From NCBI GenBank assembly GCA_965205205.1, contig CBDBFX010000002.1, positions 2,285,824-2,349,823 on the forward strand: a stretch of 64,000 nucleotides of DNA. Direction: 5' to 3'. A program made the position numbers and the translations under genes. Below, piece by piece: positions 1 through 64,000 of this stretch. How positions within the stretch are numbered: position 1 is the first letter of the stretch; each line of letters begins with the position of its first letter. The notes under the pieces are model-generated. The model did not search any database and was not told where the DNA came from. It saw only the letters and a program-made list of their open reading frames with translations. The DNA is from Arenicellales bacterium. GTDB lineage: Bacteria > Pseudomonadota > Gammaproteobacteria > Arenicellales > JAJDZL01.

Positions 1-88
1 TCACGTCCCTGTCGCGCGTTGCCGAGCCGGTGCGACTGATTGATTGGATCGATCGCACCGACACTGCCGAACGAAACAGGCGTTTGGA

Positions 89-1438
89 TTACGCTGCACC
101 TAGCACATCAATGGTGGCCGCTCGCAGAATGGCGGCCAGTCGATCAAGCTCGGATTCTTCAATGACGATCGGTGGTGCAATGCAGAATACATCGCCACGT
201 ACCCGGCTGAACAGGCCGCGTTCAATTGCCGCATGCAAAATCTTTTCGCCGATTTTATCGGCCGGATCAAAGGCTTCTTTCGTCGACTTATCCTTGACGT
301 ATTCAACACCGTAAATCAGGCCTAGGCCACGGATATCTCCGACATGCGGGTGGTCGCCCAGCGCACTGGTCAGATTTTCCTTCAGTCGCTGACCTTTTTC
401 GGCCGCCTGTTTGGGAAAATTCTCATCTTCAATCAGATCGATCATGGCACAGGCGATTGCGCTGCCAATTGGATGGGCACTGTACGTATAGGCATGCATG
501 AAAGGTTCCGAACTGGCTTCCATCGCATCGGCCAAATCGTCGCTGATGCCGATTCCACCGAACGGAAAATACCCTGAGGTGATCGCTTTCGCAAATTGAA
601 CGATATCGGGCTGTATGTTCCAATGTTCCAGAGCAAACATTTTCCCCGTTCGGCCGAAACCGGTGATCACTTCATCGGCGACCAGCAGCACTTCGTAATG
701 ATCGCAGATTTCACGAATTCGCGGGAAGTAGTCATCCTGCGGGGGAATAACCCCTCCCGATCCCTGAACGGGTTCAGCAATGAACATGGCCACGGTCTCA
801 GGTCCTTCCTCGAGAATTCGCTTTTCAAGTTCATTCGCTGCGGCGATCCCTTGAGAGACGCCGGCATCGGTCGATTCATACCGGTAAGGATAAGGGGATG
901 GGATATGGGAGAATCCTGGGATGCGCGGCTCAAACATCGGCCAGTATACGGGCATGCCGGTTGCGCACATTGCGGCGAAAGTTACGCCGTGATATCCCAG
1001 CATCCGCGAGATGACCTTTGTTTTTTTGGGTTGTCCTTTCAGTTTCCAGTAATATCTGGACATCTTGATTGAGGAATCCGTCGCCTCACCACCACCGGAG
1101 GTCAGGTAGAAATGATTGATCTGCGGGTAACAGATCCGTGCGAGTTTTCCAGCGAGTTCAATCGCCCTATCGTTTGAACTGCCGATATAGCCCGATGCGT
1201 AGGGCAGTTTTGCATATTGAGCCGCCGCCGCGTCAATCAGCCGGGTGGCGCTGTGACCTGCGGTATTGTTCCAAAGTCCGGCCAATCCGTCAATATATTC
1301 TTTGCCATCTGAGTCGACGATGGTGGAGCCATGGCCCTCCACCCAGATTCTGGCATTGTCATGCGCACCGTGTGCGTGCAGAGGATGGATCAGGTGATTC
1401 TGATCCATTGCCAACATTTCGGCACTTGTGGATTTCAT
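89..1438 (-). CDS. Class-III PLP-dependent aminotransferase (omega-amino acid:pyruvate type)
   Basis: 449-aa ORF with family-typical strings GLWNNTAGH, ADEVITGFGRTG and the PLP-lysine context FAKAITSGYFP. Substrate cannot be assigned from sequence alone. Confidence 0.85.
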   Translation of the reverse strand: MKSTSAEMLAMDQNHLIHPLHAHGAHDNARIWVEGHGSTIVDSDGKEYIDGLAGLWNNTAGHSATRLIDAAAAQYAKLPYASGYIGSSNDRAIELAGKLARICYPQINHFYLTSGGGEATDSSIKMSRYYWKLKGQPKKTKVISRMLGYHGVTFAAMCATGMPVYWPMFEPRIPGFSHIPSPYPYRYESTDAGVSQGIAAANELEKRILEEGPETVAMFIAEPVQGSGGVIPPQDDYFPRIREICDHYEVLLVADEVITGFGRTGKMFALEHWNIQPDIVQFAKAITSGYFPFGGIGISDDLADAMEASSEPFMHAYTYSAHPIGSAIACAMIDLIEDENFPKQAAEKGQRLKENLTSALGDHPHVGDIRGLGLIYGVEYVKDKSTKEAFDPADKIGEKILHAAIERGLFSRVRGDVFCIAPPIVIEESELDRLAAILRAATIDVLGAA

Positions 1439-2107
1439 TTCAGTTGGTCTCCCGCTAATTGGTCATACCGGCGCGACGCGCGCCATTCAGTAAAACTTCG
1501 TTTGAATGCAATGGACCCAGTAACGAAACACATCATGCATCGACCGATGCAATCCGAACATTCGCTCGTGAAACTCCCGACCGATGCAGATCCGGTGCAA
1601 GCCATAAGCTGATGGATTTCAGATGACGTGGCCTTCAATGACAACCCGGATGATGCCGGGAGTGTATCAAATGGGGTCCAATCGTCTCTGCCGGTTGCAA
1701 TGACAGTTGCTTTTTCAGTGTAGCGTTACCGGTGGAGTAGCTGATCGTTGGCTTCATTTCCCTGAATCGAGCTCATTGCAAGGTTCAATGATATAGCACG
1801 ATTCGGCCTGTCGTTCACCAATTTCCAAATCCCATGGAGCCTTTCAGTTTTTTTTTACTGAATCGAAAATGGCCCTGGAATTGATTGCCTGCCTGTCAGA
1901 ATCGGTCGATATGGCGGTTGGTCAGGTGGGAATCGGCATTCGTTTCTGATCTCCGGTCCATGCTTCAGATGCTCAAATTGGAGACCGCGTAATGGCCACC
2001 GCTGAGACGGGAGTAGCATGTCAGGCGTCAATATATGGTATTATCTGATCAAGTATCGAATCAAACCGATCATTGGATTATCAACAAATTGAAACGAGGT
2101 GAAGACT

Positions 2108-3493
2108 ATGAAAAGGCTTGTTGTATTTTTTCTGGCTTTGAGTATGCCATTTTTCTTCGCTCTGCCAACTCAGGCGGACGAAACCTGCATGTCGCCCTAC
2201 ATCGCAAAAATCACGGGTCAAGAAGACTATGTTTATGTCTGGACGCTCGGCGTTGAGGGAGTCGGCGACGAGCAGGATAAATTGGTAACGATTGGTACCA
2301 ATCCGGCGGCTGATAACTATGGACAGATTGTTCATGTGCTTTCGGTGGGCGGTCGAAATGAAGCCCATCACTCCGGGTTGACGGATGATCGTCGATATCT
2401 CTGGGCCGGGGGACTGGATACCAACAAAATCTTCATTTTCGACATACACAGTGATCCGGCCGAACCGAAGATCGCCAAGGTCATCACCGACTTTGCAGAA
2501 GCTACCGGTGGCCTGGTCGGTCCGCATACATTCTACGCCCTGCCTGGCCGGATGATGGTGACCGCTCTTTCCAACAACGTTGACAACGGCGGTCGCACGG
2601 GTATGGCGGAATACAACAATGATGGCGAGTACATTGCAACCCATTGGATTCCGACGGACCAGGACCTTCGCGGCGCGATGAAAACCGGCCAATTTGCCGA
2701 CGGATATGGCTATGACGTTCGAGTGAAGGCGGATCTCAACATCATGCTGACGTCTTCGTTTACCGGCTGGTCGAACTATATGATGGATTTTGGTGCGATG
2801 CTGAGTTCTCCTGAAGCGATGCAGCGATTTGGCAATACGATGGTCGTCTGGGACATGCACGCTCGTAAACCGCTGAAAGTCCTTGATGTACCGGGAGTGC
2901 CGCTGGAAATTCGATGTGCCTGGGATCCAGACCACCGATATTGCTTTACCAGCACCGCTCTCACCTCCCAGATCTGGTTGATCTATGAAGACGACGCCGG
3001 CGAGTGGCAGGCCAAAGCTGTTGCCGATATCGGAAACCCCGCTGATGTACCGTTGCCTGTCGATATTTCAATCACGGCTGATGATACGGGTCTTTGGGTG
3101 GATACGTTCCTGGAAGGTAAGGCGCGTTATTTTGACATATCGGACCCGCATGCACCGAAGCAGGTGTACGAACAAGTCATCGGCAGCCAGATTAACATGG
3201 TTTCCCAGAGTTGGGATGGAGAACGGGTGTATTTTTCCAGCTCGCTGCTCGGTAACTGGGATAAGACCGGCGACGCCGACGAGCAGTATGTCAAACTTTA
3301 TCACTGGGATGGTGAAACTTTGGAACACCAGTGGTCCATCGATTTTTACGAGCACGGTCTTGGTCGTGCGCATCAGATGCGCTTTGGTTCCTATGCCATG
3401 TATGGCCTGACCAATCCACACGATGATGCCACGCGAGTCGTTCAGAGTGAGCAGACGGGCGAAGAGCTGGTGAAGGTTCAAGCTGACAGTTGA
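2108..3493 (+). CDS. mtoX: Selenium-binding-protein (SBP56) family protein, methanethiol oxidase-like, with N-terminal signal peptide
   Basis: The ORF track starts at GTG 2099. ATG 2108 is preferred because GAGGTG lies 5-6 nt upstream. Hydrophobic signal LVVFFLALSMPFFFALPTQA. SBP56-like strings (GPHTFYALPGRMMVTALSN). Followed by SCO1/SenC and MauG-like genes, the synteny reported for mtoX. Confidence 0.75.
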   Translation: MKRLVVFFLALSMPFFFALPTQADETCMSPYIAKITGQEDYVYVWTLGVEGVGDEQDKLVTIGTNPAADNYGQIVHVLSVGGRNEAHHSGLTDDRRYLWAGGLDTNKIFIFDIHSDPAEPKIAKVITDFAEATGGLVGPHTFYALPGRMMVTALSNNVDNGGRTGMAEYNNDGEYIATHWIPTDQDLRGAMKTGQFADGYGYDVRVKADLNIMLTSSFTGWSNYMMDFGAMLSSPEAMQRFGNTMVVWDMHARKPLKVLDVPGVPLEIRCAWDPDHRYCFTSTALTSQIWLIYEDDAGEWQAKAVADIGNPADVPLPVDISITADDTGLWVDTFLEGKARYFDISDPHAPKQVYEQVIGSQINMVSQSWDGERVYFSSSLLGNWDKTGDADEQYVKLYHWDGETLEHQWSIDFYEHGLGRAHQMRFGSYAMYGLTNPHDDATRVVQSEQTGEELVKVQADS

Positions 3494-3544
3494 CCCATTT
3501 CCTGGCGGATAACCCTCCCTCAATCACCGATTCCTGGAGCGTCT

Positions 3545-4255
3545 GTGAGTCAGTTGGTTCTGCCGATGCGACTGGTATTGCTACTGCCGGTAGCGGTCTG
3601 CTTATTTGTGATCGTTGCCGCCGACGTACCGGCCAGCAGTCCGTTCAGAGCGCCGGGATGGGGCGATCTGCCCTACGAACCACCGAAGCCAGGCACTTAC
3701 AGGTTGCCGGTCATCAAACATGCGACCGACGGAGAAGTATTGACGAGCGATGACTCTCCGTCTCGCCTGTTTGATCTGATGGCTGACAGGTTGACGGTAT
3801 TGAGTTTCATTTTCACGCGCTGTACCGACGAAAACGGCTGTCCTTTGGCCAATGCGGTTTTGTATAAAGTGCAGGCCCGGCTGAATCAGCGACCCGAGAT
3901 GGCACAGCAGGTGTCGCTGCTGACCATATCGTTTGATCCTGAACATGATACGCCTGAGGTTCTTTCGGCGATGAAGACTCTGTTCAGCGAGGGGTCGGAT
4001 GATTGGCAGTTTCTCACCACCCGTAATGCGGCGACTCTGCAGCCCATCATTGATGGCTATGGACAATACCCGGTACGGGTCGAGCATCACGGTAACCATG
4101 GTGAGGATATTGTCGAGTACATTCACCTGCTGCGCGTCTACCTGATTGATCGAGAGAAACAGATCCGAAACATCTACAGTGTTGGATTCCTGCACCCTGA
4201 TATCCTGATGAATGACCTCGAGACTCTGCTGATGGAGCCGCAGTCAACGCCGTAG
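3545..4255 (+). CDS. SCO1/SenC-family copper chaperone / thioredoxin-fold protein
   Basis: 236-aa ORF with GTG start and GGAG 7 nt upstream. N-terminal membrane anchor. SCO-like Cys pair region FIFTRCTDENGCPLAN and a distal conserved His (EYIHLLRVYLID). Lies 51 nt after the mtoX stop. Confidence 0.75.
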   Translation: MSQLVLPMRLVLLLPVAVCLFVIVAADVPASSPFRAPGWGDLPYEPPKPGTYRLPVIKHATDGEVLTSDDSPSRLFDLMADRLTVLSFIFTRCTDENGCPLANAVLYKVQARLNQRPEMAQQVSLLTISFDPEHDTPEVLSAMKTLFSEGSDDWQFLTTRNAATLQPIIDGYGQYPVRVEHHGNHGEDIVEYIHLLRVYLIDREKQIRNIYSVGFLHPDILMNDLETLLMEPQSTP

Positions 4256-4261
4256 GCGCCG

Positions 4262-5629
4262 ATGCGGCACTCGTTACACATTCTCGTATTAGCCATCGTA
4301 TGCGGCTGTTTCTTTTCGGTTGCCACATCCGATGAGGTGGTCGCGCAGACCAGTGGTGATCTTGAATCCGGAGAGGAATTTGATGTCAGCCAGGCTTTCG
4401 GACCCGGAGACGTCAAAGAAGGCTATGAGAGTGCCGATTATCAGACGCAGTCGCGCAGTCTGCTGAACCGCAGAGGCAGCAGGCAGGATCTCATTCAGCT
4501 CGTTGAAACCCCACCGCTCGGGTTGCCGCCCGTGCCAGTCCCATCCAACAATCCGCTGACACGCGCCAAGATTGACTTGGGCCGTCAGTTGTTTTTCGAT
4601 CGCCGGCTGTCGATCAACAACACCGTTTCCTGTGCCAACTGCCATATTCCAGAGCAGGGCTTTACAAACAATGAGATCAGTACCGCAGTCGGGGTTGAAG
4701 GCCGACTGGTCATCAGAAACGCACCGACGATCTACAATGTCGCTTATCTGAAACACATATTTCTTGATGGGCGGGAAATCGGTCTCGAAACTCAGGTCTG
4801 GCAGCCGATCACCGCACGCAATGAAATGGCCGCCCCGTCGATTGGTTACGTAATCAACAAAATCAGGCGCATCAGGGACTATGATGGACTCTTTGAAGCG
4901 GCGTTTGAGGGTCGCCCGCCGGATATGGCAGCGATTGGCGACGCGCTCGCCAGCTATCAGCGTACCCTACTGTCTGCGGACTCTCCCTTCGATCGGTGGT
5001 ATTTTGGAAACGATGATGATGCCATCACCGAATCTGCAAAACGGGGTTTCGAGATATTCGCTGGCAAAGGCCAATGTGCGGTCTGTCACCGCATACAGAC
5101 GGACCACGCGCTGTTTCTGGATCACCAGTTTCACAATACTGGGATTGGTTATGCGGTTTCAAGAGCGGAAAAGCCGGCGCAGAAACGGAAAAGCATCCGC
5201 GTCCAACTCGCGCCAGGCGTATTTACTGAAGTCGCCAGTGAAACGATTCAATCCGTTTCGAGAATCAAGAGTTTCAACGATCTCGGCCTGTATCGGGTTA
5301 CTGAAAATCCAGCTGACCGCTGGAAGTTTCGTACGCAGACGCTGCGCAATATTGCGCTGACCGCGCCTTATATGCACAATGGAGAATTTGGTACGCTGAG
5401 GGAGGTCATTGACTTTTACGACCGTGGCGGTATACCGAATGAACTGCTGTCGCCGTTGATCCGTCCGCTCGGTATGAGCGGGGTTGAAAAGGACGACCTT
5501 GAAGCGTTTCTGAAGTCGCTGACCGGCAGCAATGTGCCACAGATCGTTGCCGATGCCTTTGCCGCTCAGATCGGCGAGCTAAGCGTGGATGATCCGAACT
5601 GGGCACACGAGAATACACTGGGTTATTGA
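4262..5629 (+). CDS. MauG-like di-haem cytochrome c peroxidase family protein
   Basis: 455-aa ORF with a signal peptide and two CxxCH haem motifs (CANCH, CAVCH) at the spacing typical of the CCP/MauG family. Starts 6 nt after the SCO1-like stop. Confidence 0.85.
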   Translation: MRHSLHILVLAIVCGCFFSVATSDEVVAQTSGDLESGEEFDVSQAFGPGDVKEGYESADYQTQSRSLLNRRGSRQDLIQLVETPPLGLPPVPVPSNNPLTRAKIDLGRQLFFDRRLSINNTVSCANCHIPEQGFTNNEISTAVGVEGRLVIRNAPTIYNVAYLKHIFLDGREIGLETQVWQPITARNEMAAPSIGYVINKIRRIRDYDGLFEAAFEGRPPDMAAIGDALASYQRTLLSADSPFDRWYFGNDDDAITESAKRGFEIFAGKGQCAVCHRIQTDHALFLDHQFHNTGIGYAVSRAEKPAQKRKSIRVQLAPGVFTEVASETIQSVSRIKSFNDLGLYRVTENPADRWKFRTQTLRNIALTAPYMHNGEFGTLREVIDFYDRGGIPNELLSPLIRPLGMSGVEKDDLEAFLKSLTGSNVPQIVADAFAAQIGELSVDDPNWAHENTLGY

Positions 5630-5782
5630 ACGGGACTAAGTGGTTGATATGGGCCTACATGATGAATTGCAGGTCCATACCGTCGGACCCAGATGAAATC
5701 CTGCCTGCCTTCTGTTCTGATAAATATGATCGAGGCTGGTAACTTGTCAGCACTTTGCGGTATCGCTCATCAACTTAAATTT

Positions 5783-6142
5783 CTAGATGTGTTCTTCAAC
5801 TCCTCTCCAAGAGGAATTAGCCGCCAGTTGATGCGCTATATCTCGCTTAATATCTTTGTTTTCAATGGCATCATCGGGTATCTGTATATCTGCATGGTAC
5901 GGAATTTCACGAATTGGTGTCACCTTGACACTACAATTCAAACTATAAATTCTTTTTACTGAAATAACCGCCCAACCGTAGAAATTTCTATTTTCTCCTC
6001 GTTCAGTTGCCACTCTCCTTGCTATTATGATGGCCTTCTCTTTCGGAGCAATGCCAATCTTATCAACAGAAATGTACTTTTTTCCTATCTTTTCTAAAAA
6101 AAACTGAGTAGGAAAATCCATTCTTTGCCGCTCTTCTGGCAT
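5783..6142 (-). CDS. Hypothetical protein (AT-rich islet)
   Basis: 119-aa ORF in a visibly AT-rich segment. Co-oriented with, and 60 nt downstream of, ORF 6203-6670. I recognise no family. Confidence 0.45.
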   Translation of the reverse strand: MPEERQRMDFPTQFFLEKIGKKYISVDKIGIAPKEKAIIIARRVATERGENRNFYGWAVISVKRIYSLNCSVKVTPIREIPYHADIQIPDDAIENKDIKRDIAHQLAANSSWRGVEEHI

Positions 6143-6202
6143 TTGAACTTGAGAATACTTATCGACCTAGATTTTCTTCTTGATTGAGCGTGTCGTTAAT
6201 GG

Positions 6203-6670
6203 TCAATCAGCTTGTTCCTTTGTGTTCTTTAACTCTAAAAGCGCTTCCATTATGAATCCATCAGGAAGTCCTGCCGAAGTAGAATAACGAGCCCTGCGAC
6301 TGCTGTCCAGAATGCTGACAAGACATAGAATACTCCCATCCGAATCACATATGACAACTACAGATTTTCGAAAACCAACTTGTGCATGGATAGATACTTC
6401 ACCCATCTGTGCGGGAAATATTTCATAACAAATCGGATAAATCTTATACATTTCCAACAACAGCTGTCGTGCATTCTTTATCGCCAATTCATTGGGAATT
6501 TCAAACCCTTCCTCCTGAGCCTCGTCTTTCACGCCATTCAATTGGTTCAGCGCATATTGCAAATCTGGTGTTGCCTGATTGTACAGCAAGGGCAACCACA
6601 GGTCGATAATGGAAGAATCATCTGTCAATTCTGATGACGGGTTGCTAAATGATCTAAAGATGTATCCCAA
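6203..6670 (-). CDS. Hypothetical protein (AT-rich islet)
   Basis: 155-aa ORF preceded by ~560 bp of very AT-rich non-coding DNA. No recognisable motifs. Confidence 0.45.
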   Translation of the reverse strand: MGYIFRSFSNPSSELTDDSSIIDLWLPLLYNQATPDLQYALNQLNGVKDEAQEEGFEIPNELAIKNARQLLLEMYKIYPICYEIFPAQMGEVSIHAQVGFRKSVVVICDSDGSILCLVSILDSSRRARYSTSAGLPDGFIMEALLELKNTKEQAD

Positions 6671-7232
6671 TCCAAGTTCTGTTGTATCACAGAAATTCTT
6701 TCTGATTCCGCTTGAATGGTTATTTGTTTGCCAAGATTGATGGTTGAAAAAATTGGTGTAAGATTGGTCTTGTCATGTTGGATATCATCCGTATCTGGGG
6801 CAACTAAAATAATACTGAATTCAATCAGTTTTAATTCCGAACCTGAAGATTGATTTTTTATATTTTGTATTCATAGTAAATACACAATTGTATAGTACCT
6901 AGGTTTAGGACAGATCACGTATAACCATTGGTCTCATACTGTAACTTGGATATACTACGACCAAAAATATTTTTTCAGATTTTAGGATATGGTGTGTGAC
7001 TTAAACCGAATACACTCCAATTGGCTCCGGTCTTTGATTAATGGAAACTATTTTTTGTGGAATCCAGATGAAAAGGTTTTAATATAATCACTGAAATGAT
7101 CGAAAAATTGTGCAGATACGTATTGTATTCTCTATCGCAGCTGCCTTGAGAAGATAGAGTTGATGCAATGCGTTTTTTTTCGAATTTCACAAATCCCTTC
7201 TCAATCAGTACCCATTCCTAGGATCCAAATCT

Positions 7233-7439
7233 ATGCAGGAAAATCATTCTGAGAATATTCAGTTAAGGATAGAAGAACTAAAGACAGAGCATCGGGACCT
7301 TGACGATGTTCTAAAACGGCTGGCGAATGATCGCAACACGGATGAATTACAAATTCGACGTCTGAAAAAACGGAAGCTTCAGCTCAAAGATTCCATCACC
7401 ATGCTGGAAAGCCAGGCTTTGCCGGACATATCCGCCTGA
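7233..7439 (+). CDS. DUF465 (YdcH-like) small coiled-coil protein
   Basis: 68 aa. The charged helical sequence ...EELKTEHRDLDDVLKRL...IRRLKKRKLQLKD is typical of the DUF465 family. Confidence 0.7.
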   Translation: MQENHSENIQLRIEELKTEHRDLDDVLKRLANDRNTDELQIRRLKKRKLQLKDSITMLESQALPDISA

Positions 7440-7495
7440 GTCCACAACCAAGGCGTGTTGAGAGGGTTGCCTTAATCTCGGGCAATCCCTCCTGA

Positions 7496-8806
7496 TCAGT
7501 ACCGGTAGTAATCCGGCTTGTAGGGGCCGTTGGCGGGTACGTTTATGTATTTGGCCTGTTCAGCCGTCAGCCGCGTCAGTTTGGCGCCGACTTTTTCCAG
7601 ATGCAATCGAGCGACTTCTTCATCTAGGATTTTTGGCAGAACGTAAACTTTATTCTCATAGCTGGTCAAGTTGTTCCACAACTCAATCTGCGCCAGAACC
7701 TGGTTGGTGAACGAATTCGACATCACAAAACTAGGATGCCCGGTCGCACACCCCAGATTGACCAGTCGGCCTTCAGCCAGCAGAATCAATCTTTTTTTGT
7801 CTGGGAAAATGACGTGATCAACCTGCGGCTTGATATTTTCCCACTGTAGACTGCGCAGCGACTCGACATCAATCTCGCCATCAAAGTGCCCGATGTTACA
7901 GACGATCGCCTGGTTTTTCATCGCCCGCATGTGATCCATCGTGATGACATGCCAGTTGCCGGTTGCAGTGATGAATAGGTCGGCGATTGATGCGGCCTCC
8001 TCCATGGTAACAACCCGAAAACCTTCCATCGCCGCCTGCAGTGCGCAGATGGGGTCGATTTCCGTAATCAGCACGTTGGCGCCCTGTCCTCTCAGTGACT
8101 GCGCACATCCCTTGCCAACATCACCATAACCGCAGACGACGGCAACCTTGCCTGCAACCATGACATCGGTGGCGCGTTTAATTCCATCTAACAGAGATTC
8201 CCGACAACCGTAAAGATTATCGAATTTGCTTTTGGTTACTGAATCATTGACGTTGAAAGCTGGACACAGCAGACGGTTCTGAGCCACCATTTCATTGAGA
8301 CGATGAACGCCGGTTGTCGTTTCTTCGGTCAGTCCTCGGATACCGTTCAGGAGCTGCGGATATTTTTCATGCATGACCAGCGTCAGATCACCACCATCAT
8401 CAAGGAGCATGTTTGGCCGCCAGTCATTCGGACCGAAAATCGTCTGATCGAGGCACCACCAGTATTCTTCTTCCGTTTCGCCTTTCCAGGCGAAGACAGG
8501 CGTTCCAGTTGCCGCGATGGCTGCTGCGGCATGGTCCTGAGTCGAAAAAATGTTGCATGATGACCATCTGACTTCAGCACCCAGCGTCTGCAGTGTCTCT
8601 ATGAGCACTGCGGTCTGGATGGTCATATGCAGGCAGCCAGTGATGCGGGCGCCTGCGAGAGGTTTGTCGACTGCATGATTGCGACGCAGTGTCATGAGCC
8701 CCGGCATTTCAGTTTCAGCTATGGCAATTTCCTTGCGTCCCCAGCTGGCGAGATTGATGTCGGCGACTTTGTAGTCCTGAATGACTGATTTCAGAGCGGT
8801 TGGCAT
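7496..8806 (-). CDS. ahcY: Adenosylhomocysteinase
   Basis: 436-aa ORF with full-length AhcY-like sequence ([18 protein letters not shown]-binding [10 protein letters not shown], DGHFDxEID-type region). Confidence 0.95.
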
Positions 8807-8855
8807 ATCGTCCGTTCCTTGTATGGTTGAAAATTAATGGTGGTCAGCGCTGTCG

Positions 8856-10064
8856 TCACTTGGCCGCCTGAATGAGGTCGTCGACCCGGTTCGTTCGTTC
8901 CCAGGAGAATTCATCTTCAGTCCGGCCGAAATGTCCGTAGGCAGCGGTTTTCTGATAAATAGGTCGCAGCAGATCCAGCTCTTTGATGATGTTCTTCGGC
9001 CGCAGATCGAACACTTCACGAACGATACGGGCGATTTTCCCGTCGTCCAATCCAGACTTGGCTGTACCGAAACTGTTGACCATCATCGAGACCGGTCGGG
9101 CGACGCCAATGGCGTAGGCGATCTGAATTTCACAGCGTTCGACCAATTTCGCCTGCACCAGATTTTTGGCTACATGACGTGCGGCATAGGCGGCTGAACG
9201 ATCGACTTTCGACGGGTCTTTACCGGAAAACGCGCCGCCACCATGGCGTGCCGTCCCGCCGTAAGTGTCGACGATGATTTTGCGCCCGGTTAACCCACAA
9301 TCCGCCTTCGGGCCACCTTCGATGAATTTTCCCGTCGGATTGATCAATATGCTTTCGTCGGAAGTCGGCATCCAGTGGCCTGAAATCACCGGTTTGATGA
9401 TCTCTTCAATCACGCCCTCCCGGATGGTCTCTCGATCAATCGAATGATGGTCATCGTGCTGGGTGGAGAGCACGATCTTCGAGATTGCGACAGGTCTACC
9501 GTCCTCATAAATTACGCTGACTTGGGCTTTCGCATCGGGGCGCAGCCAGCTGAGCGAACCATTCCTGCGAACCTCTGCCTGTCGCTGCATCAACCGATGA
9601 GCATAGGTAATCGGCAGCGGCATCAAAACGTCCGTTTCGTTGCATGCATAACCAAACATCAGACCCTGGTCGCCCGCTCCCTGCTCCTTGTCTTCTCCCT
9701 GCCCTTCATTCACACCGAGTGCGATATCCGGAGACTGTTCATTCAGTAGATTGGTCACCATGACTCTATTGCAGTTAAACCCCAGTTCATCACTGTCGTA
9801 TCCAATCTCCCTGATCGTGCCGCGTACGATTTGCGCATATTGGACAGCTTCTGCTTCCGTACTGACCTCGCCCGCAAGAATCGCGTGATGATCCGGCTCG
9901 CGGGCATTGCGGGCGATGGATTTGACCAGTGTCTCACAGCCTGCGCGGCTGTTTTTGTCTTTGGCGATCAATGCATCCAAGATTGCATCGGAAATCTGAT
10001 CCGCCATTTTGTCGGGGTGTCCTTCCGAGACTGATTCGGAGGTAAAAATAAAACTGTTGGGCAT
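8856..10064 (-). CDS. metK: S-adenosylmethionine synthase
   Basis: 402 aa. Classic MetK N-terminus [25 protein letters not shown] and [19 protein letters not shown] motif. Lies 49 nt upstream of ahcY on the same strand. Confidence 0.95.
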
Positions 10065-10117
10065 TGATTTCTAGTCCGTTAACGATGCAAGTTGACTGGA
10101 GGGATTCATTTGAGCGT

Positions 10118-10670
10118 TCATTTTATCAATTTTTGTTTGTCTGACACACCGTCGAATGACGATGAATGCATCGGTAGCCCATCAAATCCATTGCAAAAGC
10201 ACTTCGTTGACTTGAGATCAACAAAAGGGCGCGGTGTAGTTTCCACTCGAACCAGATATAAGGGATCTTTTGGTGTATTCAATCCACCTGTACTGATATT
10301 TTCAGTTTGGAGTTCTGAATTTCTGTGAGCACCCGCGATTCGACTCCAACCGAGAATCCCGGTGGTCCCACCGACCCGTTGGAATTCGCCATCCGACACG
10401 ATTCTCAGCAGGCTGCTTTGTAAGTGGTGCGGCATGTCGTCGATCTCGTCAGATGCCGTTCTCACATAAGGCTCGCGCCACCCGTTCTTTATCGGTCTCC
10501 GGATTCACTGGTTATCAGCACATTCAGATTAGAATTAGTGAATGATTCGACCGCACAATGCAGATTTTGCATGGCTGTTGATTTGCCGGTCATCGTTTGT
10601 GGTGTACCGACTGCTTACGAATTGTTGGCAGTCATCGGCGATCACCACTTGACCAAATCAGAAGGAATGC
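10118..10670 (-). pseudogene. Decayed sigma54-dependent response regulator (NtrC/GlnG-like) relic
   Basis: Minus-strand fragments in different frames. The first is ..TGKSTAMQNLHCAVESFTNSNLNVLITSESGDR*, matching (I)GxSxAMQ...VLIxGESGTGKE but with a broken Walker A and a stop. The second is DEIDDMPHHLQSSLLRIVSDGEFQRVGGTTG, matching LDEIGDMPLxLQxKLLRVLqegeFeRVGG. Large internal deletions are present. Positioned where ntrBC normally follows glnA. Confidence 0.6.
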
Positions 10671-11028
10671 GCGTCCGTTGTCTTCGATTTCAATTCTAAC
10701 CGCACACTCAGGCGTCGCGTTTTTCCGCGCGTTGCCTGTCGTTCAACTCTTGATGAAAGCTTGATTACGTTGGTTTTCCGTAGGCTTTGGTGGTATCTCG
10801 CAACATGTTCTCAATTGTCATGCCCAAGTTCTGTAGCAGATGGAGAGAATTGACCGACGGATCTCCGGAGAAAGGTGCGAGCAAAGAATGGAGTGTCTCT
10901 GAGATTACTTATGGAGGTTGTCGTCTGCAGACAATGCGTTCTAATCCATGGACTGAATCGTGATGGAACATACCGACTTCTCAGCAGTCAGGGTGCCGGC
11001 CTGTTCACATCGATTCGCGGCGGATGAG

Positions 11029-11058
11029 GTACTGGCCGCGGGACGGATCAGCCAGTAC
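11029..11058 (-). terminator. Perfect 8-bp stem hairpin 20 nt downstream of the glnA stop (possible terminator or REP-like element)
   Basis: GTACTGGC-N14-GCCAGTAC. No U-tract follows, so terminator function is uncertain. Confidence 0.3.
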
Positions 11059-11077
11059 CACCCCCGATTCAGATCGT

Positions 11078-12526
11078 CTATCTGCTGTAGTACATCTCAA
11101 ATTCGAGCGGGTGCGTTACCAGCCGCATCGCCTTCACGTCCTCATATAGCAGCTCGATATAGGCGTCAATCGCCGTGTCAGTGAAAACACCACCTTCCTT
11201 CAGAAACTCTCGGTCAGTGTCCAGCGCGATGAGTGCCTGATTCAGAGAGGGCGCCACTTTCTGGATGTTTTTTTCCTCTGCCGTAGTCAGTTCATAGAGA
11301 TCCCTCACCGCCGGTTCACCTGGATGGATCTTGTTCCTGATGCCATCCAGTCCTGCCATCAACATGGCTGAATACGCCAGGTATGGATTTGCCGTCGGAT
11401 CTGGAAAGCGGATTTCAACTCGTTTTGCCGCATCCGTAGTGAAGGGAATGCGACAGGATGCCGATCGGTTGTAAGCGGAATACTGCAATAAAACCGGCGC
11501 CTCGTAACCTGGAACCAACCTTTTGTAGCTGTTTGTGGTTGGGTTGGTAAACGCATTGAGCGCTTTGGCGTGTTTGAATATTCCACCAATGTACCACAGG
11601 GCTATCTCGCTTAACCCACAGTGCTCGTCCCCGGCAAACATGGATTTACCATCGCGGATCAGAGACTGGTGAACGTGCATGCCCGAGCCATTGTCTCCCA
11701 CCAGTGGTTTTGGCATGAAGGTCGCCGTATAACCATGGGCGTTCGCGACGTTCTTTACACAGTATTTGTACAGCTGCGTGCGGTCCGCCGCTTTAACCAG
11801 TGTGTTGTAACGAATGCCGATCTCCGCCTGACCTGCCGTTCCGACTTCATGGTGATGTTTTTCCACATCAACACCCATATCAAGCATGGCCTCACACATC
11901 GCTGAACGAATGTCGGTAAATGAATCGGTCGGTGGCACTGGAAAATAGCCACCTTTGACGCGCGGGCGGTGTCCCAGGTTCGGGCCGTCATCATAATCCT
12001 GTTTGCTGTTCCAAGCGCCTTCATAGGACTTGATTTCGTAGAAAACGCTCTCCATGTGCGTGCTCCATCGCACGCCATCGAAAATAAAGAACTCGGGTTC
12101 CGGACCGAAATAGGCGGTGTCGGCAATGCCGGTCGAGGTCAAGTAGTCTTCCGCTTTCTGGCCGATGCTTCTTGGGTCTTTTTCGTACCACTCATCTTTG
12201 CCGGGATTGTAGATACTGCAGCGGATGGTAACCGTCGTTTCCTGCAGAAATGGATCAATCACACAGGCGGTGGGGTCCAGGATCATGCACATGTCTGATT
12301 CGTTGATCGGCTGCCATCCCTGAATCGACGAGCCGTCAAACATGACCGGTGCATCGAACATTTCTTCAGAAAAATTGGATATTGGCCAGCTGAGGTTCTG
12401 CACCGTCCCCAGCGTATCTGTAAAACGAAAGCTGACCCACTTTGCATCACAGTCGCGGATCAGTTTCATGGCGCTCTTCACCGCTTCCGGATCACGGATT
12501 GAGTTGATTGCTTTTTCGACTGACAT
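11078..12526 (-). CDS. glnA: Glutamine synthetase type I
   Basis: Full-length GSI sequence. Start moved from the track's 12577 to ATG 12526 (MSVEKAINS...) because GAGGGGAACAATTA precedes the ATG there, and this gives the canonical length. Confidence 0.95.
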   Translation of the reverse strand: MSVEKAINSIRDPEAVKSAMKLIRDCDAKWVSFRFTDTLGTVQNLSWPISNFSEEMFDAPVMFDGSSIQGWQPINESDMCMILDPTACVIDPFLQETTVTIRCSIYNPGKDEWYEKDPRSIGQKAEDYLTSTGIADTAYFGPEPEFFIFDGVRWSTHMESVFYEIKSYEGAWNSKQDYDDGPNLGHRPRVKGGYFPVPPTDSFTDIRSAMCEAMLDMGVDVEKHHHEVGTAGQAEIGIRYNTLVKAADRTQLYKYCVKNVANAHGYTATFMPKPLVGDNGSGMHVHQSLIRDGKSMFAGDEHCGLSEIALWYIGGIFKHAKALNAFTNPTTNSYKRLVPGYEAPVLLQYSAYNRSASCRIPFTTDAAKRVEIRFPDPTANPYLAYSAMLMAGLDGIRNKIHPGEPAVRDLYELTTAEEKNIQKVAPSLNQALIALDTDREFLKEGGVFTDTAIDAYIELLYEDVKAMRLVTHPLEFEMYYSR

Positions 12527-12779
12527 TAATTGTTCCCCTCTAAGAAAATATTGCAATGAACCATCTTCTGTATTCAACGATTATCATGCCAGAAATTGGT
12601 TCAGTAATCAGGCAGAATACTCACGAAACGCCACATTATAGACTGCTATTTGATAACAGTGTGCCAATTTGGTGCCGACGCGGCGATTTCCATCCGTCTG
12701 GAACCGACGCATTCCTGTCTTGATAGTCGGCTGGTCTGACTGTGTTAAACTGGGTTGAAGCGTCCAGATGCGCGCCGAC

Positions 12780-13016
12780 TCACGAAAGATTCACCTTTAG
12801 GCGGACTGATGATTCACCGCCCTCGGTTTCGGTCGACAGGATTTGATGGCCGTGAATGCGGCACCAGGCGGGGATGTCTACCAGCGCGCCGGGGTCGGTA
12901 CACTGGACTTCAAGAATCTGTCCGTTCAGTAATTCATCAACCGCCTGCTGCGTTTTGATGACTGGCATTGGACAAATGAGATGCCTGGCGTCCAACACGC
13001 GATCTACACGTACCAT
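12780..13016 (-). CDS. tusA: TusA/SirA-family sulfur carrier protein
   Basis: 78 aa with the diagnostic DARHLICPMP (CPxP) active-site motif. Its start overlaps the stop of the upstream PP-loop gene by 13 nt. Confidence 0.85.
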   Translation of the reverse strand: MVRVDRVLDARHLICPMPVIKTQQAVDELLNGQILEVQCTDPGALVDIPAWCRIHGHQILSTETEGGESSVRLKVNLS

Positions 13017-14056
13017 CTTTCCTGTACTTCAGCCGATGGCAGGGGGGCAACTGACAGCATACGCTGGTTGCCTTGACGGTCGGTATACTGGATCTCAACT
13101 TTTTCAGCGTTGCGCGAACTGCCGAAGCGGGCAGTGAGGCGCGCCGCCAGCTCGACTTCATCATCGGCGATTGACCCTTCGATCAGACTCAGTGGACCCG
13201 AGTGACTGATGATCGAAAGATTTGCAAATTTGCTGCGGTAGCCGCGCAGGTATTGCGATTCGCCAGAATCGCGTGCGATTATCAGTTTCCAGCTGGTGTC
13301 GGGACGCAGGTGGCGACCGACTTTGAGAAGCATGATATCGTCGAATTCATAATCCTTGTGCTGGCGATGGTTCCAGAAGTCCTGCAGTTTTCCGGCATAA
13401 GATTTATCGGTCAGAAAGCAGCAGCCGCCGGCCGGTTGCGCATAGTCTTCAATGCCAAATTCCTTCGCCAATGCCATTTGGGTGCGCCGGCCGCGGCCGG
13501 CAATGCCATACAGTTTGTCCCGCTTGACCCACCCCGCCCGTTCCGGCAGCGTCGCGGGAAGCAGTTTCGCACTCAACGGCCGAAGCAGGCGGTCAAAGGC
13601 TCCGGATTCTCGAGCAACGACGGGAAAAGTGCTGCTTCTCTGTGATTTTGGACGCTGCCCGAGCACCTCGCCAGTGATGATGAAGTCAAACTGATTGTGC
13701 TCCATCCATTCTCGGGCCTTGCCAACCATAAAGCCCTTACAGTCGAGACAGGGGTTCAGATGGGCACCATAGCCGTGTCTTGGATTGAGGACGATTGCCT
13801 TATAGGGCTTGATGGCATCGACGATATGCAGTTTGATGCCGATCTGTTCCGCTGCCCACAGTGAATTATTGCGTTTCCGTTTTTTCCGGTCGCGGTTGCG
13901 AATGGCATGCGTGTGGCCCTCCACACAAAAACCAGTGAAAATATTGAGCCCTTCGACATGAATGTCCTGCTCAAGCATGATGCGGGCGGCCAACATCGAA
14001 TCCAGCCCCCCGGATATGAGTGCAACTGCTTTTCGTTTCTCAGCCATGGTCCACAT
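13004..14056 (-). CDS. PP-loop ATP pyrophosphatase, ThiI/MnmA-like (tRNA) thiolation enzyme lacking a THUMP domain
   Basis: 350 aa with the SGGLDS PP-loop at the N-terminus, a CLDCK motif and ITGEVLGQRPKSQ (ThiI-like GEslGQvaSQ). The start could instead be ATG 14047. Confidence 0.7.
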   Translation of the reverse strand: MWTMAEKRKAVALISGGLDSMLAARIMLEQDIHVEGLNIFTGFCVEGHTHAIRNRDRKKRKRNNSLWAAEQIGIKLHIVDAIKPYKAIVLNPRHGYGAHLNPCLDCKGFMVGKAREWMEHNQFDFIITGEVLGQRPKSQRSSTFPVVARESGAFDRLLRPLSAKLLPATLPERAGWVKRDKLYGIAGRGRRTQMALAKEFGIEDYAQPAGGCCFLTDKSYAGKLQDFWNHRQHKDYEFDDIMLLKVGRHLRPDTSWKLIIARDSGESQYLRGYRSKFANLSIISHSGPLSLIEGSIADDEVELAARLTARFGSSRNAEKVEIQYTDRQGNQRMLSVAPLPSAEVQERWYV

Positions 14057-14822
14057 GATTGCAGAAAAATAGTCCCTCTGTGCTGTTGTGGTGCAGAGGC
14101 GTTTTCCCGTATTTTATATCATTGAATTTCTTCTTTCTGAACCCACGCTGGCATTGTCAATTTCGTTGAATGGGTTTGGTACATTTCAGTGCCGAAAGAA
14201 TATAATACCAAATTTATAGACTTAACGAACAGTAGCAGCATCCAGCACACTGAACCAGAATATGGTCATGCGGCCGGCATGTTCAGGAGGGACAGAATGA
14301 TCGGTCCGATCAGATTCACCGATACAATCAGTTGGATGGACCTGCAGACTGGTACGAACCCAATTCCTTTCAAGACCGGAATCTGAGATCTCCCTCAGTT
14401 CATTGGCATCGTCCGATGATGGGTCCGTAATTCTCTGAACTTTTTCATTGGTGGGTTTGCCGTCCTCAAGACATCGTTTCGCGAGACCAACAGCCAAGAG
14501 CTGGGACTCCTCTTCTCGGGCCTGCCTGATGCCTGACTCGAGACTCCGATTGATGCCCTTATTGAGGCCTCGAATCCGGGTTTCTCCTATTGACAGTGAA
14601 GCCAGCTATTATCATCACCTTTTCCGACTTATCTTGCTTCATTTCACTCATCAATGGTCAGTTCCATCTGCTGTTCCTGTTTTACCTTCTTTTTTTCAAC
14701 CGTTTTACACACATTACCCATGCACGAGATGATTGATTGCTGTACCACAGTCATTCCGCCGGCCTCAAATGGGGAGCGTCGGTTCGAGTCACACAAAAAA
14801 ATGACGAACTCAAGCCCATGCG

Positions 14823-15279
14823 TCATCCGGCACCCGATTCTTCCCTCAATTGATTGATGTCCGCTACCGACAGGTCCGTATATTTTCGGATTTCCTCGTT
14901 CGACCAGCCCTCTGCAACAAATCGTTTTGCAATGTCCTGAGCCTTGCGCAAGGCTCCCTCCTCGCAGCCCTCTTCGCGTCCCTCCTCGCGGCCTTCCTCG
15001 CGGCCTTCCAATCGACCCAGCTGCCGAATCTCGCCCACCGACACCGACATCAGATCTTCCATCTGAGCATGAATCTCCTGCATGATCTCATCTCCCGGCT
15101 CATTCGCCTCAAGTTCCTTCTGCAACCTCTCCATTTTAACCTCTTCACGCACATTCAGGAAGTAAAAATACACGCTGTTCAGCAGCTGACGCCGCAGTCG
15201 CCCCGGCAGCGCATGAACCAGCTCCAGCCAACCGATGAACGCCCGCTCGTCCGCCTCCCAGATGTTCGCCATCGCATGC
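14823..15279 (-). pseudogene. 5'-truncated Rpn/YhgA-like (PD-(D/E)XK, transposase_31-type) gene, copy 1
   Basis: The C-terminal ~150 codons match copies 2 and 3 (HAMANIWEADERAFIGWLELVHALPGRL...). Homology stops after ATCGCATGC at 15279. The nuclease N-terminal half is absent. Confidence 0.8.
14956..15006 (-). repeat. 12-nt coding tandem repeat ((R/C)EEG)x4 inside Rpn copy 1
   Basis: Copy 1 reads LEGREEGREEGREEGCEEGALRK, copy 2 reads LEGREEGALRK, and copy 3 reads LEGRKEGVQD. Coordinates are approximate. Confidence 0.8.
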
Positions 15280-15655
15280 TGCACGACCGGTGGATCTGAA
15301 AAACTGCGCGCATCATCACAGATATCCGCGGTGTGTACGACAACTTGTACCACCAGCTGGGACCGCTCCGGCTACCTTCCCCGTCCGCCGACGGGTTTCC
15401 CACCAAATTCTGTTTCACGGCGTCATGGCGTGGCTGACCAACCCGAAGAGCAAACGCGCCAGCGGGCAGGAATTGGCCAACAACTTCAGTCTGCAGTTTC
15501 CACTATAGAATGCCTACCGTATGAGCGGCTGGCTCAATGGCCGATTCATCGCCCGTCCGATGGTGCTGTCGTCAATCAACAGCGAGGCGGGTCGGGAACC
15601 TCACAACTTGTCACAGTTGAATCTTTTTTCATAATGTGATAAAACATGGCCTACC

Positions 15656-17971
15656 ATGAAAGTAGGTCTCCATCAGTTTCACGCCCAGACCATTGACTGG
15701 TTTCAGAAGGCGGTGTCGACGCCGGGTGTGTCGCGCAACGCCCTGGCCCTCGAGCTGTGCGAGCGCGAGCAGTGGACCGGCACGACGGGCGAGCTGTGCG
15801 TGGCCTCGGCCCGAAAGGCGCTGCCGGTGCTGGCTGAGCGGCTGGGTGTGGCGTTGCCGGCGACGCACCCGTCATTCGGTTCGGGCGGCCGTGAGGCGCC
15901 GCCTGAGGCGGCTTATCCGGACCGCGCGCTGCGTTGCCCGCTTTCGGCACTGGGTGAGGTGACGGTCGAGCCGGTGTCGGGCGACGAGGAACGGCGGCAG
16001 TGGGAGTCGATGATGCGCACGCATCACCCGCAGGGCTGGCGTCAGGCGCCGGGTGGCCAGCTGCGCTACTGGGTGTGTTCTTCGCGCTACGATCGTCTGG
16101 GCGGGCTGAACTTCTGTGCGGCGAGCTGGCACCAGAAAGTGCGCGATGCGTTCATCGGCTGGTCGGGTGAGGCGCGGGTGTCGAATCTGAGTCGGGTGCT
16201 GAACAACCAGCGGCTGCTGATTCTGCCGGGGGTGCGGGTTCACGGTCTGGCTTCTCGGGTGCTGGAGCTGGCGTATGCGCAGGTGGTTGAGGACTGGGAG
16301 GCGAAGTACAATATACGACCGGTGCTGGCGTACACGTATGTGTCGCCCGAGCATCCGGGGACGAGCTACCGGGCGGCGGGTTGGCAGCGCGGTGAGGGCG
16401 GCACCTCGGGTTGTTCGCCGGGCGGTGGCACGGTGGTGCGGGCCGTGTGGCTGAAACCGCTGGTGCGCGGCTGGCGGACGGTGCTGTGCGCCGAGCCGGT
16501 GCGGCAGATTCAGGCGACGCCGGCTTTGCACATGGATGAGAAGACGGATTGGGCGGATGTGGAATATGGTCGCAGCACGCATCCGGACGGTCGGGTGTGC
16601 GCGCGGATCTTGCGCATGGGTCGGGCGTGGCTGGAGCGGCCGGGGGCGTCTTTGCCGCAGATCTTTCCGCGGCGGGCGGAGTTGCGTGCGGCTTACCGGC
16701 TGTTATCGAACGGGAGGGTGAAAATGGAACACATCTTGGAGCCGCACTGGGCGGCGATGGTGGATCGCTGTCGGCTGGAGCCGGTGGTGCTGGCGCTGCA
16801 GGACACGACGGCGCTGAACTATGCGAGTCGGCCGGCGACGGCGGGGCTGGTGAACATTGGTGGCGGTGGGTCGGGCGTGCAGGGTCTGAAGGCGCATGTG
16901 GGTCTGGCGGTGAACGAGGCGGGGCGACCGCTGGGGGTGTATGCGCTGGATGCCGACTATGCGGACCGGCTGGAGCTGGAGAGCGAGCGCTGGGGCGAGG
17001 GTCTGGCGCGGGCCTGTGAGCTGGAGCGGGCCTGTGCGCGGACGCGGGTGGTGACGGTATGCGATCGGGAGGGCGACCTGTGGGGGCTGCTGGATCAGGC
17101 GCGCTCGCAGTCGGCCGGGCTGCTGGTTCGGGTGCGGCGCGGGAGTCGCCGCGAGGTGCTGCTGGCAGGCGGGAAGCGCGAGTGTCTGTGGGTGCACATG
17201 GAGAGGTTGCCGTCGCTGGCGGAGAAGACCGTGCAGGTGGTGGCCTGCGGGGGGAGGCGGAAGCGTGCGGGGCGCGAGGTGCGGCTGGCGTTGCGGGCGG
17301 CGCGGGTGCGGCTGGCGGCGCCGCGGCGGCCACCCGCAGGTGCGGACACGGCGCCGATTGAGATGCTGGCGGTCAGTGCGATTGAAGCGGACCCGCCGCC
17401 GATTGAGATGCTGGCGGTCAGTGCGATTGAAGCGGACCCGCCGGCCGGCGAGCAGCCGCTGCACTGGCTGCTGCTGACTACCGAAGGGCAGGCCGATGCC
17501 GACGGTGCCGGCACCGCCGTGCGGCACTATGAGCTACGCTGGACCATTGAGGAGTACTTCCGCACCCTGAAGACCGGCGCCGGCATCGAGAAGCGGCAGC
17601 TGGACCATGCCGATGACCTGCGCAAGTGCCTGACGTTCGATGCCATCACCGCCTGTGAGGTGTTCAGCCTCGATCGGATGGCGCGCGACTGCCCGCAGAC
17701 GCCGGCTGACGAGGTGGTGAGTGAAGATGACCTGCTGGTGCTGAATTTGCGACTGGACGATTATGGCATCCGCCGACCGCAGCCGCCACCCGGCGAGGCG
17801 CCGGACATCCGCAGTTTCGTCGTCGATGTGGCCCGGCTGGCGGGTTTTCATCCGCGTCGCAGTCAGCCGCTGCCGGGCATCATGAAACTGTGGGAGGGGT
17901 ATGTGCTGCTGCGCGAGTCGGTCTTCACCTATCGGGCGATCAGAAGGCAGAGCATGGTCCAGAATGAATAG
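15656..17971 (+). CDS. IS4-family DDE transposase (Tn5-like)
   Basis: 771 aa. Contains the exact IS4 signature Y-x2-R-x3-E-x6-K in YELRWTIEEYFRTLK. Carries a 15-aa internal duplication relative to copy B. Confidence 0.9.
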   Translation: MKVGLHQFHAQTIDWFQKAVSTPGVSRNALALELCEREQWTGTTGELCVASARKALPVLAERLGVALPATHPSFGSGGREAPPEAAYPDRALRCPLSALGEVTVEPVSGDEERRQWESMMRTHHPQGWRQAPGGQLRYWVCSSRYDRLGGLNFCAASWHQKVRDAFIGWSGEARVSNLSRVLNNQRLLILPGVRVHGLASRVLELAYAQVVEDWEAKYNIRPVLAYTYVSPEHPGTSYRAAGWQRGEGGTSGCSPGGGTVVRAVWLKPLVRGWRTVLCAEPVRQIQATPALHMDEKTDWADVEYGRSTHPDGRVCARILRMGRAWLERPGASLPQIFPRRAELRAAYRLLSNGRVKMEHILEPHWAAMVDRCRLEPVVLALQDTTALNYASRPATAGLVNIGGGGSGVQGLKAHVGLAVNEAGRPLGVYALDADYADRLELESERWGEGLARACELERACARTRVVTVCDREGDLWGLLDQARSQSAGLLVRVRRGSRREVLLAGGKRECLWVHMERLPSLAEKTVQVVACGGRRKRAGREVRLALRAARVRLAAPRRPPAGADTAPIEMLAVSAIEADPPPIEMLAVSAIEADPPAGEQPLHWLLLTTEGQADADGAGTAVRHYELRWTIEEYFRTLKTGAGIEKRQLDHADDLRKCLTFDAITACEVFSLDRMARDCPQTPADEVVSEDDLLVLNLRLDDYGIRRPQPPPGEAPDIRSFVVDVARLAGFHPRRSQPLPGIMKLWEGYVLLRESVFTYRAIRRQSMVQNE
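17354..17443 (+). repeat. Perfect 45-bp tandem duplication inside transposase copy A
   Basis: CCGATTGAGATGCTGGCGGTCAGTGCGATTGAAGCGGACCCGCCG x2 (PIEMLAVSAIEADPP x2). It is single in copy B and accounts exactly for the 2395 vs 2350 bp length difference. Confidence 0.95.
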
Positions 17972-18281
17972 ATTCATGTGTGGGATGTTGTGAGGTCGGG
18001 AACCGGACTGTTTGGTTGATGGGGGATGCGATCTGGAGCCGTTCGAACTGAAATCTAAGGACTCTGGTCTGAGGATTGGATGAGGGCAATAATGTAGTGC
18101 CCTGGAGTCAGTTCACCCAAAATAAACCAACAGGTTGGCGGATTTAACCGTCGATATCGGTTAATCTGCACACATCCATGATGGGATTGATTGTGTACCG
18201 CAGTCATTCCCCCTGCCGCCACCATCAATTGGGGAGTGTCGGTTCGAGTCGCACAACGAATGACGAACTCAAGCCGATGCG

Positions 18282-19265
18282 TCATCCGGCACCCGATTCT
18301 TCCCTCAACTGATTGATGTCCGCTGGCGACAGGTCCGTATATTGTCGGATTTCCTCGTTCGACCAGCCCTCTGCAATGAATCGTTTTGCAATGTCCTGAG
18401 CCTTGCGCAAGGCTCCCTCCTCGCGGCCTTCCAATCGACCCAGCTGCCGAATCTCGCCCACCGACACCGACATCAGATCTTCCATCTGAGCATGAATCTC
18501 CTGCATGATCTCATCTCCCGGCTCATTCGCCTCAAGTTCCTTCTGCAACCTCTCCATTTTAACCTCTTCACATACATTCAGGAAGTAAAAATACACGCTG
18601 TTCAGCAGCTGACGCCGCAGTCGCCCCGGCAGCGCATGAACCAGCTCCAGCCAACCGATGAACGCCCGCTCGTCCGCCTCCCAGATGTTCGCCATCGCAT
18701 GCAGCACCAGCCGCAGCGGCGCCGGCGCCTGGCGCAGCCGCGCACCAACCGCCGGCTCCCTGAGACTGACGAACACCGCCTGGAAATCAATCAGATGACT
18801 GCCGAACTCATCCACAAACTCCGCCGACAGCCGCGCATGCTCGAACGCGCGAAACGATTTCTCCCGCCGCCACTCCGCCGCACCGTGATAAATGATGATC
18901 GGCAGCACCGCATCCACACCTTCCTCGTACAGGGTTGACATGTACCGCAGCAGCTGGCGCATCACATCGGCGTCCGGACCGCTCTTGTGTTCCACCAGTA
19001 TGCTGACCACCACCTGCGTATGATCCCTCAGCCGCACCTTCACCAGCAGGTCCGAATACCGGGCCTTCAGATCCTGCGTGCTGGTCATGACGTTGGAGGC
19101 CACCGTCAGCGTGTCAAGGTCGAACAGCGCCAGCTGCGCCGGCGTCAGGACAAACGACAGCAGATCCCGCACCCAGGCGACTTGCTTCAGGTGCGACGTG
19201 AAAAAATTGTTGTGCCACTTGCCGCCCTTGCCGGAACGCTCTGGATCCCTGCGGTTCTCAGGCAT
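18282..19265 (-). CDS. Rpn/YhgA-like recombination-promoting nuclease / putative transposase (PD-(D/E)XK), copy 2, intact
   Basis: 327 aa. N-terminal WHNNFFTSHLKQ (family HDxxFK-type start). DLLVKVRL...ILVEHKS (D...E-x-K nuclease core). Family-typical C-terminal EG-repeat region. Confidence 0.8.
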   Translation of the reverse strand: MPENRRDPERSGKGGKWHNNFFTSHLKQVAWVRDLLSFVLTPAQLALFDLDTLTVASNVMTSTQDLKARYSDLLVKVRLRDHTQVVVSILVEHKSGPDADVMRQLLRYMSTLYEEGVDAVLPIIIYHGAAEWRREKSFRAFEHARLSAEFVDEFGSHLIDFQAVFVSLREPAVGARLRQAPAPLRLVLHAMANIWEADERAFIGWLELVHALPGRLRRQLLNSVYFYFLNVCEEVKMERLQKELEANEPGDEIMQEIHAQMEDLMSVSVGEIRQLGRLEGREEGALRKAQDIAKRFIAEGWSNEEIRQYTDLSPADINQLREESGAG

Positions 19266-19591
19266 GGCGGGCCACCTGTGGCTGACGGATCTTCGGGTGG
19301 CGGGACTGTCTCATTTTGGGAAACTCCATCAGACACACCGTCGGCCTGAGTTGAGGATGGATCGAAAAATCACATTGTAACTGACTTCGAATGTAAAATA
19401 TTTATCGAATCGGCACGCGGTTCGACCTTGACGGCTGAGGATTGACTGTTCCGAAGTCTTCGTCCATGTTCGTCTGCATCAAACAATCGTTAGGCAGACC
19501 GCGCCAAACCGTCCACCTGGTCAAGTCGACCCGTCACGGAAATCACGCAGACGCGGTATGACAGAAAATCATCCACCACATCGGTGTCATC

Positions 19592-19971
19592 ATGCTTGAC
19601 GAGCAGGCTCGGTCGAAGGACCTCGGCGAGACCATCGAAGCCAAGCAGGAGGCTGAAATGCAACCCCAGCTCTCCCTGCCCGATCAGATCGCCACCCAAA
19701 TCATTGAATGCCGGCGGTGGCGCGACCGCGAACCGCCGCCCGTAAATCTGAAAAAACTCCGCGAAACCGCCCACATCATCACCGACATTCACGAAGTTTA
19801 CGGCACCCCATGCCACCAGCTGGGACCGCTTCGGCAACCTTCCCCGTCCGCCGATGGGTTTCCCACCAAATTCTGTTTCACGGCGTCATGGCGTGGCTGA
19901 CCAACCCGAAGAGCAAACGCGCCAGCGGGCAGGAATTGGCCAACAACTTCGGTCTGCAGTTTCCACTATAG
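19592..19971 (+). pseudogene. Hypothetical gene divergent from Rpn copy 2, apparently frameshifted
   Basis: High-GC3 reading frame MLDEQARSKDLGETIEAKQEAE...HEVYGTPCHQ switches near 19815-19830 to the frame ending ...ILFHGVMAWLTNPKSKRASGQELANNFGLQFPL*. The 3' part is also retained at 15345-15508 in unit 1. No family recognised. Confidence 0.3.
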
Positions 19972-20340
19972 AATGCCTACCGTATGAGCGGCTGGCTCAA
20001 TGGCCGATTCATCGCCCGTCCGATGGTGCTGTCGTCAATCAACAGCGAGGCGGGTCGGGAACCGGACTGTTTGGTTGATGGGGGATGCGATCTGGAGCCG
20101 TTCGAACTGAAATCTAAGGACTCTGGTCTGAGGATTGGATGAGGGCAATAATGTAGTGCCCTGGAGTCAGTTCACCCAAAATAAACCAACAGGTTGGCGG
20201 ATTTAACCGTCGATATCGGTTAATCTGCACACATCCATGATGGGATTGATTGTGTACCGCAGTCATTCCCCCTGCCGCCACCATCAATTGGGGAGTGTCG
20301 GTTCGAGTCGCACAACGAATGACGAACTCAAGCCGATGCG

Positions 20341-21312
20341 TCATCCGGCACCCGATTCTTCCCTCAACTGATTGATGTCCGCTGGCGACAGGTTTGCATA
20401 TCGTCGTATTTCCTCGTTCGACCAGCCCTCTGCAATGAATCGTTTTACAATGTCCTGAACACCCTCTTTCCGGCCTTCCAATCGACCCAGCTGCCGAATC
20501 TCGCCCACCGACACCGACATCAGGTCTTCCATCTGAGCATGAATCTCCTGCATGATCTCATCTCCCGGCTCATTCGCCTCAAGTTCCTTCTGCAACCTCT
20601 CCATTTTAACCTCTTCACATACATTCAGGAAGTAAAAATACACGCTGTTCAGCAGCTGACGCCGCAGTCGCCCCGGCAGCGCATGAACCAGCTCCAGCCA
20701 ACCGATGAACGCCCGCTCGTCCGCCTCCCAGATGTTCGCCATCGCATGCAGCACCAGCCGCAGCGGCGCCGGCGCCTGGCGCAGCCGCGCACCAACCGCC
20801 GGCTCCCTGAGACTGACGAACACCGCCTGGAAATCAATCAGATGACTGCCGAACTCATCCACAAACTCCGCCGACAGCCGCGCATGCTCGAACGCGCGAA
20901 ACGATTTCTCCCGCCGCCACTCCGCCGCACCGTGATAAATGATGATCGGCAGCACCGCATCCACACCTTCCTCGTACAGGGTTGACATGTACCGCAGCAG
21001 CTGGCGCATCACATCGGCGTCCGGACCGCTCTTGTGTTCCACCAGTATGCTGACCACCACCTGCGTATGATCCCTCAGCCGCACCTTCACCAGCAGGTCC
21101 GAATACCGGGCCTTCAGATCCTGCGTGCTGGTCATGACGTTGGAGGCCACCGTCAGCGTGTCAAGGTCGAACAGCGCCAGCTGCGCCGGCGTCAGGACAA
21201 ACGACAGCAGATCCCGCACCCAGGCGGTGTGCCTCAGGTGCGACGTGAAAAAATTGTTGTGCCACTTGCCGCCCTTGCCGGAACGCCCCTAATCACTGTG
21301 GTTCTCAGGCAT
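20341..21312 (-). pseudogene. Rpn/YhgA-like gene, copy 3, with in-frame TAG at codon 8
   Basis: Reads ATG CCT GAG AAC CAC AGT GAT TAG, with the stop at 21289-21291. The rest matches copy 2 except a 12-nt shorter EG region. It could still be expressed from Met 21219 as a 292-aa protein. Confidence 0.7.
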
Positions 21313-22106
21313 GGCGGGCCACCTGGGGCTGACGGATCTTCGGGCGGCGGGACTGTCTCATTTTGGGCAACTCCATCAGACACACCGTCGGCCTGAGTTG
21401 GGGATGGATCGAAAAATCACATTTTAACCGACCGCGAGCGCAAATGCTTATCGATTCGCCACGCGGCAATTACGCGGTCTCCATTTTGAGCCATTGGAGA
21501 GCAATTAAAGCATGGGTCAGAAGACGGGAGAGGCGGTTTACAAAGTCCGGGACGTCCAGGGCGGTGATTGTGATGCCGATGGCAATGCCGGTTGTGCCAC
21601 CAGGTGTCTGGGGCGGTTTTCAGGCGCACTGATCCTCAGCCTGATGGTGCGCCGGTTGCAGTCGAAATTGGAGCCAAGCGGCCTGCGGCAGAGCGCGGTG
21701 CCTCAACGAGCGGGTGTGCGCCGACTGTCGGTGGCGGAACGCACTGATGGCCATCGCCTGAAGGGCCACGGCCGACAGCAGTACCTGCAGCATAGTTTAT
21801 TATAATGAAAATAATATAATGAGATGATTATTTAATTCATTTATTTAAATCAGAGAGTTGGAGTGCTTGTCACCGAGTTGGAAAACGTAAGCATCTGATA
21901 AGGTGATGCCAGGTTTGGAAAAACGATTTTTTCAGAGACAAACCGATCAGCACAATATCAATTACTGACGAACATCGTTTTTCGTCCTCCATCAATTGAT
22001 ACGTCATATTCCGAAATGATCATACTCAACTGCGCCAGTCCGTTGGAGTAATCAACCTGTCTGACTTCGTCTCACCGCGCCATGATACGTCTTCCGTCAG
22101 GGTATA

Positions 22107-25100
22107 ATGCGTCATCATCAGAACCGCCGCCCCGACTTGCGGCAAGTTGCTGAACATTGCCTGAAATCTGATATTGCCAATGATACGGGCAGCCTTTTCC
22201 TTTCACCTGTTACACATGGACCGTCATTGAATTTTCAGCAGATCATTGCCACCCTCAATCATTATTGGGGGAATCAGGGTTGCATCATTCTGCAGCCTTA
22301 CGATATGGAGGTCGGGGCAGGAACGTTTCATCCGGCCACCTTTCTGGGAGCCATCGGCCCGGAGCCGACGCGTGCCGCTTATGTGCAGCCGTCTCGGCGA
22401 CCGACCGACGGGCGTTATGGTGACAATCCCAACCGACTGCAGCACTATTTCCAGTATCAGGTCGTGCTGAAGCCCTCGCCCGCTGATTTTCAGGAACTCT
22501 ATCTGGGTTCGCTGCGAGCACTGGGTATTGACCCGCTACTGGATGACATCCGTTTCGTAGAAGATGACTGGGAGTCGCCCACACTTGGTGCGTGGGGTTT
22601 GGGCTGGGAGGTCTGGCTGAATGGCATGGAAATCACTCAGGTCACCTACTTCCAGCAGGTCGGCGGGCTGGAATGTCGGCCGGTGACCGGTGAGATCACT
22701 TACGGTCTCGAGCGCATTGCGATGTACGTCCAGGAAGTGGACGGAGTTTTTGATCTCAGTTGGAATGCTGAGGTGAGTTATGGCGACCTCTATCTTCAGA
22801 ATGAGTTCGAACAGTCCCGGTACAACTTTGAGACGGCTGATACCGAATCGCTGTTCCAGCAGTTCGAAGCCTGCGAAGACGCGTGCCATTCGTTGACCGA
22901 AATGGACTTGCCGCTGCCAGCTTACGAGCAGGTGCTTCGCGCCTCGCATGTGTTCAATCTGCTGGATGCCAGGCGTACGATTGGCGTAACCGAACGAGCC
23001 GTCTATATTGGCCGCGTCCGCGCGCTCGCGCGCAGTGTCGCGCAAAGTTATTTCAAGAGTCGAGAAACAAAAAACTTTCCCCGCCTGCGGAAAACGGCAT
23101 CCGCGGCCCCGAATGGACGCCCACCGGTTGTCCATTCGACGACTGAGCCACCCATACAGGCGCCACTGCTGCTGGAACTCGGAACTGAAGAACTTCCGCC
23201 GCAGGCGGTATCCGCACTTGGGAAGGCGTTGGACCATGAGCTTAAATCCGCGCTGTCACAGAGCGGGCTGATTGATTCCCCTGAAGTGACATCTCAGTGG
23301 TATGCTACGCCGCGTCGAATCGCAGTCCATGTCGACGGCGTTCGATCGCGCCGGGAAGATGCCGAAAAAATTCGTCGAGGTCCGGCACTCGACCGGGCTT
23401 TCGAAGCGGACGGTACGCCGACCAAAGCGGCTGCCGGGTTCGCCAGAAGCTGCGGAGTTGCGGTTCAGGAACTGGCGACGGTGAAAACCGAAAGCGGTGA
23501 ATTTCTCGCTTTCCGATTCAGGGAACGCGGAAAAATAGCGCTCGAATTGATTCCGCAATGCGTGCAGACCGCCTTGACGCGTCTGCCGATTCCCAAACGA
23601 ATGCGCTGGGGGGATTACAGTCACGAGTTCATTCGCCCGGTACACTGGATCGTTCTGCTGCATGGCCGGCAGGTGATACCGTGTACCGTGCTGGCTGTTG
23701 AATCCGGGTCGCAGACCCTCGGTCATCGGTTTCTCGGTGCTCACTCAATAGCACTGGAAGATGCGGAAAGTTACGCTGATGCGCTCTTAAGAGAAGGACA
23801 TGTCATGGTGGATCGGGTGATGCGCCGACAGTCAATCCGTCGGCAGATCGAGGCGCTTGAACAGCGCAGTCAGGTGACGGCCATGCGCGATGAGGAACTG
23901 CTTGACGAGGTGGCTGACCTGGTTGAGTGGCCGTACGTATTCTGTGGTGAATTTGATGATGGCTTCCTGCAGCTGCCGCCTGAGGTTCTGATATCGTCGA
24001 TGCGCAGACACCAGAAGTACTTTCCGGTACACAATGGTGATGGCGCCCTGCTGGCAAAGTTTTTCGGTGTGGCGAATATAGAGCCGGCCGACGATTCGAA
24101 GGCGCGGAGAATCGTCGTCGGCAATGAACGGGTATTGCGCGCCAGATTGTCCGACGCACAATTTTTTTATCAGCAGGACTGCAGATCGACTCTGGAAAAC
24201 AAACTGCCGGCCCTTGAACACCTGGTGTTCCATCGAAAACTGGGTTCTTATGCCAGTAAGACGGAACGAATCGAAAAGCTGGCCGTCTGGATTGCGGGAA
24301 TGGTGGGTGCCGACGGTGAAGCTGTGGCTTGCGCCGCACGTCTTGCAAAAGCGGACCTGGTCAGCGAAATGGTTGGGGAATTTCCCGACCTGCAGGGTAT
24401 TATGGGGCGTTATTACGCACAGCGGGATGGCTTTGCCGAGCCGATCTGCCGGGCGATTCAGGAACACTATATGCCGATCACCGCAGGCGGCCAACTGCCC
24501 ATGGAGGATGGTGGCATGATCGTCGCCATCGCCGATCGGGTTGATTCTTTGGTCGGGTTGACGAGCGCCGGCGAAGCGGCAAAGGGTGATCGCGATCCCT
24601 TCTCACTTCGGCGGATGGCGCTGGCGGTTCTCAGCATCATGATTGAACGTAGAATCAATCTGAATCTGCTGGAAATTCTTCAGATGGCCGCACAGATTTA
24701 CCGCGACCAGACGGCCGCATCCGCGCGCGGCAGCGCAGCTGTGCCAACGCACGCTGACCTGAAACGGTTGCACGAGTTCATGCTGGAGCGTCTCAGACAC
24801 TACTATCTGGAGCAGAACATCGCTGCTGATGAGTTCAATGCCGTACATGAACTGAAACCGGCTAGACCGCTGGATTTTGACAGAAGGCTTCGCGCGGTGC
24901 GGCAGTTTCGACAGTTCAAGGAGTATGCGGATCTCATCGCGGCGAATAAACGCATTCGCAATATACTGAATCGAGCGGACCGTTCAGAGGGGTTCAAGAT
25001 CACACCGGAAAAGTTCACAGAAGAGGCCGAAGCCGTACTTTTCGATCAGGCGAGTGCGCTCGCGCACCAGATCGAACCACTGATTGAAGCGTCGAGACAC

Positions 25101-25286
25101 GACGATATCCTGTGTGAGCTCGCCGTGCTTCGTGACCCGATCGATCGATTTTTTGACACCGTAATGGTGATGGATGAGAATCTCGAACTGAGGCAGAACC
25201 GCATGGCCCTCGTCGGCTTTGTCTACGAGCTGTTCCGAGAAGTGGCCGATCTATCGAAACTACAACCCAAAAAGGCGCAATCATGA
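22107..25286 (+). CDS. glyQS: Glycine--tRNA ligase, alpha and beta subunits fused in one ORF
   Basis: 1059-aa ORF. The N-terminal ~300 aa match GlyQ ([33 protein letters not shown]). After a ~30-aa linker comes GlyS ([14 protein letters not shown]...PIPKRMRWG...). No ATG/GTG/TTG is available in frame for a separate glyS. The true start may be TTG 22227. Confidence 0.9.
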
Positions 25287-25624
25287 ATGAGGATTCATTT
25301 GACGGAATGCTGCAGGCGGTCCGGGAATTTCACGCCAGGCACGACATGGAAAATACCGGTGGGCTTGATCTCAAGTTCCGCATCGCACTGATGTGTGAAG
25401 AGCTGGGGGAAATATCCGCCGCCGTAACCAAGGGCAAGGGGACTGCTCAGATGGCTGAGGAGTGTGCGGATCTTCTGATTCTGCCGCTCGGGACTTCCAT
25501 CGCCGCCAAGTTTGATCTCAAGCGGATTTTCTGGCAGAAAATGGCCAATATTCAGCGGCGCGAGGGTCGGTTGATCGACGGCACGCTCCGCGTATCTGAT
25601 TTTGAGTTTGATGCGGCCCGCTGA
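25283..25624 (+). CDS. MazG-like nucleotide pyrophosphohydrolase domain protein
   Basis: 113 aa with an EExxE...E..D helix pair ([12 protein letters not shown]...[10 protein letters not shown]). Its ATG overlaps the glyQS TGA (ATGA). Confidence 0.65.
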
Positions 25625-25672
25625 ACCGCGGATCGGGCGAGAGCCGCCATCACCCGATTATCAAAGCACGTC

Positions 25673-26395
25673 ATGAATACCATGCGATCAATCGTCTTTA
25701 TGACGCTGTTGATTCTGGGGACGCTGATATTTTGGCCGGCTGCCGTCTCAGTCTATTTCTGCAAACCAAAATTTCGCTCGCGCGTCATCGGTGTCTGGGC
25801 CCACTGTGCCATATGGCTGCTGAAATGGGTCTGTGGATTGCACCACGAAGTCAGGGGAATGGAGAAACTGCCCGCTCAACCTGCGGTCATTTTTTCCAAA
25901 CACCAGTCGGCCTGGGAGACCATTGCCTATCAGACGATCTTTCCACCGCAGGCCTGGGTGCTGAAACGTTCGCTGCTCTATATTCCGTTTTTTGGCTGGG
26001 GGCTGGCGGCTACCGGACCGATCAAAATCGATCGGACGTCGGTGCGAAAAGCGCTTGAACAGGTTGTGAAGCAGGGAATCAGGGTGTTGCAGGAAGGACG
26101 CTGGGTGGTCATTTTTCCAGAAGGCACTCGAATCGCCCCCGGTGAACATGGCACCTATCATGCCAGTGCCTCACTTCTGGCCATTCGAGCGGGCGTGCCG
26201 TTGGTACCCGTCGCACACAATGCGGGGGATTTCTGGCGCCGCCGGGAACTGACCAAACGTCCCGGTTGCATCCGAGTCAGAATCGGCGAACCGATTTATC
26301 CCGAGAACATCAAACCCCGGGACATGAATCGTCTGGCTGAAGATTGGATTCGCAAGACCATGCCGCAGATCAGCGATGCCTACGCGGAGGACTGA
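25673..26395 (+). CDS. plsC: 1-acyl-sn-glycerol-3-phosphate (lysophospholipid) acyltransferase
   Basis: 240 aa with an N-terminal TM helix, an HxxxxE/D box (KHQSAWET) and an FPEGTR box. Confidence 0.8.
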   Translation: MNTMRSIVFMTLLILGTLIFWPAAVSVYFCKPKFRSRVIGVWAHCAIWLLKWVCGLHHEVRGMEKLPAQPAVIFSKHQSAWETIAYQTIFPPQAWVLKRSLLYIPFFGWGLAATGPIKIDRTSVRKALEQVVKQGIRVLQEGRWVVIFPEGTRIAPGEHGTYHASASLLAIRAGVPLVPVAHNAGDFWRRRELTKRPGCIRVRIGEPIYPENIKPRDMNRLAEDWIRKTMPQISDAYAED

Positions 26396-26430
26396 CATGG
26401 ATTCCGTTGCCGCAGTCTTGGCGCATTGCG

Positions 26431-27000
26431 TTATTCAGTTATCTGATGACACATTGATTCGATTGGGAAAATCAGTTCCGCTGGTGGAACCGCGCGAATG
26501 ATATACTCATCGTTCTCGAAGACATAGATGAGATCGGCCGTAACATCATCGGTATCAACGACCTGTGCGGCATCGAGGTCCACCGCAAATCCCGGCGTCA
26601 GATAAATCGCGGTAGCCCGGACCGGAGCGTAACCGTCTTTGACTCGTCCAAAACTGATGGATTCGGTGATCTCGAGGGGTATCATTCGTTCGCGGGCATG
26701 GGGTTCCCAAACATAGAGCAATTTGCCGCGGATGTTCTGATTGGTCTTGAACACGGCGATGCCAACACCCTTGCGCTCGGTGCGAAGGTGAAAAATGTGC
26801 TGTTGGTATTCAAGAAATTCCTTTCTCGAGATGGCATTGGGTCGGCCACTGACGTATCGTTCTGGGTCGACCAGAAAATTCGCCATCATCAATTGATCGA
26901 ATTCATCGTACACAACGGTGCAGTCAAAGTAGTTCGCCCGCACTGAGGTCGAAGCCAGCAGCAATGTAGTGATGCAGAATACTAGCAGGCGATTAATCAT
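26431..27000 (-). CDS. Secreted hypothetical protein
   Basis: Start set at ATG 27000 (MINRLLVFCITTLLLASTSVRA, a Sec signal). The longer track ORF would overlap rsmA extensively. No family recognised. Confidence 0.55.
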   Translation of the reverse strand: MINRLLVFCITTLLLASTSVRANYFDCTVVYDEFDQLMMANFLVDPERYVSGRPNAISRKEFLEYQQHIFHLRTERKGVGIAVFKTNQNIRGKLLYVWEPHARERMIPLEITESISFGRVKDGYAPVRATAIYLTPGFAVDLDAAQVVDTDDVTADLIYVFENDEYIIRAVPPAELIFPIESMCHQITE

Positions 27001-27814
27001 GTGCGTGGGGCAGGATATTCCCGCGTTCAGGAGCATTCGAAACAATGTATTTGGCCAAATCCATATAACACTCGACACTGAGGTTCTCAGCGCGCAGACC
27101 CGCATCGATGCCCGCTTTATCAAAGATGGCTTCATCAACGACGCCACCTAGGGAATTTCTCAAGGTTTTGCGACGTCTGCCAAATGCCAGCCGTACCAGC
27201 GCGGAAAAAACCAGTTCTTTGGCCGGATCAGTGGCGGGTACCGCTTTTGGGCGCATGACGATAACGGAAGAATGCACTTCGGGAGGTGGTGAGAACGCAT
27301 TCGGTGAAACGTTGAACACCGATTCGACTTGGAAGAGGCGTGAGATACAGACTGAGAGACGGCCATAATGCTTCGTTCCACACTCGGCGGTCAGACGCTG
27401 AGCGACCTCCAATTGCACCATAAGGCACAGGTCTTCTATCAGGGGCGCATATTCTGACAGCTGAAGCAGCAGCGGCGTTGATATGGAATAGGGCAGATTG
27501 CCAGTGACGCGCAGTTTTCCGTTCGCGCAGCTGATGGACGCATAGTCGAATCGAAGGGCATCCGCGTGATGCAGTGTCAGTGAATCGGCACTGTATAGGC
27601 TGTGTAGCTTTCGTACCAGATCCGAATCGATTTCAATACCATGCAGATCGGCTCCGGAGCGGATCAAATGATGAGTGAGTGCGCCGGGACCCGGTCCGAT
27701 TTCGACGATCGTCTGATGAGGCAGGGGATTGATCAGGGTGATGATATCGTCAATGACCTGCGCATCAACCAAATAGTGTTGCCCCAATCGTTTTCGTTTG
27801 GTCTTTGCTGTCAA
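26993..27814 (-). CDS. rsmA: 16S rRNA (adenine1518/1519-N6)-dimethyltransferase
   Basis: 273 aa with KRLGQHYLVD and the SAM motif VEIGPGPGALT, typical of KsgA. Overlaps the pdxA stop by 4 nt. Confidence 0.92.
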   Translation of the reverse strand: MTAKTKRKRLGQHYLVDAQVIDDIITLINPLPHQTIVEIGPGPGALTHHLIRSGADLHGIEIDSDLVRKLHSLYSADSLTLHHADALRFDYASISCANGKLRVTGNLPYSISTPLLLQLSEYAPLIEDLCLMVQLEVAQRLTAECGTKHYGRLSVCISRLFQVESVFNVSPNAFSPPPEVHSSVIVMRPKAVPATDPAKELVFSALVRLAFGRRRKTLRNSLGGVVDEAIFDKAGIDAGLRAENLSVECYMDLAKYIVSNAPERGNILPHAHD

Positions 27815-28788
27815 GCCCGACTCCCGGCAGTCAGTTGGCTGGCAAGCTGTAGCGCGCGCTGGATGCTGCCAACATTGGCGGTGCCACGGCCGGCAATATC
27901 GTAAGCGGTACCGTGATCGACTGAAGTACGAATGATCGGTAATCCCAAGGTTACGTTGACGATCTTGCCAAATCCACCGTACTTGATGACCGGCAGCCCC
28001 TGGTCGTGATACATTGCGAGGACCACATCAAAGCGGGCCAGCTGTTCTTTGGTAAATATCGTATCGGCTGACAATGGGCCGGCGGCGCTGATTCCTTCGC
28101 GGCGCAGAATTTCAATGGCTGGGGCGATTTCCTCAATTTCCTCGTGTCCCAGTCTGCCACCTTCACCAGCATGTGGATTGAGGCCGCAAATCCCGATGTG
28201 CGGTGAGTTCATTCCAAAGCGTTCAACCAGGTCTTTATGCAGTATTCGGGTGATCGACGCAATTCTCTCACAGGTGATGTGTTTCGAAACTTCACGGAGT
28301 GGGAGGTGAGTGGTGGCCAAGGCAACATGGAAGGTATCGCTTGTCAGCAGCATGACCGGGCAGTGTGCTCCTGTTTGGTCTGCAATGTATTCCGTATGTC
28401 CCATGAAGCTAAAGCCGCCGCGCTGCATCATTTCCTTGTTGATCGGACCGGTGACCATTGCCTCGAATTCGCCGGTGAGACAGCCTTCGATCGCTCGGTT
28501 CAAGGTATTGATGAGATACCCCGCGTGACGTGGGTCGCCGGTACCGGGTGAAACTGGAAAGGGGCACTCAATGTGCAGCAGCTCAAATCGCGGCGTCCAA
28601 TGATTGGGTTGATATTGACTGAGACGCATTTCGTGGCTGAGAAGCTTGGCACGCGCCGTTAACACGCCCTCATCTGCAATGATTACGACTTGGTCTACGG
28701 TACCAGCAACCGATAACATAACAGCAAGGTCGGGTCCGATGCCGGCGGGGTCTCCCGGAGTCAATGCCAGTCTGGTGGGTTTATGCAA
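27811..28788 (-). CDS. pdxA: 4-hydroxythreonine-4-phosphate dehydrogenase
   Basis: PdxA-like from RLALTPGDPAGIGPDL onward. Start placed at TTG 28788 because the track's upstream extension overlaps the well-supported CDGSH gene. The exact start is uncertain. Confidence 0.85.
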   Translation of the reverse strand: MHKPTRLALTPGDPAGIGPDLAVMLSVAGTVDQVVIIADEGVLTARAKLLSHEMRLSQYQPNHWTPRFELLHIECPFPVSPGTGDPRHAGYLINTLNRAIEGCLTGEFEAMVTGPINKEMMQRGGFSFMGHTEYIADQTGAHCPVMLLTSDTFHVALATTHLPLREVSKHITCERIASITRILHKDLVERFGMNSPHIGICGLNPHAGEGGRLGHEEIEEIAPAIEILRREGISAAGPLSADTIFTKEQLARFDVVLAMYHDQGLPVIKYGGFGKIVNVTLGLPIIRTSVDHGTAYDIAGRGTANVGSIQRALQLASQLTAGSRA

Positions 28789-28843
28789 TCTGGTGCGTGG
28801 TACGGTAGCAGTATTCACCGGTTCATTTGAACGGAGGGTCGGT

Positions 28844-29083
28844 TCAGGGCAGGGAATTGTGTGTTCCGTCGCAGAAAGGCTGTCTGTTGGTGTACTTACA
28901 TCCACAGAACCAATACGCTCTCGCATCGGTGATTTCGACTTCAATCGGCGCAAATTCGGTACTCGCGTGAGAACCGTCGCAGAAAGGCTGATTGCTGGAT
29001 CTGCCACACCGACACCACCAGTATTTGCCGGGTTCAAGTTTTACTTCGAATGGTGATTTTTGTGCGATGATGGGTTCTGACAT
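28844..29083 (-). CDS. CDGSH iron-sulfur domain protein (two CDGSH motifs)
   Basis: Two copies of C-x-C-x(8-9)-PFCDG(S/T)H. ATG 29083 is preceded by GGAGAAGTC. Confidence 0.85.
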   Translation of the reverse strand: MSEPIIAQKSPFEVKLEPGKYWWCRCGRSSNQPFCDGSHASTEFAPIEVEITDARAYWFCGCKYTNRQPFCDGTHNSLP

Positions 29084-29265
29084 GACTTCTCCAAAATTGA
29101 ACGATGGACACAACCGATTCGTAAATGACTGAGCAAAGATTATCAGACTTTATTTTACCGGTTTGCTGGATGCGTATTGCAATCAGCGATTCAATGGACG
29201 GATGATTGGAATGAATTGGTTTGAAATGGAGGCGTTCTTGCAGTTCATTTCTGCAGGCGGTTTCG

Positions 29266-29900
29266 ATGATGGTAGCAAAAGATGTTTCACGGCCATTCAT
29301 TCCGGTATCCATCGCGGTGCTTACGATACCCGATTCCCGTACCGAGGACAATGATAAGTCCGGTGGTCTGCTTGTTGAACGGGTGAAAAAAAACCGGCCA
29401 TCAGGTCGCCGACAGAAAGATTGTAACCGATGATATTCATCAGATCCGCGCCCAGGTCTGTCAGTGGATTGCTGATTCGGACGTACAGGTAATACTCACG
29501 ACCGGTGGTACCGGCGTTACGGGTCGGGACGGAACGCCGGAAGCCGTTCGACCTCTGCTGGATCAGGAAATCACCGGTTTTGGAGAGATGTTCCGCGTGC
29601 TGTCTTATGACAGGATAGCAACCTCGACGCTACAGTCAAGGGACTTGGCCGGTGTGGTCAATGCCACCTACATTTTTTGTCTGTTCGGCCGGTGCCTGTT
29701 CGGATGCATGGGACATGCTGATTGAGCGCCCGCTTGATTATCGAAGCCGCCTATGTCATCTGGTGGAGCTGATGCGGCACCTGCCTGTAGCATCCAGTCA
29801 AATAGCGATTAATGGCGATCATATGACAGGCTCCGCGTCTTCTCCGCGGCTCGGCTTTCATGCCTCGTCAGCTTCTGTGAGATGGTGTGTTCGATCGTAA
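29266..29900 (+). pseudogene. moaB: moaB (molybdenum cofactor biosynthesis protein B) with two +1 frameshifts at homopolymers
   Basis: Three frames together read FIPVSIAVLTIPDSRTEDNDKSGGLLVERVKK | GHQVADRKIVTDDIHQIRAQV..ILTTGGTGVTGRDGTPEAV..GFGEMFRVLSY..TLQSR | SAGACSDAWDMLIERPLDYRSRLCH. The breaks are at A8 (29386-29393) and T6 (29673-29678). Confidence 0.8.
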
Positions 29901-30320
29901 AAGGCTCGCGCGCCGGCGCTTCATCGGGATGTTCCACTTCCGTAAACGCTCGAAAATCGGCTGAGGTACAGCTACCGCTGCCGCTTTGTGCCTGCGAACA
30001 ACTTCTTAACCATTTCCATTTTTCGGAACATCAATGCCTCGGTTGCGTCAATCGCGAGGCCGCCAATGCCAGTTCTCGGCCCAATTCAAGGCTGGGTTTC
30101 GGTCTGTCGATTAATGTTGTCTGCAACACACATCTACGGAAATGAACGTTTGATTCAGGAGTTCATTCATTGATCCAAATTGATGTTGACTGTCAATAAC
30201 GTCCTGAATCGAATATTCGCAAATGTGCCGATGCGGTGCGCGGGACTGATCATAGTGCGCTCGGAATGACGGATCTGAGCTGTCGGCCCGTACGGCCCTG
30301 GAACGTCCACCGACGATCCA

Positions 30321-30329
30321 TGCTACAAT
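30321..30329 (+). promoter_or_regulatory. Extended -10-like box TGCTACAAT upstream of paralog 1
   Basis: The 12-mer TGCTACAATGGG is invariant in all 11 units, ~32-40 nt upstream of the MN(K/R)L start. Confidence 0.5.
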
Positions 30330-30360
30330 GGGAGCAGACAAATCACTGATTGATGATGAA

Positions 30361-32010
30361 ATGAACAAGCTCAGACTGCCCGTCGGCTCCCCAGCCTTCC
30401 GCAACATCCGCGAGCGGGGCTGCTACTATGTGGACAAGACGCCTCACATCCACCGACTGACCGAGGGTGGCGAATACTATTTCCTGTCTCGGCCGCGGCG
30501 GTTCGGTAAGACGCTGCTGGTGGACACGATGCAGGAGCTGTTCGAGGGCAGTGAGGAGCTGTTCCGGGGGCTTCACATCCACGACCGCTGGGACTGGTCG
30601 GTGCGCCATCCGGTGGTGCGGCTGAGCTTCGACTCCAACTATGGCGAATCGGGCAGCGTGGACAGTCACGTCATCCGGCAGCTAATCGAACTTGAAGAAG
30701 ACGCGGGCGTTGAACCGCCGCCGCTGGACTACACCGGTGCGGAACGTCTGCAGTATCTGATCCGCAGACTGCATCGCACCACTGGTCGTCAGGTGGTGGT
30801 TCTGGTGGACGAATACGACAAGCCGGTCCTGGACCTGCTTGAAGATCAGGACCAGGCGAGGGCCAACCGCGACTACCTGCGCGGTCTGTACGGCATCATC
30901 AAGGGCTGCGCCCGATACGTCCGTTTCGTGTTCGTGACCGGCATCAGCATGTATTCGAAGGTGAGTCTGTTTTCGGGGCTGAACAATCTTGAGGACATCA
31001 GTCTGGACTCGAAGTACAACACCATCTGCGGCTATACGGATGCGGAAATCGACACGGTGTTCGCACCGGAGCTGCCGGACCTGGAGCGCGCGGACATTCG
31101 GAAGTGGTACAACGGCTACAGCTGGGACTGGCGCGGCAAGGAGAAGGTGTACAACCCCTTCGACGTGCTGCTGCTGTTTAAAAAACGGGAGTTCGAACCC
31201 CACTGGTATGAGACCGGCACGCCGGGCTTTCTGCACGGGCTGATGGGGAAGGTTCAGTTCAGCACCGTGGGGCTGGAGAATCTGCAGATGCACCGTCGAG
31301 AGCTGTCGACGTTCGAGGTGGAGAAGATCCGCCTCAATGCGCTGCTGTTCCAGTGCGGTTATCTGACCATCCAGGACCGTCGGGCTCACAGCGACGGTGA
31401 CTATTACCTGCTCGGCTATCCGAATCTGGAGGTGCGACAGAGTCTGAACCGGGAGCTGCTGGACACGATGGTCGGGGATCTGGGGGAGTTGATGGGCCGG
31501 AGTCGGAACATGTCGCGGTTGCTGGGCGAGAAGGATTTCGAGGGCTTTGCGGTGGCGGTGCATGCGTTTCTGGGCGGGGTGCCATATCATTGGCACACGG
31601 CCGGTGGGGGTCCGCGCCGTTATGAGGCGTATTACGCCAGTCTGCTGTATGTCGGCTTCGCGGCTGGGGGTCATGACGTGCGTGCGGAGGAGTCGTCGGC
31701 GAAGGGCCGATCGGATCTGGTGGTGCTGCTGGGGGGTCGGGTGTTCGTGCTGGAGTGCAAGATGGCGGGTGAGGGGGAAGAGGAGTCGAAGGCGTTGGCG
31801 GGGCTGGCGCAGATTCGGCGTCAGGGCTATGCGGGCAGGTACGGCAACCTGGGTGAGGAGATTCATCTGCTGTCGGTGGTGTTCAGTCGCAAGGAGCGCA
31901 ATCTGACGGCGGTGCGGCTGGAAACCACTGCCATAGCGAACTCCTGTCGGCTGACTTCGCTGCGGGTGCCGGGGTGTTCGGATGGCCGTCTGACGTCCGG
32001 GTGCCGTTGA
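30361..32010 (+). CDS. P-loop ATPase (AAA-ATPase_like type) + C-terminal PD-(D/E)XK nuclease (PDDEXK_9/DUF1703 type), paralog 1, aberrant 3' end
   Basis: Walker A RPRRFGKT, Walker B VVVLVDEYD, nuclease core GRSDLVV...FVLECK. The normal stop was lost by a ~65-bp deletion between GGTGCGG repeats (junction 31911-31917), so the ORF reads into the spacer. Confidence 0.8.
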   Translation: MNKLRLPVGSPAFRNIRERGCYYVDKTPHIHRLTEGGEYYFLSRPRRFGKTLLVDTMQELFEGSEELFRGLHIHDRWDWSVRHPVVRLSFDSNYGESGSVDSHVIRQLIELEEDAGVEPPPLDYTGAERLQYLIRRLHRTTGRQVVVLVDEYDKPVLDLLEDQDQARANRDYLRGLYGIIKGCARYVRFVFVTGISMYSKVSLFSGLNNLEDISLDSKYNTICGYTDAEIDTVFAPELPDLERADIRKWYNGYSWDWRGKEKVYNPFDVLLLFKKREFEPHWYETGTPGFLHGLMGKVQFSTVGLENLQMHRRELSTFEVEKIRLNALLFQCGYLTIQDRRAHSDGDYYLLGYPNLEVRQSLNRELLDTMVGDLGELMGRSRNMSRLLGEKDFEGFAVAVHAFLGGVPYHWHTAGGGPRRYEAYYASLLYVGFAAGGHDVRAEESSAKGRSDLVVLLGGRVFVLECKMAGEGEEESKALAGLAQIRRQGYAGRYGNLGEEIHLLSVVFSRKERNLTAVRLETTAIANSCRLTSLRVPGCSDGRLTSGCR

Positions 32011-32017
32011 CCCGGAC
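31995..32017 (+). terminator. Spacer hairpin GTCCGGGT-N7-ACCCGGAC (after paralog 1)
   Basis: Perfect 8-bp GC-rich stem. A short T-run (GATTTT/GATCT) follows ~10 nt later. The hairpin recurs in most spacers. Confidence 0.4.
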
Positions 32018-32346
32018 CCGTCCCGATCTCCCGCCCACATTCGACGGTGATGGGCTGTCGGTGCTTTCCGGCTGAAACCACCGTTTTCATCATCCCGGAC
32101 CCTCGGAACCGCCGGACTGCGGACCGCTTCGATTGTCTCATGCCGATCAACGCGTGCTGAGATCTGGAGTCCGTCCGATTTTCACGCCCAAAGCGCCGTC
32201 ATGCTGGTTTTCAGGTCAGCATTGAACGGGCCGCAACCGTTGTCTGAAAGAATGAACCTGGGCGATGCGCGGGCCTGATGATGCGCTTCGAATGACGGAT
32301 CTGAGCTGTCAATCTCTCGTATTTTGAAACGTCCGCCGCCGATCGA

Positions 32347-32355
32347 TGCTACAAT
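32347..32355 (+). promoter_or_regulatory. Extended -10-like box TGCTACAAT upstream of paralog 2
   Basis: Same invariant motif. TTGAAA lies 20 nt upstream. Confidence 0.5.
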
Positions 32356-32387
32356 GGGCGCAGACGGTTCACCGATCAAATCCTGAA

Positions 32388-33980
32388 ATGAACAAGCTCA
32401 GACTGCCCATCGGCTCCCCAGCCTTCCGCAACATCCGCGAGCGGGGTTGCTACTATGTGGACAAAACGCCTCACATCCACAGACTGACCGAGGGTGGCGA
32501 GTACTATTTCCTGTCTCGACCGCGGCGGTTCGGGAAGACGCTGCTGTTAGACACGATGCAGGAGCTGTTCGAGGGCAGTGAGGAGCTGTTCCGGGGGCTT
32601 CACATCCACGACCGCTGGGACTGGTCGGTCAGACATCCGGTGGTGCGGCTGAGCTTCGATGCCGACTATGGCGAATCGGATGGACTGGAAAGTGACATCA
32701 ACGATCAGCTGTCCGCCATAGAGGAAGAGGCGGGTCTTGAACCTTCTCCGCCGACACGACCCGGCGCGGTGCGTCTGCGCCATATCATCCGTCAGCTGCA
32801 TCGCGCCACTGGTCGTCAGGTGGTGGTTCTGGTGGACGAGTACGACAAGCCGATCCTCGACCTGCTTGAAGATTCGGACCAGGCGCAGGCCAACCGCGAT
32901 TATCTGCGCGGTCTGTACGGCATCATCAAGGGCTGCGCCCGGCATGTCCGTTTCGTTTTCGTGAACGGCATCAGCATGTATTCGAAGGTGAGTCTGTTTT
33001 CGGGGCTGAACAATCTCAGGGACATCAGTCTGAGTCCGAAGTACAACACCATCTGTGGCTATACGGATGCGGAAATCGACACGGTGTTCGCACCGGAGCT
33101 GCCGGACCTGGAGCGCGGAGACATTCGGAAGTGGTACAACGGCTACAGCTGGGACTGGCGCGGCAAGGAGAAGGTGTACAATCCCTTCGACGTGCTGCTG
33201 CTGTTCGAAGAACGGGAGTTCAAACCTCATTGGTATAGAACTGGCACGCCGGGCTTTCTGCACGGGCTGATGGCGGCTGGTCAGTTCAGCACCGTGGGGC
33301 TGGAGAATCTGCAGATGCACGAGGAGGCGCTGTCGACGTTCGAGGTGGGTAAGATCCGCCTCAATGCGCTGCTGTTCCAGTGCGGTTATCTGACCATCCA
33401 GGACCGTCAGGTTCGCAGCGACGGCGACTACTACCTGCTCGGCTATCCGAATCTGGAGGTGCGTCGAAGTCTGAACCTGGAGCTGCTGGACACGATGGGT
33501 GGGGATCTGGTGGGCCGGAGTCGGAACATGTCGCGGTTGCTGGGCGAGAAGGATTTCGAGGGCTTTGCGGTGGCGGTGCATGCGTTTCTGGGCGGGGTGC
33601 CATATCATTGGCACACGGCCGGTGGGGGTCCGCGCCGTTATGAGGCGTATTACGCCAGTCTGCTGTATGTCGGCTTCGCGGCTGGGGGTCATGACGTGCG
33701 GGCGGAGGAGTCGTCGGCGAAGGGCCGATCGGATCTGGTGGTGCTGCTGGGGGGTCGGGTGTTCGTGCTGGAGTGCAAGATGGCGGGTGAGGGGGAAGAG
33801 GAGTCGAAGGCGTTGGCGGGGCTGGCGCAGATTCGGCATCAGGGCTATGCGGACAGGTACGGCAATCTGGGTGAGGAGATTCATCTGCTGTCGGTGGTGT
33901 TCAGTCGCAAGGAGCGCAATCTGACGACGGTGCGGGTTGAGCAGATGCCCGTTGGTGAGAGCCGGTTCGTCGAGAGCTGA
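32388..33980 (+). CDS. P-loop ATPase + PD-(D/E)XK nuclease, paralog 2
   Basis: Same motifs. Start set at the conserved MNKL Met. Variable block is type beta (DGLESDINDQLSAIEEEAGLEPSPPTRPGAVRLRH). Confidence 0.85.
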   Translation: MNKLRLPIGSPAFRNIRERGCYYVDKTPHIHRLTEGGEYYFLSRPRRFGKTLLLDTMQELFEGSEELFRGLHIHDRWDWSVRHPVVRLSFDADYGESDGLESDINDQLSAIEEEAGLEPSPPTRPGAVRLRHIIRQLHRATGRQVVVLVDEYDKPILDLLEDSDQAQANRDYLRGLYGIIKGCARHVRFVFVNGISMYSKVSLFSGLNNLRDISLSPKYNTICGYTDAEIDTVFAPELPDLERGDIRKWYNGYSWDWRGKEKVYNPFDVLLLFEEREFKPHWYRTGTPGFLHGLMAAGQFSTVGLENLQMHEEALSTFEVGKIRLNALLFQCGYLTIQDRQVRSDGDYYLLGYPNLEVRRSLNLELLDTMGGDLVGRSRNMSRLLGEKDFEGFAVAVHAFLGGVPYHWHTAGGGPRRYEAYYASLLYVGFAAGGHDVRAEESSAKGRSDLVVLLGGRVFVLECKMAGEGEEESKALAGLAQIRHQGYADRYGNLGEEIHLLSVVFSRKERNLTTVRVEQMPVGESRFVES

Positions 33981-34077
33981 TCGGTGCTCATCCGGTGCGG
34001 CTGGAAACCACTGCCATAGCGAACTCCTGTCTGCCGACTGGGTCGCGTGCGGCGGGGTGTTCGGATGGTCGTCTGAC

Positions 34078-34100
34078 GTCCGGGTGCCATTGACCCGGAC
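34078..34100 (+). terminator. Spacer hairpin GTCCGGGT-N7-ACCCGGAC (after paralog 2)
   Basis: Same element. Confidence 0.4.
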
Positions 34101-34430
34101 CCGTCCCGACCTCTCGCCCGCATGCGGTGGTGATGGGCTGTCGCCGCTTTCCGGCTGAAGCTGCCGTTTTCGATCATCCCGGGTCTTCTGAACCGCCGGA
34201 CTGCGGACCGCTTCGATTGTCTCATGCCGATCAACGCGTGCTGAGATCTGGAGTCCGTCCCATTTTCACGCCGAAAGCGCCGTCATGCTGGTTTTCAGGT
34301 CAACATTGAACGGACCGCAACCGGTGTCTGAAAGAATGAACCTGGGCGATGCGCGGGCCTGATGATGCGCTTCGAATGCCGGATCTGAGCCGTTAATCCC
34401 TTCTGTATTGGAATAGTCTTCGTCGATCCA

Positions 34431-34439
34431 TGCTACAAT
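34431..34439 (+). promoter_or_regulatory. Extended -10-like box TGCTACAAT upstream of paralog 3
   Basis: Same invariant motif. TTGGAA lies 20 nt upstream. Confidence 0.5.
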
Positions 34440-34470
34440 GGGCACCGACGTTTCACTGACCGATGATGAA

Positions 34471-36072
34471 ATGAACAGGCTCATACTGCCAATCGGGGAT
34501 TCATCTTTTCGCAACCTCCGGGAAGATGGCTGTTATTATGTGGACAAGACGCCTCATATCCGGAATCTGGTTGAGGGGTCCAGATACTATTTCCTGTCGC
34601 GGCCGCGGCGCTTCGGGAAGACGCTGCTGGTGGACACGCTGCAGGAGCTGTTCGAGGGCGGCGAGGAGCTGTTCCGCGGGCTTCACATCCACGACCACTG
34701 GGACTGGTCGGTCCGCCATCCGGTGGTGCGGCTGAGCTTCGGCTCCGACTATCGCGAATCGGGCAAACTGGAACACAACGTCAACGTCCAGCTGGCGGAA
34801 TTAGAAAAAGATGCGGGTGTTGAACCGCCGCCGTTGGATTACAGCGGTGCGGAACGTCTGCAGTATCTGATCGGCGAACTCCATCATCAGACTGGTCGGC
34901 AGGTGGTGGTGCTGGTGGACGAATACGACAAGCCGATCCTGGACCTGCTTGAAGATCAGGACCGGGCGAGGGCGAACCGCGACTACCTGCGCGGTCTGTA
35001 CGGCATCATCAAGGACTGCGCCCGCCAGGTCCGCTTCGTTTTCGTGACCGGCATCAGCATGTATTCGAAGGGGAGTCTGTTTTCGGGGCTGAACAATCTG
35101 GACGACATCAGTCTGGATCCGGAGTACAACACCATCTGCGGCTACACGGATGTGGAAATTGACACCGTGTTCGCACCGGAGCTGCCGGACCTGGAGCGCG
35201 CGGACATTCGGAAGTGGTACAACGGCTACAGCTGGGACTGGCGCGGCAAGGAGAAGGTGTACAATCCCTTCGACGTGCTGCTGCTGTTTAAAAAACGGGA
35301 GTTCGAACCCCACTGGTATGAGACCGGCACGCCGGGCTTTCTGCACGGGCTGATGGGGAAGGTTCAGTTCAGCACCGTGGGGCTGGAGAATCTGCAGATG
35401 CACGAGGAGGCGCTGTCGACGTTCGAGGTGGGTAAGATCCGCCTCAATGCGCTGCTGTTCCAGTGCGGTTATCTGACCATCCAGGACCGTCAGGTTCGCA
35501 GCGACGACTACTACTACCTGCTCGGCTATCCGAATCTTGAGGTGCGGCAGAGTCTGAATCGGGAGCTGCTGGACACGATGGTCGGGGATCTGGGTGAGTT
35601 GATGGGCCGGAGTCGGAACATGTCGCGGTTGCTGGGCGAGAAGGATTTCGAGGGCTTTGCGGTGGCGGTGCATGCGTTTCTGGGCGGGGTGCCATATCAT
35701 TGGCACACGGCCGGTGGGGGTCCGCGCCGTTATGAGGCGTATTACGCCAGTCTGCTGTATGTCGGCTTCGCGGCTGGGGGTCATGACGTGCGTGCGGAGG
35801 AGTCGTCGGCGAAGGGCCGATCGGATCTGGTGGTGCTGCTGGGGGGTCGGGTGTTCGTGCTGGAGTGCAAGATGGCGGGTGAGGGGGAAGAGGAGTCGAA
35901 GGCGGTGGCGGCATTGGCGCAGATTCGGCGTCAGGGCTATGCGGACAGGTACGGCAATCTGGGGGAGGAGATTCATCTGCTGTCGGTGGTGTTCAGTCGC
36001 AAGGAGCGCAATCTGGCGGCGGTGCAGGTGGAGCGGATGCATCTTGGTGAGAGACGGTTCGTCGAGAGCTGA
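34471..36072 (+). CDS. P-loop ATPase + PD-(D/E)XK nuclease, paralog 3
   Basis: Same motifs. N-terminus type I (ILPIGDSSFRNLREDG). Variable block is alpha-like. Confidence 0.85.
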   Translation: MNRLILPIGDSSFRNLREDGCYYVDKTPHIRNLVEGSRYYFLSRPRRFGKTLLVDTLQELFEGGEELFRGLHIHDHWDWSVRHPVVRLSFGSDYRESGKLEHNVNVQLAELEKDAGVEPPPLDYSGAERLQYLIGELHHQTGRQVVVLVDEYDKPILDLLEDQDRARANRDYLRGLYGIIKDCARQVRFVFVTGISMYSKGSLFSGLNNLDDISLDPEYNTICGYTDVEIDTVFAPELPDLERADIRKWYNGYSWDWRGKEKVYNPFDVLLLFKKREFEPHWYETGTPGFLHGLMGKVQFSTVGLENLQMHEEALSTFEVGKIRLNALLFQCGYLTIQDRQVRSDDYYYLLGYPNLEVRQSLNRELLDTMVGDLGELMGRSRNMSRLLGEKDFEGFAVAVHAFLGGVPYHWHTAGGGPRRYEAYYASLLYVGFAAGGHDVRAEESSAKGRSDLVVLLGGRVFVLECKMAGEGEEESKAVAALAQIRRQGYADRYGNLGEEIHLLSVVFSRKERNLAAVQVERMHLGERRFVES

Positions 36073-36142
36073 TCGGTGATCATTCGGTGCGGCTGGAAAC
36101 CACTGCCATAGCGAACTCCTGTCTGCCGACTGGGTCGCGGGC

Positions 36143-38492
36143 CTCACAACATCCCACAGTTGAATCTATTCATTCTGGATCATGCCTCGCCTTCTGAGCG
36201 AGCGATAGGTAAAGACCGCCTCCCGCAGCAGCACATATCCCTGCCACAGTTTCATGACGCCCGGCAGCGGCTGACTGCGACGCGGATGAAAACCCGCCAG
36301 CCGCGCCACATCGACGACGAAACGGCGGATGTCCGGCGCCTCGCCGGGTGGCGGCTGCGGGCGGCGGATGCCATAATCATCCAGGCGGGTATTCAGCACC
36401 AGCAGGTCATCTTCACTCACCACCTCGTCGGCCGGCGTCTGCGGGCTGTCGCGCGCCATCCGATCGAGGCTGAACACCTCACAGGCGGTGATGGCATCGA
36501 ACGTCAGGCACTTGCGCAGGTCATCGGCATGGTCCAGCTGCCGCTTCTCGATGCCGGCGCCGGTCTTCAGGGTGCGGAAGTACTCCTCAATGGTCCAGCG
36601 CAGCTCATAGTGCCGTAGGGCGGTGCTGGCGCCGTCGGCATCGGCCTGCCCCTCGGTGGTCAGCAGCAGCCAGTGCAGCGGCTGCTCGCCGGCCGGCGGG
36701 TCCGCTTCAATCGCACTGACCGCCAGCATCTCAATCGGCGCCGTATCCGCCCCCGAGGGCGGTCGCCGCGGCGCCGCCAGCCGCACCCGCGCCGCCCGCA
36801 ACGCCAGCCGCACCTCGCGCCCCGCACGCTTCCGGCCACCCCCGCAGGCCACCACCTGCACGGTCTTCTCCGCCAGCGACGGCAACCTCTCCATGTGCGC
36901 CCACAGACACTCGCGCTTCCCGCCTGCCACCAGCACCTCGCGGCGACTCCCGCGCCGCACCCGAACCAGCAGCCCGGCCGACTGCGAACGCGCCTGATCC
37001 AGCAGTCCCCACAGGTCGCCCTCCCGATCGCATACCGTCACCACCCGCGTCCGCGCACAGGCCCGCTCCAGCTCACAGGCCCGCGCCAGACCCTCGCCCC
37101 AGCGATCGCTTTCCAGCTCCAGCCGATCCGCATAGTCCGCATCCAGCGCATACACCCCCAGCGGTCGCCCCGCCTCGTTCACCGCCAGACCCACATGCGC
37201 CTTCAGACCCTGCACGCCCGACCCACCGCCACCAATGTTCACCAGCCCCGCCGTCGCCGGCCGACTCGCATAGTTCAGCGCCGTCGTGTCCTGCAGCGCC
37301 AGCACCACCGGCTCCAGCCGACAGCGATCCACCATCGCCGCCCAGTGCGGCTCCAAGATGTGCTCCATTGTCACCCTCCCGTTCGATAACAGCCGATAAG
37401 CCGCACGCAAGTCCGCCCGCCGCGGAAAGATCTGCGGCAGCGACGCCCCCGGCCGCTCCAGCCACGCCCGACCCATGCGCAAGATCCGCGCGCACACCCG
37501 ACCGTCCGGATGCCGGCTGCGGCCATATTCCACATCCGCCCAATCCGTCTTCTCATCCATGTGCAGCTCAGGCGCCGCCTGAATCTGCCGCACCGGCTCG
37601 GCGCACAGCACCGTCCGCCAGCCGCGCACCAGCGGTTTCAGCCACACCGCCCGCACCACCGTGCCTCCGCTCGGCGAGCGACCCGAGGTGCCGCCCTCAC
37701 CGCAACGCCAACCCGCCGCCCGGTAGCTCGTCCCCGGATGCTCGGGCGCCACATACGTGTACGCCAGTACCGGTCGTACATTGTACTTCACCTCCCAGTC
37801 CTCAACCACCTGCGCACACGCCAGCTCCAGCACCCGAGAGGCCAGACCGTGAACCCGCACCCCCGGCAGAATCAGCAGCCGCTGGTTGTTCAGCACCCGA
37901 CTCAGATTCGACACCCGCGCCTCCACCGACCAGCCGATGAACCCATCGCGCACTTTCTGGTGCCAGCTCGCCGCACAGAAGTTCAGCCCGCCCAGACGAC
38001 CGTAGCGCGAAGAACACACCCAGTAGCGCAGCTGGCCACCCGGCGCCTGACGCCAGCCCTGCGGGTGATGCGTGCGCATCATCGACTCCCACTGCCGCCG
38101 TTCCTCGTCGCCCGACACCGGCTCGACCGTCACCTCACCCAGCGCTGACAGCGGGCAACGCAGCGCGCGATCTGGGTAAGCCACCTCGGGGGGCGCCTCA
38201 CCACCGCCCGAACCGAATGCCGGGTGCGGCGCCGGCAACGCCACGCCCAGCCGCGCAGCCAGCACCGGCAGCGCCTTGCGGGCCGCCGCCACACACAGCT
38301 CACCCGTCGGACCGGTCCACTGGTCGCGCTCGCACAGCCCGCGGGCCAGGGCGTTGCGCGACACACCCGGCGTCGACACCGCCTTCTGAAACCAGTCAAT
38401 GGTCTGAGCGTGAAACTGATGCAGGCCTACTTTCATGGTAGGCCCTGTTTTATCACATTATGTTCTGAGAATCAAGTGTGGGCCCTTGTGAG
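36143..38492 (-). mobile_element. IS4-family (Tn5-like) insertion sequence, copy B, 2350 bp, inserted in the array spacer between paralogs 3 and 4
   Basis: Termini are CTCACAACATCCCACAGTTGAATC and ...GAATCAAGTGTGGGCCCTTGTGAG. 9-bp TSD GTCGCGGGC at 36134-36142 and 38493-38501. Uninterrupted spacers carry this 9-mer once (e.g. 48956-48964). Confidence 0.95.
36166..38436 (-). CDS. IS4-family DDE transposase (Tn5-like), copy B
   Basis: 756 aa, highly similar but not identical to copy A. Same YELRWTIEEYFRTLK signature. Confidence 0.9.
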   Translation of the reverse strand: MKVGLHQFHAQTIDWFQKAVSTPGVSRNALARGLCERDQWTGPTGELCVAAARKALPVLAARLGVALPAPHPAFGSGGGEAPPEVAYPDRALRCPLSALGEVTVEPVSGDEERRQWESMMRTHHPQGWRQAPGGQLRYWVCSSRYGRLGGLNFCAASWHQKVRDGFIGWSVEARVSNLSRVLNNQRLLILPGVRVHGLASRVLELACAQVVEDWEVKYNVRPVLAYTYVAPEHPGTSYRAAGWRCGEGGTSGRSPSGGTVVRAVWLKPLVRGWRTVLCAEPVRQIQAAPELHMDEKTDWADVEYGRSRHPDGRVCARILRMGRAWLERPGASLPQIFPRRADLRAAYRLLSNGRVTMEHILEPHWAAMVDRCRLEPVVLALQDTTALNYASRPATAGLVNIGGGGSGVQGLKAHVGLAVNEAGRPLGVYALDADYADRLELESDRWGEGLARACELERACARTRVVTVCDREGDLWGLLDQARSQSAGLLVRVRRGSRREVLVAGGKRECLWAHMERLPSLAEKTVQVVACGGGRKRAGREVRLALRAARVRLAAPRRPPSGADTAPIEMLAVSAIEADPPAGEQPLHWLLLTTEGQADADGASTALRHYELRWTIEEYFRTLKTGAGIEKRQLDHADDLRKCLTFDAITACEVFSLDRMARDSPQTPADEVVSEDDLLVLNTRLDDYGIRRPQPPPGEAPDIRRFVVDVARLAGFHPRRSQPLPGVMKLWQGYVLLREAVFTYRSLRRRGMIQNE

Positions 38493-38529
38493 GTCGCGGG
38501 CGGCGGGGTGTTCGGATGTGTCGTCTGAC

Positions 38530-38552
38530 GTCCGGGTGCCATTGACCCGGAC
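38530..38552 (+). terminator. Spacer hairpin GTCCGGGT-N7-ACCCGGAC (after paralog 3 and the IS)
   Basis: Same element, lying just right of the IS copy B insertion. Confidence 0.4.
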
Positions 38553-38880
38553 CCGTCCTGATTTTCCGCCCGCATGCGGCGGTGATGGGCTGTCGGCGCA
38601 TTCAGGCTGAAACCACCGTTTTCATCATCCCGGCACTCTGAACCGCCGGACTGCGGACCGCTTCGATTGTCTCATGCCGATCAACGCGTGCTGAGATCTG
38701 GAGTCCGTCCCATTTTCACGCCGAAAGCGCCGTCATGCTGGTTTTCAGGTCAACATTGAACGGACCGCAACCGGTGTCTGAAAGAATGAACCTGGGCGAT
38801 GCGCGGGCCTGATGATGCGCTTCGAATGACGGATCTGAGCCGTTAATCCCTTCTGTATTGGAATAGTCTTCGTCGATCCA

Positions 38881-38889
38881 TGCTACAAT
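38881..38889 (+). promoter_or_regulatory. Extended -10-like box TGCTACAAT upstream of paralog 4
   Basis: Same invariant motif. Confidence 0.5.
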
Positions 38890-38920
38890 GGGCACCGACG
38901 TTTCACTGACCGATGATGAA

Positions 38921-40513
38921 ATGAACAGGCTCATACTGCCAATCGGGGATTCATCTTTTCGCAACCTCCGGGAAGATGGCTGTTATTATGTGGACAAGAC
39001 GCCTCATATCCGGAATCTGGTTGAGGGGTCCAGATACTATTTCCTGTCGCGGCCGCGGCGCTTCGGGAAGACGCTGCTGGTGGACACGCTGCAGGAGCTG
39101 TTCGAGGGCGGCGAGGAGCTGTTCCGCGGGCTTCACATCCACGACCACTGGGACTGGTCGGTCCGCCATCCGGTGGTGCGGCTGAGCTTCGGCTCCGACT
39201 ATCGCGAATCGGAACGACTGGAAGACAATGTCAACAACCAGCTGAATAACATTGAAAAGTACTCGGGTCTCGAACCGATTTCACCGACGCAGCACGGACC
39301 GGACCGACTGTACAATCTGATCCTCGCTCTGCATCATCAGACTGGTCGTCAGGTGGTGGTGCTGGTGGACGAATACGACAAGCCGATCCTGGACCTGCTT
39401 GAAGATCAGGGCCAGGCGAAGGCCAACCGCGACTACCTGCGAGGCCTGTACGGCATCATCAAGGACTGCGCCCGCCAGGTCCGTTTCGTGTTCGTGACCG
39501 GCATCAGCATGTATTCGAAGGGGAGTCTGTTTTCGGGGCTGAACAATCTGGACGACATCAGTCTGGATCCGGAGTACAACACCATCTGTGGCTACACGGA
39601 TGTGGAAATTGACACCGTGTTCGCACCGGAGCTGCCGGACCTGGAGCGCGCGGACATTCGGAAGTGGTACAACGGCTACAGCTGGGACTGGCGCGGCAAG
39701 GAGAAGGTGTACAATCCCTTCGACGTGCTGCTGCTGTTTAAAAAACGGGAGTTTAAACCTCATTGGTATAGAACCGGCACGCCGGGCTTTCTGCACAAGC
39801 TGATGGCGGAGAATCAGTTCAGCACGGTGGGGCTGGAGCAGCTGGAGATGCACGAGGAGGCGCTGTCGACGTTCGAGGTGGAGAAGATCCGCCTCAATGC
39901 GCTGCTGTTCCAGTGTGGTTATCTGACCATTCGGGACCGTCAGGCTCGCAGTGACGGCGACTACTACCTGCTCGGCTATCCGAATCTGGAGGTGCGGCAG
40001 AGTCTGAACATGGAGCTGCTGGACACGATGGGTGGGGATCTGGTGGGCCGGAGTCGGAACATGTCGCGGTTGCTGGGCGAGAAGGATTTCGAGGGCTTTG
40101 CGGTGGCGGTGCATGCGTTTCTGGGCGGGGTGCCATATCATTGGCACACGGCCGGTGGGGGTCCGCGCCGTTATGAGGCGTATTACGCCAGTCTGCTGTA
40201 TGTCGGCTTCGCGGCTGGGGGTCATGACGTGCGGGCGGAGGAGGCATCGGCGAAGGGTCGTTCGGATCTGGTGGTGCTGCTGGGGGGTCGGGTGTTCGTG
40301 CTGGAGTGCAAGATGGCGGGTGAGGGGGAAGAGGAGTCGAAGGCGTTGGCGGGGCTGGCGCAGATTCGGCGTCAGGGCTATGCGGACAGGTACGGCAATC
40401 TGGGGGAGGAGATTCATCTGCTGTCGGTGGTGTTCAGTCGCAAGGAGCGCAATCTGGCGACGGTGCGGGTGGAGCAGATGCCCGTTGGTGAGAGACGGTT
40501 CGTCGAGAGCTGA
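38921..40513 (+). CDS. P-loop ATPase + PD-(D/E)XK nuclease, paralog 4
   Basis: Same motifs. N-terminus type I. Variable block is type gamma (ERLEDNVNNQLNNIEKYSGLEPISPTQHGPDRLYNLILALHHQ). Confidence 0.85.
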   Translation: MNRLILPIGDSSFRNLREDGCYYVDKTPHIRNLVEGSRYYFLSRPRRFGKTLLVDTLQELFEGGEELFRGLHIHDHWDWSVRHPVVRLSFGSDYRESERLEDNVNNQLNNIEKYSGLEPISPTQHGPDRLYNLILALHHQTGRQVVVLVDEYDKPILDLLEDQGQAKANRDYLRGLYGIIKDCARQVRFVFVTGISMYSKGSLFSGLNNLDDISLDPEYNTICGYTDVEIDTVFAPELPDLERADIRKWYNGYSWDWRGKEKVYNPFDVLLLFKKREFKPHWYRTGTPGFLHKLMAENQFSTVGLEQLEMHEEALSTFEVEKIRLNALLFQCGYLTIRDRQARSDGDYYLLGYPNLEVRQSLNMELLDTMGGDLVGRSRNMSRLLGEKDFEGFAVAVHAFLGGVPYHWHTAGGGPRRYEAYYASLLYVGFAAGGHDVRAEEASAKGRSDLVVLLGGRVFVLECKMAGEGEEESKALAGLAQIRRQGYADRYGNLGEEIHLLSVVFSRKERNLATVRVEQMPVGERRFVES

Positions 40514-40963
40514 TCGGTGCTCATCCGGTGCGGCTGGAAACCACTGCCATAGCGAACTCCTGTCGGCCGACTTCACCGCGGGCGCCGGGGTGTTCGGATG
40601 GTCGTCTGACGTCCAGGTTCCATTGACCCGGACCCGTCCCGACCTCCCGCCCGCATGCGGCGGTGATGGGCTGTCGGCGCATTCAGGCTGAAACTGCCGT
40701 TTTCGATCATCCCGGGTCTTCTGAACCGCCGGACTGCGGACCGCTTCGATTGCCTCATGCCGATCCCCGCGTCATGAGATCTGAAGGCCGTCCGATTTTC
40801 ACGCCGAAAGCGCCGTCATGCTGGTTTTCAGGTCAGCATTGAACGGACCGCAACCGTTGTCTGAAAGAATGAACCTGGGCGATGCGCGGGCCTGATGATG
40901 CGCTTCGAATGACGGATCTGAGCCGTTAATCCCTTCTGTATTGGAATAGTCTTCGTCGATCCA

Positions 40964-40972
40964 TGCTACAAT
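40964..40972 (+). promoter_or_regulatory. Extended -10-like box TGCTACAAT upstream of paralog 5
   Basis: Same invariant motif. Confidence 0.5.
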
Positions 40973-41003
40973 GGGCACCGACGTTTCACTGACCGATGAT
41001 GAA

Positions 41004-42605
41004 ATGAACAGGCTCAGACTGCCCATCGGCTCCCCAGCTTTCCGCAACATCCGCGAGCGGGGTTGCTACTATGTGGACAAGACGCCCCACATCCACCGAC
41101 TGACCGAGGGTGGCGAGTACTATTTCCTGTCCCGGCCGCGGCGCTTCGGGAAGACGCTGCTGGTGGACACGCTGCAGGAGCTGTTCGAGGGCGGTGAGGA
41201 GCTGTTCCGCGGGCTTCACATCCACGACCGATGGGACTGGTCGGTGCGCCATCCGGTGGTGCGGCTGAGCTTCGACTCCAACTATGGCGAATCGGGCAGC
41301 GTGGACAGTCACGTCATCCGGCAGCTGATCGCACTGGAAAAATTAGCGGGTGTTGAACCGCCGCCGTTGGATTACAGCGGTGCGGAACGTCTGCAGTATC
41401 TGATCGGCGAACTCCATCATCAGACTGGTCGTCAGGTGGTGGTTCTGGTGGACGAATACGACAAGCCGATCCTGGACCTGCTTGAAGATCAGGACCAGGC
41501 GAAGGCGAACCGCGATTATCTGCGCGGTCTGTACGGCATCATCAAGGGCTGCGCCCGCCATGTCCGCTTCGTTTTCGTGACCGGCATCAGCATGTATTCG
41601 AAGGTGAGTCTGTTCTCGGGGCTGAACAATCTGGACGACATCAGTCTGGATCCGGAGTATGCCACCATCTGTGGCTATACGGATGCGGACCTTGACACGG
41701 TGTTCGCCCCGGAGCTGTCGGGACTGAAACGAAAGACCATAAGGAAATGGTACAATGGCTACAGCTGGCATGAACTCGGTGAGGAGAAGGTGTACAATCC
41801 CTTCGACGTGCTGCTGCTGTTCAAAAAAAGAAAGTTCAAGCCGCATTGGTACCGAACCGGCACGCCGGGCTTTCTGCACAAGCTGATGAGGAAGGGTCAG
41901 TTCAGCACGGTGGGGCTGGAGCAGCTGGAGATGCACGAGGAGGAGCTGTCGACGTTCGAGGTGGAGGAGATGCGCCTCAATGCGCTGCTGTTCCAGTGCG
42001 GCTATCTGACCATTCGGAACTGTTACGAACGCGACGGCAACACTTACTACCGCCTGGGCTATCCGAATCTGGAGGTTCGTCAGAGTCTGAACCGGGAGCT
42101 GCTGGGGACGGTGAGCGGAGATCTGAACGGTGCGCTAACGGCGGGTGACCAGCTGTCTCGGCTGCTCGCCGACAACGACTTCGAAGGCTTCGGCGTGGCG
42201 CTGCATTCGTTCTATGCCGGTCTTCCGCATCAGTGGTATGATGTCAGTGAGGTGGCCCGCTATGAGGCGTTCTACGCCAGTGTGCTGTATGCCAGTCTGA
42301 ACGCCGTGCGTGTTGACATGCGGGCGGAGGAGTCGACGGCCAAGGGTCGAGCGGATCTGGTGGTGCTGCTGGCCGATCAGGTGTTCGTGCTGGAGATCAA
42401 GGTGGTGGTGGCGGCGGCCGGGGAGGTGGAGTCGAAGGTGGTGGAGTCGCTGGCGCAGATGCGTGAGAAAGGCTATGCGAACAAGTATCGGGGGCGCGGG
42501 GAGGCGATACACCTGATAGCGGTGGTGTTCAGTGGTGAGGAGCGCAATCTGGAGGCGCTGCGGGTGGAAGAGTTGCGCGGTGGTGAGAAGAAGTTCGTCA
42601 TATGA
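41004..42605 (+). CDS. P-loop ATPase + PD-(D/E)XK nuclease, paralog 5 (divergent C-terminal half)
   Basis: The N-terminal ~230 aa are of the common type. From ~41655 onward the sequence is clearly diverged. The nuclease core GRADLVVLLADQVFVLEIK is retained. Confidence 0.85.
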   Translation: MNRLRLPIGSPAFRNIRERGCYYVDKTPHIHRLTEGGEYYFLSRPRRFGKTLLVDTLQELFEGGEELFRGLHIHDRWDWSVRHPVVRLSFDSNYGESGSVDSHVIRQLIALEKLAGVEPPPLDYSGAERLQYLIGELHHQTGRQVVVLVDEYDKPILDLLEDQDQAKANRDYLRGLYGIIKGCARHVRFVFVTGISMYSKVSLFSGLNNLDDISLDPEYATICGYTDADLDTVFAPELSGLKRKTIRKWYNGYSWHELGEEKVYNPFDVLLLFKKRKFKPHWYRTGTPGFLHKLMRKGQFSTVGLEQLEMHEEELSTFEVEEMRLNALLFQCGYLTIRNCYERDGNTYYRLGYPNLEVRQSLNRELLGTVSGDLNGALTAGDQLSRLLADNDFEGFGVALHSFYAGLPHQWYDVSEVARYEAFYASVLYASLNAVRVDMRAEESTAKGRADLVVLLADQVFVLEIKVVVAAAGEVESKVVESLAQMREKGYANKYRGRGEAIHLIAVVFSGEERNLEALRVEELRGGEKKFVI

Positions 42606-43063
42606 CGTTCGGTGATCATTCGGTGCGGCTGGAAGCGGCTGTCGCCGCCGGTTTCAGACTGGGTTCTGCCGCCTTCGACGCGGTACCGGGTGTTTGGATG
42701 GTCGTCTGACATCCCGGTGCGATTGCCCCGGATCCGTCCTGATTTTTCGCCCGCATTCGACGGTGATGGGCTGTCGGCGCTTTCCGGCTGAAGCTGCCGT
42801 TTTCGATCATCCCGGGTCTTCTGAACCGCCGGACTGCGGACCGCTTCGATTGTCTCATGCCGATCCCCGCGTCATGAGATCTGAAGACCGTCCGATTTTC
42901 ACGCCCAAAGCGCCGTCATGCTGGTTTTCAGGTCAGCATTGAACGGACCGCAACCGTTGTCTGAAAGAATGAACCTGGGCGATGCGCGGGCCTGATGATG
43001 CGCTTCGAATGACGGATCTGAGCTGTCAATCTCTCGTATTTTGAAACGTCCGCCGTCGATCCA

Positions 43064-43072
43064 TGCTACAAT
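43064..43072 (+). promoter_or_regulatory. Extended -10-like box TGCTACAAT upstream of paralog 6
   Basis: Same invariant motif. Confidence 0.5.
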
Positions 43073-43104
43073 GGGTACAGACGGTTCACCGATCAAATCC
43101 TAAA

Positions 43105-44706
43105 ATGAACAAGCTCATACTGCCCATCGGGGATTCATCCTTTCGCAACCTCCGGGAAGATGGCTGTTATTATGTGGACAAGACGCCTCATATCCGGAAT
43201 CTGGTTGAGGGGTCCAGATACTATTTCCTGTCGCGGCCGCGCCGGTTCGGGAAGACGCTGCTGGTGGACACGCTGCAGGAGCTGTTCGAGGGCGGCGAGG
43301 AGCTGTTCCGGGGGCTTCACATCCACGACCACTGGGACTGGACCGTCCGCCACCCGGTGGTGCGGCTGAGCTTCGGCTCCAACTATGGCGCCCCGGGCCG
43401 ACTGGAAGACAATGTCAGCAACCAGTTGACCACCATTGAAAAGTACTCGGGTCTCGAACCGGCTTCACCGACGCAGTACGGACCGGACCGACTGTACAAT
43501 CTCATTCTCGCTCTCCATCATCAGAGTGGTCGTCAGGTGGTGGTGCTGGTGGACGAATACGACAAGCCGATCCTGGATCTGCTGGAGCGACCGAAACTGG
43601 CGAAGGCCAACCGCGATTACCTGCGCGGCCTGTACGGCGTCATCAAGGACTGTGCCCGATACGTACGTTTCGTCTTCGTGACCGGCGTCAGCATGTATTC
43701 GAAGGTGAGTCTGTTTTCGGGACTGAACAATCTCAGGGACATCAGTCTGAGTCCGAAGTACAACACCATCTGCGGCTATACGGATGCGGAAATCGATGCG
43801 GTGTTCGCACCGGAGCTGGCGGGACTGGAGCGCGAAGACATCCGGAAGTGGTACAACGGCTACAGCTGGGACTGGCGCGGCAAGGAGAAGGTGTACAACC
43901 CTTTCGACGTGCTGTTGCTGTTCGAAGAACGGGAGTTCGAACCCCACTGGTATGAGACCGGCACGCCGGGCTTTCTGCACGGGCTGATGGCGGAGGGTCA
44001 GTTCAGCACCGTGGGGCTGGAGAATCTGCAGATGCACCGTCGAGAGCTGTCGACGTTCGAGGTGGAGAAGATCCGCCTCAATGCGCTGCTGTTCCAGTGC
44101 GGTTATCTGACCATCCAGGACCGTCGGGCTCGCAGTGACGGCGACTATTACCTGCTCGGCTATCCGAATCTGGAGGTGCGGCGGAGTCTGAACCTGGAGC
44201 TGCTGGACACGATGGGTGGGGATCTGGAGGAGTTGATGGGCCGGAGTCGGAACATGTCGCGGTTGCTGGGCGAGAAGGATTTCGAGGGCTTTGCGGTGGC
44301 GGTGCATGCGTTTCTGGGCGGGGTGCCATATCATTGGCACACGGCCGGTGGGGGTCCGCGGCGCTATGAGGCGTATTACGCCAGTCTGCTGTATGTCGGC
44401 TTCGCGGCTGGTGGTCATGACGTGCGGGCGGAGGAGTCGTCGGCGAAGGGTCGTTCGGATCTGGTGGTGCTGCTGGGGGGTCGGGTGTTCGTGCTGGAGT
44501 GCAAGATGGCGGATGAGGGGGAAGAGGAGTCGAAGGCGGTGGCGGCATTGGCGCAGATTCGGCGTCAGGGCTATGCGGACAGGTACGGTAATCTCGGGGA
44601 GGAGATTCATCTGCTGTCGGTGGTGTTCAGTCGCAAGGAGCGCAATCTGGCGGCGGTGCAGGTGGAGCGGATGCATCTTGTTGAGAGACGGTTCGTCGAG
44701 ATCTGA
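43105..44706 (+). CDS. P-loop ATPase + PD-(D/E)XK nuclease, paralog 6
   Basis: Same motifs. N-terminus type I, variable block gamma. The N-terminal two thirds are identical at protein level to paralog 11. Confidence 0.85.
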   Translation: MNKLILPIGDSSFRNLREDGCYYVDKTPHIRNLVEGSRYYFLSRPRRFGKTLLVDTLQELFEGGEELFRGLHIHDHWDWTVRHPVVRLSFGSNYGAPGRLEDNVSNQLTTIEKYSGLEPASPTQYGPDRLYNLILALHHQSGRQVVVLVDEYDKPILDLLERPKLAKANRDYLRGLYGVIKDCARYVRFVFVTGVSMYSKVSLFSGLNNLRDISLSPKYNTICGYTDAEIDAVFAPELAGLEREDIRKWYNGYSWDWRGKEKVYNPFDVLLLFEEREFEPHWYETGTPGFLHGLMAEGQFSTVGLENLQMHRRELSTFEVEKIRLNALLFQCGYLTIQDRRARSDGDYYLLGYPNLEVRRSLNLELLDTMGGDLEELMGRSRNMSRLLGEKDFEGFAVAVHAFLGGVPYHWHTAGGGPRRYEAYYASLLYVGFAAGGHDVRAEESSAKGRSDLVVLLGGRVFVLECKMADEGEEESKAVAALAQIRRQGYADRYGNLGEEIHLLSVVFSRKERNLAAVQVERMHLVERRFVEI

Positions 44707-45162
44707 TCGGTGATCATTCGGTGTGCCTGAAATTCATAGTCGTTACCCGTTTCAGATCGGCTGTCTGTCAAGTTCGCCGCGGCACCGGATTTTCGGATGG
44801 TCGTCTGACATCCGGGTGCCATTGACCCGGACCCGTCCTGATTTTCCGCCCGCATGCGGCGGTGATGGGCTGTCGGCGCTTTCCGGCTGAAGCTGCCGTT
44901 TTCGATCATCCCGGGTCTTCTGAACCGCCGGACTGCGGACCGCTTCGATTGTCTCATGCCGATCCCCGCGTCATGAGATCTGAAGGCCGTCCGATTTTCA
45001 CGCCCAAAGCGCCGTCATGCTGTTTTTCAGGTCAACATTGAACGGACCGCAACCGGTGTCTGAAAGAATGAACCTGGGCGATGCGCGGGCCTGATGATGC
45101 GCTTCGAATGACGGATCTGAGCCGTTAATCCCTTCTGTATTGGAATAGTCTTCGTCGATCCA

Positions 45163-45171
45163 TGCTACAAT
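45163..45171 (+). promoter_or_regulatory. Extended -10-like box TGCTACAAT upstream of paralog 7
   Basis: Same invariant motif. Confidence 0.5.
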
Positions 45172-45202
45172 GGGCACCGACGTTTCACTGACCGATGATG
45201 AA

Positions 45203-46795
45203 ATGAACAGGCTCATACTGCCCATCGGCTCCCCAGCCTTCCGCAACATCCGCGAGCGGGGCTGCTACTATGTGGACAAGACGCCCCACATCCACCGACT
45301 GACCGAGGGTGGCGAGTACTATTTCCTGTCGCGGCCGCGGCGCTTCGGGAAGACGCTGCTGGTGGACACGATGCAGGAGCTGTTCGAGGGCAGTGAGGAG
45401 CTGTTCCGCGGGCTTCACATCCACGACCGATGGGACTGGTCGGTGCGCCATCCGGTGGTGCGGCTGAGCTTCGGTTCCGACTATCGCGAATCGGGCAGTG
45501 TTGACAGTCACGTCATCCGGCAGCTGATCGCACTGGAAAAATTAGCGGGTGTTGAACCGCCGCCGCTGGATTACAGCGGTGCGGAACGTCTGCAGTATCT
45601 GATCGGCGAACTCCATCATCGGACTGGTCGGCAGGTGGTGGTGCTGGTGGACGAATACGACAAGCCGATCCTGGATCTGCTGGAACGACCGAAACTGGCG
45701 AAGGCCAACCGCGATTACCTGCGCGGCCTGTACGGCATCATCAAGGACTGTGCCCGATACGTACGTTTCGTGTTCGTGACCGGCGTCAGCATGTATTCGA
45801 AGGTGAGTCTGTTTTCGGGACTGAACAATCTCAGGGACATCAGTCTGAGTCCGAAGTACAACACCATCTGCGGCTATACGGATGCGGAAATCGATGCGGT
45901 GTTCGCACCGGAGCTGGCGGGACTGGAGCGCGAAGACATCCGGAAGTGGTACAACGGCTACAGCTGGGACTGGCGCGGCAAGGAGAAGGTGTACAATCCC
46001 TTCGACGTGCTGCTGCTGTTCGAAGAACGGGAGTTCAAACCTCATTGGTATAGAACTGGCACGCCGGGCTTTCTGCACGGGCTGATGGCGGCTGGTCAGT
46101 TCAGCACCGTGGGGCTGGAGAATCTGCAGATGCACGAGGAGGCGCTGTCGACGTTCGAGGTGGGTAAGATCCGCCTCAATGCGCTGCTGTTCCAGTGCGG
46201 TTATCTGACCATCCAGGACCGTCAGGTTCGCAGCGACGGCGACTACTACCTGCTCGGCTATCCGAATCTGGAGGTGCGTCGAAGTCTGAACCTGGAGTTG
46301 CTGGACACGATGGGTGGGGATCTGGTGGGCCGGAGTCGGAACATGTCGCGGTTGCTGGGCGAGAAGGATTTCGAGGGCTTTGCGGTGGCGGTGCATGCGT
46401 TTCTGGGCGGGGTGCCATATCATTGGCACACGGCCGGTGGGGGTCCGCGCCGTTATGAGGCGTATTACGCCAGTCTGCTGTATGTCGGCTTCGCGGCTGG
46501 GGGTCATGACGTGCGTGCGGAGGAGTCGTCGGCGAAGGGCCGATCGGATCTGGTGGTGCTGCTGGGGGGTCGGGTGTTCGTGCTGGAGTGCAAGATGGCG
46601 GGTGAGGGGGAAGAGGAGTCGAAGGCGTTGGCGGGGCTGGCGCAGATTCGGCGTCAGGGCTATGCGGGCAGGTACGGCAACCTGGGTGAGGAGATTCATC
46701 TGCTGTCGGTGGTGTTCAGTCGCAAGGAGCGCAATCTGGCGGCGGTGCAGGTGGAGCGGATGCATCTTGGTGAGAGACGGTTCGTCGAGAGCTGA
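45203..46795 (+). CDS. P-loop ATPase + PD-(D/E)XK nuclease, paralog 7
   Basis: Same motifs. N-terminus type R, variable block alpha, followed by ERPKLAK. Confidence 0.85.
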   Translation: MNRLILPIGSPAFRNIRERGCYYVDKTPHIHRLTEGGEYYFLSRPRRFGKTLLVDTMQELFEGSEELFRGLHIHDRWDWSVRHPVVRLSFGSDYRESGSVDSHVIRQLIALEKLAGVEPPPLDYSGAERLQYLIGELHHRTGRQVVVLVDEYDKPILDLLERPKLAKANRDYLRGLYGIIKDCARYVRFVFVTGVSMYSKVSLFSGLNNLRDISLSPKYNTICGYTDAEIDAVFAPELAGLEREDIRKWYNGYSWDWRGKEKVYNPFDVLLLFEEREFKPHWYRTGTPGFLHGLMAAGQFSTVGLENLQMHEEALSTFEVGKIRLNALLFQCGYLTIQDRQVRSDGDYYLLGYPNLEVRRSLNLELLDTMGGDLVGRSRNMSRLLGEKDFEGFAVAVHAFLGGVPYHWHTAGGGPRRYEAYYASLLYVGFAAGGHDVRAEESSAKGRSDLVVLLGGRVFVLECKMAGEGEEESKALAGLAQIRRQGYAGRYGNLGEEIHLLSVVFSRKERNLAAVQVERMHLGERRFVES

Positions 46796-47251
46796 TCGGT
46801 GATCATTCGGTGTGCCTGAAATTCATAGTCGTTACCCGTTTCAGATCGGCTGTCTGTCGAGTTCGCCGCGGCACCGGATTTTCGGATGGTCGTCTGACAT
46901 CCGGGTGCCATTGACCCGGACCCGTCCTGATTTTCCGCCCGCATGCGGCGGTGATGGGCTGTCGGCGCTTTCCGGCTGACGCTGCCGTTTTCGATCATCC
47001 CGGGTCTTCTGAACGGCCGGACTGCGGACCGCTTCGATTGTCTCATGCCGATCAACGCGTCATGAGATCTGAAGGCCGTCCGATTTTCACGCCCAAAGCG
47101 CCGTCATGCTGTTTTTCAGGTCAACATTGAACGGACCGCAACCGTTGTCTGAAAGAATGAACCTGGGCGATGCGCGGGCCTGATGATGCGCTTCGAATGA
47201 CGGATCTGAGCTGTCAATCTCTCGTATTTTGAAACGTCCGCCGACGATCGA

Positions 47252-47260
47252 TGCTACAAT
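47252..47260 (+). promoter_or_regulatory. Extended -10-like box TGCTACAAT upstream of paralog 8
   Basis: Same invariant motif. Confidence 0.5.
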
Positions 47261-47292
47261 GGGCACTGACGGTTCACTGATCAAATCCTGAA

Positions 47293-48894
47293 ATGAACAA
47301 GCTCAGACTGCCCATCGGCTCCTCAGCCTTCCGCAACATCCGCAAGCGGGGTTATTACTATGTGGACAAGACGCCCCACATTCACAGGCTGATTGAGGGT
47401 GGCGAGTACTATTTCCTGTCGCGGCCGCGGCGCTTCGGGAAGACGCTGCTGGTGGACACGCTGCAGGAGCTGTTCGAGGGCGGCGAGGAGCTGTTCCGGG
47501 GGCTTCACATCCACGACCGATGGGACTGGTCGGTGCGCCATCCGGTGGTGCGGCTGAGCTTCGGCTCCGACTATCGCGAATCGGGCAGCGTGGACGGCCA
47601 CGTCATCCGGCAGCTGATCGCACTGGAAAAATTAGCGGGTGTTGAACCGCCGCCGTTGGATTACAGCGGTGCGGAACGTCTGCAGTATCTGATCGGCGAA
47701 CTCCATCATCGGACTGGTCGGCAGGTGGTGGTGCTGGTGGACGAATACGACAAGCCGATCCTGGACCTGCTTGAGGATCAGGACCAGGCGAAGGCCAACC
47801 GCGACTACCTGCGCGGTCTGTACGGCATCATCAAGGACTGCGCCCGCCAGGTCCGCTTCGTTTTCGTGACCGGCATCAGCATGTATTCGAAGGTGAGTCT
47901 GTTTTCGGGGCTGAACAATCTGGACGACATCAGTCTGGATCCGGAGTACAACACCATCTGTGGCTACACGGATGTGGAAATTGACACCGTGTTCGCACCG
48001 GAGCTGCCGGACCTGGAGCGCGCGGACATTCGGAAGTGGTACAACGGCTACAGCTGGGACTGGCGCGGCAAGGAGAAGGTGTACAATCCCTTCGACGTGC
48101 TGCTGCTGTTTAAAAAACGGGAGTTCGAACCCCACTGGTATGAGACCGGCACGCCGGGCTTTCTGCACGGGCTGATGGGGAAGGTTCAGTTCAGCACCGT
48201 GGGGCTGGAGAATCTGCAGATGCACCGTCGAGAGCTGTCGACGTTCGAGGTGGAGAAGATCCGCCTCAATGCGCTGCTGTTCCAGTGCGGTTATCTGACC
48301 ATCCAGGACCGTCGGGCTCACAGCGACGGCGACTACTACCTGCTCGGCTATCCGAATCTGGAGGTGCGGCAGAGTCTGAACCGGGAGCTGCTGGACACGA
48401 TGGTTGGGGATCTGGAGGAGTTGATGGGCCGGAGTCGGAACATGTCGCGGTTGCTGGGCGAGAAGGATTTCGAGGGCTTTGCGGTGGCGGTGCATGCGTT
48501 TCTGGGCGGGGTGCCATATCATTGGCACACGGCCGGTGGGGGTCCGCGCCGTTATGAGGCGTATTACGCCAGTCTGCTGTATGTCGGCTTCGCGGCTGGG
48601 GGTCATGACGTGCGGGCGGAGGAGTCGTCGGCGAAGGGCCGATCGGATCTGGTGGTGTTGCTGGGGGATCGGGTGTTCGTGCTGGAGTGCAAGATGGCGG
48701 GTGAGGGGGAAGAGGAGTCGAAGGCGGTGGCGGGGCTGGCGCAGATTCGGCGTCAGGGCTATGCGGACAGGTACGGCAATCTGGGGGAGGAGATTCATCT
48801 GCTGTCGGTGGTGTTCAGTCGCAAGGAGCGCAATCTGGCGGCGGTGCAGGTGGAGCAGATGCCCGTTGGTGAGAGACGGTTCGTCGAGAGCTGA
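47293..48894 (+). CDS. P-loop ATPase + PD-(D/E)XK nuclease, paralog 8
   Basis: Same motifs. An in-frame TGA at 47278-47280 fixes MNKL as the start codon, which defines the start used for all paralogs. Confidence 0.88.
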   Translation: MNKLRLPIGSSAFRNIRKRGYYYVDKTPHIHRLIEGGEYYFLSRPRRFGKTLLVDTLQELFEGGEELFRGLHIHDRWDWSVRHPVVRLSFGSDYRESGSVDGHVIRQLIALEKLAGVEPPPLDYSGAERLQYLIGELHHRTGRQVVVLVDEYDKPILDLLEDQDQAKANRDYLRGLYGIIKDCARQVRFVFVTGISMYSKVSLFSGLNNLDDISLDPEYNTICGYTDVEIDTVFAPELPDLERADIRKWYNGYSWDWRGKEKVYNPFDVLLLFKKREFEPHWYETGTPGFLHGLMGKVQFSTVGLENLQMHRRELSTFEVEKIRLNALLFQCGYLTIQDRRAHSDGDYYLLGYPNLEVRQSLNRELLDTMVGDLEELMGRSRNMSRLLGEKDFEGFAVAVHAFLGGVPYHWHTAGGGPRRYEAYYASLLYVGFAAGGHDVRAEESSAKGRSDLVVLLGDRVFVLECKMAGEGEEESKAVAGLAQIRRQGYADRYGNLGEEIHLLSVVFSRKERNLAAVQVEQMPVGERRFVES

Positions 48895-48991
48895 TCGGTG
48901 CTCATCCGGTGCGGCTGGAAACCACTGCCATAGCGAACTCCTGTCTGCCGACTGGGTCGCGGGCGGCGGGGTGTTCGGATGGTCGTCTGAC

Positions 48992-49014
48992 GTCCGGGTG
49001 CCATTGACCCGGAC
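48992..49014 (+). terminator. Spacer hairpin GTCCGGGT-N7-ACCCGGAC (after paralog 8)
   Basis: Same element, followed by CCGTCCTGATTTTCC and the palindrome CCGCATGCGG. Confidence 0.4.
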
Positions 49015-49342
49015 CCGTCCTGATTTTCCGCCCGCATGCGGCGGTGATGGACTGTCGGCGCATTCAGGCTGAAACCACCGTTTTCATCATCCCGGCACTC
49101 TGAACCGCTGGACTGCGGACCGCTTCGATTGTCTCATGCCGATCCCCGCGTCATGAGATCTGAAGGCCGTCCGATTTTCACGCCCAAAGCGCCGTCATGC
49201 TGTTTTTCAGGTCAACATTGAACGGACCGCAACCGTTGTCTGAAAGAATGAACCTGGGCGATGCGCGGGCCTGATGATGCGCTTCGAATGGCGGATCTGA
49301 GATGTCAATCCCTCGTATTTTGAAACGTCCGCCGACGATCGA

Positions 49343-49351
49343 TGCTACAAT
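49343..49351 (+). promoter_or_regulatory. Extended -10-like box TGCTACAAT upstream of paralog 9
   Basis: Same invariant motif. Confidence 0.5.
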
Positions 49352-49383
49352 GGGCACTGACGGTTCACCGATCAAATCCTGAA

Positions 49384-50985
49384 ATGAACAAGCTCAGACT
49401 GCCCATCGGCTCCCCAGCCTTCCGCAACATCCGCGAGCGGGGCTGCTACTATGTGGACAAGACGCCTCACATTCACAGACTGACCGAGGGTGGCGAATAC
49501 TATTTCCTGTCTCGGCCGCGGCGGTTCGGGAAGACGCTGCTGGTGGACACGATGCAGGAGCTGTTCGAGGGCAGTGAGGAGCTGTTCCGGGGGCTTCACA
49601 TCCACGACCGCTGGGACTGGTCCGTCCGCCATCCGGTGGTGCGGCTGAGCTTCGACTCTGAATATCGCGCACCGGAACGACTGGAAGACAATGTCAACAA
49701 CCAGCTGAATAACATTGAAAAGTACTCGGGTCTCGAACCGATTTCACCGACGCAGCACGGACCGGACCGACTGTACAATCTGATCCTCGCTCTGCATCAT
49801 CAGACTGGTCGTCAGGTGGTGGTCCTGGTGGACGAATACGACAAGCCGATCCTGGACCTGCTGGAGCGGAAAAAACTGGCGAAGGCCAACCGCGATTATC
49901 TGCGCGGTCTGTACGGCGTCATCAAGGGCTGTGCCCGGCATGTCCGTTTCGTTTTCGTGACCGGCATCAGCATGTATTCGAAGGTGAGTCTGTTTTCGGG
50001 GCTGAACAATCTGGACGACATCAGTCTGGATCCGGAGTACAACACCATCTGTGGCTACACGGATGTGGAAATTGACACCGTGTTCGCACCGGAGCTGCCG
50101 GACCTGGAGCGCGCGGACATTCGGAAGTGGTACAACGGCTACAGCTGGGACTGGCGCGGTGGGGAGAAGGTGTACAACCCCTTCGACGTGCTGCTGCTGT
50201 TTAAAAAACGGGAGTTCAAACCTCATTGGTATAGAACTGGCACGCCGGGCTTTCTGCACGGGCTGATGGCGGCTGGTCAGTTCAGCACCGTGGGGCTGGA
50301 GAATCTGCAGATGCACGAGGAGGCGCTGTCGACGTTCGAGGTGGGTAAGATCCGCCTCAATGCGCTGCTGTTTCAGTGCGGTTATCTGACCATCCGGGAC
50401 CGTCAGGCTCGCAGTGACGGCGACTACTACCTGCTCGGCTATCCGAATCTGGAGGTGCGGCAGAGTCTGAACCGGGAGCTGCTGGACACGATGGTTGGGG
50501 ATCTGGAGGAGTTGATGGGCCGGAGTCGGAACATGTCGCGGTTGCTGGGCGAGAAGGATTTCGAGGGCTTTGCGGTGGCGGTGCATGCGTTTCTGGGCGG
50601 GGTGCCATATCATTGGCACACGGCCGGTGGGGGTCCGCGCCGTTATGAGGCGTATTACGCCAGTCTGCTGTATGTCGGCTTCGCGGCTGGGGGTCATGAC
50701 GTGCGTGCGGAGGAGTCGTCGGCGAAGGGCCGATCGGATCTGGTGGTGTTGCTGGGGGATCGGGTGTTCGTGCTGGAGTGCAAGATGGCGGGTGAGGGGG
50801 AAGAGGAGTCGAAGGCGGTGGCGGGGCTGGCGCAGATTCGGCGTCAGGGCTATGCGGACAGGTACGGCAATCTGGGTGAGGAGATTCATCTGCTGTCGGT
50901 GGTGTTCAGTCGCAAGGAGCGCAATCTGGCGACGGTGCGGGTGGAACGGATGCGCCTTGATGAGAGACGGTTCGTCAAGAGCTGA
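49384..50985 (+). CDS. P-loop ATPase + PD-(D/E)XK nuclease, paralog 9
   Basis: Same motifs. N-terminus type R with variable block gamma, a combination not seen in paralogs 4, 6 or 11. Confidence 0.85.
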   Translation: MNKLRLPIGSPAFRNIRERGCYYVDKTPHIHRLTEGGEYYFLSRPRRFGKTLLVDTMQELFEGSEELFRGLHIHDRWDWSVRHPVVRLSFDSEYRAPERLEDNVNNQLNNIEKYSGLEPISPTQHGPDRLYNLILALHHQTGRQVVVLVDEYDKPILDLLERKKLAKANRDYLRGLYGVIKGCARHVRFVFVTGISMYSKVSLFSGLNNLDDISLDPEYNTICGYTDVEIDTVFAPELPDLERADIRKWYNGYSWDWRGGEKVYNPFDVLLLFKKREFKPHWYRTGTPGFLHGLMAAGQFSTVGLENLQMHEEALSTFEVGKIRLNALLFQCGYLTIRDRQARSDGDYYLLGYPNLEVRQSLNRELLDTMVGDLEELMGRSRNMSRLLGEKDFEGFAVAVHAFLGGVPYHWHTAGGGPRRYEAYYASLLYVGFAAGGHDVRAEESSAKGRSDLVVLLGDRVFVLECKMAGEGEEESKAVAGLAQIRRQGYADRYGNLGEEIHLLSVVFSRKERNLATVRVERMRLDERRFVKS

Positions 50986-51439
50986 TCGGTGCTCATCCGG
51001 TGCGGCTGAAATTCATAGTCGTTACCCGTTTCAGATCGGCTGTCTGTCGAGTTCGCCGCGGCACCGGATTTTCGGATGGTCGTCTGACATCCGGGTGCCA
51101 TTGACCCGGACCCGTCCTGATTTTCCGCCCGCATGCGGCGGTGATGGGCTGTCGGCGCTTTCAGGCTGAAACCACCGTTTTCATCATCCCGGCACTCTGA
51201 ACCGCCGGACTGCGGACCGCTTCGATTGTCTCATGCCGATCAACGCGTGCTGAGATCTGGAGTCCGTCCGGTGTCCACGCCAATAACGCCGTCATGCTGG
51301 TTTTCAGGTCAGCATTGAACGGACCGCAACCGGTGTCTGAAAGAATGAACCTGGGCGATGCGCGGGCCTGATGATGCGCTTCGAATGACGGATCTGAGCC
51401 GTTAATCCCTTCTGTATTGGAATAGTCTTCGTCGATCCA

Positions 51440-51448
51440 TGCTACAAT
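51440..51448 (+). promoter_or_regulatory. Extended -10-like box TGCTACAAT upstream of paralog 10
   Basis: Same invariant motif. Confidence 0.5.
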
Positions 51449-51479
51449 GGGCACCGACGTTTCACTGACCGATGATGAA

Positions 51480-52997
51480 ATGAACAGGCTCATACTGCCC
51501 ATCGGCTCCCCAGCCTTCCGCAACATCCGCGAGCGGGGCTGCTACTATGTGGACAAGACGCCCCACATCCACCGACTGACCGAGGGTGGCGAGTACTATT
51601 TCCTGTCGCGGCCGCGGCGCTTCGGGAAGACGCTGCTGGTGGACACGATGCAGGAGCTGTTCGAGGGCAGTGAGGAGCTGTTCCGCGGGCTTCACATCCA
51701 CGACCGATGGGACTGGTCGGTGCGCCATCCGGTGGTGCGGCTGAGCTTCGACTCCAACTATGGCGAATCGGATGGACTGGAAAGTGACATCAGCGAGCAG
51801 CTATCCGCCATAGAGGAAGATGCGGGTCTTGAATCTTCTCCGCCGACACGACCCGGTGCGGTGCGGCTGCGCCATGTCATCCGTCAGCTGCATCGCACCA
51901 CCGGTCGTCAGGTGGTGGTTCTGGTGGACGAATACGACAAGCCGATCCTGGATCTGCTTGAGCGGCCGAAACTGGCGAAGGCCAACCGCGATTATCTGCG
52001 CGGTCTGTACGGCGTCATCAAGGGCTGCGCCCGCCATGTCCGTTTCGTGTTCGTGACCGGCATCAGCATGTATTCGAAGGTGAGTCTGTTCTCGGGACTG
52101 AACAATCTGGACGACATCAGTCTGGATCCGGAGTATGCCACCATCTGTGGCTATACGGATGCGGATCTTGACACGGTGTTCGCCCCGGAGCTGTCGGGAC
52201 TGAAACGAAAGACCATAAGGAAATGGTACAATGGCTACAGCTGGCATGAACTCGGTGAGGAGAAGGTGTACAATCCCTTCGATGTGCTGCTGCTGTTCAA
52301 AAAAAGAAAGTTCAAGCCGCATTGGTACAGAACCGGCACGCCGGGCTTTCTGCACAAGCTGATGGCGGAAGGCGGGTTCAGCACGGTGGGACTGGAGCAG
52401 CTGGAGATGCACGAGGAGGAGCTGTCGACGTTCGAGGTGGAGGAGATGCGCCTCAATGCGCTGCTGTTCCAGTGCGGCTATCTGACCATCCGGAGCCGTG
52501 ACAGGCGCGGCAACAACACTTACTACCTGCTGGGTTATCCGAACCAGGAGGTTCGTCAGAGTCTGAACCGGGAGCTGCTGGGGACGGTGAGCGGAGATCT
52601 GAACGGTGCGCTAACGGCGGGCGACCAGCTGTCTCGGCTGCTCGCCGACAACGACTTCGAAGGCTTCGGCGTGGCGCTGCATTCGTTCTATGCCGGTCTT
52701 CCGCATCAGTGGTATGATGTCAGTGAGGTGGCCCGCTATGAGGCGTTCTACGCCAGTGTGCTGTATGCCAGTCTGAACGCCGTGCGGGTTGACATGCGGG
52801 CGGAGGAGTCGACGGCCAAGGGTCGAGCGGATCTGGTGGTGCTGCTGGCCGATCAGGTGTTCGTGCTGGAGATCAAGGTGGTGGCGGCCGGGGAGGCGAT
52901 ACACCTGATAGCGGTGGTGTTCACCGGTGAGGAGCGCAATCTGGAGGCGCTGCGGGTGGAAGAGTTGCGCGGTGGTGAGAAGAAGTTCGTCATATGA
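51480..52997 (+). CDS. P-loop ATPase + PD-(D/E)XK nuclease, paralog 10 (divergent C-terminal half, internal in-frame deletion)
   Basis: Same divergent C-terminal class as paralog 5. It lacks 26 codons (EVESKVVESLAQMREKGYANKYRGRG region) between CGGGGAG repeats (junction 52889-52895), plus 2 further codons. Confidence 0.75.
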   Translation: MNRLILPIGSPAFRNIRERGCYYVDKTPHIHRLTEGGEYYFLSRPRRFGKTLLVDTMQELFEGSEELFRGLHIHDRWDWSVRHPVVRLSFDSNYGESDGLESDISEQLSAIEEDAGLESSPPTRPGAVRLRHVIRQLHRTTGRQVVVLVDEYDKPILDLLERPKLAKANRDYLRGLYGVIKGCARHVRFVFVTGISMYSKVSLFSGLNNLDDISLDPEYATICGYTDADLDTVFAPELSGLKRKTIRKWYNGYSWHELGEEKVYNPFDVLLLFKKRKFKPHWYRTGTPGFLHKLMAEGGFSTVGLEQLEMHEEELSTFEVEEMRLNALLFQCGYLTIRSRDRRGNNTYYLLGYPNQEVRQSLNRELLGTVSGDLNGALTAGDQLSRLLADNDFEGFGVALHSFYAGLPHQWYDVSEVARYEAFYASVLYASLNAVRVDMRAEESTAKGRADLVVLLADQVFVLEIKVVAAGEAIHLIAVVFTGEERNLEALRVEELRGGEKKFVI

Positions 52998-53455
52998 CGG
53001 TCGGTGATCATTCGATGCGGGTGGAAGCGGCTGTCGCCGCCGGTTTCAGACTGGGTTCTGCCGCCTTCGACGCGGTACCGGGTGTTTGGATGGTCGTCTG
53101 ACATCCCGGTGCGATTGCCCCGGATCCGTCCTGATTTTTCGCCCGCATGCGGCGGTGATGGGCTGTCGGCGCTTTCCGGCTGAAGCTGCCGTTTTCGATC
53201 ATACCGGGTCTTCTGAACCGCCGGACTGCGGACCGCTTCGATTGTCTCATGCCGATCCCCGCGTCATGAGATCTGAAGGCCGTCCGATTTTCACGCCCAA
53301 AGCGCCGTCATGCTGGTTTTCAGGTCAACATTGAACGGACCGCAACCGTTGTCTGAAAGAATGAACCTGGGCGATGCGCGGGCCTGATGATGCGCTTCGA
53401 ATGACGGATCTGAGCTGTCAATCTCTCGTATTTTGAAACGTCCGCCGTCGATCCA

Positions 53456-53464
53456 TGCTACAAT
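53456..53464 (+). promoter_or_regulatory. Extended -10-like box TGCTACAAT upstream of paralog 11
   Basis: Same invariant motif. Confidence 0.5.
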
Positions 53465-53496
53465 GGGTACAGACGGTTCACCGATCAAATCCTAAA

Positions 53497-55098
53497 ATGA
53501 ACAAGCTCATACTGCCCATCGGGGATTCATCCTTTCGCAACCTCCGGGAAGATGGCTGTTATTATGTGGACAAGACGCCTCATATCCGGAATCTGGTTGA
53601 GGGGTCCAGATACTATTTCCTGTCGCGGCCGCGCCGGTTCGGGAAGACGCTGCTGGTGGACACGCTGCAGGAGCTGTTCGAGGGCGGCGAGGAGCTGTTC
53701 CGGGGGCTTCACATCCACGACCACTGGGACTGGACCGTCCGCCACCCGGTGGTGCGGCTGAGCTTCGGCTCCAACTATGGCGCCCCGGGCCGACTGGAAG
53801 ACAATGTCAGCAACCAGTTGACCACCATTGAAAAGTACTCGGGTCTCGAACCGGCTTCACCGACGCAGTACGGACCGGACCGACTGTACAATCTCATTCT
53901 CGCTCTCCATCATCAGAGTGGTCGTCAGGTGGTGGTGCTGGTGGACGAATACGACAAGCCGATCCTGGATCTGCTGGAGCGACCGAAACTGGCGAAGGCC
54001 AACCGCGATTACCTGCGCGGCCTGTACGGCGTCATCAAGGACTGTGCCCGATACGTACGTTTCGTCTTCGTGACCGGCGTCAGCATGTATTCGAAGGTGA
54101 GTCTGTTTTCGGGACTGAACAATCTCAGGGACATCAGTCTGAGTCCGAAGTACAACACCATCTGCGGCTATACGGATGCGGAAATCGATGCGGTGTTCGC
54201 ACCGGAGCTGGCGGGACTGGAGCGCGAAGACATCCGGAAGTGGTACAACGGCTACAGCTGGGACTGGCGCGGCAAGGAGAAGGTGTACAACCCTTTCGAC
54301 GTGCTGCTGCTGTTCGAAGAACGGGAGTTTAAACCTCATTGGTATAGAACCGGCACGCCGGGCTTTCTGCACAAGCTGATGGCGGAGAATCAGTTCAGCA
54401 CGGTGGGGCTGGAGCAGCTGGAGATGCACGAGGAGGCGCTGTCGACGTTCGAGGTGGAGAAGATCCGCCTCAATGCGCTGCTGTTCCAGTGTGGTTATCT
54501 GACCATCCGGGACCGTCAGGCTCGCAGTGACGGCGACTACTACCTGCTCGGCTATCCGAATCTGGAGGTGCGGCAGAGTCTGAACCGGGAGCTGCTGGAC
54601 ACGATGGTTGGGGATCTGGAGGAGTTGATGGGACGGAGTCGGAACATGTCGCGGTTGCTGGGCGAGAAGGATTTCGAGGGCTTTGCGGTGGCGGTGCATG
54701 CGTTTCTGGGCGGGGTGCCATATCATTGGCACACGGCCGGTGGGGGTCCGCGCCGTTATGAGGCGTATTACGCCAGTCTGCTGTATGTCGGCTTCGCGGC
54801 TGGGGGTCATGACGTGCGGGCGGAGGAGGCATCGGCGAAAGGCCGTTCGGATCTGGTGGTGGTGCTGGGGGGTCGGGTGTTCGTGCTGGAGTGCAAGATG
54901 GCGGGTGAGGGGGAAGAGGAGTCGAAGGCGGTGGCGGGGCTGGCGCAGATTCGGCGTCAGGGCTATGCGGACAGGTACGGCAATCTGGGGGAGGAGATTC
55001 ATCTGCTGTCGGTGGCGTTCAGTCGCAAGGAGCGCAATCTGACGGCGGTGCAGGTGGAGCGGATGCCCGTTGGTGAGAGACGGTTCGTCGAGAGCTGA
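53497..55098 (+). CDS. P-loop ATPase + PD-(D/E)XK nuclease, paralog 11
   Basis: Same motifs. It is the last unit and is followed by a final partial spacer ending ~55415. Confidence 0.85.
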   Translation: MNKLILPIGDSSFRNLREDGCYYVDKTPHIRNLVEGSRYYFLSRPRRFGKTLLVDTLQELFEGGEELFRGLHIHDHWDWTVRHPVVRLSFGSNYGAPGRLEDNVSNQLTTIEKYSGLEPASPTQYGPDRLYNLILALHHQSGRQVVVLVDEYDKPILDLLERPKLAKANRDYLRGLYGVIKDCARYVRFVFVTGVSMYSKVSLFSGLNNLRDISLSPKYNTICGYTDAEIDAVFAPELAGLEREDIRKWYNGYSWDWRGKEKVYNPFDVLLLFEEREFKPHWYRTGTPGFLHKLMAENQFSTVGLEQLEMHEEALSTFEVEKIRLNALLFQCGYLTIRDRQARSDGDYYLLGYPNLEVRQSLNRELLDTMVGDLEELMGRSRNMSRLLGEKDFEGFAVAVHAFLGGVPYHWHTAGGGPRRYEAYYASLLYVGFAAGGHDVRAEEASAKGRSDLVVVLGGRVFVLECKMAGEGEEESKAVAGLAQIRRQGYADRYGNLGEEIHLLSVAFSRKERNLTAVQVERMPVGERRFVES

Positions 55099-55563
55099 TC
55101 GGTGCTCATCCGGTGCGGCTGGAAACCACTGCCATAGCGAACTCTTGCCTGCCGACTGGGTCGCGGGCGCCGGGGTGTTCGGATAGCCGTCTGACGTCCG
55201 GGTGCCATTGACCCGGACACGTCCCGATTTTCCGCCCGCATGCGGCGGTGATGGGCTGTCGGCGCTTTCAGGCCGAAACTGCCGTTTTCATCATCCCGGA
55301 CTATCGGAGCAGCCGGACTGCGGACCGCTTCAATTCTCTCATGCCGGTCCCCGCGTGCTGAGATCCGGAGTCCGTCCGATTTTCACGCCAAAAGTTCCGT
55401 CATGCTGGTTTTCATGTTACATCGGATTGACCAAAACTGGCACAGTAAGCCGAAATAATTGTGTTTGGCACAATTGTAGATGGTCGCCTAGAGTTATCGT
55501 CTCTACATTTTCGGGGTCGTAACAGTATTTTCAATCTATACTCTGAGAAACTTTTTTAATGTC

Positions 55564-55963
55564 TTGCAGTCAAAAGGGAAGATAAGGGTACTGGACCCTG
55601 TAAAATGTCGGTTACTGAAAGCCGCGTTGCACAATTGCAAAATGGTCGCGTTGGACATTGATGTGACAATTATTGAGGTTGACAAGAAAGGTGCAGCCAC
55701 ACGCAACCTGAAGCACACCGGCTGTCGGCCGCCGAATGGAGACCTATTGTAAGTTCATTCGCCAGTGCATGGCATCACTGTTTGAGGGAGTGCCAGTATG
55801 GCATATCGAGGTATTACCGAAATTGTTTGCACATGAATTTGCCACCGCAGTAACAGATCTGCCGTATCAGCAGGTTTTGCCATCAGTTGTATGCAGTAGC
55901 CGGGCAGATTGTTCATTGTGTGCGTCAATGAATGCTGAAACTGAGTCCGGCCTGCAGGGGTGA
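55564..55963 (+). pseudogene. Possible IS1380-type DDE transposase relic
   Basis: The fragment VALDIDVTIIEVDKKGAATRNLKHTGCRPPNG resembles the first catalytic-D region (lDiDaT.ie..K..A..tYkG..GY.P) of IS1380-like transposases. The surrounding frames are broken. Assignment is from memory only. Confidence 0.3.
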
Positions 55964-56486
55964 GTTTCATCAGACGATCCGGTCAAACCCTACCAGCTTA
56001 CTCCGATAATCGGTCTGTAGTCGATGCCAATTCATCCAGTCAAGCAATTTCGTAAGTTCGAAAAGATGGTTCATGTCTTGAACAGGAAGCTAGCAACTGA
56101 CTATCATTCGAAAAGATCAGTGCTGAATGGTGCCAAAAGAAAATCGACCTGTAAACTTCAATGGGATGAAGCGATGACGATAGCCGGACGGCTGACAGGA
56201 ACAGGGAATCAAGTTGGTTTCAGGCATTCCTAATTTCCGATTGGGAAAAGGTTCATTACGCGATCACCAGCAAGATAAGAAAAATTAGTGGAAAAATTAG
56301 AAAAAATAATTGATAATCTGCCTCCAAATCGGATTGTAGATTAATTCGTAAACAGAAGGACCTGAATACAGTGCCCGTGTCAATCTCAACTTTATCGGCT
56401 GAGTGCCTGATGCCGCGTCTTGTCAATGTTGAGCCCACCGGTGCCAGTGAGCGGGTGAGATGGACTTTAATGAACGCCGAATGTGC

Positions 56487-56515
56487 TTGAAAAATTTGCT
56501 TAAAATGAGTAAGTT
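56487..56515 (+). promoter_or_regulatory. Candidate sigma70 promoter for the giant repeat-protein gene
   Basis: TTGAAA-N17-TAAGTT, ~140 nt upstream of ATG 56658. Purely a motif match. Confidence 0.3.
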
Positions 56516-56603
56516 TAGAAGGTTTATATCGTGGGCTTGCCGAATCGCTCGGCAATCCGTCAGTGCCACTTCAGCTCGCATTGCTGACTTCTTTTTTCGA
56601 TCG

Positions 56604-56612
56604 CCCCCCCCC
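56604..56612 (+). repeat. Homopolymeric C9 tract (preceded by T6) 46 nt upstream of the giant-protein start codon
   Basis: CTTTTTTCGATCGCCCCCCCCCTT. It lies in the 5' leader, or inside an in-frame upstream extension if an earlier ATG (56460, 56481 or 56505) is used. Confidence 0.9.
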
Positions 56613-56657
56613 TTATTCAGAAAGCTCATAAGAGCCGATGAGGTGAGGTTCCCTGAG

Positions 56658-59600
56658 ATGAACGTTATCCGCCGGAATGCGGTGTCGCTTGTTTCCATCC
56701 TGCCGTTCGCGTTGAGCAGTGCTCTGGCGCCATTGGAATCGTCAGCACAGGCGGCGTCGCAAACACCGGCAGCCGTTTCGTTAAGTATTGCGGACACATC
56801 GGTGGTTGAGAATGTTGGAACGCTCAATCTGACAGTGACGGCGACACCGGTGCCGTCTTCGGCCGTGAGCTTCAAGTACACGGTGACGGCGGAAAGCGGC
56901 GATACGGCTTCAGAGTCTGATTTTACAGCCGTGTCAACAGCAACGACAGCGACCATCGCGGCGAACCAGGCGACCACAACGATTGCGGTCACAGTGACCG
57001 ACGACAATCTGCTTGAAGGGGATGAGACATTCACGGTAACGCTGACGGAGCCTTCCACTGGCGTTACGCTCAAGAAGGCTACGGCAACCGTCACGATCAA
57101 GGACGATGAATCAGCCGAGGCGGTCGTGTCGGTAACGGAGCTGAAGTTGGTCGAGGGTGGAAGCGGCACCTATACCGTGAAGCTCAACAAAGAGCCTGCA
57201 GGGAACGTGGTTGTTACGGTCGGTGGTGCGTCGGGCGACGTAACGGTGACGGGACCACCGCTGACCTTTACGACGGGGAATTGGCACACGCCACAGACGG
57301 TCACTGTGAATGTGGCGGAGGACAGTGACCGGACGGCCGATCCCGATGTGACGCTCACACACACCGCGACGCAGGGTGCATCCGTTTCGGTGTCGGCCGC
57401 AACGGTGGTGGTGAGCGTGGCGGACAACGACAGGCCGGCGGCGCCGACCGGTTTTGGGACTTCGGCTCAGAACAGGCAGGTGGTGCTGTCGTGGAGTGAC
57501 CCGACGGACGATTCGATCACGGGCTACCAGCTGCGCCAGCGCCGGGGCAGCAGCACCTGGAGCGGTTGGAATGACATCGACGGTGCCGGCGCCGAGACTG
57601 TTGCCCATACGGTGAGGAAACTGGACAACGGCATTCGGTACAGTTTCCAGATACGCGCGATCAACGATGTGGGCATTGGGGGGGCGTCGAGTGCGGTCAG
57701 TACGACACCGAGAGTCAGGGCGGTGGCGACGCCGAGTTTGGTTTCGGTTACCTCCGACAGCGATGGGGTCCTGACCGTCAAGTGGACGCATGCGGGCATC
57801 GGTGCTGAGGAAACCGTCAGTGGTACGAATGCCTTCCAGTATTGGCAGCTGGGTTATCGCCTGAAGGGATCCGGCAGTGCCGGTTGGCGGGAGACGCTGG
57901 CCTCGTTGCGAAATGATGGGCTGGCGCGGCGGCAGCTGATCCAATCGATGACGGCCTATCCGAACGGAACTAGTCTTGAGGTACGGATTCGGGCGGTGGC
58001 CTCACACTCCGGCTCCGGCGAGGCGAGGTATGGTTATGGCGCCTGGTCGAATGTGCTCACGGTCAAGCTGCAGAATTCAGCGCTGGCGGCGCTGGCTCTG
58101 AGTGAGAAAAAAGTGGTGCTGGCACCGGCGGTGACCGCCACTTACACGGTCGCGCTGAAGCAGCCGTGGGCTGGCCGCGTGACCGTCTCAAGTTCGGATT
58201 CATCGAAGGCGACGGCAACGCCGGCTACTTTGGATTTCACGGCGAGCAATTACAGCGTGGGGCAGACGGTGACGGTGACGGGGGTGGCCGCGGGCGAGGC
58301 GGCGATCAATCATGCGTTTCGTCTGGAGAATGCCAGTGTCGATCTGATTGCTGAGGCGGCAACGGTTGCGGTAACCGTACCCGACATTCCGGGCCGGCCA
58401 GCGGGTTTCATGGTTGCAGCGAGGAGCACCAACGGACAGGTGTCCCTGTCGTGGACCGATCCCAGCAATGCCAGTATCACCGGCTGGCAATACCGACAGA
58501 AATCGGGTGGGGGTGAAAACTGGGGCGTCTGGACCGCTATCGCCGGTTCGAACGCCGGTACCACGAGGCACATTCTGACGGGACTCGCCACTGGAGTCGA
58601 GTATGCATTCCAGGTGCGGGCGGTGACGGCCAGTGCGGAAGGCGCACCGACGGTTGCAAAGAGGGTTACGCTCGCATGGAATGGTACGCCGACGGTGCCG
58701 ACTGGGTTCACGGCAATCGCCGGGGACCGCCAGGTCACGCTGACGTGGGATGCGCAGCCCGGGCAGGACATTACCCAATGGCATTACTACTATAAACCAG
58801 CTGGCGGTGAATATGCCAGCGAACCCACCATCATCGCCGCCGGTACCGCGACGAGTGTTACCATCCCGGGTCTGACCAATGGTACGGCGTATACATTTGT
58901 ACTGCGGGCGGTCAATGGTCCAGACAACGACGGATTCAGTATCTTTACCTCTGGAGTGACGGCGACACCGACCCAGCGGAGCTTGAGGCTGTCGGTGGAT
59001 GCGGCCCGGGTGAAGGAAGGTGATTCCGGCCGTACGGACGTTACGGTAACACTGCATCTGAACGAGACGGCACCGGCCGGCGGTCTGTCCGTTGCGCTGG
59101 CATTTGCCTCTGATTCAACAGCCACGGCGAGCACGGTACGACCGGCGAGCGTTTCGTGTGTCGCGCCGAAACCAAACGATGCGGACGTGTGCTGGGGTGG
59201 GGCGATACGGCAGCTGGTGGCGGCGAAAGGGACCACGGCCACTTTCACGGTTGGCATCATCGGTGATGAGCGGCAGGAGGGCGATGAGACCGTGGTGCTG
59301 ACGGCGAGTGCGCGGCAGAGTGACTGGCAGCCGGGTCGGCTGGCCCTGACCATTGGTGATGACGATGCCGCACCGGTACTGGCGACCCTGACCGACCAGA
59401 CGGTCAAGGTCGGTGAGGTGGTGAAAGTTACGGCGGCGGCGACGGATGCGGACAACGATTCGCTCAGCTACGCCTGGACCCGGCGCGCGGGCGAGACTCG
59501 CCCGGCGCTCCCAGCCGGTACCGCACTCGATCAGGCGCAGCTGACCTTTACCGCCACCGAGCCTGGCATTTACACGATGACGGTTACGGCCACGGACGGT

Positions 59601-62600
59601 CGCGGCAATGCCGACACGGCGGTGGTGACGATCACCGTCGAGCCGATGGTTACGGTCTCGGTACCCGCGGCCCTGTCGGTGACCGAGGGGACGGACGAAA
59701 ATGCAGTGGTCAAGGTAACGACGACGGCGGCTTTCGGGCGGGCCGTGACCTTTGATGTGAGCTATGGCGGTACGGCGAGCTCGAACGATTATGGACCGGG
59801 GCCGAGTACGGTGGCGTTCGCCGCGGCTGATACGGAGCAGACGCTGACGATTCCGATCACCGACGACGCGCGTCGAGAAACGGCGGAAACGATTGTGGTG
59901 ACGCTGGCGGTTTCGGGTACCCTGCCGGCCGGTTATGCGCTTGATAATCACGTTGCGACGATAACGGTGGCCGACAACGAAGTGCCGGCCAAACCGGCGG
60001 GATTACGTACGGTGGGCAGCGACCGTCAGGTAGCGCTGTACTGGCACAACCCGTATGATCCTAGCATCACCGACTGGGAGTACGAGTATAAACGGTTAAA
60101 CAACAACGAAATCGTGAATGAAAGCGGCTGGCTCAAGGTCAGCAATGCCGGCCCGGCGACCGCGAGCGTAACAATAAAGAATCTGACCAATCCGTCATTT
60201 GTGGGCAGTGGGTTACGCTATTCATTCCGCGTACGGGCGGTGAACGGCGCCGGGACGGGGCCGGCATCGGATGAAGTATTCGGCCTGCCGGCGCCGGGCG
60301 GCCTGTCGGCGCCGGGCGGCCTGTCGGCGGTGCCGGGCGATGGCCAGGTGACGCTGACCTGGGACAATCCGAACAACGCCGACATCGGAGCATGGATCTT
60401 GCATTACCGGCTGGCATCGGCGCCGCGCCCGGCGACGGACGGGACGGAGTATGTGCTGATCAGGGGGTCCGGTCCCAGCACCACGAGTCACACTGTGACC
60501 GGCCTGACCAATGGTCGCCGCTACCTGTTCGATGTGGCCTACAACACATTTCGTCCGAGTTCGGGGTCGACGGTGTTCGCCATCCCGCAACCGCCGCCGG
60601 CCAAGCCGGCGGGTCTGCGCGCGGTGGCGACTGACGGGGCGGTGACACTGCATTGGGATGCGCTGGGGGATCCGAGCGTCACCCGCTGGGAATACCGGCA
60701 GCAGGAAGCGGAACTGGAGCCGGGCGAATGGAAGGTGATGCGCAATGCTGCGGCAGGTGCGAGAAACTATCGGGTGAGCGGGCTGACCAATGGCACGCAG
60801 TACCGATATTGGGTGCGGGCGGTGAGTGGCATCGGTGAGGGTGCGGTTTCGGATCCGGTGGTCGGGGTGCCGCACGCGCTGGAGACCGTCAGTGTGCCGG
60901 CGACGGTGCGGGTGACGGAGGGCACGGATGACGAGGCGAAGGTGACGGTGACCGCGACGAGGGCTTTGGGCCGAGCGGTGACGTTCAATGTCGCGTACAG
61001 TGGTACGGCGACCGGGGCGGCCGATCCGGCGGCTGGCGACTACGACAACGACGCGGTGACATCGGTGACGTTGGCGGCCGCCGACCTGACGAAGACGCTG
61101 ACGATACCGATTACGGATGACGTGCTGGCGGAGGCTGAGGAGACGATCAGGGTGGCGGTGACGCTGGCGGGCGGGAGCGAACTGCCGACGGGTTATGCGC
61201 TCGGCAACACGCAGGCGACGGTGGTCATTGCGGATGATGATGCGGCGCCGGTGCTCAGGCCGCTGGTGGCGCGCACGGTGACCGTCGGTCAGGTGGTGTC
61301 GGTGACGGCACGCGCCACGGATGCGGATGATGGTGTGCTCCGTTACGAATGGACGCGGAAGGCGGGTGAGACGACGCCGGCGCTGCCCGCAGGGACGAAG
61401 CTGGACGAGGCGCGGCTGACGTTCACTCCGCCTGCGGTCGGCACCTATACGATGACGGTGACGGCGAACGATGGCAACGGCAATACGGACTCGGCGACGG
61501 TGACGGTGACGGTGGTGGCGGCCGGGCTCAGCTATTCGGTGCCGGTGTCGGTGTCGGTGACGGAGGGGACCGACCGGTATGCGGTGGTGCCGGTCACGGT
61601 GTCGGCGGGGTCCGGTCGGTATGCGGAATTGAGCGTTCGCTATGATGGAGGTACGGCGCGCGGTGCGGCCAATCCGCTGGATGGCGACTACGATGACGAC
61701 GCGGTGACGACGGTGCGATTTCCGGCGGGAGCCGCGGCGGGGTCCGTACAGGCGATTCGGATCCCGATCACCGACGATCGGGAAGCGGAGTCGGCGGAGA
61801 CGATCATCGTGAGGATTGTGGGGACCGACCTGCCGGCCGGGGCAATTCTGGGTCAGAGTATGACGGAGGTCGCCATTGCGGATGATGATGTGGCGGGCGT
61901 TACGCTGTCGGTGAGCGAGCTGACGGTGGCCGAGGGTGGCCGTGGTACGTATACGATGAAGCTGAACACGCGGCCGTCTGGAGATGTGGTGGTGACGGTC
62001 GGTGGTGCGTCTGGGGATGTGTCGGTGACGGGTTCGCCGCTGACGTTTACGGTGGCGGACTGGAACCTGCCACAGCGGTTGACGGTGACGATGGCCGAGG
62101 ATGCGGATGCGTGGGCGGACCCCGAGGTGGTGCTGAAGCATGCGGCGGTGAGCGGTGGCTATGATGAGGTGGCCATCGGTACGGTGACGGTGTCGGGTAC
62201 GGACAATGATGAGCCGGGGGTGACGGTATCAGTGGGCGAGCTGACGGTGGCCGAGGGTGGCAGTGGCACGTATGAGCTGGTGCTGGACACGCGGCCGTTG
62301 GCGGCTGTGGTGGTGACGGTTGGCGGCGAGTCTGGGGATGTGTCGGTGTCGGGTTCGCCGCTGACGTTCACGCAGGAGAATTGGGCTGCGCCGCAGACGG
62401 TGACGGTGTCGGCGGCGGAGGATGCGGATGTGCGGGTGGATGCGGCGGTGACACTGACGCACCGGGTGAGTGGCGGTGACTACGGCAAGGTGTCGGTCGG
62501 TGCGGTGGTGGTGACGGTGGCTGAGAACGATGTGCCGGTGAAGCCGGCCGGTTTTCGGGCGAAGGGGGGTGATGGTCGGGTGACGCTGTCATGGGATCGA

Positions 62601-64000
62601 GTGCGGGCTGAGGCGGGTATCACGGGCTGGCAGTATCAGCACAAGACGGGCGCGGCGGAGTATGGCGATGAGTGGACGGCCATCGACGATGGCGCGGCGA
62701 CGAGTCATGAGGTGTCAGGTCTGGTCAACGGTCGGCCTTATTCGTTCCGGCTGCGGGCGGTCAGCGCGGTGGGGTTGGGAGCGGTCTCCGCATCGGTGAC
62801 GGCGACCCCGGTGGCGGTGGTGCCGTGTCGGCTCGTCATTCGGGAGGCGTTGGGCGCAGATATCGACGGATCGAAAGGTTCGATCTTAGGGGTGAATCTA
62901 CGGATTCCGGCCCGCTGCGGGCGGGTCACAGGGATGGAGTATCAGCTCCGGAAGCCCGGTGAGAGCTGGGCGGCCGGGTGGTTGACGCCGGAGCTGTTTA
63001 GTATGTCGGCCAAAGTCGAGTTCGAGTCGATGGCGGCGGTGCAGGAATCGGGCATGGTGCGCTTCGCCATTCAGACTCCGTACAGCCAGAGCGTTGGTGG
63101 TGCGCTGGAGGTGCGGGTGCGGGCGGTCAACGACGGGGTTCGGGGTCCGGCATCGGCGGCGGAGCGCTTCTGGGTTGGTGCCAATGGGCCGGCGCCGACC
63201 GGGCTGGTGGCGTTTCCGGGCAATGGTTCGGTGACCCTGAGTTGGCAGATTCCGCCCGGTGGCGTCAGCTTATGGCAGTACCAGCTGAAGAAGTCGGGCG
63301 GCAGTTACGTGGGGCCTGTCGAAATATTTCCTGGGTCGTCGCTTCATGTTCCGCGCGGTGAGGTGCGGCGATATCAGCATACGTTCGGTGGGCTTGACAA
63401 CGGCACGGAATATGCGTTCCAGGTGAAGGCCGTATATGTCGGGACTGGTAGTGTGTGGAGTAGGGGTGAATGGTCGGAGCCGGTGTCGGCCACGCCACAG
63501 GCGACGGCGGTGGTGCCCGGGGTGGTGACGTCGCTGTCGTCGCTGTCGGTGGCGGAGGGTGGCAGCGACGGTTACACGGTGCAGCTGAACACGGCGCCAG
63601 CGGCGGATGTGACGGTGGCGGTGGCGGGCGCTGCGGGGGATGTGCGGGTGACGGGTGCGCCGCTGACCTTCACGGCGTCGAACTGGAACGTGCCGCAGCG
63701 GGTGACGGTGTGGGCGGCCGAGGACGATGATGCGGTGGCGGATGTGGCGGTAACGCTGAGGCACCAGGTTGCGGACGCGGATGAGACTGTGAAAAGCGGA
63801 TTCGCTGGGTTGGTGGGCGGTTCGGTTGCGGTGACGGTGGTGGAAAAAGATGCGGCTGGGGTGACGGTGTCGGCCACCTCGGTAGCGGTGCCGGAAGGCG
63901 GCTCCTCCAGTTATGAGGTGAAGCTGAACACGCAGCCGACGGGTGATGTGACGGTGTCGTTGAGTGGCGCTGCGGGTGATGTGACGGTGGAACCGCAGAC
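56658..64000 (+). CDS. Giant secreted repeat protein (Calx-beta, fibronectin-III and cadherin/Ig-like modules), 5' part only (>2447 aa, continues beyond window)
   Basis: ATG is preceded by GAGGTGAGG. Sec signal MNVIRRNAVSLVSILPFALSSALA. The frame has no stop to the end of the window, so the ORF is absent from the track because it is open-ended. Repeated modules include ...DDNLLEGDETFTVTL (Calx-beta) and GDGQVTLTWD...ITGWQYR...LTNGTxYxFxVRAVN (FN3). Others are TDADNDSLSYAWT (cadherin/Ig-like) and EGGSGTYTVKLNxxP...LTFTxxNWxxPQTVTV. Confidence 0.9.
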   Translation, partial: MNVIRRNAVSLVSILPFALSSALAPLESSAQAASQTPAAVSLSIADTSVVENVGTLNLTVTATPVPSSAVSFKYTVTAESGDTASESDFTAVSTATTATIAANQATTTIAVTVTDDNLLEGDETFTVTLTEPSTGVTLKKATATVTIKDDESAEAVVSVTELKLVEGGSGTYTVKLNKEPAGNVVVTVGGASGDVTVTGPPLTFTTGNWHTPQTVTVNVAEDSDRTADPDVTLTHTATQGASVSVSAATVVVSVADNDRPAAPTGFGTSAQNRQVVLSWSDPTDDSITGYQLRQRRGSSTWSGWNDIDGAGAETVAHTVRKLDNGIRYSFQIRAINDVGIGGASSAVSTTPRVRAVATPSLVSVTSDSDGVLTVKWTHAGIGAEETVSGTNAFQYWQLGYRLKGSGSAGWRETLASLRNDGLARRQLIQSMTAYPNGTSLEVRIRAVASHSGSGEARYGYGAWSNVLTVKLQNSALAALALSEKKVVLAPAVTATYTVALKQPWAGRVTVSSSDSSKATATPATLDFTASNYSVGQTVTVTGVAAGEAAINHAFRLENASVDLIAEAATVAVTVPDIPGRPAGFMVAARSTNGQVSLSWTDPSNASITGWQYRQKSGGGENWGVWTAIAGSNAGTTRHILTGLATGVEYAFQVRAVTASAEGAPTVAKRVTLAWNGTPTVPTGFTAIAGDRQVTLTWDAQPGQDITQWHYYYKPAGGEYASEPTIIAAGTATSVTIPGLTNGTAYTFVLRAVNGPDNDGFSIFTSGVTATPTQRSLRLSVDAARVKEGDSGRTDVTVTLHLNETAPAGGLSVALAFASDSTATASTVRPASVSCVAPKPNDADVCWGGAIRQLVAAKGTTATFTVGIIGDERQEGDETVVLTASARQSDWQPGRLALTIGDDDAAPVLATLTDQTVKVGEVVKVTAAATDADNDSLSYAWTRRAGETRPALPAGTALDQAQLTFTATEPGIYTMTVTATDGRGNADTAVVTITVEPMVTVSVPAALSVTEGTDENAVVKVTTTAAFGRAVTFDVSYGGTASSNDYGPGPSTVAFAAADTEQTLTIPITDDARRETAETIVVTLAVSGTLPAGYALDNHVATITVADNEVPAKPAGLRTVGSDRQVALYWHNPYDPSITDWEYEYKRLNNNEIVNESGWLKVSNAGPATASVTIKNLTNPSFVGSGLRYSFRVRAVNGAGTGPASDEVFGLPAPGGLSAPGGLSAVPGDGQVTLTWDNPNNADIGAWILHYRLASAPRPATDGTEYVLIRGSGPSTTSHTVTGLTNGRRYLFDVAYNTFRPSSGSTVFAIPQPPPAKPAGLRAVATDGAVTLHWDALGDPSVTRWEYRQQEAELEPGEWKVMRNAAAGARNYRVSGLTNGTQYRYWVRAVSGIGEGAVSDPVVGVPHALETVSVPATVRVTEGTDDEAKVTVTATRALGRAVTFNVAYSGTATGAADPAAGDYDNDAVTSVTLAAADLTKTLTIPITDDVLAEAEETIRVAVTLAGGSELPTGYALGNTQATVVIADDDAAPVLRPLVARTVTVGQVVSVTARATDADDGVLRYEWTRKAGETTPALPAGTKLDEARLTFTPPAVGTYTMTVTANDGNGNTDSATVTVTVVAAGLSYSVPVSVSVTEGTDRYAVVPVTVSAGSGRYAELSVRYDGGTARGAANPLDGDYDDDAVTTVRFPAGAAAGSVQAIRIPITDDREAESAETIIVRIVGTDLPAGAILGQSMTEVAIADDDVAGVTLSVSELTVAEGGRGTYTMKLNTRPSGDVVVTVGGASGDVSVTGSPLTFTVADWNLPQRLTVTMAEDADAWADPEVVLKHAAVSGGYDEVAIGTVTVSGTDNDEPGVTVSVGELTVAEGGSGTYELVLDTRPLAAVVVTVGGESGDVSVSGSPLTFTQENWAAPQTVTVSAAEDADVRVDAAVTLTHRVSGGDYGKVSVGAVVVTVAENDVPVKPAGFRAKGGDGRVTLSWDRVRAEAGITGWQYQHKTGAAEYGDEWTAIDDGAATSHEVSGLVNGRPYSFRLRAVSAVGLGAVSASVTATPVAVVPCRLVIREALGADIDGSKGSILGVNLRIPARCGRVTGMEYQLRKPGESWAAGWLTPELFSMSAKVEFESMAAVQESGMVRFAIQTPYSQSVGGALEVRVRAVNDGVRGPASAAERFWVGANGPAPTGLVAFPGNGSVTLSWQIPPGGVSLWQYQLKKSGGSYVGPVEIFPGSSLHVPRGEVRRYQHTFGGLDNGTEYAFQVKAVYVGTGSVWSRGEWSEPVSATPQATAVVPGVVTSLSSLSVAEGGSDGYTVQLNTAPAADVTVAVAGAAGDVRVTGAPLTFTASNWNVPQRVTVWAAEDDDAVADVAVTLRHQVADADETVKSGFAGLVGGSVAVTVVEKDAAGVTVSATSVAVPEGGSSSYEVKLNTQPTGDVTVSLSGAAGDVTVEPQ

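Follow-up and report, generated by a model that had tools for sequence, protein, structure and literature searches.

The architecture of the DUF1703 family, in which an AAA-ATPase_like domain (PF09820) is joined to a PDDEXK_9 domain (PF08011), was defined in silico (Knizewski et al. 2007, PMC1913061). In Cardinium hertigii cCpun the family has expanded to 25 paralogs, among which intragenic recombination was detected and for which a horizontal origin was inferred (Siozios et al. 2019, PMC6387759); an effector role was speculated for this expansion (PMC6387759). A review also counts PF09820 among the domains of the RADAR protein RdrA (PMC10952713). Here we describe a tandem array of genes with the DUF1703 architecture, located in a window of 64,000 nucleotides (the whole stretch of DNA analysed) from a bacterium that is probably a sponge symbiont. 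The eleven copies swap segments, and their variation peaks on a single exposed helical surface, a pattern suggestive of a recognition repertoire used in genetic conflict.

Eleven head-to-tail open reading frames of 516-560 aa, all on the + strand and all intact, fill 30.2-55.4 kb. The first-pass annotation had given this number and strand correctly, with a recurrence of ~2.02-2.10 kb that agrees with the 2017-2101 bp separating successive conserved start codons; its upper length of 549 aa (from 516) was too low. The single exception to the period is an interval of 4450 bp, explained by a 2350-bp insertion sequence (IS) located there. The spacers, claimed to be conserved, are indeed mutually alignable throughout and span 335-497 bp (IS-bearing spacer 3 apart), spacer 1 being short; the aberrant C-terminal tail of copy 1 runs into it. 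Spacer alignment further revealed homology to the internal spacers at both ends of the array, over ~95 bp before copy 1 and ~330 bp after copy 11, the 5' leader of copy 1 corresponding to spacer 3' ends. The identical trailer-to-leader junction in every spacer fits a single founding duplication followed by amplification through unequal crossing-over, possibly including duplication of a 5-unit block. Searches of the spacers found no small open reading frame consistently open across them, no Rfam match, no sigma-70 or terminator consensus, and no homology to relatives' loci or elsewhere in the window. The IS in spacer 3 encodes a 756-aa transposase (36166-38436) with an N-terminal DruA/DUF4338-like domain, and shares 94-95.5% identity with a second copy at ~15.6-18.0 kb. 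Of the mobile-DNA setting described earlier, the Rpn/YhgA gene set and this one IS family (two copies) were recovered, but no second IS family.

Table. Features of the tandem array (positions within the window; V, variable module).
Feature	Coordinates	Strand	Length	Conserved start	V module	Remarks
Whole tandem array	30233-55425	+				First 5' leader to last 3' trailer
Copy 1	30328-32010	+	560 aa	30361	30631-30783	Nuclease core 31705-31761
Spacer 1	32011-32345	+	335 bp			Without first ~120 bp seen in other spacers
Copy 2	32346-33980	+	544 aa	32388	32658-32810	V class DGLESDI...RPGAVRLRH
Spacer 2	33981-34437	+	457 bp			Representative of the conserved, mosaic inter-unit spacers
Copy 3	34438-36072	+	544 aa	34471	34741-34893
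Spacer 3	36073-38887	+	2815 bp			Holds IS insertion
Target-site duplication GTCGCGGGC, left copy	36134-36142	.	9 bp
IS4-family insertion sequence in spacer 3	36143-38492	-	2350 bp			Ends CTCACAA.../...TTGTGAG
Target-site duplication GTCGCGGGC, right copy	38493-38501	.	9 bp
Copy 4	38888-40513	+	541 aa	38921	39191-39343	V class RLEDNV.NQL..IEKYSGLEP
Copy 5	40971-42605	+	544 aa	41004	41274-41426
Copy 6	43063-44706	+	547 aa	43105	43375-43527
Copy 7	45170-46795	+	541 aa	45203	45473-45625
Copy 8	47293-48894	+	533 aa		47563-47715	ORF begins at conserved MNKL itself
Copy 9	49342-50985	+	547 aa	49384	49654-49806
Copy 10	51447-52997	+	516 aa	51480	51750-51902	C-terminal type B
Copy 11	53455-55098	+	547 aa	53497	53767-53919
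Remaining spacers	40514-40970, 42606-43062, 44707-45169, 46796-47292, 48895-49341, 50986-51446, 52998-53454	+

Copy 3 was used as the query in all searches and structure models. In the four copies scanned, both Pfam domains matched with scores far over threshold (PF09820, E 1e-55 to 2e-57; PF08011, E 1e-15 to 5e-18). The AF2 model (pLDDT 81.8, pTM 0.81) found its nearest solved folds in the PD-(D/E)XK domain of CinB (E 7.5e-4) and in Aeropyrum ORC2/Cdc6 (probability 0.96 over 422 columns), and the resulting fold assignment is consistent with the published one (PMC1913061). The protein comprises an N-terminal Cdc6/ORC-like AAA+ ATPase, a helical middle and a C-terminal PD-(D/E)XK nuclease, which upholds the P-loop and nuclease domains first assigned to it. 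Walker A (RPRRFGKT; the form RPRRFGK[ST] of these ATPases is unusual) and Walker B (VVLVDEYDKP) occur in every copy, as the first-pass annotation had stated. Its description of the nuclease core holds for GR[SA]DLVV ... FVLE[CI]K (11/11 copies) and fails in copy 10 for the following AQ(I/M)R..GYA..Y. Every copy accordingly has nuclease motifs I-III, and ten have motif IV; an in-frame deletion of ~28 aa has removed it from copy 10, where the PF08011 match spans only positions 2-56 of 105. With motif IV deleted, copy 10 may be impaired. Over 56 diverse homologues, residues D161, Y163, D164, K165, E476, K478 and Y501 never vary, while conservation is 90% or more at E162, D463 and Q495.

The highest entropy across the whole protein lies in the V module, a helix-loop-helix of 51 residues inserted after strand beta2 and before Walker B. 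Identity in this module drops to 0.31 within the genome, no higher than between phyla (0.37), compared to 0.95 within the genome for the flanking core. Synonymous divergence (dS) reaches 0.53 in V as against 0.15 in the adjoining region, and the V alleles are therefore old; V dN/dS is 0.61. Variability along the module is periodic, with a peak at 90-95 degrees per residue, and residues Q118, L119, E123, R140, L141, I145, L148 and H149 are invariant, which places the variation on one helical, exposed face. From the order of secondary-structure elements and weak fold matches, we infer that the insert sits where Cdc6/ORC-type AAA+ proteins have their DNA-contacting initiator-specific motif. Two further foci of diversity, an N-terminal module (residues 17-50) and residues 301-400, likewise escape homogenisation, while the most homogenised stretches run from Walker A to beta2 and from Walker B to the sensor. 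The proposed division into a variable ATPase-proximal half and a homogenised nuclease half was thus too coarse: there are three diversity foci, the two stretches just named are the most homogenised, and the nuclease type itself differs in copies 5 and 10.

The array units are 79-95% identical to each other and each is a unique block mosaic, in keeping with the diversified tandem family proposed at the outset. Recombination among them is evident from a PHI value of 0.18, compared to 0.457 +/- 0.005 under permutation (0/1000 permutations as low), from at least 78 breakpoints (Rm) and from the presence of four gametes at 37% of site pairs. Copies 6 and 11 are identical over the first 964 alignment columns; this is the longest identical run between two units (964 bp), every other being at most 425 bp, so long accurate reads could resolve the array. 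At least 30 more paralogs lie elsewhere on the same 3.8-Mb chromosome, copies in this genome being 72-100% identical. Across 41 paralogs of the chromosome there are 39 distinct module combinations, with 15 V alleles reassorted across three C-terminal types; within the array, the C-terminal (nuclease) type differs in copies 5 and 10, copy 5 bearing the divergent type B (FVLEIK, AQMREKGYANKY). Segment exchange is ongoing among the array copies and with the dispersed paralogs, and gene conversion holds the ATPase core at ~95% within-genome identity.

The family is widespread and multi-copy, as the first-pass annotation had stated. The closest relatives (50-61% identity) all come from MAGs of marine-sponge symbionts in at least 8 orders or phyla, and often carry arrays of 2-5 copies. 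A second clade is common to hot-spring thermophiles from several phyla. Copies lying far apart in a Bryobacterales genome have flanking sequence in common, ~250-290 bp on the 5' side and more than 240 bp on the 3' side, indicating that a discrete ~2 kb unit disperses. The family was found in 29 of 50,697 phage records (all uncultured faecal contigs), in 65 of 72,556 plasmids and in 199 stretches among 2.9 million IMG/VR contigs. One relative is flanked by a type III-B CRISPR-Cas locus and a type I R-M system. The 134 nearest neighbours of family members fell into 113 Pfam families, none in more than 3, so that neither the window nor the relatives' neighbourhoods yielded a conserved partner gene; PADLOC models gave no match to the array proteins. 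On both points the first-pass annotation, which saw no partner and no known defence system, was borne out. Beside the array lies a giant fn3/Calx-beta/PKD adhesin-like gene, and in one relative a 17,044-aa gene is adjacent.

Our leading explanation, to which we give a probability of roughly 40%, is that the array is a stand-alone repertoire of ATP-gated nucleases for defence or conflict. Each paralog would be a self-contained nuclease, and what it recognises would be set jointly by the N-terminal module and the exposed side of the V hairpin where variability is highest; possible targets are an invader protein or a nucleic acid, the latter through its sequence or its structure. Recognition would lead to ATP-dependent assembly, which would switch the nuclease on. 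The array and the dispersed copies would together form a shuffled recognition repertoire, whose most likely opponent in the virus-rich sponge habitat would be foreign DNA. The genes appear functional, judging by their intact reading frames and a dN/dS of 0.16-0.26 in the ATPase core; the sharing across phyla among sponge symbionts, the thermophile clade, the relatives' arrays and the CRISPR/R-M neighbour are taken as support for a conflict-like ecology. The domains and catalytic residues, the fold, the recombination, the repertoire of module combinations, the V-module diversity and the stand-alone organisation of the gene also count in its favour. Counting against this explanation are the absence of a PADLOC match, the immediate setting of housekeeping genes with no defence island, the lack of a recognised promoter in the spacers, dN/dS below 1 in all regions, and a literature that reports no experiment on any DUF1703 family member. 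Moreover, defence genes were about as frequent beside a family gene as 8-10 kb off, a comparison made by eye among the matches listed, without a genome-wide baseline, which leaves guilt by association undemonstrated. The defence reading put forward initially is thus not established, given that no local excess of defence genes was apparent among the matches listed and that the family is nearly missing from phages and plasmids.

Most of the same facts fit the main rival, a selfish nuclease family. On this view each ATPase-nuclease gene would stand alone and propagate itself, in a homing-like manner or otherwise, both inside a genome and from one genome to another, with no need of host benefit. 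The hypervariable surface would determine where new cleavage or insertion takes place, and nuclease breaks would drive gene conversion between paralogs. Single copies or short arrays amid unrelated housekeeping genes and without a partner, dispersal of the ~2 kb unit, habitat-specific clades spanning phylum boundaries, massive inter-copy recombination and the similar frequency of defence genes beside the gene and 8-10 kb off among the matches listed would all be expected of such an element; so would expansion in reduced endosymbiont genomes (PMC6387759), and defence explains the large expansions in tiny-genome endosymbionts such as Cardinium no better than a selfish or an effector role does (PMC6387759). 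We nevertheless regard it as unlikely, if a serious contender: the units showed no flanking terminal inverted repeats or target duplications, the uniform junction matches unequal crossing-over and not repeated insertion, all domains of all eleven copies are under purifying selection, and phages, plasmids and IMG/VR contigs hardly ever carry the family.

Delivery of the nucleases into the sponge host or neighbouring microbes, with paralog diversity tracking host targets, is quite improbable. Expansion of the family in host-associated bacteria (sponge symbionts of many phyla; Cardinium, Rickettsia and Simkania, PMC6387759), the giant genes adjoining the array and a relative's locus, and the nuclease domain's top match by structure, the Wolbachia cytoplasmic-incompatibility nuclease CinB/CidB, speak for a symbiosis effector. 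However, that match reflects a generic PD-(D/E)XK fold at 14% identity, the conserved N-terminus (MNKLxLPIG...) reads as having no hydrophobic signal-peptide-like stretch, no secretion-system gene is conserved beside the family, and free-living hot-spring thermophiles are rich in close homologues. A role in cellular DNA metabolism (repair, recombination or replication restart), with copy number a neutral by-product of tandem duplication, would suit a Cdc6/ORC-like ATPase joined to a Holliday-junction-resolvase-like nuclease among housekeeping genes; it is improbable for a family that is patchy, horizontally transferred and highly multi-copy, and old V alleles kept despite a homogenising background point to selected diversity and not redundancy. 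Finally, assemblers are notoriously prone to mistakes in tandem repeats of 2.1 kb, and one or few true copies could have been inflated or mis-joined. This is very improbable: units differ by 5-21% as unique mosaics with no identical run beyond 964 bp, one spacer is marked by an IS with an intact 9-bp target duplication, the record is one 3.8-Mb contig, and arrays of 2-5 copies recur in independent genomes.

The PF09820-type ATPase domain is possibly shared with RADAR RdrA (PMC10952713). The array has no adenosine deaminase (RdrB) or other conserved partner, RdrA gave no match in the PADLOC search, and it is absent from the top 50 structural matches. To our knowledge, RdrA carries no fused PD-(D/E)XK domain. 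McrBC, DUF4297-HerA, Septu, Gabija and OLD/PARIS also couple a P-loop NTPase to a nuclease effector (PMC10952713, PMC11291478), and by analogy with these modules, from the reviews and general knowledge, ATP-dependent assembly gating cleavage is plausible. Those two-gene or fused modules are defence systems, whereas the array proteins have no known defence phenotype, match no PADLOC model, fuse ATPase and nuclease in one ~530 aa polypeptide, and have an ATPase nearest to Cdc6/ORC and not to McrB, HerA or ABC types. The likeness to NLR and plant R-gene clusters and to bacterial Avs/STAND sensors is a functional analogy only: such clusters are tandem paralogs evolving by unequal crossing-over and sequence exchange, with hypervariable recognition surfaces at solvent-exposed positions and an NTPase switch coupled to an effector. 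Unlike them, the array proteins have neither a STAND (NACHT/NB-ARC) domain nor an LRR, TPR or WD40 repeat sensor, and their variable element is a 51-residue hairpin within the ATPase domain.

The Cardinium hertigii cCpun expansion is likewise large, within one genome and in a host-associated bacterium (PMC6387759). With a mean amino-acid identity of 39%, its paralogs are old and much more divergent than the copies here, and the draft-genome study makes no mention of a single tandem array containing them (PMC6387759); here eleven copies stand head-to-tail with conserved spacers, and diversity is concentrated in discrete modules. Novelty is therefore lower than first implied, the architecture dating from 2007 (PMC1913061) and recombining paralog expansion in a symbiont from 2019 (PMC6387759). 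With both Pfam domains, Walker A RPRRFGK[ST], Walker B DEYD, nuclease motifs I-IV and the four-part architecture in common and no defining difference, the array proteins are members of the DUF1703 family. What is new to this family is the 11-unit tandem array, the shuffling of modules and a sponge-symbiont clade that crosses phyla.

Eleven plus-strand ORFs lie head to tail in the array (copies 1-11, numbered 5′ to 3′), as the first-pass annotation had described. They encode 516-560 aa, so that the size range of 516-549 aa proposed earlier holds at its lower end but not at its upper end. Anchored on the conserved start MN[KR]L, the units recur every 2017-2101 bp, in keeping with the ~2.02-2.10 kb first estimated, with the single exception of a 4450-bp gap that holds an IS element. 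The spacers, previously described as conserved and ~450 bp long, can indeed be aligned over their whole length but vary from 335 to 497 bp. Sequence homologous to the spacers also flanks the array, ~95 bp on the upstream side (copy 1) and ~330 bp on the downstream side (copy 11); the array therefore spans ~30233 to ~55425. The same trailer-to-leader join is found at every junction, the pattern expected of one founding duplication followed by amplification through unequal crossing-over. Similarity is greatest for units five apart (mean identity 0.919 vs 0.85-0.89 at other offsets), which hints at an old duplication of a five-unit block (~10.4 kb) inside the array. One pair of units shares an identical run of 964 bp, the longest found, and every other run is ≤425 bp; because these runs are short, long accurate reads are able to resolve the array. 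An assembly artefact is thus a less likely explanation, and the array is a real tandem set of intact genes under selection, with eleven copies as assembled.

In copy 1 the C-terminal tail is aberrant, and the adjoining spacer is shortened. Searches of the spacers for a conserved small ORF, an Rfam family or a tRNA found none, no sigma-70 promoter or terminator consensus was recognisable in them, and nothing in these searches pointed to a partner RNA or peptide encoded by the spacers. The spacers are lineage-specific, with no homology to the loci of relatives.

Features of the window and their positions
Feature	Position	Strand	Remarks
SBP56 (selenium-binding/methanethiol-oxidase-like), SCO1/SenC and MauG-like di-haem cytochrome c peroxidase genes	2099-5629		
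Low-GC stretch	5700-7400		GC ~0.42 vs 0.52-0.60 around; small ORFs without Pfam match
Rpn/YhgA-like repeats	~14800-15600, 18259-19300, 20318-21400		tandem set within 14800-21400; first copy interrupted by the other IS4 copy
IS4-family transposase ORF	15656-17971	+	N-terminal match to Druantia DruA/DUF4338
45-bp tandem duplication in the first IS4 copy	17342-17431		
Fused GlyQS ORF	22107-25286		
Eleven array ORFs	30328-55098	+	
IS4-family element, 2350 bp	36143-38492	-	inverted ends; lies in the 4450-bp gap
IS4-family transposase ORF	36166-38436	-	N-terminal match to Druantia DruA/DUF4338
AT-rich non-coding kilobase	55450-56450		separates array and giant gene
Giant adhesin-like ORF	56451-63998	+	downstream of the array; runs past the window end

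The domain assignment offered in the first-pass annotation was confirmed by a Pfam search, with both domains above the gathering score. In the four copies scanned, the N-terminus matched PF09820 (AAA-ATPase_like) at 186-195 bits (cutoff 26.1, E ~1e-55, profile positions 1-201 of 201) and the C-terminus matched PF08011 (PDDEXK_9) at 58-66 bits (cutoff 25.5). The PF08011 match of copy 10 is partial (32 bits, profile positions 2-56 of 105). Precomputed domains are identical across all paralogs, and no family of NCBIfam was matched. Walker A (RPRRFGKT) and Walker B (VVLVDEYDKP) are kept in 11/11 copies, as first noticed, while the claim that every copy keeps the nuclease core proved correct for motifs I-III (RYEA[YF]YAS, GR[SA]DLVV and FVLE[CI]K, 11/11) but not for motif IV, present in 10/11 copies and removed from copy 10 by an in-frame deletion. 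Across an alignment of 56 homologues reaching down to 38% identity, the invariant residues are R55-K61 of Walker A, D161, Y163 and D164 of Walker B, and E433, E476, K478 and Y501; E162, D463 and Q495 are nearly invariant (≥90%).

No solved homologous structure was detectable by sequence in the PDB. An AlphaFold2 model built from a shallow alignment was too poor for use (pLDDT 69.5), and a model from a diverse alignment was used instead (pLDDT 81.8, pTM 0.81). Foldseek searches with it against PDB and BFVD returned only weak, domain-level matches. The nearest folds are the PD-(D/E)XK domains of Wolbachia CinB/CidB (best E 7.5e-4; weak and single-domain), classical AAA+ proteins (also weak) and ORC2/Cdc6 of Aeropyrum pernix, the best full-length match, with a probability of 0.96 over 422 columns yet weak (E 2e-3, TM 0.24-0.32). 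These matches agree with the in silico description of DUF1703 from 2007, in which the AAA+ module was mapped to Cdc6 and clamp-loader structures, the remainder was divided into a helical middle region and a restriction-endonuclease-like domain, and RPRRFGK[ST], a non-canonical Walker A, and DEYD, the Walker B, are given as motifs (PMC1913061). Every defining feature tested was found, and the proteins are bona fide DUF1703 members.

The units are 79-95% identical in DNA and form block mosaics, with segments common to non-adjacent copies. The pairwise homoplasy index was 0.18, compared to 0.457 ± 0.005 after permutation (0/1000 permutations as low), all four gametes occurred in 37% of informative site pairs, and the Hudson-Kaplan lower bound was 78 breakpoints within 2.1 kb. 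Gene conversion among the copies is pervasive. All copies are under purifying selection, with dN/dS of 0.16-0.26 in the ATPase core, against 0.61 for the V region, 0.71 for residues 301-400 and 0.55 for the nuclease half; averaged by region, none of the regions tested exceeded 1.

The family extends well beyond the array. A protein search of the same 3,805,514-bp contig identified at least 32 clusters at 90% identity (~60 distinct sequences), from which 30 paralogs outside the window were retrieved; the dispersed copies were analysed as proteins only. When 41 paralogs were cut into nine segments and each segment was clustered at 80% identity, 39 distinct segment combinations were obtained, built from 4 N-terminal alleles, 15 V alleles and three main C-terminal types, with N and V alleles freely reassorted across the C-terminal types. 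The paralog family is therefore shuffled genome-wide.

Entropy within the protein is highest in V, the 51-residue segment flanked by ...RLSF and G(R/Q)QVVVLVDEYD. Inside this genome, V identity falls to 0.31, as low as between phyla (mean 0.37), while for the core flanking it the identities are 0.95 within the genome and 0.78 from one genome to another. Because dS is 0.53 in V and 0.15 in the adjacent core, the V alleles are old and not merely fast-evolving. The AlphaFold2 model predicts V to form two confident helices (residues 110-126 and 137-152) joined by a Pro-rich loop and placed after strand 96-100 and ahead of the Walker B strand 156-161. Variability peaks at 90-95 degrees per residue along both helices, and Q118, L119, E123, R140, L141, I145, L148 and H149 are invariant; this periodicity, together with the invariant residues, places V variation on one exposed face. 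In AAA+ proteins of the Cdc6/ORC/DnaA type, the same position holds the DNA-contacting initiator-specific motif. By its secondary-structure position V is a candidate counterpart of that motif, the ORC2 match itself being weak. The exposed face of this 51-residue hairpin is a precise candidate for the specificity determinant, absent from earlier descriptions.

The IS4-family element in spacer 3 (between copies 3 and 4) is flanked by a perfect 9-bp target duplication, GTCGCGGGC, and the transposase N-terminal domain matches profile PF14236 with E ~1e-19. The two IS4 copies of the window are only 94-95.5% identical to each other. The proposal that the 2.1-kb unit is itself an IS or transposon was rejected on anatomy: the units share one trailer-to-leader junction and contain no transposase domain. 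An inverted-repeat scan outside the array (window 1-30300) found none. An antigenic-variation system, with one expression site and silent partial cassettes, was also rejected; eleven of eleven copies are full length, each with its own start codon and homologous 5′ leader.

Family-wide, 16,303 clusters at 50% identity were collected (E ≤ 1e-3), and more than 586 encoding stretches came to light when one genome per species was scanned. Of these, the best 80 are 50-61% identical, all come from MAGs, many with sponge-symbiont names or origins, and include Arenicellales, Ca. Poriferihabitaceae, Pseudomonadales, Paracoccaceae, Latescibacterota, Vicinamibacterales, Bryobacterales, Spirochaetia and Binatia. 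Identities of 50-60% across phyla point to horizontal transfer inside the habitat. Many relatives carry tandem sets of 2-5 copies. The host bacterium is probably an Arenicellales-like gammaproteobacterium and a sponge dweller itself: its fused GlyQS (1059 aa, alpha and beta glycyl-tRNA synthetase subunits) shares 70-72% identity with the nearest relatives, including one on an Arenicellales MAG contig. A literature search found nothing tying sponges to the DUF1703 family. With a Calditerrivibrio plasmid copy as query, a second clade was recovered at 60-85% identity in hot-spring Aquificota, Deferribacterota, Caldisericia and other phyla. The plasmid itself (NC_014749.1, 58.7 kb) has five matching places, one tandem pair among them.

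The family hardly occurs in collections of mobile DNA, with 29 of 50,697 phage records (uncultured faecal contigs in every case), 65 of 72,556 plasmids, 199 stretches in 2.9 million IMG/VR contigs (0 from the sponge clade) and no matching family in PHROGs. In the Bryobacterales genome OZ242039.1, distant copies (loci L029, L035, L039 and L051) share ~250-290 bp of 5′ flank and >240 bp of 3′ flank, and a discrete gene-plus-flanks unit therefore disperses there. Its 5′ leader contains a -10-like TGTAGAAT box and GC-rich palindromic segments and may, judging from these sequence features, comprise a conserved promoter and structured leader; the window spacers had no recognisable equivalent.

The neighbours of the array are housekeeping genes (rsmA, pdxA, plsC-like, glyQS, glnA, metK and ahcY). 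Further away lies the SBP56-SCO1/SenC-MauG cluster, which resembles methanethiol oxidation (mtoX) loci. The Rpn/YhgA-like genes (PF04754, another PD-(D/E)XK family) form a tandem set with a period of 2059 bp. The giant ORF, at least 2516 aa within the window, contains eight fn3 domains together with Calx-beta, PKD and Big_9 domains, and looks like an adhesin with eukaryote-like domains. In one relative (L001), a 17,044-aa gene directly adjoins three family copies. The 134 nearest non-family neighbours at ~75 relatives' loci belong to 113 Pfam families, each seen at most three times, and a partner gene is therefore lacking. The absence of a known partner from the window, already remarked upon, is thus borne out and extends to these loci. 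PADLOC-DB 2.0 likewise matched no family for three copies (E ≤ 0.01), consistent with the expectation that no known defence system would be recognised.

Experimental function has not been reported for any DUF1703 member in almost twenty years. Defence against foreign DNA is the most likely role, at a probability of roughly 0.4. Each protein would be a stand-alone nuclease gated by ATP, its targets would be chosen by the V hairpin together with the N-terminal module, and the paralog repertoire would be put to use in genetic conflict. The clearest defence-island context was seen in a Ca. Poriferihabitaceae relative (L002, 2.1-Mb contig), where a single copy lies between type III-B CRISPR-Cas (Cmr3-5, Cas1/Cas2) on one side and type I R-M (HsdR/M/S) on the other. 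However, inspection of the matches listed gave no defence-island signal: about 8-10 of those listed for the 134 nearest neighbours were to defence models (mad3, type I-U Cas5/6, Cas1, CapP and RmrA), and control genes 8-10 kb away had at least as many among the matches listed, a rough count by inspection. Adjacency to defence genes is therefore not demonstrated by this inspection, made without a genome-wide baseline. The expansion of the family in tiny-genome endosymbionts also speaks against defence.

A selfish, homing-like nuclease gene would fit the scattered housekeeping contexts, the dispersing gene-plus-flanks unit and the conversion tracts about equally well; it is the main rival reading, with a lower probability than defence. 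Secreted effectors and a housekeeping role are further readings of the same proteins, and both are less likely. Returning to defence, its most elaborate form would make the array and at least 30 dispersed relatives a shuffled innate-immune receptor repertoire, in which the hypervariable ATPase hairpin reads invader DNA or proteins and licenses the fused nuclease, and which was acquired and expanded convergently in sponge symbionts of many phyla. Such a repertoire, which in bacteria would play the part of NLR or plant R-gene clusters, is put forward tentatively, and we would rate it as unlikely as stated.

The array is a compact natural experiment, with eleven near-identical genes that differ mainly in discrete modules, and the locus offers an experimental entry point to DUF1703. 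There is also an ecological signal, in that one clade is common to unrelated sponge symbionts, with dozens of copies per genome. If the proteins are ATP-gated nucleases with paralog-specific targets, the family would be a new class of single-gene conflict system and would go some way to account for the ability of sponge symbionts to withstand so much foreign DNA. Were the genes selfish instead, they would amount to a kind of mobile nuclease gene that has so far gone unrecognised.

The proteins do not belong to RADAR, to STAND/Avs, to the McrBC type or to any system in PADLOC. Unlike RADAR, they have no RdrB adenosine deaminase neighbour (window and ~75 loci), no RdrA model was matched in PADLOC, and no RdrA appeared among the top 50 Foldseek matches. 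The NLR-like Avs proteins differ in their STAND NTPase domain, absent here, where Pfam finds only PF09820 and PF08011, and in their repeat sensor, absent from the model, whose fold matches are to Cdc6/ORC and classical AAA+ proteins. A recombining expansion of 25 DUF1703 paralogs has already been published for the Cardinium cCpun symbiont (PMC6387759), and the phenomenon is therefore of a known kind. New here are the head-to-tail array of eleven units, figures for the reassortment of modules among more than 40 paralogs, the tracing of diversity to a single helical face, and a sponge-symbiont clade that crosses phyla.
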